Source of the DNA: a virus
Taxonomy: Duplodnaviria > Caudoviricetes
Virus record (IMG/VR): IMGVR_UViG_3300044606_000055
Location: 1-42,057 of that record
Direction: 5' to 3' (one strand)
DNA: 42,057 bases
Made by a program: the position numbers and the translations under genes
Shown here: one piece after another, positions 1 through 42,057 of the stretch
Position numbering within the stretch: position 1 is the first letter of the stretch
Layout of the letters: every line of letters begins with the position of its first letter
Notes under the pieces: generated by a model
What the model was told of the DNA's origin: nothing
Databases searched by the model: none
What the model saw: the letters and a program-made list of their open reading frames with translations, nothing else

Positions 1-680
1 TAATAGTATGAATTACTAGTACCCTTCTTAATTTCCTTAATAACCATATCTAATATATCACCCTCACAGAAAAATTTATTCTTTAAAATCAACTGCCAAG
101 GCATCGATATATAAGACGACCACCCATCACCTTTTGTAATTACATCTTCTGTTCTATATTTATTTGCCCTTAAATCTTCATAAAAGAATCCTGTGTTATC
201 GTCAAAAATACAACCATTTGTAACATATGCCCTTGAAGTATTTTTGATAAACAATTTAATTTCATCTTTGGTTAGATCATAAGGCATCCTATAGTTTTTT
301 ATGTCTTCACTATATTCCACATTAAAGAAATCAAACATATCAATAACAATATTTCTTGAGGGATAATACTTCCATAGCAATTTAAATGTATTAGGCATCT
401 CTTCAGAGTGCATACCCGATATAGGCTCATTACTTTGTTCGAGTCCAAAAATGTTAAATAAAGCACCGATATTATCCTTATTTATCATCGGCTTGAAAAT
501 CTGAAACTCCTCTAATTGAGCCATTAATTTTTGAACTGTTTTATTTTCTTTTGACAAGATTTCATTCTTTTTCAACAATTCCTTATTGTGGCTTTTAACA
601 CGCTCAAGTTCCTCTGCCTTATCCTGTATTCTATTTTGTACTTCTTGTTCAATCAATTCATTAAAATCAAAATTATCCAT
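1..680 (-). CDS. hypothetical protein with N-terminal coiled coil (3'-partial, runs off window)
   Basis: Manually read ORF MDNFDFNELIEQEVQNRIQDK..., ATG at 680 with AGGAGA RBS, open to window edge. Confidence 0.8.
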   Translation of the reverse strand, partial: MDNFDFNELIEQEVQNRIQDKAEELERVKSHNKELLKKNEILSKENKTVQKLMAQLEEFQIFKPMINKDNIGALFNIFGLEQSNEPISGMHSEEMPNTFKLLWKYYPSRNIVIDMFDFFNVEYSEDIKNYRMPYDLTKDEIKLFIKNTSRAYVTNGCIFDDNTGFFYEDLRANKYRTEDVITKGDGWSSYISMPWQLILKNKFFCEGDILDMVIKEIKKGTSNSYY

Positions 681-737
681 TTTCAATCTCCTTATATCTC
701 TTTAATACTCACTCATACGGTTAATAAATTAATAGTT

Positions 738-1097
738 TTATCTCATTGGTTCACCATTTGGATTAAAAAACACAGGCTCCTCACACTTAGGACATTCAGC
801 ACAAAACCCGTTATTTTTCCAAAATGACCATCTTGTTACCTTGTCATCAATGTCATATAACTCATAGTTTAATATTGGGAATTCACCACCAATATCATAA
901 TATTTTTCTCCGATTTGAGTAATAACATGATCACAACCTTTGCAGTTACCACCCATATTAACCATCTTAGGAATAGCTTCAGGATATAATGCTTTTAAAA
1001 CAAGATGAAATTGATAGCAGCCCCCGTTCATGTAAATAGTTTCTATATACCTGTCGCTATTACGCAAGACATCAATAAATTCCAAAGGTTCTATCAT
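738..1097 (-). CDS. hypothetical protein (GGCYQFH motif, C-terminal CxxC)
   Basis: ORF track; GAGGTG RBS. Confidence 0.75.
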   Translation of the reverse strand: MIEPLEFIDVLRNSDRYIETIYMNGGCYQFHLVLKALYPEAIPKMVNMGGNCKGCDHVITQIGEKYYDIGGEFPILNYELYDIDDKVTRWSFWKNNGFCAECPKCEEPVFFNPNGEPMR

Positions 1098-1110
1098 TTT
1101 AACACCTCGC

Positions 1111-1344
1111 TTAAATTACTGGTTTTATCTCTTGAATGTCCTTTTCGGACAAAGCATATTTCAAATTAGTGTACCTATATTTTATGTTGTGCCGTTCAAT
1201 TGAATGTTCCCACATCCATTCAGAAGACGTTGGTGTTCCGCAATTATGCCATGTCTTTCCACCATCAGAAGAAGCCCTAATCTCTCCAATAAGATATTTA
1301 TTCATATTCAACTCCAAAACACTTAAAACAACGGTTTTAATCAC
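1111..1344 (-). CDS. hypothetical protein
   Basis: ORF track; tiles between neighbours; start uncertain. Confidence 0.6.
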   Translation of the reverse strand: MIKTVVLSVLELNMNKYLIGEIRASSDGGKTWHNCGTPTSSEWMWEHSIERHNIKYRYTNLKYALSEKDIQEIKPVI

Positions 1345-1735
1345 TTATGTAATAATAATCAACTCGTGTTGTTGCTTTACTCTCATCAAAATCCCCGATC
1401 TCCGCCCCTAGTTCTCCATTCTTTTCAATTTCAAATCCCATAAGAGGATAAAATTTGGTTTCCTTTCGATACTTAGTAAAACCTTTCAAATCTAAATCGT
1501 CTCTATCAGATCGGATTCTTGATATTAAATGTAATGGAAGTAATGCAACATATCGCCCTTTAGGTAGATATTCTGTTGGTTCGCCCGACATAAAGGTATC
1601 ATTACCACATCCATTACAGAGAATATAACCATCAAACACATCCCCAAAATTTGCATCACATTCCAGTATAACTAATTTATGATAATACAGAAATCTATCA
1701 TAATCTAGTTTGGCTATTTCAACCGTACAAAACAT
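1337..1735 (-). CDS. hypothetical protein
   Basis: ORF track trimmed to MFCTVE start with GAAAGGA RBS. Confidence 0.7.
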   Translation of the reverse strand: MFCTVEIAKLDYDRFLYYHKLVILECDANFGDVFDGYILCNGCGNDTFMSGEPTEYLPKGRYVALLPLHLISRIRSDRDDLDLKGFTKYRKETKFYPLMGFEIEKNGELGAEIGDFDESKATTRVDYYYISD

Positions 1736-1781
1736 TTTAATTTCCTTTCTCCACGGCCACCGTGGTATGAGTTGTTGGCTG

Positions 1782-1979
1782 TTACCTACTCCTGAATCTA
1801 TTGGGATACCACTGGCATCTTCCACTATTTACATACGGTCTTTGCCCATAAATGGCGCAGCATGTCTCACAATTAATACACTCGTTGCATGTCACACCAT
1901 CGTCCAACAACATGTTATATTCGGCATTCCAATCCTCAGTTCCTTCCCTATATCCTTTAACACGATCTTTTGATTTCAT
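1782..1979 (-). CDS. small Cys-rich hypothetical protein
   Basis: ORF track; AAGGAG RBS; its TAA lies inside motif B. Confidence 0.7.
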   Translation of the reverse strand: MKSKDRVKGYREGTEDWNAEYNMLLDDGVTCNECINCETCCAIYGQRPYVNSGRCQWYPNRFRSR

Positions 1980-2020
1980 ATTTTTCTCCTTTCACGAATT
2001 AAAACGACTTTTTTATTCAC

Positions 2021-2173
2021 TTATTTTATTTCCTTATCTACTATTGTGTAAACCATTACCTGTTTAGGAGCGTCTTGAATTGCCTTGCTTAAATCTTTAA
2101 CGGCCTGATCATGATTGTCTCCTGCAAGTAGATTTAAAATTCTCAACAATAAAACTCCATCTATTAAAACCAT
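2021..2173 (-). CDS. small hypothetical protein (50 aa)
   Basis: Manually read MVLIDGVLLLRILNLLAG...; GGAGGT RBS; flanked by motif A copies. Confidence 0.65.
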   Translation of the reverse strand: MVLIDGVLLLRILNLLAGDNHDQAVKDLSKAIQDAPKQVMVYTIVDKEIK

Positions 2174-2227
2174 TATTACTACCTCCATTTAAAATGATAT
2201 TTCTATTTGTTTAAAATTACTCTTTTA

Positions 2228-2449
2228 TCACACTTCTCGTATCTCAATCATGTCGCCCATGCCATCATAATCTATAGGGCTGCCATCCCACTCAAAATCA
2301 ATCACGTTAGAATACTGACCCAGCCATTTTGTGGCATAATTTTTTGCTTCTACAAATGTATTATAAGCAGATTTGCCCCAATATGAGCCGTACATATTAT
2401 CATTATGATAACAATCTGCTGGTCTACCGCAATCGAATACTTGATACAT
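2228..2449 (-). CDS. hypothetical protein
   Basis: ORF track; AAGGAG RBS. Confidence 0.7.
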   Translation of the reverse strand: MYQVFDCGRPADCYHNDNMYGSYWGKSAYNTFVEAKNYATKWLGQYSNVIDFEWDGSPIDYDGMGDMIEIREV

Positions 2450-2514
2450 AATGATCTCCTTTCATAAGTTAAAAGTGTTGGTTGATACCGATATCTTTAA
2501 AAGGATTCTTTTAA

Positions 2515-2691
2515 TCAATACTTCTCTTCTATTGGGTATGTGCGTTTGGAGTCTATCCAGCCCCACCATTTGCCATCACAATTCCAAACAAAGAACTCTG
2601 TTACATCGCCACAAATATAATCAAATCTCTGTGTTCGTATAGAATAAACCGTACACCTATCTTCACCATCATATATTACTCCAAATCCCAT
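2515..2691 (-). CDS. small hypothetical protein
   Basis: ORF track trimmed to MGFGVIY; GGAAGGA RBS follows motif B. Confidence 0.65.
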   Translation of the reverse strand: MGFGVIYDGEDRCTVYSIRTQRFDYICGDVTEFFVWNCDGKWWGWIDSKRTYPIEEKY

Positions 2692-2744
2692 TTTAAATCC
2701 TTCCTGCGTGGCACACAATTCCCGCTGTTACCTGACGGTGGGCA

Positions 2745-3827
2745 TTAGCCCACCGCAGATATATCTTCGTCATCCGGCAAATCGTCAATGCTCATACCGA
2801 TATCATCAACCGACCTGATATGCGTATCATAGTAATCACGAATTTCGGACAGCCTACGCGCAATAGCTTCGGGTTTACCGCTGCCATACTGACAGGCCAT
2901 GTTATAAGAATTGCTAATAGTAGCCGCCCTCCCCTTTGCACCAAAAAAGCCAAGTATAAAGGCTCTCAGTGCGGTCTGGTCAATTGTAGAGGCCAGCCGT
3001 ACCAAAGAAACCAAGTGTGTCTTGCGGATCATACGTTTTGCGACAGCCGCATTGCTGTTCTGAATCGCATTGTAAACCGCCAGTATGTTATCGAACGCTG
3101 TTTTAATGCGGTCTGCCTGTTCAGCCTTAATCTCCGTTGTGCGGACTATCTCACGCATATCCTTGGCATTGAACGATGGCTTGTCGGTAAAGAGAAGGAT
3201 ATAGGATTTAATTACCATATCTTCGTTGTTATATTTATTCTTTGCCTTTTCAGTGAGCGCCACATCAAATATGGGATGCTCAGAGAGTTCTTTAATCAAA
3301 TCAAACGATTTTGACTGCAAGCGCGTTATCTCAATGGCCGTAAATGGTACACCACCATTCAATCGAGATATCATTTCTTCTCTCTGATCATCGTCCATGT
3401 CCCGATACCAGTACAGGTTAAGATTATAGGTAGTTATTCTATTCTGCACCTCTAATGGCAATTCAGAAAACTTCTTGCCCTCTGCGTCGTACTCCTCGCC
3501 GTTTTCAAGATAAATACGGTTTATATCTTTTTCCATATCAACTGTAGAAAAATCCAATTCATATCCATCGTCAAGATAAAGACAAAAGGCATTTGATCTT
3601 TGCTTTCCCTCAAGGCAGTCATATATACCATTTGTTTCTGACGCATACATAGGCGGTATGGGATATCCAATTATAGCAGAATGAATCAATTTGCTATTGT
3701 GAGTCTTAGACCACACATAATTTCTTTGTACATCATTGTCAAATTTAATCTTATCCTTTGCGACCATATTACAAAGTGTTTTTACAGTCCACGGCAGGTT
3801 TCCCTTGTTTTCAAATAGGTTATTCAT
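2745..3827 (-). CDS. DUF262 (ParB-like/GmrSD N-terminal NTPase) domain protein
   Basis: Motifs VQRNYVW, LIHSAIIGYPIPP, EGKQR (DGQQR variant), RLNGGVPFT. Confidence 0.8.
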   Translation of the reverse strand: MNNLFENKGNLPWTVKTLCNMVAKDKIKFDNDVQRNYVWSKTHNSKLIHSAIIGYPIPPMYASETNGIYDCLEGKQRSNAFCLYLDDGYELDFSTVDMEKDINRIYLENGEEYDAEGKKFSELPLEVQNRITTYNLNLYWYRDMDDDQREEMISRLNGGVPFTAIEITRLQSKSFDLIKELSEHPIFDVALTEKAKNKYNNEDMVIKSYILLFTDKPSFNAKDMREIVRTTEIKAEQADRIKTAFDNILAVYNAIQNSNAAVAKRMIRKTHLVSLVRLASTIDQTALRAFILGFFGAKGRAATISNSYNMACQYGSGKPEAIARRLSEIRDYYDTHIRSVDDIGMSIDDLPDDEDISAVG

Positions 3828-3868
3828 ATTATTTTCTTTCCTTTCTTGATAAAACTTTCCTTATAATT

Positions 3869-3897
3869 ATTATATCATATTTCATAATTTTATTCAA
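3869..3897 (-). promoter_or_regulatory. sigmaA-type promoter for DUF262 gene
   Basis: TTGAAT-17-TATAAT with extended TG on minus strand. Confidence 0.65.
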
Positions 3898-3966
3898 CGA
3901 TCACATAAATCTTTGATAATGGGTACTAGCTATGCAAGATATGGTCAGTACCCACAGGTAAAAGAT

Positions 3967-4083
3967 TCACAGTCCGTTTTCAAAACCCCTTTCAAGCCTC
4001 AACTTGATTTCTGCTCTGTCCATTCCGGCTTCCTCATCTTCTTCCAGTGCTGCCATAATATCATAAAATAAATCTCTTGGCAT
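3967..4083 (-). CDS. small acidic hypothetical protein (38 aa)
   Basis: Manually read MPRDLFYDIMAALEEDEEAG...; GAGGT RBS. Confidence 0.55.
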   Translation of the reverse strand: MPRDLFYDIMAALEEDEEAGMDRAEIKLRLERGFENGL

Positions 4084-4304
4084 AGCTAATACCTCACGCT
4101 TTCTTTTGTATTCCGTCTCATATAACCTCATTAATTATCAATCGCTGCGATATATTTTTATATTCATCTCTTCTCTCCCTTTTCTCGTCTCTTCTCGTCT
4201 TTTACTGTGCCAACCACTTCTTATCAACTTGAGTTCTGGTATTTCATCTTTCTTTTATCTCCTTTTCAAATATTCTTTTCCACATCATCTCCATTTTCAT
4301 TTAT

Positions 4305-4334
4305 ATTTTAACATACTTATATGTATGTTGTCAA
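4305..4334 (-). promoter_or_regulatory. sigmaA promoter with palindromic operator in spacer
   Basis: TTGACA-18-TAAAAT with TG; AACATAC-N6-GTATGTT at 4310-4329. Confidence 0.65.
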
Positions 4335-4366
4335 TGTATTTTTAAAATTGTTTTAAAAGGATTGTT

Positions 4367-4597
4367 TTATTCTATTATTATTCCGGCATTTTCACAATAC
4401 TGTGCAAAAGTAACGCCGTGGCAATCTATAAAAGTTTCTAAATCGCTAAAGAATATTTGTGCCATAAAATCATTATATTCTTTACGTGCCTCTTCTAATT
4501 TTAATCTCTTATTATGATCCCAATAATTAAGATCATATTCATCTGCCCTACAACCGCAACCCTTAGCTCCGTAATAATCATCAGCTTTTATTGACAT
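4367..4597 (-). CDS. hypothetical protein
   Basis: ORF track; AAGGAG RBS; bounded by motif A copies. Confidence 0.7.
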   Translation of the reverse strand: MSIKADDYYGAKGCGCRADEYDLNYWDHNKRLKLEEARKEYNDFMAQIFFSDLETFIDCHGVTFAQYCENAGIIIE

Positions 4598-4630
4598 TTA
4601 ATTCTCCTTTCCTGTTATAAAATTGCTTTT

Positions 4631-5194
4631 TTATTTCATCTTTTCAATAGGTTTTTCAAGCAGGTTATAGACTGTATATTCTGCTGGCTCACTTCCCCAT
4701 ACAGTCCATAGACATTCCATTGTAGGTGCTCCGCCCTTTTGTCCAAACAAGAAGTCTGGCCTCCATGTAAGAGGTAAAATGGCCGTTGGTTTGAATTTAT
4801 TAAATAAATCCAATCTTGATTTAGAATGCCAATACTGCGATTTTAACAATAGTGCAAACGGTACATTATGCGATATACACTTTTCAATAAATTCAACAGA
4901 GAATTTGAATGGTGGATTTGTAATAATCCAATCACAATATTTCTTTTCTGTTGTTAAAAAATCTTCAATTGTGCCATAACCAAAATTATTAATATCCGAA
5001 GATACAACTTGATATCCCATACTTGTAATGGCGTTTGACATATGTCCTTCTCCGCAAGCTGGTTCCCATATGATTGTCTTAGTAGGCAAATTAAGATATT
5101 TCATAAGAGCAATTGTAACTTCTGGTGGTGTCGGGTAAAATTCTGTCTTACTACGATCTATTGCACTTCTGTTTGTTAATAAATTTCCTTCCAT
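4631..5194 (-). CDS. orphan DNA amino-methyltransferase (N6-adenine type)
   Basis: FYPTP, WEPACGEG (SAM motif I), ITNPPF (motif IV). Confidence 0.85.
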   Translation of the reverse strand: MEGNLLTNRSAIDRSKTEFYPTPPEVTIALMKYLNLPTKTIIWEPACGEGHMSNAITSMGYQVVSSDINNFGYGTIEDFLTTEKKYCDWIITNPPFKFSVEFIEKCISHNVPFALLLKSQYWHSKSRLDLFNKFKPTAILPLTWRPDFLFGQKGGAPTMECLWTVWGSEPAEYTVYNLLEKPIEKMK

Positions 5195-5198
5195 TAAT

Positions 5199-5378
5199 TT
5201 ACCTCCATATCAATTTTGCAATCTTATCTTCAATTTCTTTTGCTCTTTTTACTCTATCTTGGACGCTAGTTTTATCACGATTATCTAATGCAAAGTCATG
5301 ACATATCCAATATATTTCTGTTAAATCTGCTCCGTCTATTTCAATTTCATATTTACATTTTCTTGAGTTTGCCAACAT
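5199..5378 (-). CDS. small hypothetical protein (59 aa)
   Basis: Manually read MLANSRKCKYEIEIDG...; TAATG coupling with upstream gene. Confidence 0.6.
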   Translation of the reverse strand: MLANSRKCKYEIEIDGADLTEIYWICHDFALDNRDKTSVQDRVKRAKEIEDKIAKLIWR

Positions 5379-5575
5379 TATTTAACTCCTTTCTCAATGT
5401 ATAACCCCATATCTTCTATTACATCAATTTTAAACCCGCTCTTAACATCGGTATTTATTGCTTCGTCACAGTAATAAAAAACGCCCCAATCTATTCCGTC
5501 CTTCCCATAAACATGAACCAATTTTAAACTACCATTGCACTCATTTCTTGTAGCACACATACCACCACATTCCAT
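5378..5575 (-). CDS. Cys-rich hypothetical protein
   Basis: ORF track; GGAGG RBS. Confidence 0.7.
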   Translation of the reverse strand: MECGGMCATRNECNGSLKLVHVYGKDGIDWGVFYYCDEAINTDVKSGFKIDVIEDMGLYIEKGVK

Positions 5576-5586
5576 TTCGAACCTCC

Positions 5587-5811
5587 TTAATCATGGCTCT
5601 TATAGCATTCTTCTGCTTCATCTTCATTGTTGTAGATGCAACCACAAGCAGGACAAGCATATTCTCTTGGCTCATAAGTCATGCATCCATTGTTGGTTAT
5701 AATAACTGCCTCGCCGCCATATTCACATTCATTATCCATATAATGAAATTCGCAATCCGTTCTGTTACATTGAATGTTATTACACATATTTTTAATCTCC
5801 TTTCTATTCAT
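5587..5811 (-). CDS. Cys-rich (putative Zn-binding) hypothetical protein
   Basis: ORF track; CPAC and other Cys clusters. Confidence 0.65.
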   Translation of the reverse strand: MNRKEIKNMCNNIQCNRTDCEFHYMDNECEYGGEAVIITNNGCMTYEPREYACPACGCIYNNEDEAEECYKSHD

Positions 5812-6061
5812 CTACATTAACAGTACGTTCTTCCTCTTCATAATCAGAACATTCGCCGCCGCCACCCTCAATACAAGCAGTTTTAAAATTTAATCTGCCG
5901 CGCTTCTTGCAAAACTGAACATCCCTTGGATTTCTGCCACCATCAGTCCACATTTCCCCACGCTCCCAATAAGCGAACATGTTATGGCAGTTGCGTAGGG
6001 TACAATTTGTATAATGAGGTTCGTGGTCAAGATGTTTACAACATCTAAAACTTAAATTCAT
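5804..6061 (-). CDS. Cys-rich hypothetical protein
   Basis: ORF track; AAGGAG RBS. Confidence 0.7.
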   Translation of the reverse strand: MNLSFRCCKHLDHEPHYTNCTLRNCHNMFAYWERGEMWTDGGRNPRDVQFCKKRGRLNFKTACIEGGGGECSDYEEEERTVNVDE

Positions 6062-6095
6062 TTTATTCTCCTTTCATTGTGTTAAAATTTGCATT

Positions 6096-6293
6096 TTATC
6101 TCAATTGATCTATTTTCTTTTTACAGTCTTCCCACGCTTCACTTAGCCAATTATGAAATTTTGAAGAATGACCACTTATCTTTCTTCCTCCATTTTCCAT
6201 CACTATTGTACCGTCACCAACAAATACACATTTCCAGCCCTTATAATTTTTAGAACCAGATACAACTATATCAACTAATTCATCGTAGCCCAT
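6096..6293 (-). CDS. hypothetical protein
   Basis: ORF track; AAGGAG RBS. Confidence 0.7.
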   Translation of the reverse strand: MGYDELVDIVVSGSKNYKGWKCVFVGDGTIVMENGGRKISGHSSKFHNWLSEAWEDCKKKIDQLR

Positions 6294-6295
6294 AA

Positions 6296-6466
6296 CTAAT
6301 TCTCCTTTTCATCATTTTCTGAATTCTCACAACCACATTCCTCACACTGAAACAACAACGACTTATCGCCATATACAATGCCTTTATATTTCTGCCATCT
6401 GTAATTCCCACAATCAACACAGAATAAATCTACTCGTTGCCCTACTTTTAAATTCTCGCTGTTCAT
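6296..6466 (-). CDS. Zn-ribbon hypothetical protein
   Basis: CVDC...CEEC; start trimmed to MNSENL. Confidence 0.65.
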   Translation of the reverse strand: MNSENLKVGQRVDLFCVDCGNYRWQKYKGIVYGDKSLLFQCEECGCENSENDEKEN

Positions 6467-6499
6467 TATATTTCCTTTCCGTGTGTTAAAATCCACAAT

Positions 6500-6631
6500 T
6501 TATTGCTTTTCAGACTCTTCTTTTTCTTCCTTTTTACCAAACCAAACCTCTTCAAGACTTCTCTTATCTTTACCGTTGTAGATCATATCTTTTATAATAG
6601 CTTTTTCAACGGCTGTTATAGATTTTCTCAT
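6500..6631 (-). CDS. small hypothetical protein (43 aa)
   Basis: Manually read MRKSITAVEKAIIKD...; AAGGAG RBS; between motif A copies. Confidence 0.6.
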   Translation of the reverse strand: MRKSITAVEKAIIKDMIYNGKDKRSLEEVWFGKKEEKEESEKQ

Positions 6632-6705
6632 TTTTCAAACTCCTTTCATGTAATAGAATCAGCGTTTTAACATCATGTGCCGTGGCACAAACTCTGTTCT
6701 GTTAC

Positions 6706-7104
6706 CTACTTAGCCTTATTAGCAAACTCTATTGCCCTCTTCTTTTCCCTCGCGTTTCTCTGATAGCACCTCCAGCACATACCCATTGCTGCATTAGCTG
6801 GTTCGCCGCACTCCTTACACGGCGGGAGATCGCTCAAATCATCCTCTGTCGGCACATCTGCTGGCCGCATCAATTCGTCCATTTCCACACCTAGTATGTG
6901 GCACAACTTATATGCCGTATCAAACGGAGGTTTGTTACCCCTATTGGTTTTATACCAGCCGTACACCGTTTGAGTGGACACACCTACACGGTCAGCTATA
7001 TATCCGGCCTCCACATCCTTTGTGAGCCGCCTGACATTTGCCGCTACTACTAGCCGTGGTGTTGCGTTGTATTTGTCGATTAACTCAATTATGCTCATAT
7101 CCAT
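6706..7104 (-). CDS. XRE-family HTH transcriptional regulator with C-terminal Zn finger
   Basis: IADRVGVSTQTVYGW...P.FDTAYKLCHILGVEMDELM; CKEC...CWRC. Confidence 0.8.
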   Translation of the reverse strand: MDMSIIELIDKYNATPRLVVAANVRRLTKDVEAGYIADRVGVSTQTVYGWYKTNRGNKPPFDTAYKLCHILGVEMDELMRPADVPTEDDLSDLPPCKECGEPANAAMGMCWRCYQRNAREKKRAIEFANKAK

Positions 7105-7111
7105 GTCTCCT

Positions 7112-7139
7112 ATTATATCATGCTACCTTTGGTTGTCAA
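7112..7139 (-). promoter_or_regulatory. sigmaA promoter directly upstream of XRE gene
   Basis: TTGACA-16-TATAAT with extended TG. Confidence 0.65.
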
Positions 7140-7151
7140 TATAAATATGAA

Positions 7152-7226
7152 TTAATCACTATAATCAAAGTCTATTAATTCGTCAATATCGGAATAAAGC
7201 CAATCCGTCACTTTCTTATCGTCCAT
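7152..7226 (-). CDS. very acidic 24-aa peptide
   Basis: MDDKKVTDWLYSDIDELIDFDYSD; GAAAGGA RBS. Confidence 0.5.
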   Translation of the reverse strand: MDDKKVTDWLYSDIDELIDFDYSD

Positions 7227-7264
7227 TTTCAATTCCTTTCCGTTCACTTAAAATGAACATTCTA

Positions 7265-7495
7265 TCATTTTATTCCTAAAGCATACTTTTCTGATCGACA
7301 TATTTTTTTGAGTTCTTTGTATTTCTCTTCATCGACGACCAAAGTTCCATCATATATTTCTACAATACAATCATGCATTGCGTACCCTACAGATAACCAA
7401 TAAGGAGTTCTATGATATTCTTTAAGATTCTTAGATGCAATCGTTTTAATTCTTCTATCCCATTGTTCTTGACTAAGATAAAGTAATTTTATCAT
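7265..7495 (-). CDS. hypothetical protein
   Basis: ORF track trimmed to MIKLL; GAGGT RBS. Confidence 0.65.
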   Translation of the reverse strand: MIKLLYLSQEQWDRRIKTIASKNLKEYHRTPYWLSVGYAMHDCIVEIYDGTLVVDEEKYKELKKICRSEKYALGIK

Positions 7496-7530
7496 AATTA
7501 ACCTCATTTCCTACTTTTAAAATGGGCATT

Positions 7531-7620
7531 TTATTTTGCCGAAATTTTTCTAGTAATATAGCCACTTACGAATCCAATTCCAAAACCAATAAAGATCATA
7601 CAAGCCCAAACATATTCCAT
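7531..7620 (-). CDS. small membrane peptide (29 aa)
   Basis: MEYVWACMIFIGFGIGFVSGYITRKISAK; AGGAGG RBS. Confidence 0.6.
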   Translation of the reverse strand: MEYVWACMIFIGFGIGFVSGYITRKISAK

Positions 7621-7632
7621 ATTAAACCTCCT

Positions 7633-7866
7633 TTAAGAAAACGGTATTAATTCTTCATCCGAAAATGTATTAATGCATTCAGATTTTTTCATTATATCAA
7701 TTACTCCACCATCAATCCGAATAACCAAATTTGCACCATCAAATATTCCTTCTTTATGCCCATTCGGACATTCCATAAAAGCGTCTGTCAGATATTCCGC
7801 GCCTCCGTCTGTTTTATGATAATACAAAGTTGTTTCCTTACTATTTTCAATATATTTATTAAACAT
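7633..7866 (-). CDS. hypothetical protein
   Basis: ORF track; RBS. Confidence 0.7.
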   Translation of the reverse strand: MFNKYIENSKETTLYYHKTDGGAEYLTDAFMECPNGHKEGIFDGANLVIRIDGGVIDIMKKSECINTFSDEELIPFS

Positions 7867-7868
7867 TT

Positions 7869-8273
7869 TTAATTCCTTTCTGCCTTACTCAAATCAATCA
7901 AGGCTACAAATCTACCCTGTTCATCATCGTCATTAACCTGTAATGTTGCCAATTCCGAACACATCATAGACAAGAATCTTTCATGAAAATTCAAATCCTT
8001 ATATACGATGGAATACAATGCACATGGAGAAAAGGCATTATCAAGTACAGTAATCAGCAAATTAATTTTGCCTATCTGCCGATAGGTTTCTTTGATCCAG
8101 TGATACATAGCACCATAGTCAACGTGTTCCAGCAAAAGCCCTGTTATGTCTGCTACACAGGCTCGTAAAGAAGTAAGATAATCATTGCCGGAACGTTTGC
8201 AGCACATAATGATATCTTGTGAGTGTTTGTCTATCATAATTGTTTTTTCTGTGATCATAGGTATCTTGTCCAT
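7869..8273 (-). CDS. hypothetical protein
   Basis: ORF track; GAAAGGA RBS after motif B. Confidence 0.7.
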   Translation of the reverse strand: MDKIPMITEKTIMIDKHSQDIIMCCKRSGNDYLTSLRACVADITGLLLEHVDYGAMYHWIKETYRQIGKINLLITVLDNAFSPCALYSIVYKDLNFHERFLSMMCSELATLQVNDDDEQGRFVALIDLSKAERN

Positions 8274-8300
8274 TTTATTTTCCTTTCTGCCGTGGTACGG

Positions 8301-8468
8301 CTAGTGTTCTGTTACACCAAAACATACTAATATAACTTCATTTTCATGTTCTGTTTGTAATGTAATTCTTTTATCACAATCGTTATAATGCTTACAGAAC
8401 ATAGAACACATAGGAAGTTTATCAGATATCTCTTTGGTTGTTACATATCTTGCAAAACCTTTACTCAT
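8301..8468 (-). CDS. small hypothetical protein (55 aa)
   Basis: Manually read MSKGFARYVTTKEISDKLPMC...; ends within motif B. Confidence 0.55.
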   Translation of the reverse strand: MSKGFARYVTTKEISDKLPMCSMFCKHYNDCDKRITLQTEHENEVILVCFGVTEH

Positions 8469-8485
8469 GGTTATAACCCTTTCTG

Positions 8486-8740
8486 TTACGCTGTTAAAAC
8501 AATTCTAGTATCTTTGGCAATTTGCATCATTGCAACATATTCTACCAAAGAATCAAGAAACTCATTGACAAGTCTCTGTCCTGCCGCATTGTTTGTTATA
8601 TAAACGGTCTTATCCCATATAGGAGGACGATTAATTGACTGACCAGCGGCATAATGCTGTACATTGAGGTAGATTTCCTTGCCATTTATCCACGGAAATG
8701 ATCTAACCTTATAGCCTTTTACCCACTTATCTATTTCCAT
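8486..8740 (-). CDS. hypothetical protein
   Basis: ORF track; GAAAGGA RBS. Confidence 0.7.
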   Translation of the reverse strand: MEIDKWVKGYKVRSFPWINGKEIYLNVQHYAAGQSINRPPIWDKTVYITNNAAGQRLVNEFLDSLVEYVAMMQIAKDTRIVLTA

Positions 8741-8811
8741 TTTAAATTCCTTTCTGCGTTATAACATTTTAATTGTTTTAATAACACTTAAAATGTTTTA
8801 AATTATTAATT

Positions 8812-9015
8812 TTATTTATCTCTTAATATAACCCTGAATAAATCTTTCTTTATTTCTGTAATGACAAGTGTAAATTTATCTGTTATTTCTTTTTGGTTTT
8901 TAAAACTGTTTAACCCTTCATCATCACATTTAAAGATTAATCCGTTTTGCGGATATATGCGGCCTAAAGAACCATATATTAATTTTTCCGCTACATTCAA
9001 ATCTATTTCTATCAT
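8812..9015 (-). CDS. hypothetical protein
   Basis: ORF track; AGGAGG RBS. Confidence 0.7.
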   Translation of the reverse strand: MIEIDLNVAEKLIYGSLGRIYPQNGLIFKCDDEGLNSFKNQKEITDKFTLVITEIKKDLFRVILRDK

Positions 9016-9025
9016 TTTTCCTCCT

Positions 9026-9217
9026 TTAATTCAATTTATTTTCTTCTGCCATCTGATAAAACTTGCCTAGGGCATCGTTATAGTCCATATTACCATATTT
9101 AGTATAGAAATATGGCTTTGTAAGAGCAACCGTATATCCGTTTTCGTCAGGATCAAAGTATAAAAGTAATGATATTTTTTTATCAATATCCCGATATGAT
9201 TTCAGTGTACTTTCCAT
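9026..9217 (-). CDS. hypothetical protein
   Basis: ORF track trimmed to MESTLK; AAGGAG RBS. Confidence 0.65.
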   Translation of the reverse strand: MESTLKSYRDIDKKISLLLYFDPDENGYTVALTKPYFYTKYGNMDYNDALGKFYQMAEENKLN

Positions 9218-9221
9218 AATT

Positions 9222-9698
9222 CTATCTCCTTTCATAGTCATTCATAAGCCAACCGACACCCTTAGAATGCCGTTCATCAAACCAATGCCATATATCCTCT
9301 CTGTTCGTTCCTGCCGTGAAACCGTTCCAATCCTGTTCTATCTCTTCTGTTTCGGGGTTCATAGGAATATCCCCGAATTCATTCCATAATGCTTCAATCT
9401 CTTTATCTTTATTAATTTCTACATAAACCTGTTTCGGTATGTTGTGTTGTTCAAAATAATAAGTGATACAAACCGCTATGGTATCTGATATTTCATCTTC
9501 CATTTCATTTGTAATGTCCATCAAACTCATTTCCATCTGATAACCACCAATCAGAACAATGATGTTATCATAATAATTTTGTTTTTCAATTCTACGCCAA
9601 TTGTTTTCTTCTTTATCTTCACAGAAATTAAATCCTTCACCTGTTTTAAGGTCTATGGTTTTTTCAATAATTGTGCCAAGTGCAGTTTCTTTTAACAT
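9222..9698 (-). CDS. acidic hypothetical protein
   Basis: ORF track trimmed to MLKET; C-terminal GTNREDIWHWFDE segment. Confidence 0.75.
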   Translation of the reverse strand: MLKETALGTIIEKTIDLKTGEGFNFCEDKEENNWRRIEKQNYYDNIIVLIGGYQMEMSLMDITNEMEDEISDTIAVCITYYFEQHNIPKQVYVEINKDKEIEALWNEFGDIPMNPETEEIEQDWNGFTAGTNREDIWHWFDERHSKGVGWLMNDYERR

Positions 9699-9726
9699 TT
9701 TAAAATCTCCTTTCAAAATAAAAGCT

Positions 9727-9903
9727 TCATTTTATTAATCTTTTCGTGGCCGCTAAAAGAATTTTGCTGATTGCGGTATAATGTAAGTCTAATTCTTCGC
9801 GCTCCTGTTCTGTTGTGCTGGATGTAGTTTCTAATTGTGCGTTATTGGATTTTACCAAACAATCCATTGATTCTTTCAACTTATCAATTGCCCATATGTT
9901 CAT
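9727..9903 (-). CDS. small hypothetical protein (58 aa)
   Basis: Manually read MNIWAIDKLKESMDC...; abuts upstream stop. Confidence 0.6.
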   Translation of the reverse strand: MNIWAIDKLKESMDCLVKSNNAQLETTSSTTEQEREELDLHYTAISKILLAATKRLIK

Positions 9904-10206
9904 TTATATCTCACCCCTTCTTTTCTTGCATTCTTCGCATTGGCAATAATCGGCCACAATGTTATCCAGTTCATCAGAAGCAACAAACTTTGATATGTTA
10001 TACTGCCAACCGTGAGAGCGCACAACCTTGTCATTCTTGCCCCAATAGCCGCGATCCTTCATGCCTCTAACGCTGCCTGTTACGTCAATGTTCGGATGAA
10101 CGCTATGCCCCGTACCTGTTGATCCGTCCTCAATCCATGCGATACCTGTGTTATCATCAATATAGAGATTGGTATAGGGCTTAACTTCCTTGATTAGTCT
10201 TTTCAT
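9904..10206 (-). CDS. hypothetical protein
   Basis: ORF track; GGAGGT RBS lies in motif A spacer. Confidence 0.75.
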   Translation of the reverse strand: MKRLIKEVKPYTNLYIDDNTGIAWIEDGSTGTGHSVHPNIDVTGSVRGMKDRGYWGKNDKVVRSHGWQYNISKFVASDELDNIVADYCQCEECKKRRGEI

Positions 10207-10261
10207 TGAATTAAAAACCTCCTTTTATTGCCTTAATGTCGCGCTGTGCGCTTCGTTAAGG

Positions 10262-10834
10262 CTAGTAATTCAGATAGGCAACCTTACCATTTGTCAACTC
10301 AATATACTGTTCCTCTTCCAGCATATCAGCACCGAATTTTTCATAGTCAAAATATATTTCATTTTCCTTTGTTACAAACCCTAGCTGTTCCGCTTCGTCT
10401 TCTGATGCTTCGTCTATGCTGTCCCATACCGTAGACAGAATACCACGGTCACGATATTCAAGGCCATAGTTATTAAAGAGGATGTTAATATCATCGTCAT
10501 TAAGATTGTATTCCTCTTTGAGATATTCTTTTTCTTCCTGCTGGACTTCCTCAAAAAGTTGCTCATTTTCATCGGACAAAATTTTGTCAATAATCGGCTG
10601 TAAATCAATATCTTTTGGCTCTGCAAGCGCGTAATATTCCTGTTCGGAAAGAATGGTTTTAACTTCGCTATAAGGCACTTCGGCCTTATAACTCATGCTG
10701 AAACATGCTCCCTCTACATTAAATTTGCCATCAATGCAAACGTGCTTTGTACGTAAATCAGCAACATCAATATATTTCACGCAATCCCGATCCTCTGAAT
10801 TCACTTCCTTATACATGAACACTCTATTTCTCAT
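10262..10834 (-). CDS. acidic ArdA-like antirestriction protein (putative DNA mimic)
   Basis: Very D/E-rich; C-terminal YFDYEKFGADM resembles the ArdA YFDYE.(Y/F)GRDL motif. Confidence 0.55.
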   Translation of the reverse strand: MRNRVFMYKEVNSEDRDCVKYIDVADLRTKHVCIDGKFNVEGACFSMSYKAEVPYSEVKTILSEQEYYALAEPKDIDLQPIIDKILSDENEQLFEEVQQEEKEYLKEEYNLNDDDINILFNNYGLEYRDRGILSTVWDSIDEASEDEAEQLGFVTKENEIYFDYEKFGADMLEEEQYIELTNGKVAYLNY

Positions 10835-10866
10835 GATTGTTACCTTCCTTTCATTTCTTGATTATA

Positions 10867-10895
10867 ATTTTATCATGCCCGAATTAGTTTGTCAA
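10867..10895 (-). promoter_or_regulatory. sigmaA promoter for ArdA-like gene
   Basis: TTGACA-17-TAAAAT with extended TG. Confidence 0.7.
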
Positions 10896-10970
10896 TATAC
10901 TTTGCTAAAATCTCAAAAGTTTTTCAAACTTTTTCGTTTTAGCGTGTGCCGTGGCCTATTGGCTGTTCTG

Positions 10971-11126
10971 TTACCTCTCATGATTGCGTTTCTTTCTGTA
11001 CTCATCGAGCGATATCACATTGCTGCTGTTTGTGGGTTTACACAAAGTAATGACCTCCAATATTTCCTTTATCCGCTTGCCATTTTCTTCACGGCAATAT
11101 TTTTCGTATTCTTCTATGCTCATCAT
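10971..11126 (-). CDS. small hypothetical protein (51 aa)
   Basis: Manually read MMSIEEYEKYCREENGKR...; AAGGAG RBS; TAA inside motif B. Confidence 0.6.
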   Translation of the reverse strand: MMSIEEYEKYCREENGKRIKEILEVITLCKPTNSSNVISLDEYRKKRNHER

Positions 11127-11165
11127 AGTTTTTATTTCTCCTTTGATTGTGTTAAATTCGGTATT

Positions 11166-11657
11166 TTAAAACATTTTATGAAAATCTTTTTCAAACTTTG
11201 TGCCGATCCAATCAATTTTAACGGCATAACAACTCAAAGCATCAAGTTTATCATCGTTCCGAATCCAATTGATTGTGTGTTGTGTATTTACGATTCTTCT
11301 TTTCTTTTCCCATTCAATAGCATCAACATTTTCAGGCTTGGGAGTTTCCCAATCAATAAAAGTGTCGCCATGATATGTTGCTTCTCCACCTGTTTCCATT
11401 CTAATCTGTTCGCCTCTGGAATGAACAATAAGACCAATTTTTGAAACATCCGTTATTTCAAAGTCGTTGACGGAAATACCGTACCACGCCTTTCCTTCAT
11501 CTATGTAATCATCAAGTCCTATCCTTGTTGTTGCTCCGCAATGACCACAAATGAAAAGAATTTCTTTATCCTGTTCGTTACATACCTTTTCAAGTTTTTC
11601 ATTCTCAATAAAATGCACTCGTCCACAATTGCAAAACCTTACATCATATTTTCTCAT
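11166..11657 (-). CDS. Zn-binding hypothetical protein
   Basis: ORF track trimmed to MRKYDVRFCNCGRVH; CGHC. Confidence 0.75.
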   Translation of the reverse strand: MRKYDVRFCNCGRVHFIENEKLEKVCNEQDKEILFICGHCGATTRIGLDDYIDEGKAWYGISVNDFEITDVSKIGLIVHSRGEQIRMETGGEATYHGDTFIDWETPKPENVDAIEWEKKRRIVNTQHTINWIRNDDKLDALSCYAVKIDWIGTKFEKDFHKMF

Positions 11658-11697
11658 TTTAAATTCCTTTCTGTGCCGTGGCACATAGTTAGTGCTG

Positions 11698-11937
11698 TTA
11701 CATAAAATGATAATCTTTATTTGCATACTGGATTATAATGTCGGCTGCGGCTATTGCTCCACATTCAGAATAATCAAAGAGCCATAATTGTCTCATATAA
11801 TCATCAGTAAAAAGAATACCATTTACGCGCTTTTCATATCCGGCACAAATTGTTTCTTCGCCTTTATTAGCATTGAGATATATTAACTCTTTATCAAGTA
11901 ATTTTTTCTTGATCATTTCTTGCGTATAAGGCAACAT
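11698..11937 (-). CDS. hypothetical protein
   Basis: ORF track trimmed to MLPYT; TAA inside motif B. Confidence 0.7.
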   Translation of the reverse strand: MLPYTQEMIKKKLLDKELIYLNANKGEETICAGYEKRVNGILFTDDYMRQLWLFDYSECGAIAAADIIIQYANKDYHFM

Positions 11938-11976
11938 AATTTCTCCTTTCAATGATTAAAATCATTGTTTTAACTG

Positions 11977-12324
11977 TTATAGTTTTACATAACCATACTG
12001 TATTAAACTATTTGCTACACAACAAAGCTGCTTATATTTGTTTAAAAACCTATCGCTCTTTTCTGTTTTCCCATTATGTAATGCTCTGTGTATTTCAACA
12101 GTATTCCCATAACTTAAAAACCTACATAACCAAGGCTCAAAACCCATTGTCCCAATATATTCTAAACTCCATTCATTAACGGAATGAAAAGTTAAAATAT
12201 ATGTGTGATCATAGTTTTTATTTCTAATTTTCCACTTGTTTTTGTCTATTTTTTCAATACTATATGATATTTCAATAGCCTTTTCCGTTTGTTCCTTACT
12301 TGTGATATTACTAAATTTAATCAT
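11977..12324 (-). CDS. hypothetical protein
   Basis: ORF track trimmed to MIKFS; GGAG RBS inside motif A. Confidence 0.7.
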   Translation of the reverse strand: MIKFSNITSKEQTEKAIEISYSIEKIDKNKWKIRNKNYDHTYILTFHSVNEWSLEYIGTMGFEPWLCRFLSYGNTVEIHRALHNGKTEKSDRFLNKYKQLCCVANSLIQYGYVKL

Positions 12325-12344
12325 AATTAAAACGCTCCTTCTAT

Positions 12345-12461
12345 TCACCTTCCTGCGATAAGTTTATCGCGCCAGATATTTGTACCAAAGATATCTCCGA
12401 CATATTCTAGTCCTAATTGGTAGTCCTCCATGCTCGTAAAAGAAAAATTATTGGTTTTCAT
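12345..12461 (-). CDS. small hypothetical protein (38 aa)
   Basis: MKTNNFSFTSMEDYQLG...; AAGGAGG RBS. Confidence 0.55.
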   Translation of the reverse strand: MKTNNFSFTSMEDYQLGLEYVGDIFGTNIWRDKLIAGR

Positions 12462-12709
12462 GCTGCGACCTCCTTATTATTTGATTATATTCAAATCATT
12501 ACTGATTAGTTTGTCAACATATTTTTAAAATATTTATGCCGTGGCCTAGAAAATTTTCTGTTACCGTGGTGAATGCTCGTCCACTTTAGATTAGTTTATG
12601 CCGTGGCATAAAATGTTTGCTGTTACCCTTCTCTACTGTCAGTAGAATTACATATACTGTCAAAAATATATTGTGGGTTTTTCCGTGTTTTCCTGACTCT
12701 ACTCACAGT

Positions 12710-12913
12710 TTACCCGATAACTTTTAATATCTGCTGCCGTATTTTATCGCTGGAATCATATTTGCTAATATGCCATGTTTTCACAAGCACATTATTTTTG
12801 TACTTGTATATCATAATTGTGTCTGCTCTTAACTCAATACGGAGATCACCACGGACAAAATTAAGATTATCCGCAAAAGTTTTAAAACCATGCTTTTCTA
12901 AAAATTCCTTCAT
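12710..12913 (-). CDS. hypothetical protein
   Basis: ORF track; AAGGAG RBS. Confidence 0.7.
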   Translation of the reverse strand: MKEFLEKHGFKTFADNLNFVRGDLRIELRADTIMIYKYKNNVLVKTWHISKYDSSDKIRQQILKVIG

Positions 12914-13053
12914 TCCTATTCTCCTTACATTTTATTTCAACGTGGTACAATTGCCACGCTGTTATCTAGAATGCTTGTCCAAAATGCCAAAGTCTCACGC
13001 ATAAATGCGTTTCGCTTTGACTAAAGACTTGTCCACTTTTTTATATTTTATGC

Positions 13054-13132
13054 CGTGGCACGTATGCCGCGCTGTTACCCCGTGGCACGTATGTCGCGCT
13101 GTTACCCCGTGGCACAGGTATACGGCTGTTAC
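13054..13132. repeat. three tandem 27-bp units of motif B
   Basis: CGTGGcacgtatgccgcgCTGTTACcc / CGTGGcacgtatgtcgcgCTGTTACcc / CGTGGcacaggtatacggCTGTTAC. Confidence 0.95.
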
Positions 13133-13216
13133 CCTGACAGGGTATGCCCTATGCGCTGCCGATTGACTATATATCGTGTGCCGATATATCATATTGTGAT
13201 ATACTCAATTCATAAC

Positions 13217-13245
13217 ATACTAATATAATATGTTTTATCTGTCAA
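13217..13245 (-). promoter_or_regulatory. sigmaA promoter upstream of motif-B cluster
   Basis: TTGACA-17-TAGTAT. Confidence 0.55.
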
Positions 13246-13472
13246 GCGCATAGTATATCATAGTAGTATAGTATACTAGCATATAGAATAAACGTTCGGT
13301 ATTATGTCAAGTCATACAAGCGATTTTAAGACGCTATTTTTATATGAGTCAATACTTTATAAGGCTAAAATGTTTTCGCGTCTCTATGCGGCTCTAGTGG
13401 CCTCATATCGCGTATTAGATAGCACTATTTTTAATGTTATCTAATATGAGATATGATCCAGCGAATAAAGGC

Positions 13473-13523
13473 AAACAAAAAAGCCTATAAAACAATAGCA
13501 TTATAACTATTGCTTTATAGGCT
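13473..13523 (-). terminator. Rho-independent terminator
   Basis: AGCCTATAAA...TTTATAGGCT stem followed by TTTTTGTTT on minus strand. Confidence 0.7.
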
Positions 13524-13575
13524 CAGGCTGCCACAATCGCGCATTAAAAATGCTTGTTGTGGCTATGCTCAGGCA

Positions 13576-13698
13576 CTATTTATATTCTATCTCATTTTTG
13601 CATTTTTTACAGTAAAGCAAAACATTTTTTAATATATATCCGTCTTTTACCTTCGCTATTTTTTGGCCGCATATCGGGCAGTAAAGCCAATTAATCAT
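13576..13698 (-). CDS. 40-aa Zn-ribbon protein (Cys-rich KTR/Com-like)
   Basis: MINWLYCPICGQKIAKVKDGYILKNVLLYCKKCKNEIEYK. Confidence 0.7.
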   Translation of the reverse strand: MINWLYCPICGQKIAKVKDGYILKNVLLYCKKCKNEIEYK

Positions 13699-13847
13699 AT
13701 AGTTATTACCTGCCTTTTGTATTCATCACGATATAATTTTTCAGCTTCTTTTTTCGTATATCCGTAATATTGGCGAATACCCAAAAAACCATATATTGCC
13801 CACGCGCCACGAATATTTTTTTCAGTAAAAAAGATAATACTTTTCAT
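13695..13847 (-). CDS. small hypothetical protein (50 aa)
   Basis: MKSIIFFTEKNIRGAWAIYG...QYYGYTKKEA; GGAGG RBS. Confidence 0.65.
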   Translation of the reverse strand: MKSIIFFTEKNIRGAWAIYGFLGIRQYYGYTKKEAEKLYRDEYKRQVITI

Positions 13848-13850
13848 GTT

Positions 13851-14030
13851 TCAAGCCTCCAGCATTATATAGTCTTTATAAGTCAATGCCATACATGCAG
13901 CCGCTTCAATTTGTGCGGCTTTTTTAGTCTTATGGAATGATCCGAAAACAGGGATATTAGAATATCCTTTTTTATGGGCATACCATAAGCCGATTGTTTC
14001 ATCTTTAGAGACAGTATAATAACGTTTCAT
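13851..14030 (-). CDS. small hypothetical protein (59 aa)
   Basis: MKRYYTVSKDETIGLWYAH...; GGAGG RBS. Confidence 0.65.
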   Translation of the reverse strand: MKRYYTVSKDETIGLWYAHKKGYSNIPVFGSFHKTKKAAQIEAAACMALTYKDYIMLEA

Positions 14031-14140
14031 TGCTTCATATCCTCCAATAGTTTATTTACACTCTATAGAGTGTTTATTGCCGGATATCCGCAAATATCCA
14101 GCCATAAAGACTCTAAACAATGAATAGAATCTGTTTTTTA

Positions 14141-14407
14141 TCATCTTATAACGTGATGAAAAGTATTAACGTCAAAATAATGATAATGGGTATATGGTTT
14201 ACATGATCCGAACGCATTTTTGCGTCTAGTGGCCGATACAATATAACAGATATGTTTTTCGCCGCAGATATCGGTTATTTCTACAGTATTTTTTAATAAC
14301 CGCATATCGGATAAACGTTCGCCAAAAAACTTTAGTGTATCATGGTCAAAAAAATGCGTTTCCCCTCCTTTGTTTTCAATGTTTCTTTTCAATTCATAAA
14401 ATTCCAT
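14141..14407 (-). CDS. hypothetical protein
   Basis: ORF track; HFFDHDTLKFFG motif; AAGGAG RBS. Confidence 0.75.
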   Translation of the reverse strand: MEFYELKRNIENKGGETHFFDHDTLKFFGERLSDMRLLKNTVEITDICGEKHICYIVSATRRKNAFGSCKPYTHYHYFDVNTFHHVIR

Positions 14408-14486
14408 GATATTATATTCTCCTTTACTATTTTTATTTTAAAGCAAATATCTAATAGCACTCGTTTGAATGCTATTAGTAAATGTT

Positions 14487-14879
14487 CTAAAGTCGTTCAC
14501 ATTCAAGTAATTTATCATAAAGACTGCCCAAAAGCCATTTTGCGTTTTTGGTCTCTTCTACGCATGAATTATATATTTTTTCTGCTTTTCTGCTATCTTC
14601 ATCATATCCGAATTCGCTTGCCCATTCTTCAAAAGATGAATAATTGTCTGTACTATCCACAATAATACAATCCAATAAATCTTCGATTGTGGGATCATCT
14701 TTCACCCCGCTGCCCTGACTGTAATATATTTCTATATTGCGTCCTTTATAACAGATATCACATTTGAAATGTTTTGATCCTTTTCCCCACTCATTATTAT
14801 TATCCGGTCTTTTTTCAATCTGTCTATACTCCAATGTAATATTGTTTTCCTCTGCGAATTCTTTTATAGTCTTTTCCAT
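14487..14879 (-). CDS. acidic hypothetical phage protein
   Basis: ORF track; FEEWASEFGYDEDSRKAEKIY segment. Confidence 0.75.
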   Translation of the reverse strand: MEKTIKEFAEENNITLEYRQIEKRPDNNNEWGKGSKHFKCDICYKGRNIEIYYSQGSGVKDDPTIEDLLDCIIVDSTDNYSSFEEWASEFGYDEDSRKAEKIYNSCVEETKNAKWLLGSLYDKLLECERL

Positions 14880-14971
14880 TTTTATATACTTCCTTTACTT
14901 TAATATTAATAGTCTTTTAGACTATTTTAGATTGTGCGCTCACGAATAGCAAGCGCATAACATAAAATATT

Positions 14972-15193
14972 CTATTTATTGCACCGCATACATTCATTCA
15001 GATAATACCGAACACGGCCAAAAATGATATATGCATTGCCTTTTGCGGTATAATATACCTTGTGATATCGTGGTGTATCGTCATTAATACCGCATAGCAT
15101 TCTATCATTAATGCCATATTCAACGTCATAAACATTAAGTGATGCAGTATTGCATATTCCCCATGAAGCAATAACTTTTTTATCTGTTTTCAT
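14972..15193 (-). CDS. hypothetical protein
   Basis: ORF track; RBS. Confidence 0.7.
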   Translation of the reverse strand: MKTDKKVIASWGICNTASLNVYDVEYGINDRMLCGINDDTPRYHKVYYTAKGNAYIIFGRVRYYLNECMRCNK

Positions 15194-15293
15194 TTTCCTT
15201 TACTCCTTTTTTATCTGATATGATATCAGATTATTTATGAATAGTCATTAATAAATAATGACTATCAATAAACATTCTAATAACTTAAAATGC

Positions 15294-15560
15294 TTATTCT
15301 ATTGTATGATCCGCGACAAAAACGGCATTATGCTTTATTTCCGGCGCGTATTGGCATTGAGCGATATAAAGCACAACGTTATTATATTTATTGAGTAATG
15401 CTTCTTTTTCTTCATTTTTAAGTGGTTTACACAATTTATACAACGTGCCATATATTCTTTTTCCGTCTCTTTTTCGGTTTACACTCATACGGCAAAAGTC
15501 ATAATAGTGATATCCTTCATTAGTATAAAAGTCATATTCTTTTAATTTAGTCTTTTTCAT
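15294..15560 (-). CDS. hypothetical protein
   Basis: ORF track; AAGGAG RBS. Confidence 0.7.
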   Translation of the reverse strand: MKKTKLKEYDFYTNEGYHYYDFCRMSVNRKRDGKRIYGTLYKLCKPLKNEEKEALLNKYNNVVLYIAQCQYAPEIKHNAVFVADHTIE

Positions 15561-15660
15561 TGTGGTAAACTCCTTTTAATAATTTTAAAATACTTTGACT
15601 ATTAATCAAAATATTTTGAAAAGATATCTAACATATTATTAGATATCAATTCAAAGTATT

Positions 15661-15786
15661 TCAATTTTTAATTCTGACATATCCCCTCTTTGCTAATTGT
15701 CTATCGAACCATTTTTCACCTGCCCACAAAATAATAGGCAATATGACCGCGACAATGCCGCATATTATCATCAGTAAAGCAAACAT
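15661..15786 (-). CDS. small membrane protein (41 aa)
   Basis: MFALLMIICGIVAVILPIILWAGEKWF...; GGAGG RBS. Confidence 0.6.
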   Translation of the reverse strand: MFALLMIICGIVAVILPIILWAGEKWFDRQLAKRGYVRIKN

Positions 15787-15857
15787 TAGTATAAATCTCC
15801 TCCCCACTGATGAATGATTGTAATTGACTGATCCTCATAATCATCATTGTTATACAT
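15786..15857 (-). CDS. 23-aa acidic peptide
   Basis: MYNNDDYEDQSITIIHQWGGDLY; TAATG coupling to next gene. Confidence 0.4.
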   Translation of the reverse strand: MYNNDDYEDQSITIIHQWGGDLY

Positions 15858-15872
15858 TGTTTTCTTTTCCTT

Positions 15873-16022
15873 TCAAATTGCTATTGCATAATCGTTACAA
15901 CGTGTTACTTCATATCGCGTCCAGCTTGCGCGGCTATTGTTATGTTCCGCAAAACTGCGACACGCCTTTTCTGATCCCTGATAACAGATATCGTCCGACA
16001 AAAAATCAATAACACAAAACAT
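15873..16022 (-). CDS. small hypothetical protein (49 aa)
   Basis: MFCVIDFLSDDICYQGSEKAC...; AAGGAGG RBS. Confidence 0.6.
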   Translation of the reverse strand: MFCVIDFLSDDICYQGSEKACRSFAEHNNSRASWTRYEVTRCNDYAIAI

Positions 16023-16294
16023 TTTAAAATTTCCTCCTTATTTTTCGATTATATTTTGACGCAATCTCACAATTAAAAATTGTTTCGTCGCGTCAAGCTT
16101 TTAAAAATATAAATTGTTTATCGCTGCATTCTTATAAACTATTGTAAACAAGAATACAGCCACAAAGAATTTACGCTTGGTCAATACGAAGTTTACGAAG
16201 TAAACGAGATATTGACATAAAACAAGTTTTTTATTACATTCCGTGGTACATTCTTTGTTCTGTTACCGTGGTATGATATGCGGCCTGTTACCTG

Positions 16295-16822
16295 TTATAT
16301 AAATATTTTTGATACAAAACATTCGTCATTAGATTTTTCAATATCTTCTAATGTTTTTTTGAGACTCCTATATATATCATTGATAATACTATAGGCAGTG
16401 TTACGATAGAAGAATTCGCCGTATTTATTCCGTTTGTCTTCTGCTTCACTTAATGCATAATCGTCCATAGTGCCATAATGAATGCCACGTTTTTGCACTT
16501 CTTTAAAATCTTCTGCTATTTGTTTAAATAACGTTTGTATTTGATTGTATGATATTGTGTATTGTTCATAGTTTTCTTCTATTATTTTTTTGTACTTGTT
16601 TTTATAGGATATGCTTATATTTTTTTGTTTTGCCAGTTTGATAACGTCTTTATATAAGCGCATAATATCAAAACCGTGTATAAATTCTTTTGGTCTGTTT
16701 ATATAGCAATAATTTGTATTATCGCTATTTACTTTTACAATATCGTCATTAATAAGATATTGCACATTCGGCACTAATTCTTTTTGCAAATATTCTTTGT
16801 CTTTTACTTCATCGTACTGCAT
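16295..16822 (-). CDS. hypothetical protein
   Basis: ORF track; GGAGGT RBS. Confidence 0.75.
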   Translation of the reverse strand: MQYDEVKDKEYLQKELVPNVQYLINDDIVKVNSDNTNYCYINRPKEFIHGFDIMRLYKDVIKLAKQKNISISYKNKYKKIIEENYEQYTISYNQIQTLFKQIAEDFKEVQKRGIHYGTMDDYALSEAEDKRNKYGEFFYRNTAYSIINDIYRSLKKTLEDIEKSNDECFVSKIFI

Positions 16823-16823
16823 A

Positions 16824-17093
16824 CTATTTACCTCCAGTAAAAATAGAATAATCTATCATAGGTTTATTAACCTTTTGATATTCTTCCTTTACGAATTGTT
16901 CATCTTTTGCAATTTGCCTTTTTTGTGCTTCTGTTATTGACTTTTCTTTTGTCGGATCAAAGTCTATACAATGTTTCCCGCAATGCCAAAAGTTTTCGCT
17001 GCGATATTTAAGAGAATATAAAAGGCAGTTTTCACATTGTGGCGTATTGGTACAATTCTTCTTTGCTTGCAATTCTCTTTCCTGTTTAGTCAT
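16824..17093 (-). CDS. Cys-containing hypothetical protein
   Basis: ORF track trimmed to MTKQERE; GGAGGT RBS. Confidence 0.7.
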   Translation of the reverse strand: MTKQERELQAKKNCTNTPQCENCLLYSLKYRSENFWHCGKHCIDFDPTKEKSITEAQKRQIAKDEQFVKEEYQKVNKPMIDYSIFTGGK

Positions 17094-17176
17094 ATTCTTA
17101 TTACCTCCATTATTGTTTATTGTTTGGCACTCGTTAAAATGCCAAAACATAAGCAATAAAATAGATTATTTATTTG

Positions 17177-17518
17177 TTAGTTGAAATATTGACTATAGTA
17201 TTCAGATAAATTATCAAGTTGTTTATCTGTCATTCCAATAGCTTCATTGTCAATATTTTTTACTACCCATATAGAATTGTCAACGCTATGAATATATAGT
17301 CTTTCAAAAAGTTTGCCCGTTTTATAATCATATACATTATAAATTTTTTGATTGAAATAAATTAATGCTGAATGATTATAATACTCAATATCAATATGGC
17401 CGTGAATATCAAGTTTTTTAACTTCACTAATGATATTATTAAAATGTTTTTCCTTTTCTTCTCTATCCGTCAATGACTGATATTCATTTGGTTTATACTC
17501 GATATACTTAATTAACAT
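17177..17518 (-). CDS. hypothetical protein (first gene of leftward arm)
   Basis: ORF track trimmed to MLIKYIE; GGAGG RBS. Confidence 0.7.
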   Translation of the reverse strand: MLIKYIEYKPNEYQSLTDREEKEKHFNNIISEVKKLDIHGHIDIEYYNHSALIYFNQKIYNVYDYKTGKLFERLYIHSVDNSIWVVKNIDNEAIGMTDKQLDNLSEYYSQYFN

Positions 17519-17629
17519 TGTCTTTAATCCTCCATTTATTAATAAAATATCTTTTTTATGTTTAAAAGTAAATATCAATTGGCATTCGCTCTATTAAGTA
17601 AATGCCAATTGGAAATACTCTTAGTTGAC

Positions 17630-17835
17630 TATCTCTTGCACATACTCTAAGCACTTCCGTCCCGAACGTAATACTTTGTCATTATCGCATGTTATGCCGT
17701 GCTGTGAAGCTCTACAGGCTCACAGGTGACACGCTAGACGCCGTATTGCGTGGCATGTGCTATTCATTAATCAATGTCCTTTTGCCTAATCGCTATTCCC
17801 CTTTAGGCCTTGCCGCAACCTGCGACGAATCAACT
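17630..17835 (-). promoter_or_regulatory. structured leader with boxA-like element
   Basis: GC-richer non-coding stretch with nested stems; GGACATTGATTAATGAATAG at 17760-17779 (minus). Confidence 0.4.
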
Positions 17836-19159
17836 TCAATTCTTTATGATATAGTATTTCGACACTCTTTTAAAATCTCCTGCATGTTTTCAAAATATTT
17901 TTAAAATTATTTTGACATACTATTATTATGCTCAATACTCATTAGATTATTCGGTGTTCTGCTGATAAACTTTAATCTTATATTATTGAAGGGATTATAA
18001 AGCGAATAGAATGCAGTGTCTTATATTGGCTTACAGGGCTTTACAGGGCTATTGTAGCGTGAAACATTGGATTATTATATTATGGTATGTTTTTGTGGAT
18101 TAATTCGGTATAATTGCGTGAAACATAGAACGCTTGTTTGGTATGTGGTATACAGTATTGTATTCACTACTTAATGAGACTTAATACTATTTATTGTTTA
18201 TCAATAAATTTTGCTTTACTTATTTATTGTTACTCGATATTTGTTTACTGATAATTGTATTAATTTCATATTTTATAACGTAACATTGTTACGCTACTAT
18301 GTCATATTTTTATTGTTTTTCGATATATTTGTATATATTGCGTAACATTGTTCTATTACAATACTTCTCACAATTCGGCCTTGTTACACTAGATCATCTA
18401 GGTATCATTGCCACATACTGCCATACTACTGTCACAATATACCATTGTCATATCATGGTATATCATATACAGTATATGCCATTATATCATGATCATGCTG
18501 GACAGATAGAGCATGTTTTAACCTGTCCGATATCCATAATTGACAATAACTAGTAGAATCATGCCCTAAACAGGCCAAAAAGCCGGTATTTACTCAACAT
18601 AATCTATACATTATATTGAGTATTGTCTAATTATCCGATAAAAAACAAACAAGTGTTCTATAGTGGGGGTATTTTACAAATTTTAGGCTTCTAAATGTCA
18701 AAAACTCCCACATGCACTTTCATTCACACACTACAGCACAATTTTTAACCATCGGCTTATAAAGAAAAAATTCACAAAAACAGTACCAAAATAACCCATA
18801 CTTCAATAACTCACATTTTCACGAAAAAAGCCAGTAAAAAGAAAAATATATATACATTCCAGCACCAAAAACATCTAAAACATCAACGCCGACCCCTCCG
18901 ACCAGCGCCGCACAATCTATATATTTTCACGAAAAATATCATGCAATATGAATAAAACACGGCATAGTGGGCAAACTAACAACATAAGGACTCCGCCCCT
19001 GCGCCCCTGCGCGGCCAAGGTCAAGTAACATCTCAGTTATGGAATTTGCAGCAGTTTTCGGCTACTATATTTTTTTATAAACTATCGATAAAATCTAATA
19101 AAACTACTTGTATAATATTCGCTCCGAACGAACAGTATAACGAACATATGTTTACGTAA

Positions 19160-19560
19160 TTAATATAATATATATATTATATATAATATAAGAGTATTTA
19201 AATATATATAATAATATAATATATATACTCTTTATTATAATATTATAAAGTATATATATTATATAAAATAATAATAAATATATAATATATATTACTATAT
19301 AGGGCTTATATTATATTTATCCTTAAAATAAATATAATATAAGCCCTTAATTAAATAATATATATTATATAATATAAAATACTTTATATAATAATATATA
19401 TAAGAGTATTTTATATGTAATCTCTATTAAGACTCTTTATATGTAATCTCTTTTAATACTATATTCTAGGTAATCTCTTTAAGATAATATTATATTTAAA
19501 CTCTCTAAGATTATATTATATGTTAACTCTCTAATCTTAGATTATATTTAATATATAATA
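19160..19560. repeat. extreme AT-rich region: long palindrome plus direct repeats (candidate origin/terminus)
   Basis: Perfect 20-bp IR 19301-19320/19328-19347, imperfectly extended to ~19226-19408; TTATATGTAATCTCT-type repeats 19411-19550. Confidence 0.8.
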
Positions 19561-19723
19561 TAAGGGGTATGAAAAAGGCGAGAATTTTGAATCGCAGCCG
19601 ATCACCCCTATTCATTTTTCTTTTACCAGCCCCTTGCGGAGCAAGGCTTTGTAGTAGAACAATATGTTTTTTGACATTTTTTTCTAGTCATAACGAGTAT
19701 ACAGCATTATTTTTAAAAACCAC

Positions 19724-19753
19724 TTGACAAACGCATAGCGAATATGGTATAAT
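19724..19753 (+). promoter_or_regulatory. consensus sigmaA promoter for rightward arm
   Basis: TTGACA-18-TATAAT with extended TG. Confidence 0.8.
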
Positions 19754-19975
19754 AGGGGTATCTTAGGGAGAGCCTTCCCCAAACACTCTATTTTTGGATT
19801 TTCAAATTGAAGTCATAACTATTTAATGTAGTTATAGTGGTTTTTGCATACTTTAGAGGCGTTTTAGCCTCGATTTTGGGGTAGCCCTTATGTTTGTATG
19901 TCTCCCCCGCTTTAATTCAAAATAGGGATCATTTTTTGCTCATAACTACATTAGTTTAAGAAAGGAAACAACTTA

Positions 19976-20530
19976 ATGATGAAATACCTCGGCACATATA
20001 ATTTGTCTGTGCCGTATGAACTAAGAAAATTAGAATTTTCAAAAGAAACCAAACATGATATTCGTATTGATTGCAAGAAAGGATTTATATGCCGCTTTGG
20101 CGACAATATATTAAAGGCTTGCTTCAAAAGCCCTACCGTTAAAAATAACGTATTAGAAAAAATACAATCTACAATGCTAGTGGATGCAGAATTCAATTAT
20201 TATGATTTTACATTTTATGAGGAATATGTAGGCAATATAGCAAAAGCTATGGATGCCCTTACAAAACATAAAAACAGAAACCCTTACAGCATTAAGAATT
20301 TGCCCACTTATGGTAAATATAAGCCAAACAATCCAGAACTCTGCGCGTCGTTTTCTAAAATGTTATCTCAAAAATATGAGATGCACGAAGTACGCAAAGT
20401 TTTAACTGGATATCTGCAAAAATACTCTATACCTATTGAGCGCGGCATAAAACAAATTCATTTGTTGGACAAACATAACAAGTTACAAGCGGCATATGAA
20501 GAAGAAAAAATGAAAGGAGAACATAAATAA
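19976..20530 (+). CDS. hypothetical protein
   Basis: ORF track; AAAGGA RBS. Confidence 0.75.
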   Translation: MMKYLGTYNLSVPYELRKLEFSKETKHDIRIDCKKGFICRFGDNILKACFKSPTVKNNVLEKIQSTMLVDAEFNYYDFTFYEEYVGNIAKAMDALTKHKNRNPYSIKNLPTYGKYKPNNPELCASFSKMLSQKYEMHEVRKVLTGYLQKYSIPIERGIKQIHLLDKHNKLQAAYEEEKMKGEHK

Positions 20531-20677
20531 ATGAAAGATGAAATCATTTTAAGATTCGAGAATGAATATGAATTTGATAGCGTTGTGGAAGAAATCTATT
20601 ATATTTTTCACGACGCTTATAATAAAACAGCAATCGAAGAGGCTAAAGAAATGCTCATGCAATTTATGGAGGACTAA
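20531..20677 (+). CDS. small acidic hypothetical protein (48 aa)
   Basis: MKDEIILRFENEYEFDSVVEE...; AAGGAG RBS; TAATG coupling. Confidence 0.65.
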   Translation: MKDEIILRFENEYEFDSVVEEIYYIFHDAYNKTAIEEAKEMLMQFMED

Positions 20678-21630
20678 TGCAACAGGTTGACTATACAATA
20701 AAAAACTTAGATGACAGAATAAATCTCGTTAATGAAATTCTCGAAGAACAAAAAGATACAATTGAAAAATATTTCGGCAATCCGTCAGTCAATTATTTAT
20801 TACAAGGGTTGGCAAATTATATTCTCAACTGTGATCATAAGCAAACACACAAAGAAAAAACGCAAGATAAATTTGAAAATTCTACGCTGGAATTAACTGA
20901 GGCTCCATATACCTTGAACAATAAAATTAAAATAACTAAAAGTGACTATTCCAACTGTGCAATTAAAGAAAAAAAAGATTTAATTGTACATGTTTATAAT
21001 AATTACGGGCATACAGGCAAGGCAAAAAAATGGATTCAAGACCTCAAGTATGATCAAGTAGCCATAAAACAGAGTGAACATGGATATATAAACCCTAAAT
21101 TTACGGTGCCTACCCCCTCATGTTCTCAAGAATATGAAATCGATAGTTATTGGAAAGATATATTTGAAGTTAGTTCTATTAATCATTTATTGAATTTAGA
21201 TTTGTTCGAAGTGGAGAGCTGGAAAGTTATTTTAAAATTATTGCCATACGGTGGCAAAATAAGTGGTAATGTAGATAGACTCGTTAAGGTATTCAATAAA
21301 GCATATCATTTGTGCGATTTTACTCCGCTACAGAGGAGTATTATACGTGAATGGCAATCTGGAGCAAAACACGAGTATAATGATTTTAAAATATTAAAGA
21401 ATAAGGATATTGAAAAGAGATTAAGTGTCGAGCAAAGTGCCTTATCTCATAATATTGAATCGATATGTAATAAACTTATTAATGCTTATGAATCACTATT
21501 TACCGAATATTATTATACCTTTTTAACAAAAGGAACATATAAAAAGTGTAAAAAGTGTGGACAAACAAAAATAATTCAAGATTTTTATGAAAATAGGGCA
21601 ATTTGTAAGACCTGTTTTAATGAAAACTGA
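20677..21630 (+). CDS. putative sigma-like/late transcription regulator with C-terminal HTH and Zn finger
   Basis: TPLQRSII...NKDIEKRLSVEQSALSHNIESICNKL (sigma region-4-like HTH); CKKC...CKTC. Confidence 0.5.
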   Translation: MQQVDYTIKNLDDRINLVNEILEEQKDTIEKYFGNPSVNYLLQGLANYILNCDHKQTHKEKTQDKFENSTLELTEAPYTLNNKIKITKSDYSNCAIKEKKDLIVHVYNNYGHTGKAKKWIQDLKYDQVAIKQSEHGYINPKFTVPTPSCSQEYEIDSYWKDIFEVSSINHLLNLDLFEVESWKVILKLLPYGGKISGNVDRLVKVFNKAYHLCDFTPLQRSIIREWQSGAKHEYNDFKILKNKDIEKRLSVEQSALSHNIESICNKLINAYESLFTEYYYTFLTKGTYKKCKKCGQTKIIQDFYENRAICKTCFNEN

Positions 21631-21688
21631 AAAAAACCTTCATTTTTATTGTAAAAAATCACATATATACTTACGAGGGAACTAATAA

Positions 21689-21967
21689 ATGACTAAAAAC
21701 GAATTTGCAAAAAAACTTTCTAAAAAAACTCGCGGCAAACTTGATTGGCGCGGGTGGATAGAAGTTGAAAAAATATTGCGGCAGACTATAGCAGAGGAAC
21801 TTAATGCCGGAAATGATGTGCCCACTTGGTTCGGCATATTTTCGCGCAAAGACAATTCAACACGAAAGATACCAGTTGGACTTAACGGTATAACGGATGT
21901 AAAAAATAAATGGTCAGTGCGATGTTCGTGTGCTGGGCAGTTTAAGGAGTTAGTTAACAAAGAATGA
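21689..21967 (+). CDS. HU/IHF-like DNA-binding protein
   Basis: MTKNEFAKKLSKKT..., TIAEELNAGNDV..FGIFS, FKELVN; 92 aa basic. Confidence 0.75.
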   Translation: MTKNEFAKKLSKKTRGKLDWRGWIEVEKILRQTIAEELNAGNDVPTWFGIFSRKDNSTRKIPVGLNGITDVKNKWSVRCSCAGQFKELVNKE

Positions 21968-23136
21968 ATTTGATCACTCAAGTTAAAGAACTTATAACCA
22001 ATCCTGATTTGGATAAAATAGAAATCTATCGTCAACTTTTTGGAGACGAGGTTCAAATAGCATATGATACTGCCAGAAGACAACTTAAAGGAATTGAAAA
22101 TTTTTTAAATCTAATAGAAGATTATGATAATAGTTTGAGTAAACTTTCTGACTTACAGGCTGAACGTATTAAAATTCAAACTGAAAAAGCAGAATTTGCG
22201 CGTATGCTGCGCGAACAATCCCGCGCTGATTTGACGGAAGAAAAAATTGTTGGCGCAATTAGAAACACTTATAAGAATTATTCTGTTCCTAAAATTGATT
22301 TTATTCCAAAAAAAGTTAGTGGAATATCAATGATATTGGGTATTTCCGATCTTCATTATGGTGCTGAGTTTAAAATATGCGACTTGGTTGGACAACTTTT
22401 AAACGAGTATAGTCCTGAAATTTGTGAACAACGTTTATGGAAAATACTTGAAGAAACCGTAAAATATGCTGAAAAAAACAACATTAAAGAAGTTACGGTT
22501 TTTAATCTGGGGGATGGAATTGAGGGATTGCTTCATATAAGCCAACTTCTCGTTCTGAGATATGGAGTTATCGAGTCTGTGGCATATTTATCTTCTTTGC
22601 TCCTAAAATGGATAATTACTCTATCTCAGTATGTGCGAGTAAATTATAAGCAAGTTCGCGATAATCACAGTGACGTGAGGCTTATTACTGGCAAGAAGGG
22701 TGACTTCCCGCACGAAAATTTATCTTTATTAACTGTTTGGCATCTTCGCGAACTTATAGAAATGAAGCAAATTCCAAACATAACGGTGCAGGGATATAAC
22801 GATGAAGGCAATGTTTATTGTAATGTTGGTGGATTTGATATTCTTGCAGTTCATGGGCACAACGAAAGTGCTAGTCTTGCCAAATCCCTTAAAGATTATT
22901 CAATGCTTTATAGCAATAATAATATTGATTATTTAATAGCCGGACACTTACATTATGGAGCATGTGAAGATGTGTCCATCGGCAAGGAAGTTGTTAGATT
23001 TCCGTCTGTTATGGGCGGCAATGATTATTCAGTTAAAAATAAAAAGATTTCCGATGCGGGGGCAAAAATATTGCTCTTAGAAAATGGTGTTGGAATTACT
23101 GATGAACACAGAATTAAATTATCATTAACGCCGTAA
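21964..23136 (+). CDS. calcineurin-like metallophosphoesterase
   Basis: SDLHYG, LGDGIEG, DNH, HGH, GHLH motifs; last codons contributed by IS left end. Confidence 0.85.
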
Positions 23137-24447
23137 AACCCCTGTCTTCAGACATGGGGATATTGAATTTCAGAAAAATTCTCAAAGAAAGTGAGGTGAA
23201 ATTGTGGAGAAAGCGTATAAGTTCAGAATCTATCCTACTAAAGAGCAGGAAACGCTCATTCAAAAAAACATTCGGTTGCACTCGTTTTGTCTACAATTAC
23301 TACCTTGCAAAACGCATTGAGAAGTATAAAGAAGATAAAACTTCCCTTAATTATATTGCTTGTAGCGCAGACATGACTTCGCTTAAAAAAGAACTTGAGT
23401 GGCTTAAAGAAGTTGACGCGACTGCGCTACAATCTTCGCTTAAAGACCTTGATATCGCTTACCAAAATTTCTTTCGTAGAGTAAAGAATGGAAATAATCA
23501 ATGTGGATTTCCGAGATTCAAAAGTAAAAAAGATAATAACAAGTCTTATAAATGTAAAATGGTTGGGTCGAATATAAAGTTACTCAGTTCTCACGTTCAA
23601 CTTCCGAAACTTGGAATTGTGAAATGTGCGGTATCTAAACAACTTGAAGGACGGATTCTATCAGCTACGGTTCGTCAAAACCCATCTGGTAAATACTTTG
23701 TTTCGATCTGTTGCTCAGATGTTGAAATTCCAAAATTCGAACCAACAGGCGCGATAGTGGGAATAGACGTAGGTATCAAAGAGTTTTGTGTTACAAGCGA
23801 CGATGTACATATTTCCAATCCCAAGTATCTTCACAAAAACGAAAAGAAACTTACTCGTCTTCAGCGGCAACTATCAAGAAAGCAAATTGGTAGTAATAAC
23901 CGTAACAGGGCGAGGATAAAAGTAGCTTGTGCCCATGAGAAGGCAGCGAATCAACGTGGAGACTTTCTTCACAAACTCACTACTAGTTTAATTCGAGACT
24001 ATGATCTAATTTGTGTTGAAAATCTAAAAATTAAAAATATGGTCAAGAACCACAAGTTGGCTAAGTCAATTTCGGACGCTAGTTGGGGTGAGTTCAAGCG
24101 GCAGTTGAATTATAAGGCTGCGTGGTATGGCAAGCATGTACAAGAAGTAGGAGCTTACTTTGCTAGTAGTCAGACTTGTTCAAATTGCGGCTATAAAAAC
24201 TCCGAAATCAAAAATCTTGCTGTGCGCGAATGGGTTTGTCCGAACTGCAATATACATAACGAGCGTGACGGAAATGCGGCAATCAATATTTTAAATGAAG
24301 GGTTGCGAATACTCGCATACTGAAATATCTTTTCTACCGTAGGGCATACGGGAAGTAACGCTTGTGGAGAGTATGTAAGACTTTGCTATGCAAAGCAACG
24401 CTCGTTGAAGCAAGAATCCCCTAGCTTTAGCTATGGGGAGATGTCAA
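23123..24447 (+). mobile_element. IS200/IS605-family TnpB-only (IS1341-like) element
   Basis: Left-end hairpin CCCCTGTCTTCAGACATGGGG (~23139-23159) after TTAT; right-end hairpin TCCCCTAGCTTTAGCTATGGGGA then TCAA at 24444-24447; no tnpA; exact ends inferred. Confidence 0.8.
23204..24323 (+). pseudogene. tnpB: RNA-guided endonuclease TnpB, frameshifted at A7 run (23262-23268)
   Basis: GTG start with GAGGTG RBS gives [21 protein letters not shown], then one extra A breaks frame before [10 protein letters not shown]; Ruv[19 protein letters not shown] and Zn finger intact. Confidence 0.85.
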
Positions 24448-24467
24448 ATAGATGAGGTGCGGCAATT
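24324..24467 (+). ncRNA. TnpB omegaRNA/reRNA scaffold plus flanking guide
   Basis: Right-end sequence ACCGTAGGGCATACGGGAAGTAACGCTTGTGGAGA...AAGCAAGAATCCCC...TCAA typical of IS605 right ends; boundaries approximate. Confidence 0.6.
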
Positions 24468-24557
24468 ACTGTAATATAAATTTTAGCCCATGAATACACA
24501 TATATTGTTGTACGGGCATTCGCATTAGTATGCGCACAATATCAGGGTTGCCGCCTT
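24454..24557 (+). ncRNA. candidate structured RNA (multi-stem junction)
   Basis: GAGGTGCGGCAATTACTG pairs with CAGGGTTGCCGCCTT, enclosing GCCC..GGGC and CGCAT..ATGCG hairpins. Confidence 0.35.
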
Positions 24558-24574
24558 AACCGACAGCAAGGATT

Positions 24575-24781
24575 ATGAAAAATACACCGAAGCAAATAAT
24601 TGAGAAAAAGTTAATAGATTACAATTACAATAAGTGTGAACTTGCAATTTTGGTTGGGATTTCCCATACCGCTATGTATGACAAACTTGCTCATCCTGAT
24701 AAATTTGTTATGCGCGAAATTAAGAGCCTGTTTAAGATTCTTAAATTCACTGATCAGGAGAAATTAGATTTTCTTCGATAA
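24575..24781 (+). CDS. small HTH protein (Cro-like; candidate excisionase/RDF)
   Basis: KCELAILVGISHTAMYDKL HTH; convergent with and overlapping integrase 3' end. Confidence 0.65.
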   Translation: MKNTPKQIIEKKLIDYNYNKCELAILVGISHTAMYDKLAHPDKFVMREIKSLFKILKFTDQEKLDFLR

Positions 24782-25778
24782 ATTTGTGCATCTTATCGGC
24801 TATCGCAACCTGTTCGCTGCTGAACGTGTGCTGATACACTTTATTTAGCATGTTATCTGTAGTATGCCCCATACGTTCCATAGCATATTTGTTTGGTACA
24901 TTAAGTTGTAGCATAAGTGAGGCATTGTAATGGCGCAGAGCATGAAAACTTTGCGGCACACCAATTTTATGGCACATATTACGATACTTAAAATGGAACT
25001 GTTCTATTGTTAGATCGAAGAGTGGTTGTCCATTTTTTTGTCGTTCATCTATTTCATTTATGATAATAGTTGGTGCAATGAGCGTTCTTTCGCTACTTGT
25101 AGTCTTGGTTGGTTTTTCCACATACTCTCTGTATTCGTCAAGGACAATTGCTTTGTTGATGTTAATGGTCTTATTGGCAATGTCAATATCGTTATATGTT
25201 AGCGCAAAAATCTCGCTGCGACGCATACCTAATAACGCTGCACACAGTACGGGTAAATAGAGAGGTGTATTTCTAGCCGACTCGATAATCAATCTTGTTT
25301 GTTCGCTTGTTGGTATTTTTATTTTAGACTTTCTTTTTTGTGGTGTTTTGATATTTAACTCCATTTTTTCTTTGAGCACAGCCGAAAGTAGCCCAATGGC
25401 ATTGCTAACCGATTTTGGTGAATGATCCTTGGCATATTCATTAATACATTTTTGAATATTCTCATTAGTTAGAAGCCCTAGCCGGACATTAATAATTGAT
25501 TTATATGCATTACGAGCCAGTTGGCGATAGCCGACTATAGTAGATGGGCTTAAAATGTTGGCGCGATTATTAATGAAGGATTCCATCATATCTTTTAATG
25601 ATATATTTTCTGGCTTACTATCGTGTTTACGTTGCGTTTGAAATTGAAGTGCAAGCAGTTGTGCCGCTTCTGGTGTTTCTGCGGTGAAACTTTTAAACTT
25701 CTGTGTACCAGTTTCGTCATAATATGATGTGCGCACTCTATAATTTCCGCTGCTAAGTTTTTCTACTTTACCAGCCAT
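24747..25778 (-). CDS. int: tyrosine integrase
   Basis: N-terminal arm-binding segment; GMRRSEI, KT, HALRH, MGH, VYQH catalytic set. Confidence 0.95.
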   Translation of the reverse strand: MAGKVEKLSSGNYRVRTSYYDETGTQKFKSFTAETPEAAQLLALQFQTQRKHDSKPENISLKDMMESFINNRANILSPSTIVGYRQLARNAYKSIINVRLGLLTNENIQKCINEYAKDHSPKSVSNAIGLLSAVLKEKMELNIKTPQKRKSKIKIPTSEQTRLIIESARNTPLYLPVLCAALLGMRRSEIFALTYNDIDIANKTININKAIVLDEYREYVEKPTKTTSSERTLIAPTIIINEIDERQKNGQPLFDLTIEQFHFKYRNMCHKIGVPQSFHALRHYNASLMLQLNVPNKYAMERMGHTTDNMLNKVYQHTFSSEQVAIADKMHKFIEENLISPDQ

Positions 25779-25808
25779 CTTTAGTACCTCAATTGGTTTG
25801 ATGGTTGA

Positions 25809-25837
25809 ATTATAGCACTAATATTTCAGTAAATCAA
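25809..25837 (-). promoter_or_regulatory. integrase promoter
   Basis: TTGATT-17-TATAAT with extended TG. Confidence 0.6.
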
Positions 25838-25840
25838 TAT

Positions 25841-26080
25841 TTCGTGGCATTATTCGTGGCATTATTGGTTCAGAAATGGCTTGAAATTTTCCTTAATATA
25901 GTGATTTATTAAGAAATTTCTGAATAAATAAAGTCGGTTTTAGCCCTATTTGATGCGGAAAATAAGAAAAACGCCCATTTTAGGGCGCTTTAAATTTGGT
26001 ACCTCCTAGGGGAATCGAACCCCAATAATGTGCTTTTGTAATGGCACTTTTTATTATTGTGGCATTTTTTGTGGCATTGT
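25841..26080. other. attP: tRNA 3'-end core with arm-type repeats
   Basis: 25997-26023 minus = GGGGTTCGATTCCCCTAGGAGGTACCA (T-arm, acceptor strand, CCA; Glu-like); arm repeats TTCGTGGCATTA x2 (25841-25864) and TTGTGGCATT x2 (26057-26080). Confidence 0.8.
25963..25991 (-). terminator. terminator downstream of tRNA fragment
   Basis: GCGCCC-TAAAAT-GGGCGT followed by TTTTCTT on minus strand. Confidence 0.6.
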
Positions 26081-26096
26081 AAAGGAATGGAATTAG

Positions 26097-26672
26097 ATGA
26101 TATTAGCGTTGGATCAAGCGACGAACGTAACGGGCTATTGCATCTTCAGTTTAGATAAGAGGCTCGTAAATTACGGCATTATAGATATTTCACATATGCC
26201 TAAAGATGGTGATGTAGCCCAAGCAGAAAAAAGATATCAATTACTTCAGGAAGTCAAATTTTTAGTTTACAAGCATAAAATTTCACTCCTGATTATAGAG
26301 GGCGTATATGGCGGTAAAGAAAATTTGAGCACATATAAGAAACTTGCTCAAACCCAATCTTCACTTACCGATTGGGCTTACGCCAACGGCTTACAATCTT
26401 TTTCATGGTCTTGTGCTGGGGAGTGGCGCAAGATAATTTCTACCAATACAAAAAATAGAGAAACAGACAAAGAAGCAGCTAAACAATTCGTATTGACTCA
26501 ATATGATATAAAAGATCAAGTTGAAAATTATATATTTAAAAAATATGGCGTGCAAGGTAAGCATGGGCACTTCGATGATTTAAATAAATCAATCAAGGAA
26601 ACTCAGTTTGACATCTATGATGCAATATGTTCAGGTTTTGCCTATCTCAAACTAATTGAAAACAAGGGATAA
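26097..26672 (+). CDS. RuvC-like Holliday junction resolvase
   Basis: ILALDQATNVTGY, IIEG, DIYDAI acidic catalytic motifs. Confidence 0.8.
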   Translation: MILALDQATNVTGYCIFSLDKRLVNYGIIDISHMPKDGDVAQAEKRYQLLQEVKFLVYKHKISLLIIEGVYGGKENLSTYKKLAQTQSSLTDWAYANGLQSFSWSCAGEWRKIISTNTKNRETDKEAAKQFVLTQYDIKDQVENYIFKKYGVQGKHGHFDDLNKSIKETQFDIYDAICSGFAYLKLIENKG

Positions 26673-26674
26673 AA

Positions 26675-27532
26675 ATGGATGAAGAAAAGAATAAGTGTAT
26701 AAATTCTGAATGTCGTAAAATAATAACTGAAAAAAATTCATATATATGTAAATCAAAATATAATTTTAATCAGCGAATGGTCATATGCAAGGACTGTGTT
26801 AATAAATATTATAAAGAATGTTGGCATAAATATGGCAATGTGCGCACTGCATTGTTTAAAACTTGCATGAGGTTTGACGTTCCTTTTATTGAAGATAAAT
26901 TTGAAATGGCCGTTAATGCTACATCTGAAATAGACTATGGTAGCGAAAAGGTTTTTTCTTATTATATTTCAAAATTATACAGTATACGTTATGGCGGCGA
27001 GACATGTTTTGAAGACGGCATAACAACGCTTTCCATAGAACAAGGAGAATTCTCAGACGATAATGATTTTATGAAGTGGGGGTCTGGGTTTTCTACCGAT
27101 GGATATAAATTTTTAAACGCAGAACTTGAGAATTGGAAAAAAACTCATAAGTGTGAAAATAAAGCTGATGAGACACTTTTAAAAGAAATTTGTATTAAAC
27201 AATTAGAATTACGTGAGGCTAGGGCTAGTAAAGAAAAAACTAAAGATTTAACAACTGAACTTCAAAATTTAATGAAGACTGCTGCTATCTCTGGAGACAA
27301 GGCGAATATTGCAAGCGGTGGGAAATCGGCAGAAGCATTTGGAGTATGGATAAAAGACATAGAAGAAAAACGTCCAGCCGAATGGATTGAAGATAAAAAC
27401 TTATTTCATGACGTTGATAATATTCACCGATATTTTACAGATTATGTGACTCGTCCAACTAAGAATTTCATAACTGGAAGTAGAGATTTTATGGTGGATG
27501 ATGACCTTGTGCTCAAAGATGGTGATGTATAA
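26675..27532 (+). CDS. putative terminase small subunit/Zn-finger packaging protein
   Basis: Directly upstream of terminase; CKDC, KWGSGF, FGVWIKDIEEKRP. Confidence 0.55.
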   Translation: MDEEKNKCINSECRKIITEKNSYICKSKYNFNQRMVICKDCVNKYYKECWHKYGNVRTALFKTCMRFDVPFIEDKFEMAVNATSEIDYGSEKVFSYYISKLYSIRYGGETCFEDGITTLSIEQGEFSDDNDFMKWGSGFSTDGYKFLNAELENWKKTHKCENKADETLLKEICIKQLELREARASKEKTKDLTTELQNLMKTAAISGDKANIASGGKSAEAFGVWIKDIEEKRPAEWIEDKNLFHDVDNIHRYFTDYVTRPTKNFITGSRDFMVDDDLVLKDGDV

Positions 27533-29329
27533 ATGCCCTCTTATTCAAATTATCAAAATAACTACAGAAAAAACTCTAAATCAATTAATCAGTTTTCCGC
27601 TCCTAAAAACATGAGTCAAAAAAACAGAAGCAATGACTGGGAAGAAAAAATAATTGATTGGGTTACTTTTTATAGGCGTAATATTCACAGATTTATTGAA
27701 CATTATTTTCAAGTATATTTGTTTCCGTACCAGAGGGTTTGGACTTATGAGATGAATACCACAGATGGCTTTGTAACTATAGCTAGTCGTGGTGTTGCTA
27801 AGTCTTGGGTGCTTGGTTTATTTTCAACTGCCGTTGGAACATTATATCCTAATTCTGAAATAGTTGTTGTTGCATCAACAAAAGAGCAAGCCGGAATTAT
27901 TGTGGGTAAAATTGCGCGACTCCGTGAGGATTACCCCAACTTGGCGAGAGAAATTAAGGATTTAACTTCTAATAACAATAAATATGAAGTTGTTCTTCAT
28001 AATGGTACGACAATTAAAGTTGTTCCAGCAAAGGATAGTGCTCGTGGCAACAGAAGCACTTTTACGATTTATGAAGAATTTAGATTAATCGATAAACAAA
28101 TTCTAGACTCTGTAATTCGGCCATTTGCTTATAGCAGGCAAACTCCGTACTTGAAAAATAAAGAATATGCCCACTTGAAAGAAGAGCCTAAAGAAGTTTT
28201 TATTTCAAGTGCATATCATAAGTCGCTATGGTGGTATCAAACAACGGCGAATTATATCAAAATGATGATGCGGGGCAAAAATGTTGGATTTATTGCGTTT
28301 GACTATCTTCTCACGATCAAGCATGGAATAAAAACCCCAAAGCAAATCGCCAAAGAGCGCGAAGATATGGATGAAATCACGTTTCTTGAAGAATATGAAA
28401 ATATTCCGTGGGGTGAAAACGCAGACGCTTATTATAAACTTGATATGTTCAGGAAAAATCAAGACATAAAAAGAGCATTTTATCCACAGAGAAACGAAAC
28501 TTTTGATCCCAAGAAAAATCCATATGATATTAAAAAGGTTGATGGCGAAGTGCGGCTAGTTACCGTTGACGTTGCAACAAGAAAAGGCGAACAAAACGAT
28601 AATACGGTAATTCTTTGCACAAGGTTGTTGCCAACTCAAAGGGGTTATCAGCGTGAAAATGTTTACATAGAAACCCATAATGGTGAAAATACAATTTTAC
28701 AGGGTTTACGGGTCAAACAAATTTGGTATGACTTTAAAGCAGACTATATTGTATTGGACTTGGCTCAAAATGGTATTTCTATCTATGATCAGTTGGGCAT
28801 TATCACAAAAGATGAGGAACGCGGTTTAGAATATGAAGCCTTAACTGTTATGAACCATTTTTCAATTGATAAAAAAGTTAAAGAAGAACTGCTTGAAAGA
28901 ACACTATCTATTAATGCGAAGCCAATAATTTATCCGTTGTCTGGCACACCACAGTTAAATAACGATATTGCGGTATCCTATCGTGATAAGTTGCAAAAGG
29001 GCATGATTAAATTCTTAATTTCTGAAATGGATGCCGAAGAATATTGGATAAAAACTAAAAAAGATTACCTTGAATCTGGAGAAAGATATTGGCGTAGGGT
29101 TCCATATATTCAGAATGCCGCAATGATAAATGAAACAATTGGGCTTTCTATGAAGTTGGTTGGCGGACTTATTAAACTTGAAGAAGTAAGCGGTGCCCGT
29201 AAAGATAGATATGTTGCGGGAGCATATATGAACTATTTTGCTTCATATTTAGATAAAGACATAATGAAAGAAACTTCAGATACAGGTTCATGGGATTACT
29301 GGAAGGCTTTTGCTGAAACAGTTTATTAA
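27533..29329 (+). CDS. terL: terminase large subunit
   Basis: Walker A ASRGVAKS, ARGNR, Walker B IYEEFR, nuclease VDVA, RKDRY. Confidence 0.9.
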   Translation: MPSYSNYQNNYRKNSKSINQFSAPKNMSQKNRSNDWEEKIIDWVTFYRRNIHRFIEHYFQVYLFPYQRVWTYEMNTTDGFVTIASRGVAKSWVLGLFSTAVGTLYPNSEIVVVASTKEQAGIIVGKIARLREDYPNLAREIKDLTSNNNKYEVVLHNGTTIKVVPAKDSARGNRSTFTIYEEFRLIDKQILDSVIRPFAYSRQTPYLKNKEYAHLKEEPKEVFISSAYHKSLWWYQTTANYIKMMMRGKNVGFIAFDYLLTIKHGIKTPKQIAKEREDMDEITFLEEYENIPWGENADAYYKLDMFRKNQDIKRAFYPQRNETFDPKKNPYDIKKVDGEVRLVTVDVATRKGEQNDNTVILCTRLLPTQRGYQRENVYIETHNGENTILQGLRVKQIWYDFKADYIVLDLAQNGISIYDQLGIITKDEERGLEYEALTVMNHFSIDKKVKEELLERTLSINAKPIIYPLSGTPQLNNDIAVSYRDKLQKGMIKFLISEMDAEEYWIKTKKDYLESGERYWRRVPYIQNAAMINETIGLSMKLVGGLIKLEEVSGARKDRYVAGAYMNYFASYLDKDIMKETSDTGSWDYWKAFAETVY

Positions 29330-29345
29330 AAGGAGGTGATGTTGG

Positions 29346-30926
29346 TTGGCGGAAGAAAAACTTACAATGGAAGAAGTTAATGAACAACTTCAATTAGTTG
29401 AAACGATACTTGGATTCTCTAGCGGTTATAGCCAAGCAATGAAGGCTTATACGCCAGAAATGGTAAACAGTGTTCTTAAAAATATCAATCTCAACCCCAT
29501 TACTCCTGATAGAACAAAAATAGACACAGCCCTTGCCGATACAAAAAACCATGAAACTGAGTTAATTGGATATAATCAGTCATTTTACGTAACTAGTATG
29601 ATTTTTAAACGTAATGCTGATTATATATCTAATTTACCAGCCTTTAATTTATCGATTCAACCCATAAATCCAGATTATAAAGACAGCAAATTCAAGAAAG
29701 ATTTAAAAACAGTTGAAGATTTTTTAAATAAGTTTGATTATCGTACAGAATTTAAAAAAGCACTGTTTAACATGCTTCAACAGGAGTTTTATCCTTGTAT
29801 TTTTCGAAATGATGGTAGCGATAAGTATGTTTTGCAAGACTTTCCTTTTGCATATACAAAGATTACTGGACGATTTGAATATGGATTGTTGTGGGATGCT
29901 GACATGTCTTACTTTATCCAGCCATCAGTAGACATAGATTTATATCCAAGTTTCTTTAAGCGCAAATATAATGAATTGTTTTCCGGTAATACAAACGGGA
30001 AATACATTCCATCAAGTGAAATTAATCACCGTACTGGTAAATGGGCTTTATGGGTACAAACATCACCCGAAGGAAAGTATGGTCAGACTTGGGGGTTCAA
30101 GTTTCGACCTGAACTTGCTACAAATATACCCTATTTTGCACCAATTATGTCAGATGTTGCCATATTACCGACATTGCGAAACCTACAGGTTAATCAGTCA
30201 ATGGTGGCAGCGCGAAAGATTATAGCGTCTTCTATACCGTATCTTAAAGAGGCGACTAGCGGCAACACACAGAACAGACTTGCGATTGACCCTGATATGT
30301 TAGGTAAATATGTGGGACTTGTACGTAAAGCCATAGAAGAAGCAATATCTCTGGTTCAACTTCCAACAGAGGATGTACGCGGCATTGAGTTTAGTAATAC
30401 GGATAAGGAATCTTACGATAGATTTTTGAAAATTACAAGTTCTCTGCTTGGCGGTGGTCGATCCATTTTTTCTACCGACAAACAGACTGTTAGTGAAACA
30501 AACCTATCCCTTTGTATTGACGAAATGCTCGCCACAGATATATACAGCCAGTTTGCTAATTTTTTAGAATTCTATGTTAATCAATTAACAAAGAAATATA
30601 GGTTCAAATTTAGTTTTTCTGGTACGAGAACATATCTTAATAAAGAGCAAAGAATGAAAGAAGCGTTTGATATAGCTGCACCAAAAGGAATTGTTGCCGC
30701 AAACAAACTCGCGAATGCTCTTGATATGGATGTTTTTGAACTTAAAAACGAAATGGGTATGTGGGAAGGTATGGGTTTTGATAAATTGCTTCAGCCCATG
30801 TTAAACATGTTTACTCAAACAAAAGATGGTGCTGGGGCACCGCAAAAGAGCCAATCTGAGATAAGTGATGCTGGTGCTGAAACTCGTGCATCAGGTTCAA
30901 ATATTGAAAAGGGTGGAGACGTTTAA
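29346..30926 (+). CDS. portal protein
   Basis: 526 aa directly after terL; C-terminal GAPQK..SEISDAG.ETR tail. Confidence 0.75.
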   Translation: MAEEKLTMEEVNEQLQLVETILGFSSGYSQAMKAYTPEMVNSVLKNINLNPITPDRTKIDTALADTKNHETELIGYNQSFYVTSMIFKRNADYISNLPAFNLSIQPINPDYKDSKFKKDLKTVEDFLNKFDYRTEFKKALFNMLQQEFYPCIFRNDGSDKYVLQDFPFAYTKITGRFEYGLLWDADMSYFIQPSVDIDLYPSFFKRKYNELFSGNTNGKYIPSSEINHRTGKWALWVQTSPEGKYGQTWGFKFRPELATNIPYFAPIMSDVAILPTLRNLQVNQSMVAARKIIASSIPYLKEATSGNTQNRLAIDPDMLGKYVGLVRKAIEEAISLVQLPTEDVRGIEFSNTDKESYDRFLKITSSLLGGGRSIFSTDKQTVSETNLSLCIDEMLATDIYSQFANFLEFYVNQLTKKYRFKFSFSGTRTYLNKEQRMKEAFDIAAPKGIVAANKLANALDMDVFELKNEMGMWEGMGFDKLLQPMLNMFTQTKDGAGAPQKSQSEISDAGAETRASGSNIEKGGDV

Positions 30927-30943
30927 ATAAGGAGGAATAAATT

Positions 30944-31291
30944 ATGGCTATTTCAGATGCAAATAAAGCAAAACTAAATAATATGTGTAAGGGTGCGAAT
31001 GACGCTGGACTTGGCACCGCCGTACAGACCGCACAGACTGATATTGCTACTTTGCAGGGATTGATTAAGAAGTCTGGTGCTTATACGGCTGTCGCCGCTG
31101 ATCAGACTGCTGGTAAAAAAGTTATTGCCGCTGGATTTACAATTACGGGTGCTGTTGTACAAGTCACTCGTGCTGGCGTGGTTATGGCGCTTCCGAAGGT
31201 AAGTTGGGCAACTACTAATTTAACCATCGATACTAATGGGACTGATTATGTAATGACAACTGGTGATATAATTTCATACATTATCTTTTAA
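30944..31291 (+). CDS. putative virion structural protein (head fibre/decoration-like)
   Basis: A/T/G-rich 115 aa, AAGGAGG RBS, in head module. Confidence 0.5.
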   Translation: MAISDANKAKLNNMCKGANDAGLGTAVQTAQTDIATLQGLIKKSGAYTAVAADQTAGKKVIAAGFTITGAVVQVTRAGVVMALPKVSWATTNLTIDTNGTDYVMTTGDIISYIIF

Positions 31292-31307
31292 GTGCGGGTG
31301 ATAACAA

Positions 31308-31844
31308 ATGATTGATAAAAATCTATTGTTATCAGAAACTTTGTCAAAACGTCTTTCGGACATTATGAACATGTACTTCCAATATAATCGGATTCTTGAT
31401 GCTCTTATTGATTATCTTGATGTTGATATGAATATGAACATGATGTCAAATTACATTCATGAAACCTATGCTCATAGAGCACCTTTGGATGCAGATCATT
31501 ATCGTGATTTTAATTCTGCGAATTCTCGAAGAACTTTTTACGGCAACATAGATGCGTCTGAAGGCAATTATGAGAGTCCTATTGCTGGATTTGAATATGC
31601 TCTTGAGTATGCCTTAAAAATTATGGATTCAATTCAAGACGGAATTGATTTGGCAAAGTCTGAGGGCGATGAAGATACTAAAAAGTTTTTGCAGGAAGAA
31701 CTTAAAAATATGCGTATATATAAAAAGCAATTTGTTCTTCTTTGTGATAAATGCGAACAGGCTATTGCAGAGGGTAATACGTGGCAGGATATTGATCATC
31801 GCTGGCAAGACTATAGAATTGTGGTGATGAATAATGATGATTAG
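31308..31844 (+). CDS. ferritin-like protein
   Basis: Helical 178 aa; YESPIAGFEYALEY...IDLAKSEGDEDTKKFLQ resembles ferritin helices C/D. Confidence 0.55.
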   Translation: MIDKNLLLSETLSKRLSDIMNMYFQYNRILDALIDYLDVDMNMNMMSNYIHETYAHRAPLDADHYRDFNSANSRRTFYGNIDASEGNYESPIAGFEYALEYALKIMDSIQDGIDLAKSEGDEDTKKFLQEELKNMRIYKKQFVLLCDKCEQAIAEGNTWQDIDHRWQDYRIVVMNNDD

Positions 31845-32031
31845 TAATTTTCAATATATTGATAATACAATTTCACTTCATTATTCTGTCGGTAAATATC
31901 TTGAAACACATGGTATTCCAGTTCTTAGCAAACAAAATAACGTTTTTATATTTTCCAACACAAAAGAATTGCAAGAAGCGTTATTAAAATTACCATTTTA
32001 TCTTAAGCCATTCGCAAAGGGCGGTGGTTAA
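31834..32031 (+). CDS. small hypothetical protein (DUF5659-like)
   Basis: YLETHGI...VFIFSNTKELQEAL. Confidence 0.6.
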   Translation: MMISNFQYIDNTISLHYSVGKYLETHGIPVLSKQNNVFIFSNTKELQEALLKLPFYLKPFAKGGG

Positions 32032-32033
32032 AT

Positions 32034-33629
32034 TTGAAATTATTCAGTGTTGAGAATATTGAAATTCTCGATGAGGTCAATAATAGTCAGTTTTGTACGG
32101 TTGAACTTTCTGCATTTGCGAGTGGGGACAATTTACATGACTTGCCAACATCGGATGAATCCTTGCGTGAAACAGCTTATACGATTTATGATAAGCCGCT
32201 TGTTTGGATTTATGATAGGCGGACGCAAGATATAGGTGGGCATCATAAAGATGAACAACCTTGTGGTTTTGTCCATCGTGAAGATAACCCAATTGTTTTT
32301 GAAAGACTTCCAGACAATCGATTAATGTTAAAAGTAAAGGCTAAGATATGGAAGAAATATTCTTTAAATATTTTAGAACTTTTTCAAAAAAGTGATGGTG
32401 TTAAACCAGTAAGCGTAGAAATTGAGGTCTTAGATTCTAAAAAAAGAGAAGATGGAAAGATTCAAATTTTATCGTGGGTCTACCAAGCCATTACGATTTT
32501 GGGGTCAATGTTGACTCCTGCCATACCTTCTGCACAGGCTGAAATTATTGCTTTTGAAGCCGCGAAAGAAGAATATTTAAGTCAACATTTTGTAGAAAAG
32601 AAATCGATCAAAATTGATAACTCTAAAGAATCTGCCGCAGATGGCAAATGGACTAATCCAAACCGTAAATTATATAAACCTATTTTAGAAGCGAGTAATG
32701 CAAAAGCACTTCTTAATGAGGCTTATTTAATTGTAGATGAAGACTATGATACAAATCCAAGTGGCGCACTACACTATCCTCACCATATAGTCAGGGATGG
32801 TAAATTGCTTGTGCACATATCTGGTGTCCAATCCGCGTTTGCTCGTGCAAAACAGCAAGGGCTTACGGGTGATCCTATAAGCCACTTGAAGCGGCACTAT
32901 AAAGAACTTGGATTAGACATGGAAAATTTTGAAGCAAAGGAGGATGACGATGTGCCGAAAGTAAAAGAAGAATTTGGTCTTACAATTAATCAGACAAGAG
33001 ACATTATAAGTTCTGCTATTTCTGAGTTTAAATATGGAGAACATGAATGGCGTAAATATTGGGTTACTGATTTTGACGAAGAATTTGTATATCTCTATGA
33101 CAATGAAGATGACAAAATCTATAGATGTACTTATTCTATTGCTGAAAATGTTGCTACGGTTGATATGGAATCTAAGGCAGAGGTTATTCGCGGTGGCTAT
33201 GAACTTGTTGGCGAACAGCCAGCAGAAGGATTCGAAGAAGAGGGCGAAGAGAAGGAAGAGCCTGAAACTGACGAAGAGGATTATGCCGCTAAGTGTGCCG
33301 AAATGGAAAGCAAAATGCAGGAAATGGAAGCAAAGATGTCTGCACTAGAAGCCGAAAATACTAGGCTACAAGCATTTGAATCCAGCGTTAAAGATGAACA
33401 GAAAACAATGGAAATAGAAACCATTCTTTCAAAGTTCTCTAAAAAAATACCTAAAGACAAACTCGATGAACTCAGAGAAAAGGGCATGGCGGCTGAAAAT
33501 ATTGATGCTTTTAAAAATGAAGTTAAAGCCGTTGCCTTTGATTATATCGAAAAAAATGATGATAAATCGGAAATTAACAGGATGGGTGCCCATGTAAACG
33601 ACGCTCCTGCTGTTAAGAAGTTCTGGTAA
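32034..33629 (+). CDS. prohead protease/scaffold protein
   Basis: GGHH..EQPCG, VSVEIEV, ITILG..PAIPSA; acidic coiled-coil C-terminus; TTG start. Confidence 0.75.
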   Translation: MKLFSVENIEILDEVNNSQFCTVELSAFASGDNLHDLPTSDESLRETAYTIYDKPLVWIYDRRTQDIGGHHKDEQPCGFVHREDNPIVFERLPDNRLMLKVKAKIWKKYSLNILELFQKSDGVKPVSVEIEVLDSKKREDGKIQILSWVYQAITILGSMLTPAIPSAQAEIIAFEAAKEEYLSQHFVEKKSIKIDNSKESAADGKWTNPNRKLYKPILEASNAKALLNEAYLIVDEDYDTNPSGALHYPHHIVRDGKLLVHISGVQSAFARAKQQGLTGDPISHLKRHYKELGLDMENFEAKEDDDVPKVKEEFGLTINQTRDIISSAISEFKYGEHEWRKYWVTDFDEEFVYLYDNEDDKIYRCTYSIAENVATVDMESKAEVIRGGYELVGEQPAEGFEEEGEEKEEPETDEEDYAAKCAEMESKMQEMEAKMSALEAENTRLQAFESSVKDEQKTMEIETILSKFSKKIPKDKLDELREKGMAAENIDAFKNEVKAVAFDYIEKNDDKSEINRMGAHVNDAPAVKKFW

Positions 33630-33652
33630 TAAAAATTTAGGAGGTAAACTAC

Positions 33653-34204
33653 ATGGCAGCTCATGGTGTTGTTCAGTGTCTTTCTGTGGTAGCACAGAAT
33701 ATTGACGCTTATAACAGAATGTTTATAGATGAATCTAATGACGTAGATAATGGTACTGTATTTCAGTGCTCTACTCCGTCTACTACGGCTGGGGAAGATC
33801 AGGTTTATACAATAGCAACTCCCGCCTCTAGCGCAGGGCTTCAAAATCTTTGGATGGCTTGCTCCCCCATTGATACGATTGTAACTGATGCGCAGGGAAA
33901 TCAGTATAAACTAGGTCTTACTGATCCTCGCAATTTCACCAACGTTGCTGGTATTCCGTTTGACGGATATAAACCGCAGATTGGTGATAGGATTGCTTTG
34001 ACCGATGCTTGTCTGGGTGGCACTAAGTCTACTGGTGATTATGTGGTTGCTACGGCTTCAACGCGTCAGTTAACTTGGGCGGCCGCTGCGGCTAGTGGTC
34101 TTTCGTATCTGCTGCGCGACACAACCTATATTTCCATTCCTGATGGCTCTATTGGTTCTCAGCGAGTGACGGCATATCTCTTCGAGTGCGTTGCGATAGC
34201 GTAA
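33653..34204 (+). CDS. capsid decoration/cement protein
   Basis: Between scaffold and MCP; DVDNGTV; strong RBS. Confidence 0.6.
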   Translation: MAAHGVVQCLSVVAQNIDAYNRMFIDESNDVDNGTVFQCSTPSTTAGEDQVYTIATPASSAGLQNLWMACSPIDTIVTDAQGNQYKLGLTDPRNFTNVAGIPFDGYKPQIGDRIALTDACLGGTKSTGDYVVATASTRQLTWAAAAASGLSYLLRDTTYISIPDGSIGSQRVTAYLFECVAIA

Positions 34205-34222
34205 GGAAGGAGGTAAATTAAT

Positions 34223-35308
34223 ATGATTAAAATGCCTATTAGTGTTATTAATTTTACTGCTAATAATGAAGATAGAAAAGAAGGTTATTCTAAGTTTGTA
34301 GAATATTACAAAGTTTTCGAATCCGGCAAAACCCATAATGATGCTGGCGTTTCTCTCAATGAGATGAACGAGAAAATTTTTGCTTTCTTCATGGATGAAC
34401 TCAAGCTTCTGAGTGGTGTCGATTCTGCTATTTATAGCGGTGATATGGCCCGTTATGCTAATAACCCGAATGTGCAGCACGCTGCGTTCGAAGTTGTTGG
34501 TATCATGACTGATCTTATCATACCCGACACACTTATGAAAGACTTTGGCATGATTGCCAACGTTGTGAGCGGTGCATGGGGTGATTCTCTGAAGGTTGAC
34601 ATTAAACCCAGAGATTTGTTTGTGGTTTCTAAGGGTACTCGTGGCAAGCGTCAGTTTGACGTTACTCGTCAGTACAACGGTCAGAAAACCATTATTGGCG
34701 AACCGCGTGTTATCACCGTCGGCGTGACGCTGTATGATATTCTGAGCGGCAAGGCATCTTTGGGCGAATTTGTTTCGAAGGCCATGCTTTCCATTGAAAC
34801 TCAGATGCGCTATGACATCTATGATGCGTTTGCTGCTGCTATGGCGGCTGTTAGCGGCAGTTTGGCTCCGATCAGCGGTTTTGCACAGTCTACGGCGATT
34901 GCGAGAGCACAGGTTGTTCAGGCTTGGAATGGCGGAAAACCCGCTATCTTCCTTGGCACTAAACTTGGTCTGAGCAATATTCTTCCCGCTTCTACCAACT
35001 ATCGTTTTGACCTTGGTAGCGAATATGTCAAACTTGGTCATGTTCGTGATTTCTTTGGCTTCGATTGCGTGGAACTGGAACAGATTGCGGATTATGCTAC
35101 GGAGTTCTCGGTAAAACTGAGCGATTCTACTCTGTGGATTATTTCGCCCTCTGCACCGAAGTTGCTTCAGGTGTTTGTGGAAGGCTCTACCTTGTCGCAC
35201 GTAAATGGCAACTATGATAATGCTAATCTGATGGTTAACGGTAGTCTGGTTAAGTCCTACGGCGTGGGTGTGGCTACTTCTGCGGTTGCTTCGAGCATTA
35301 CGCTGTAA
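34223..35308 (+). CDS. major capsid protein
   Basis: 361 aa, strong AAGGAGGT RBS, biased codon use, position after decoration gene. Confidence 0.8.
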   Translation: MIKMPISVINFTANNEDRKEGYSKFVEYYKVFESGKTHNDAGVSLNEMNEKIFAFFMDELKLLSGVDSAIYSGDMARYANNPNVQHAAFEVVGIMTDLIIPDTLMKDFGMIANVVSGAWGDSLKVDIKPRDLFVVSKGTRGKRQFDVTRQYNGQKTIIGEPRVITVGVTLYDILSGKASLGEFVSKAMLSIETQMRYDIYDAFAAAMAAVSGSLAPISGFAQSTAIARAQVVQAWNGGKPAIFLGTKLGLSNILPASTNYRFDLGSEYVKLGHVRDFFGFDCVELEQIADYATEFSVKLSDSTLWIISPSAPKLLQVFVEGSTLSHVNGNYDNANLMVNGSLVKSYGVGVATSAVASSITL

Positions 35309-35323
35309 TTATTTTAAAGTTTA

Positions 35324-35348
35324 TGGGGAGAGGTTAATCCTCTCCCCT
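35324..35348 (+). terminator. stem-loop after capsid gene (terminator/stabiliser)
   Basis: GGGGAGAGG-TTAAT-CCTCTCCCC; no U-tract. Confidence 0.55.
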
Positions 35349-35375
35349 ACCAAAGAATAAAAGGAGATAGAGACG

Positions 35376-35999
35376 ATGGGAAAACCCGCATCGCAAGACA
35401 CAATTGCAAGTTTGAAAAAACAACTTAAAGATGCCGTTGCTAATATTAGTGAAATGGCGAAGGTAATCGAATCTTTAAAAAATAATAACCCCGAACATAT
35501 AATGCCTATTGTTCAAATTGGAGATGATAAGGATATTTTAGTCGTATCTCTTTATGATGGTATTCTTAATGTTTCAACCGAAGGATATGGACAGGGTGAA
35601 AATTATCAATTTACCTATTTTGGTGAGGAACAAACCATTCCTCTTAGCGATTTAAAAAAGATTATCCGTAAAGAAAAAAAGCGTATTAGTGAAGGATTGT
35701 TGTATATTGATGATCCAGAGATAATTAAGTCTGAGCGTCTTACTTCTGCCTATAAAAAGATTCTAAATAAAGAAAAGATTGAAGAATTGTTTACACAATC
35801 TCAAAAACTTTTTAAAGAATCTTTCGATGAAATGACGCAGGGGCAAAAGGATATTTTTGCTCAACTTATTGTTTCTAAATTAATTAGCGGCAACGATGTT
35901 GACATGAATATTGTTGATCTTGTAAGCAAGTCTGTAGGCAGAGATTTAAAAGATATTGCTGAGTTTTCTATTTCTTTACGAGCCGAAAAGAATGAATAG
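35376..35999 (+). CDS. hypothetical morphogenesis protein
   Basis: ORF track; post-capsid position. Confidence 0.7.
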   Translation: MGKPASQDTIASLKKQLKDAVANISEMAKVIESLKNNNPEHIMPIVQIGDDKDILVVSLYDGILNVSTEGYGQGENYQFTYFGEEQTIPLSDLKKIIRKEKKRISEGLLYIDDPEIIKSERLTSAYKKILNKEKIEELFTQSQKLFKESFDEMTQGQKDIFAQLIVSKLISGNDVDMNIVDLVSKSVGRDLKDIAEFSISLRAEKNE

Positions 36000-36010
36000 G
36001 AGGAAACCTT

Positions 36011-36469
36011 ATGGCGGGAACTCCTTATAGTGAGATTATTGATCTTGCCTTGATTTCTATTCGAGATTATAAACTTGATGCTTTGTATGCATCTTCACCA
36101 ACTAATTGGGCGAAGTATTTGCAAGGTTTCATGGTGCGAGGATTGAATAACTTTGACAATTGTAGGCAGGATTTGGACGATAGAAACGATACGGCTGCAA
36201 CGTTTAATATTACACTTACATCATTGGAAAAAAGCATTATTGCTGACTGGACAGTGATAATGTGGTATGACAGTGAATTGGATGACAGCAGACAAATTAC
36301 TGGCATGATACAAGATTCTAAGGTTGCCAAAAGATTTTCCGAGGCCAATTTACTTGATTCTAAATCACATCGCAGAGCCATGAAATATGAAGAAGTGCGT
36401 AACAAAATGAACAGATATGTTAGTAATAACATTGATGATTATTTAAGTGAGGATGCGCTTAATGCCTAA
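36011..36469 (+). CDS. putative head-tail adaptor
   Basis: TPYSEIID..., FNITLTSLEKSIIA, SEANLL; position. Confidence 0.6.
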   Translation: MAGTPYSEIIDLALISIRDYKLDALYASSPTNWAKYLQGFMVRGLNNFDNCRQDLDDRNDTAATFNITLTSLEKSIIADWTVIMWYDSELDDSRQITGMIQDSKVAKRFSEANLLDSKSHRRAMKYEEVRNKMNRYVSNNIDDYLSEDALNA

Positions 36470-36806
36470 ATATAATATTTCTCTTACGAGCGAAAAAGAA
36501 ATTAACATTTTGAGAAATCAAGTTTGGAAATTGCTTCCAATTATTGAAGGAAAGGATGTTTCTGGCAAGGTTATTTATGAAGAATTGATTGCGAGAAGTA
36601 ACTTCCGTAAGAATTTAATTATTCTTGTAAATAAGGTGGCGGGTGCAAGTCAAGTATGGTTTGAAAATCAATATTGGCGCGATCTTTTATATCAGTTAAA
36701 CGGATTGCTGGCTTATGATTATCCGCACGATCAAGTCCGTCAAATTGTAATGTATTGCACAAACGAATTGTGCGAAAAAATGAAGGAGGGGATTCGCAGT
36801 GGGTGA
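36462..36806 (+). CDS. hypothetical morphogenesis protein
   Basis: ORF track trimmed to MPKYN; GAGG RBS. Confidence 0.65.
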   Translation: MPKYNISLTSEKEINILRNQVWKLLPIIEGKDVSGKVIYEELIARSNFRKNLIILVNKVAGASQVWFENQYWRDLLYQLNGLLAYDYPHDQVRQIVMYCTNELCEKMKEGIRSG

Positions 36807-37782
36807 TTATCCATATTATGAGTCATGGTCAAGCATTCGCGTATCTCCCAAGCAATCATATATTAATGATTTCAATGCCATAAATGAGTTGGCTTTTGTT
36901 AATGCCCCAGATGTTTTTACGGACATTACAGAGGAATCTTCAGTTGGTAGTGGCACTTATTCGTCAATAGTTGCTAGAGTTGATTCAGTCGTTGATACGA
37001 AGACTGGTAATAAGCTTGGTGATGACTGGAAAACTTTTATATTTTATCCGAATGGAAATCGCAGATCGCTTGGGACTCGATTCCAATGGAATAGTAATTA
37101 TTGGATTTCAGTAAACGCTAGTAATTATGAAAGCTTATCGAATTCATGCGTAGTTCGTCGTTGCAACAACACGCTACAAAAGCGAAAGCCAGATGGCACA
37201 CTAGTACAAGAACCTTGTATTATCGACTATGGCTATTATATTGAAGATGCTTTTAATATAACCAGATATACAGTTTTAGCCGAAGGTGAAATTATAGTTA
37301 TTGCGCAAAACAATGCAAATACGAGATTATTTGATATCAGTGATGAGGTGCCGTTCAATGGTCAATATTTTAAGATAGAATCAAAGAAAAACTTTCTTAA
37401 TAATACGACATACGACGATGATTCTCCGCTGATTGTATGGAAGATGACACTTGTTAATGCGAGTGGAGATGGCGACATAACCCCCACTGCTGAAATTCTC
37501 ATTATGCCGGAAGATGTGCGGTCAATTGTGTTGGGTGATACGCAGACTTTTACATGCTATAAGTTTAAAAACGGGATACGCGCAACGGATACGTTCACGT
37601 TTAGTGTTGATCCGTCTTCTCAGGTTTCTGCGTCAAAATATACACTTACAACTATTAATGGCAATTCATTTTCTGTCAAGAACAATGCGCGGGATGAGAG
37701 TAATGCGCTAATTGTTTTGTGTACGGACGTGGCTGATGCAACAACACAAAAAGCGTTCATCTGGTTAGGCGGTGATTGGTAA
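36799..37782 (+). CDS. putative head-closure/head-tail joining protein
   Basis: RRCNNTL..PCIID motif; C-terminal beta-rich domain; position. Confidence 0.55.
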   Translation: MGDYPYYESWSSIRVSPKQSYINDFNAINELAFVNAPDVFTDITEESSVGSGTYSSIVARVDSVVDTKTGNKLGDDWKTFIFYPNGNRRSLGTRFQWNSNYWISVNASNYESLSNSCVVRRCNNTLQKRKPDGTLVQEPCIIDYGYYIEDAFNITRYTVLAEGEIIVIAQNNANTRLFDISDEVPFNGQYFKIESKKNFLNNTTYDDDSPLIVWKMTLVNASGDGDITPTAEILIMPEDVRSIVLGDTQTFTCYKFKNGIRATDTFTFSVDPSSQVSASKYTLTTINGNSFSVKNNARDESNALIVLCTDVADATTQKAFIWLGGDW

Positions 37783-38321
37783 TGGTAGAGCATGACTACA
37801 ACAAGTTCACTGGATTTAGCGGTTTATCTTATAATATTATAAGCCACTTGATTAATAATGATGAAGTGCTGTGGAAGTTGCTGAAACATCCCACTCCTGA
37901 TGCGTTGTCCAAAACCAATTTAACCAAGTCTGAAAAATCTGCCTTGATTTATAGAGGGCAAGAGGATTCAACTCCGTTCCGCGTTTTTACGTCTCCATTT
38001 GTAGATGATGCTATTGAAAGGCGACAAACTCAGATTCATGTTTATACGGGCAGAGTTAATCCAGAAAATTATGTTACGAGCGTCGTAGACTTTGTATGCG
38101 ATGTCATCTGCCATAATAAAATTGCGATTTTATCTAACGCCGCGAATAGACTTGATGTGATGTTCGAGCATGTGATGAATGCGCTGAATGGTAGAGATAT
38201 TGAGAGTTTGGGGCGTTTGTATTTTAATGCTGCGCGAAGTCGCGGAAACGGCAGCAATTTTATTAAGCCTAATAATTATTATATTGGGTATAGGATAGTG
38301 ATGAGTGCTAATGTCGGATGA
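37782..38321 (+). CDS. putative tail completion/terminator protein
   Basis: Position upstream of tail tube; LWKLLK, DVICH, RLDVM. Confidence 0.5.
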   Translation: MVEHDYNKFTGFSGLSYNIISHLINNDEVLWKLLKHPTPDALSKTNLTKSEKSALIYRGQEDSTPFRVFTSPFVDDAIERRQTQIHVYTGRVNPENYVTSVVDFVCDVICHNKIAILSNAANRLDVMFEHVMNALNGRDIESLGRLYFNAARSRGNGSNFIKPNNYYIGYRIVMSANVG

Positions 38322-39099
38322 ATATGAAAAAAGTTATACTTATGATTATCCCATAGAAATAAATGGATTAAATATCTATCCCGTTACAATGCGACACTAT
38401 ATTGAGTTTTTTGATAACATTGGATGCTTGTTAATTAATAAAAACAGAATTCCAGATGCTCAAGTAATCAGTATGTCGTATTTGGCGTTTTTATATTATA
38501 TTTCCATACAAACAGATTTTTTAGCAAATCTTGAAAATTTATTATTTATGTGTTTTCGGTTAGATAGAACAAAACACACAATAGACTTTAATGCAGATGA
38601 AAAAAATAAACCCTGCATTATCATATATGAAAAAGAAAATCATAACAAATGGCAATTTTCCCATAAGGACTTTAATAAGATTCGTACAATAATTTGTGGA
38701 CAAAACTTAGTTGAATTACCAAACGACAAGATTGATCCAAAATTAGAAGCGGCATTACTTGAAACACAAGCGTATATCAATAAACAGAACAATACCATAA
38801 AAATAATATCGCTTGAAGATCAAATGATTTCCGTTATGATTAACACCGCCCTAACTTGGGATTCCATTATTAATCTTTCAATTCGTAAATTTGTTAAAAT
38901 CCTTGAACGCAAAAATAAAGAATTACATTATCAAATTTATAAATCTGCCCAAATGGGCGGAATGGTCGAATTTAAAAATCCCATTACGCATTACCTTTAT
39001 GATGATAATCGAGATAAGTATGAAAGTTTAATAACGGATTATGACGAGTTTAAGGGGAAAGTTGGCAAGGTTGCAGATATACAAAAAGGAGGAAATTAA
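38311..39099 (+). CDS. hypothetical tail-module protein (chaperone-like)
   Basis: IYPVTM, DFNKIRTIICGQN, LSIRKF; position. Confidence 0.55.
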   Translation: MSDEYEKSYTYDYPIEINGLNIYPVTMRHYIEFFDNIGCLLINKNRIPDAQVISMSYLAFLYYISIQTDFLANLENLLFMCFRLDRTKHTIDFNADEKNKPCIIIYEKENHNKWQFSHKDFNKIRTIICGQNLVELPNDKIDPKLEAALLETQAYINKQNNTIKIISLEDQMISVMINTALTWDSIINLSIRKFVKILERKNKELHYQIYKSAQMGGMVEFKNPITHYLYDDNRDKYESLITDYDEFKGKVGKVADIQKGGN

Positions 39100-40155
39100 A
39101 TGTCGAAGAAATTCATGGTGGGCGTAGGTATCGCCTACGCGTATGACACATCTGAGAATTTGCTTTTTATGTCAAAAACATTAAGCACTTCTGGAATAGA
39201 AATTTCAACAAGTAATTCCGAGGTGAGGGCGGGTCAGGGTAATGCCCTCCAGTACGTCTATTATCACTCTGGGGCGATGTCGCTGAATTTGACGGATGTA
39301 CAGTGGAATTTATCCATGCTGGCCGCTAATGTTGGTTCCAGTATTGTCACTGGTAATAATGTCTGGGTTGAAGAAACCGTGACCGTAACTGGCGGCGCTG
39401 GTTCCGTGGTAGGCACCCCCATTGTGTCGCCGGATGGCTCTAGCGTTAAGTACGGTTGGGTTACTAACAACATTACTGGCGTTACAGAAAAAGTTTCGTT
39501 CAGCACAAAAGCGTTCACAACCACTGTTGCTACTAATGGCGATGTTTGTGTGCGTTACTATAGTGCAGATTCTGCATCTCGTAGCGTTCAGATTAATGCC
39601 AGTTTTATACCTACTATTGCTAGAATCGTTATTGACACGCAGTTGGCATCGAGCGAAACAGATGTAAGTTCTGGATCGATTATTGGTAAGGTTCAGTGCG
39701 AGCTTCCGAGAGCGCAGTTCTCAGGAGCGCAGACTATCAACATGGCATCCGATGGAACCAGCACCACCGATTTGACTGCTATGGCCTTAAGCTATGAGTC
39801 TGGTTCTGGCGGATGTGCTTCTGGCGGGTATTACGCAAAAATTACTGAAATTATCGATAGCGCAAATTGGTATGACGAGGTTATCGCGCTCGCTCCGAGC
39901 GATGCAGATATTGATTTGCTGACCACTGATTCCGATTTAACTATGACAATTTATGCCATTCCTGCATCGGGGTCGGCATTTGTAGCACCAAACGCCGACT
40001 TAGATTTCTCAAGTTCTACGGTTGGAACCTGCACAGTTGGAGCGCATACGGGTATTATCCATCCTGTTGGGGCTGGCTCGTCTACGATTAGTGTTGCAAT
40101 AACGGCAAAACCAACCGTAACAGGAGCGGCTAGTGTGACTGTAGCAACACCTTAA
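39100..40155 (+). CDS. major tail (tube) protein with C-terminal Ig-like domain
   Basis: EVRAGQGN..YYHS motif; S/T/G-rich; C-terminal FSSS..TCTV...GIIHPVGAGSSTISV. Confidence 0.75.
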   Translation: MSKKFMVGVGIAYAYDTSENLLFMSKTLSTSGIEISTSNSEVRAGQGNALQYVYYHSGAMSLNLTDVQWNLSMLAANVGSSIVTGNNVWVEETVTVTGGAGSVVGTPIVSPDGSSVKYGWVTNNITGVTEKVSFSTKAFTTTVATNGDVCVRYYSADSASRSVQINASFIPTIARIVIDTQLASSETDVSSGSIIGKVQCELPRAQFSGAQTINMASDGTSTTDLTAMALSYESGSGGCASGGYYAKITEIIDSANWYDEVIALAPSDADIDLLTTDSDLTMTIYAIPASGSAFVAPNADLDFSSSTVGTCTVGAHTGIIHPVGAGSSTISVAITAKPTVTGAASVTVATP

Positions 40156-40267
40156 TAATTAATAAAATTTTATCTCACACATCTAGCTAATGCGTGTTTC
40201 AGAGAAGAGGGGTATGCTGCAACATACCCCTCTTAGCATTTCTTTTTGCAGAAAGGAATTTTATAAA

Positions 40268-41227
40268 ATGGTTGATTGGAATCAATTAATTGAGATTAAA
40301 TTATCTAATAGAAATATTAAACATCTAAAAGATAAGGGATATGATGTTGACAAGTATAAAATCAGAAAGATTCACCCTTCTGGCGTTAAGTCTTCTAGAT
40401 GGTGTGTTCCCCAAGGAACAACAATATCTATTCCATTATATGATTTATCTGAAAATTCAAGTTATAAAATAAAAATTGTTTGCGACTATTGCGGGGAAAC
40501 TTTCTATTCTACGTTCAATTCATATAAAACAAGACTTAAACAATCTATTACTAAAAAAGATGCTTGTAAATATTGCATACCAGCTAAAAAAAATGAATCT
40601 TTGGTTTTTGATAAATTTGAAGGTGTAAAACCATTGTTTGAAGAAATGAACTGTACATTACTCAGTGAACAAGAGTTTGTTAAAAGTAACGATGTTCTTT
40701 ATTATATTTGTAATAACCACCCAGATAAAATACAATATGTTCGTTATCATAACATTAAACGTGGGCAAGGGATATGTAAAGAATGTGGATATGAAAAACG
40801 TAGTGGCACCAATCATTATAACTGGAATGGTGGAACATCTTCTCTTTCAGAATATTTAAGACATAAAATAAATCCGTGGAAATATGATTCATTAAAGCAA
40901 TATAATTTCAAATGCGCCTTGTCTGGATCAAAAAGTAAAAGCGTGATAGTTCATCATTTAGTTTCGTTTTCTGAAATAGTTAAAGAAACATTGGATTCTT
41001 TAAGTTTAGATTTTAAAGAAAACATTTCATTATATACCGAAAAAGAATTAGAACTTATTTCTAATAAATGTTTAGAACTGCATTATCAAAACGGGCTTGG
41101 AATACCACTATTACCCTCATTGCACGATGCTTTTCATCGTGAATATTTGTATGGCAAAAACACAAAAGAACAATTCGAAGAGTTTCGTCAACGCTATCTA
41201 GCAGGAGAGTTCTCCGATGTTGTGTGA
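40268..41227 (+). CDS. HNH homing endonuclease with Zn-ribbon repeats
   Basis: CDYCG, CKYC, CKEC, NWNGG, CALSG..VHH..NGLGIPL..LHDAFH..YG.NT.EQF; start MVDWN. Confidence 0.75.
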   Translation: MVDWNQLIEIKLSNRNIKHLKDKGYDVDKYKIRKIHPSGVKSSRWCVPQGTTISIPLYDLSENSSYKIKIVCDYCGETFYSTFNSYKTRLKQSITKKDACKYCIPAKKNESLVFDKFEGVKPLFEEMNCTLLSEQEFVKSNDVLYYICNNHPDKIQYVRYHNIKRGQGICKECGYEKRSGTNHYNWNGGTSSLSEYLRHKINPWKYDSLKQYNFKCALSGSKSKSVIVHHLVSFSEIVKETLDSLSLDFKENISLYTEKELELISNKCLELHYQNGLGIPLLPSLHDAFHREYLYGKNTKEQFEEFRQRYLAGEFSDVV

Positions 41228-41702
41228 ATTTAGCAAAGATTTAAGTCAGGGTTTAGAATCTAAACTCTGGTGTAATATATTAAACCAGCCATGTGGATAT
41301 TACCGTTTTTGTACAAGCAAAAAATGTATTGTCATGCTGGAATCCTACAAAAATTGTCCGAAACGAGGTGAACAAATGGGCAGACCAAAGAAATCCGAAA
41401 TCGAGACCAATATAAACGCAGAAACCATAGAGCAGGAATCCCCCTCCCCCATCGAACCCGAAACTGAACATGAGGCTACCGCCTCCCCCATTATTGAAGA
41501 AAAACCAAAAAAAGAGAAAATTAAGACTTACAAAATTATATGCGAAGTTTTACATAAAACTCCCACTAAATTTGCCATTAGCATTTTTGGCGATGGAATA
41601 TTATTGAACGATAAATCTGCAATTAAGACAGATAAGGTAGAAATTACATATTCGGGTCAATACCCCGAATCATTTGAAATAGTTTCATATAAATTCATTT
41701 AA
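41217..41702 (+). CDS. hypothetical protein (Cys-rich N-terminus)
   Basis: ORF track. Confidence 0.65.
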   Translation: MLCEFSKDLSQGLESKLWCNILNQPCGYYRFCTSKKCIVMLESYKNCPKRGEQMGRPKKSEIETNINAETIEQESPSPIEPETEHEATASPIIEEKPKKEKIKTYKIICEVLHKTPTKFAISIFGDGILLNDKSAIKTDKVEITYSGQYPESFEIVSYKFI

Positions 41703-41729
41703 AAACAATATGACGAGGCGGTATGACAT

Positions 41730-42057
41730 ATGGAGAATTCAAATATGGAAAAGCGCATAGAGCGTTGTGAGGATGATATAAAAAAATTATCTGAGGGCAT
41801 TGTTGAAACAAAGGTTAATACAAGTAATATACAAAAAATTGTTGACGATTTTAGTGATTATATAAAGCGTAGCATTGAAACCTTAACAAAGATAGATGCG
41901 CGGCTTAGTAACCTTGACAGTGCCCAGCAAAGATTTGAAAAGAAATTATGTGAAATAGAAGATAAAGTCGATGAAAATGAAGAATCCCATAAGGTTGATT
42001 ACCGTCCTATTACTAAAAATATCATATCTAAGGTTATTACTGGAGTGATTATGGCGG
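41730..42057 (+). CDS. coiled-coil protein with incipient C-terminal hydrophobic helix (XhlA/holin-like), 3'-partial
   Basis: Manually read MENSNMEKRIERCEDDIKKL...NIISKVITGVIMA. Confidence 0.6.
   Translation, partial: MENSNMEKRIERCEDDIKKLSEGIVETKVNTSNIQKIVDDFSDYIKRSIETLTKIDARLSNLDSAQQRFEKKLCEIEDKVDENEESHKVDYRPITKNIISKVITGVIMA

Follow-up and report, generated by a model that had tools for sequence, protein, structure and literature searches.

Whether related phages differ at gene boundaries through targeted exchange at these boundaries, or through random recombination followed by selection, is an old question. In the dif modules of Acinetobacter plasmids, as described in PMC13141974, two-arm pdif sites with a 6-base spacer bound accessory modules; the inner XerC bases are TATAA, and sites recombine if their spacers match or differ by one base. 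According to the same source, matching spacers direct the crossover, and single modules are replaced by two crossovers (Fig. 14B legend). In lambdoid phages, short conserved sequences at gene boundaries (linkers) have been proposed to let unrelated modules swap in place (PMC3029335). Here, we analyzed a window of 42,057 nucleotides of phage DNA, in which the accessory genes are punctuated by the 16-base palindrome TARAW-N6-WTYTA. Homology with related phages often stops exactly at the copies, and therefore these are likely addressed joints for swaps of gene blocks. We consider the copies to be fixed sites between accessory blocks and likely the crossover points at which co-resident phage genomes swap the block between two sites, with a probability of roughly 55%.

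By sequence similarity, the window belongs to an SPbeta-like phage, and it carries a yonJ-yonG-yonF-portal block. The large terminase subunit (27533..29329, plus strand) has 35.6% identity to SPbeta YonF over 97%, and the homologs of YonJ, YonG, portal and capsid region in the window group with SPbeta. The contig is about 36% complete. Pfam and PHROGs, the searches applied to the putative anti-defence cargo, give names to almost none of the genes.

The motif occurs 30 times in the whole window, compared to a mean of 5.5 and a maximum of 12 in 100 shuffles; 16 copies have the exact form TAAAA-N6-TTTTA (0.69 in shuffles). Between 725 and 17558, all 26 copies listed in the earlier note (13 exact, 13 with one mismatch) were recovered, in addition to a two-mismatch match within an ORF (6579..6594) that is probably due to chance. 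Markov simulations of order 1 to 5 on positions 1-17600 predict 0.3-0.6 exact copies, near the 0.5 estimated in that note, and 2.0-2.3 degenerate ones. The enrichment is confined to a spacer of 6: all other lengths from 0 to 15 gave 0-2 exact copies each, and direct-repeat and reversed-arm controls 0-3. The two arms and the strict spacer agree with the proposed build of a tyrosine-recombinase core site, although arms of 5-6 bases do not fit the asymmetric 11-base arms of XerC/XerD type. Half-site variants are symmetric relative to transcription and equal on both arms, including those that break pairing. Among 557 pooled sites, the arms are likewise symmetric, and conservation ends at position -1. 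Such symmetry and strict spacing would be expected of a protein dimer that binds double-stranded DNA. The claim that only symmetric variants are tolerated was too strict, as four further one-mismatch copies lie in the accessory arm outside that pattern (3850, 12883, 13327, 17019). The structural arm has three exact copies, compared to 13 in the accessory arm; all three are within ORFs, namely in the terminase gene (28467..28482), a 65-aa ORF (31985..32000) and a 181-aa ORF (38117..38132).

A de novo dyad search ranked the motif top in this window and in eight other genomes; in a ninth, it came second, behind its own one-base extension. Among the hosts of motif-carrying phages are Bacillus, Geobacillus, Mammaliicoccus and Clostridioides; in SPbeta, there are 34 exact copies. 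The window phage also carries a second repeat that is private to it, unlike the motif, which is constant across genera. We found no description of the motif in SPbeta-like phages in full-text searches, subscription papers such as the original SPbeta genome paper aside; the literal pattern was met once, as an archaeal operator.

Gene junctions hold 26 of the 27 copies, while 76% of the accessory arm is coding. The upstream stop codon lies inside the site or at most 12 bases off in 20 cases, six copies are intergenic and one is within an ORF. The site before the first array gene lies at 17543..17558 (sense centre AAGATA), and further sites follow at 17157..17172 (AATCTA), 16218..16233 (AACTTG), 15286..15301 (TAAGCA), 14963..14978 (AGAATA), 14125..14140 (AACAGA), 11957..11972 (CAATGA), 9719..9734 (TGAAGC), 8799..8814 (TTAATA), 7518..7533 (TGCCCA), 6487..6502 (TGTGGA) and 6083..6098 (TGCAAA). 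The site at 4618..4633 (AAGCAA) covers the stop of a DNA methyltransferase gene, and that at 4354..4369 (CAATCC) has a strong sigma-70-type promoter match 20 bases downstream. Next come 2498..2513 (GAATCC), two sites separated by 6 bases at 2212..2227 (GAGTAA) and 2190..2205 (ATATCA), and those at 1324..1339 (CCGTTG), 1112..1127 (CCAGTA; over the last codons and stop of an ORF) and 725..740 (CTATTA). The six-base centres of all 30 copies in the window differ from each other. About half of the approximately 48 junctions among the 49 called genes have a site. A unit thus comprises 1-5 genes and not always a single ORF, which contradicts the suggestion that each ribosome-binding site, ORF and stop form one cassette.

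Comparison with related-phage contigs from one study gave 22 distinct ends of identity, six of which (10212, 11169, 7265, 12882, 12325 and 2004) lie within 3 bases of a site (p = 1e-4 against the 3.7% of the accessory arm that is covered by sites; gene boundaries are not separately controlled in this value). The end at 12882 adjoins one of the degenerate one-mismatch sites (12883..12898), that at 12325 the site 12328..12343 (GGAGCG), and a short relative piece stops at 2004, inside the site 2000..2015 (AAGTCG). At 6654..6669 (CGCTGA), homology stops at 6648. The module 10212..11168 (minus strand) contains a 190-aa gene, a promoter, a second motif and a 51-aa gene between two sites. Near-identical pieces of it are found in related DNA, in which the sequence beyond both sites is unrelated; none of the contigs covers the whole module. 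The site 11153..11168 (TACCGA) is kept in the relative, in which homology stops at 11169 and upstream DNA is unrelated; at the other side, homology stops at 10212, the edge of the site 10212..10227, whose centre GGAGGT is also the ribosome-binding site of the next gene. At the site 7249..7264 (TGTTCA), a relative has only positions 7233-7265 in common, 33 bases comprising site and ribosome-binding site, with both flanks unrelated, and the order up to the next shared gene is preserved.

Comparison of six Bacillus Spbetavirus genomes yielded 1233 breakpoints. Of these, 135 are at most 10 bases away from a site, where 14.8 would be expected, and 96 of the 135 are at most 2 bases away. Breaks were found at 79 of the 132 gene ends that have a site and at 339 of the 1095 that lack one. 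When anchored on one flank only, an identical 16-mer was directly followed by a break in 100 of 667 comparisons at sites (15%), while the same anchoring at stop codons gave 20 of 3165 (0.6%); the comparisons in both sets are not independent. Together with the six ends in the window, these figures bear out the idea that the sites mark points of gene exchange. The expectation that breakpoints between relatives map to the motif holds as an enrichment, but 1098 of the 1233 (~89%) lie elsewhere. As judged from these genome comparisons, the sites are one exchange route beside ordinary homologous recombination and not the main one by count.

The same genomes indicate that position along the array is retained. 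Each pair has 14-29 whole 16-mers in common, which are collinear in 14 of 15 pairs, and the intervals between 19 common addresses are filled by several unrelated alleles. In comparisons with only one of the two flanks in common, the entire site was retained in 144 of 180 cases, and changed centres at such sites trace to two distinct events only. Centres are not repeated in four genomes, and one distant pair occurs in each of the other two. We found 329 homologous segments to remain in their own interval; the 17 flagged as moved all involve SPbetaL4 and, by inspection, mostly reflect a spurious second relaxed match. Mechanistically, a dimeric Xer-type tyrosine recombinase may bind both TAAAA arms, with strand exchange across the six-base centre. 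Copies would exchange efficiently only if their centres match, and each centre would therefore be an address. As the comparative pattern suggests, two crossovers would swap a module in place with no deletion, inversion or reordering, while rare crossovers between unlike centres, of which two such events were seen, may add, delete or shift a module.

A tyrosine recombinase of the phage-integrase type with its catalytic residues present is encoded at 24747..25778 (minus strand). It scores 19.7 bits on the integron integrase model TIGR02249 (cut-off 265) and is not common to the group, and therefore probably does not act at the sites. The YomM-like and YopP proteins tested did not match TIGR02249 either. 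We found no gene family present in all nine motif-rich and none of six motif-poor genomes. Among new contigs, the YomM clade occurs in 9 of 13 that are motif-rich and in 2 of 8 that are motif-poor (p = 0.08); three motif-rich genomes that are complete or nearly so (G023, G025 and phiCD211) lack it. SPbeta YomM and YopP have a lysine in place of the arginine of H-x-x-R. A YomM-like recombinase of the tail region is the best phage candidate, its gene probably lying just past the right end of the contig, with host XerC/XerD as the alternative.

Crossovers on the 16-33 shared bases could also be made by general machinery, namely the phage Sak4-like annealing protein YorG, RecA, or a dyad-cutting nuclease or resolvase, with no tyrosine recombinase involved. 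This accounts for every comparative result as well as for the missing co-distributed recombinase, shared islands sometimes reach the ribosome-binding site (as in 7233-7265), and mosaicism has been proposed to arise from short conserved sequences at boundaries (PMC3029335). We nevertheless regard it as unlikely, since plain homology does not require each junction to carry the same palindromic arms, here across phages with a terminase similarity of only 23-59%, and the YorG family occurs in 6 of 9 motif-rich but in all 6 motif-poor genomes.

Laboratory evolution offers a lead. A published evolution experiment called 15 of 16 phage junctions homologous, and its sole "nonhomologous" SPbeta/phi3Ts junction adjoins yosA. 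Homology stops one base past the SPbeta site beside yosA in 7 of 15 matching records. The only word of at least 15 bases that SPbeta 116251-116800 shares with all of phi3T is an 18-mer that includes the site and lies 91 bases downstream of the yosA stop. A crossover at this site remains a lead, its position being known from the description and not from the junction sequence; a stretch of 55 bases at the yosC start, 89% identical, is another possible junction for the event. The crossovers of four laboratory hybrid phages and of one extrachromosomal fragment map to identical blocks of 1.4-18 kb or to short blocks other than sites; a lone 16-base site was used in no case, and the sites are not at the bounds of the replaced phi3T/phi3Ts fragment.

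An array of operators or stoperators, in which a dimeric protein on the arms controls transcription or organizes DNA and breakpoints gather at the edges only because recombinants with the site and complete genes survive, appears improbable. Cluster A stoperators also have many intergenic copies (PMC3029335), an identical consensus has been predicted to be an operator of RbkR in the archaeon Thermofilum (PMC5397151), and tyrosine-recombinase folds are described as SPbeta repressors (MrpR, PMC10516654). However, operator function would not explain why six free bases are retained where both flanks are unrelated, as observed in 155 of 361 same-centre pairs, and most copies lie away from promoter matches. 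The constancy of the motif across genera is likewise unexpected, operators tending to be private as the second repeat is. MrpR itself, according to PMC10516654, binds another element, of 15 bases, at the 10 promoters listed there.

Integron-like cassettes, as suggested in the earlier note, or Tn916-like ones, excised as circles and inserted elsewhere at centres that need not match, are very doubtful. A precise site-to-site indel of 1.8 kb between SPbeta and SPbetaL4, and one module that sits between different centre pairs in Goe12 and SPbetaL4, would fit such insertion. It would, however, give kept and changed centres at about 1:1, while kept ones far exceed changed ones, and segments stay in order and in their interval. 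The core-box pair of attC follows the pattern RYYYAAC..GTTRRRY, which occurs at 0 of 27 junctions; best-strand folds at these junctions have a median z of -1.3 (8 of 27 at or below -2). With unduplicated centres, no attC boxes and no IntI on this contig of about 36% completeness, the data argue for module replacement at fixed addresses and not for an integron. That the sites are RNA hairpins of the early transcript, for processing, pausing or translational coupling, is scarcely credible: they overlap stop codons and precede ribosome-binding sites, and arm pairing exceeds 0.5 in context at 6 of 27, but its mean probability is 0.21, five A-U pairs cost +1.6 kcal/mol at the one site evaluated, the loop is fixed at 6, and pairing-breaking variants are equal on both arms.

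Beyond module swaps at fixed sites, we tentatively suggest, as a somewhat less than even prospect, that SPbeta-like phages carry a dedicated, genome-wide, address-coded system for cassette exchange, in which one recombinase reads a short symmetric frame, 30-60 mutually orthogonal six-base centres per genome determine the place open to each module, and phages of the same species swap accessory modules in register. Such a system would represent a natural equivalent of recombinase-mediated cassette exchange, and a recombinase that reads such short orthogonal sites could serve as a multiplex cassette-exchange tool. Exchanges in a large group of phages are marked by a defined site of 16 bases, and as this group includes the laboratory model SPbeta, a direct test is possible in Bacillus subtilis with known parents.

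The locus shares features with several known systems. Like integrons and CALIN arrays (PMC4889954), it has small co-oriented genes of no known function with recombination-type sites between them; unlike these, it has internal promoters and several genes per unit, no IntI or attC boxes, and no reordering. The PeSL cassettes of T4-type phages are similarly described as repeated intergenic elements in a variable early region with modular shuffling, but they contain promoter and terminator, recombine mutually and release mini-circles (PMC2839356). Our sites have 16 bases, are neither promoter nor terminator (none of nine terminator-like matches coincides with any of the 27) and keep their order. 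The SPBRE/MrpR operators (PMC10516654) and Cluster A stoperators (PMC3029335) of temperate phages likewise come in many short intergenic copies, but are described as 13-15-base repressor sites, the stoperators being asymmetric and phage-specific; here, the dyad is symmetric and its centre free but address-conserved. The boundary sequences of lambdoid phages are, to our knowledge, address-specific homologies without a common consensus, in contrast to the one palindromic frame with strict spacing found here at all addresses and across genera. The site is also much shorter than any Xer or lox site known to us. Module-bounding two-arm sites with a 6-base spacer are shared with pdif, whose inner arm TATAA resembles TAAAA. 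As described in PMC13141974, pdif differs in its asymmetric arms of 11 bases, its inverted and reordered modules and the recurrence of spacers within a plasmid, while here a 130-kb phage carries the system, with candidates for the enzyme, symmetric arms of 5-6 bases, centres that are unique per genome and an order that is fixed.

The earlier note had proposed that a 16-bp dyad, TARAW-N6-WTYTA, occurs more often in the window than its composition predicts, and this enrichment was confirmed. We counted 30 copies of the degenerate dyad compared to 5.5 in shuffled sequence, and 16 copies of the exact form, TAAAA-N6-TTTTA, compared to 0.69. The left arm holds 27 degenerate and 13 exact copies, whereas simulations with Markov models of order 5 or lower gave about 2 and 0.3-0.6; enrichment was restricted to a spacer length of 6. 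The copies were thought to punctuate the genes, which holds for their position: coding sequence makes up 76% of the left arm, and 26 of its 27 copies are found at gene junctions. Only about half of these junctions, however, have a site. All 30 centres, i.e. the six free bases, differ within the window. By our own estimate a genome should contain about one repeated pair, so these unique centres do not prove selection and exclude only an excess of duplicates. Structural ORFs hold three exact copies. An exact dyad is found inside the terminase gene in both the window (28467-28482) and phage phi6255 (65891-65906), which may be due to chance.

The left 17.6 kb of this 42-kb virus record, which is about 36% complete, carries some 49 small genes that point leftward, hardly any of which have a Pfam or PHROGs name. 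The few with recognisable cargo include those for a GmrSD_N/ParB-like domain protein (2745-3827) and a DNA methyltransferase (4631-5194). Near-consensus sigma-70-type promoter matches within the array (7139, 10895 and 4334, minus strand) suggest that modules, the gene blocks between two sites, have their own promoters. Between the early and the structural arm lies a low-complexity, very AT-rich tract with a periodicity of 26 bases, possibly an origin or packaging region. The structural arm is headed by a sigma-factor-like gene (20677-21630, PHROG 5767), and the right arm further contains YonJ-like, TnpB, integrase, RuvC-like, terminase, portal and additional structural genes. The terminase is 35.6% identical to YonF of SPbeta, and a protein 91% identical to the YonJ-like protein is encoded on a 120-kb contig. 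Single-protein scans of viral contigs revealed no close relatives, and a comparison of the array DNA with five related contigs gave three short weak matches only.

The motif is a real, group-wide feature. In a de novo search it was the top-ranked dyad of the window and of 8 other genomes, and in G002, a further compared genome, only its own one-base extension ranked higher; 6 other complete genomes and the 34-kb fragment G001 lacked it among their top dyads. Of another 21 long contigs, 13 carried 10 or more copies and double the reversed control; two host assemblies gave 101 vs 76 (phage contig included) and 40 vs 50. The window shares 0-3 centres with each of 16 distant genomes, which is chance level. 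In the distant relative G004, positions 27501-27525 match window 12316-12340 (25 bases, 96%), spanning most of site 12328, whose counterpart there is degenerate.

To what extent homology between relatives breaks at the motif was analyzed in six Bacillus Spbetavirus genomes, each with 25-40 exact dyads. We compared SPbeta, phi3T, Goe12, BUCT083 and SPbetaL4 completely and 85 kb of the 125-kb Goe14 genome; SPbetaL7 and Enterococcus phage H1 contributed pattern counts only. A minority of breaks lay at sites: 135 of 1233 breakpoints lay within 10 bases of a site compared to 14.8 expected, 96 of them within 2 bases, while about 89% in these six genomes lay elsewhere. Gene ends with a site were broken in 79 of 132 cases, those without in 339 of 1095. 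When one flank served as anchor, 180 of the 667 comparisons at sites had an unrelated far flank; among these 180 the 16-mer was identical in 118 and had at most two mismatches in 26 more, and homology broke immediately after the site in 100 comparisons. The corresponding numbers for site-free stop codons were 254 of 3165, 70 identical and 20 immediate breaks; since pairs share ancestry, both sets count comparisons and not events. A census of islands (94 with sites, 1363 others) was discarded because AT-rich repeats in many copies and chance words dominated it. A further multi-copy AT-rich element, AGAATAAAAATAAAAT, observed in SPbeta and phi3T intergenic regions (L023-L036) and recurring in Bacillus Spbetavirus genomes, sometimes directly follows a dyad site.

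Similar breaks were found in the phage's own kin: three runs of one study contain parts of the array, which were compared with the window as contigs. The block between sites 10212 and 11153 is covered by near-identical kin pieces that end at 10212 and 11169, with both sites whole and unrelated sequence outside; none of the contigs covers the whole block, and the pieces may come from more than one phage. At window 7233-7265, a kin contig matches the site and ribosome-binding site alone before homology resumes at 8383, and 376 different bases replace the 1117 of the window. Among the 22 distinct kin ends listed, drawn from 18 of 46 loose ends and 24 of 44 pieces and omitting two loose ends below 25 letters, one adapter and contig ends, 6 lay no more than 3 bases from a site (p = 1e-4 for an expected share of 0.037, gene boundaries not being controlled for). 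Three others fall in a second repeat, and the remainder elsewhere. This repeat, GTAACAG-N13-CCACGG, occurs in 14 copies with at most two mismatches between 1760 and 16291, all in the same orientation; they lie at the ends of genes and upstream of promoters, with a triple tandem at 13053-13132. It was absent in 16 other genomes, and a wider scan returned one unrelated locus; it probably serves as an operator specific to this phage or as a second junction element.

Overall, we consider the sites to be preferred exchange joints, with a probability of about 0.8. Half-site variants are symmetric relative to transcription, the arms pair weakly as RNA, base conservation stops one base beyond the arms, and the sites show no attC boxes, which together points to a protein dimer bound to double-stranded DNA. 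Each address, i.e. a site recognised in relatives by its own centre, keeps that centre even with both flanks replaced. This favours strand exchange through the centre over binding alone; we infer this step, as we do the identity of the enzyme. Several unrelated alleles occupy the intervals between common addresses, and 14 of 15 genome pairs have their shared 16-mers in collinear order. Unlike centres were joined in only two events, an indel of 1.8 kb running precisely from site to site and the shift of a module by one address. Insertion of circles predicts about equal numbers of kept and changed centres, and in-place replacement therefore fits better. The integron-like insertion and excision of cassettes suggested in the earlier note is not supported: kept centres are in large excess, order is collinear and attC boxes are lacking.

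Laboratory recombinants of SPbeta and phi3T provide no support for exchange at sites. In four hybrids and one extrachromosomal fragment, crossovers lay in identical blocks of 1.4-18 kb or short non-site blocks, short back-and-forth switches being taken as internal repeats or sequence differences; the phi3Ts-specific fragment has no sites at its borders. Of the 16 junctions reported in a preprint on an evolution experiment, 15 are called homologous and one, 'following yosA', nonhomologous (10.1101/2020.05.06.055103). Within SPbeta 116251-116800, the sole word of at least 15 bases present in phi3T is an 18-mer with a site, 91 bases beyond the yosA stop (SPbeta 116414-116431, phi3T 107931-107948). 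This site is one of five lone sites common to both phages (SPbeta 69424, 88400, 116415, 117535 and 118470), and homology stops one base after it in 7 of 15 matching phage records. A junction at this shared site is a candidate; the rival spot is a stretch of 55 bases, 89% identical, where yosC begins.

We lean slightly towards a tyrosine recombinase acting on the sites. No gene family was found to track motif presence, and the YopP and MrpR families were rejected because their distribution does not follow the motif. The window's own recombinase has the R, H-x-x-R, H and Y residues and matches PHROG integrases; it clusters with a phiCD211 integrase, lies with TnpB in a lineage-specific insertion, and was rejected as group-wide enzyme. 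This interval (23154-25778), between the YonJ-like and RuvC-like genes, encodes an IS200/IS605 TnpB (above the NCBIfam cut-off) and the oppositely oriented phage-type integrase; G001 has only about 0.9 kb there. A YomM-like recombinase is a candidate only. In the tree, its clade comprises 7 motif-rich genomes and 1 motif-poor genome, and in G001 the gene closely follows a homolog of the window's last full gene. The clade was found in 9 of 13 motif-rich vs 2 of 8 motif-poor new contigs (p = 0.08; p = 0.026 for all records outside profile building; both without kinship correction) and is missing in G023, G025 and phiCD211. A single-sequence fold of the protein was unusable (pLDDT 39).

The motif is apparently undescribed; the passages of 10.1101/2021.11.22.469490 on repeats and motifs do not mention it. 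Compared with published systems, the array is not an integron (PMC4889954), the sites are not those of PeSL cassettes (PMC2839356), and the dyad is distinct from the 15-base operator of the repressor MrpR (PMC10516654). The nearest working likeness is the exchange of single modules between pdif sites (PMC13141974), although this motif is not a pdif site. The sites match the older idea that phage mosaicism arises at boundary sequences, short conserved stretches between genes (PMC3029335).
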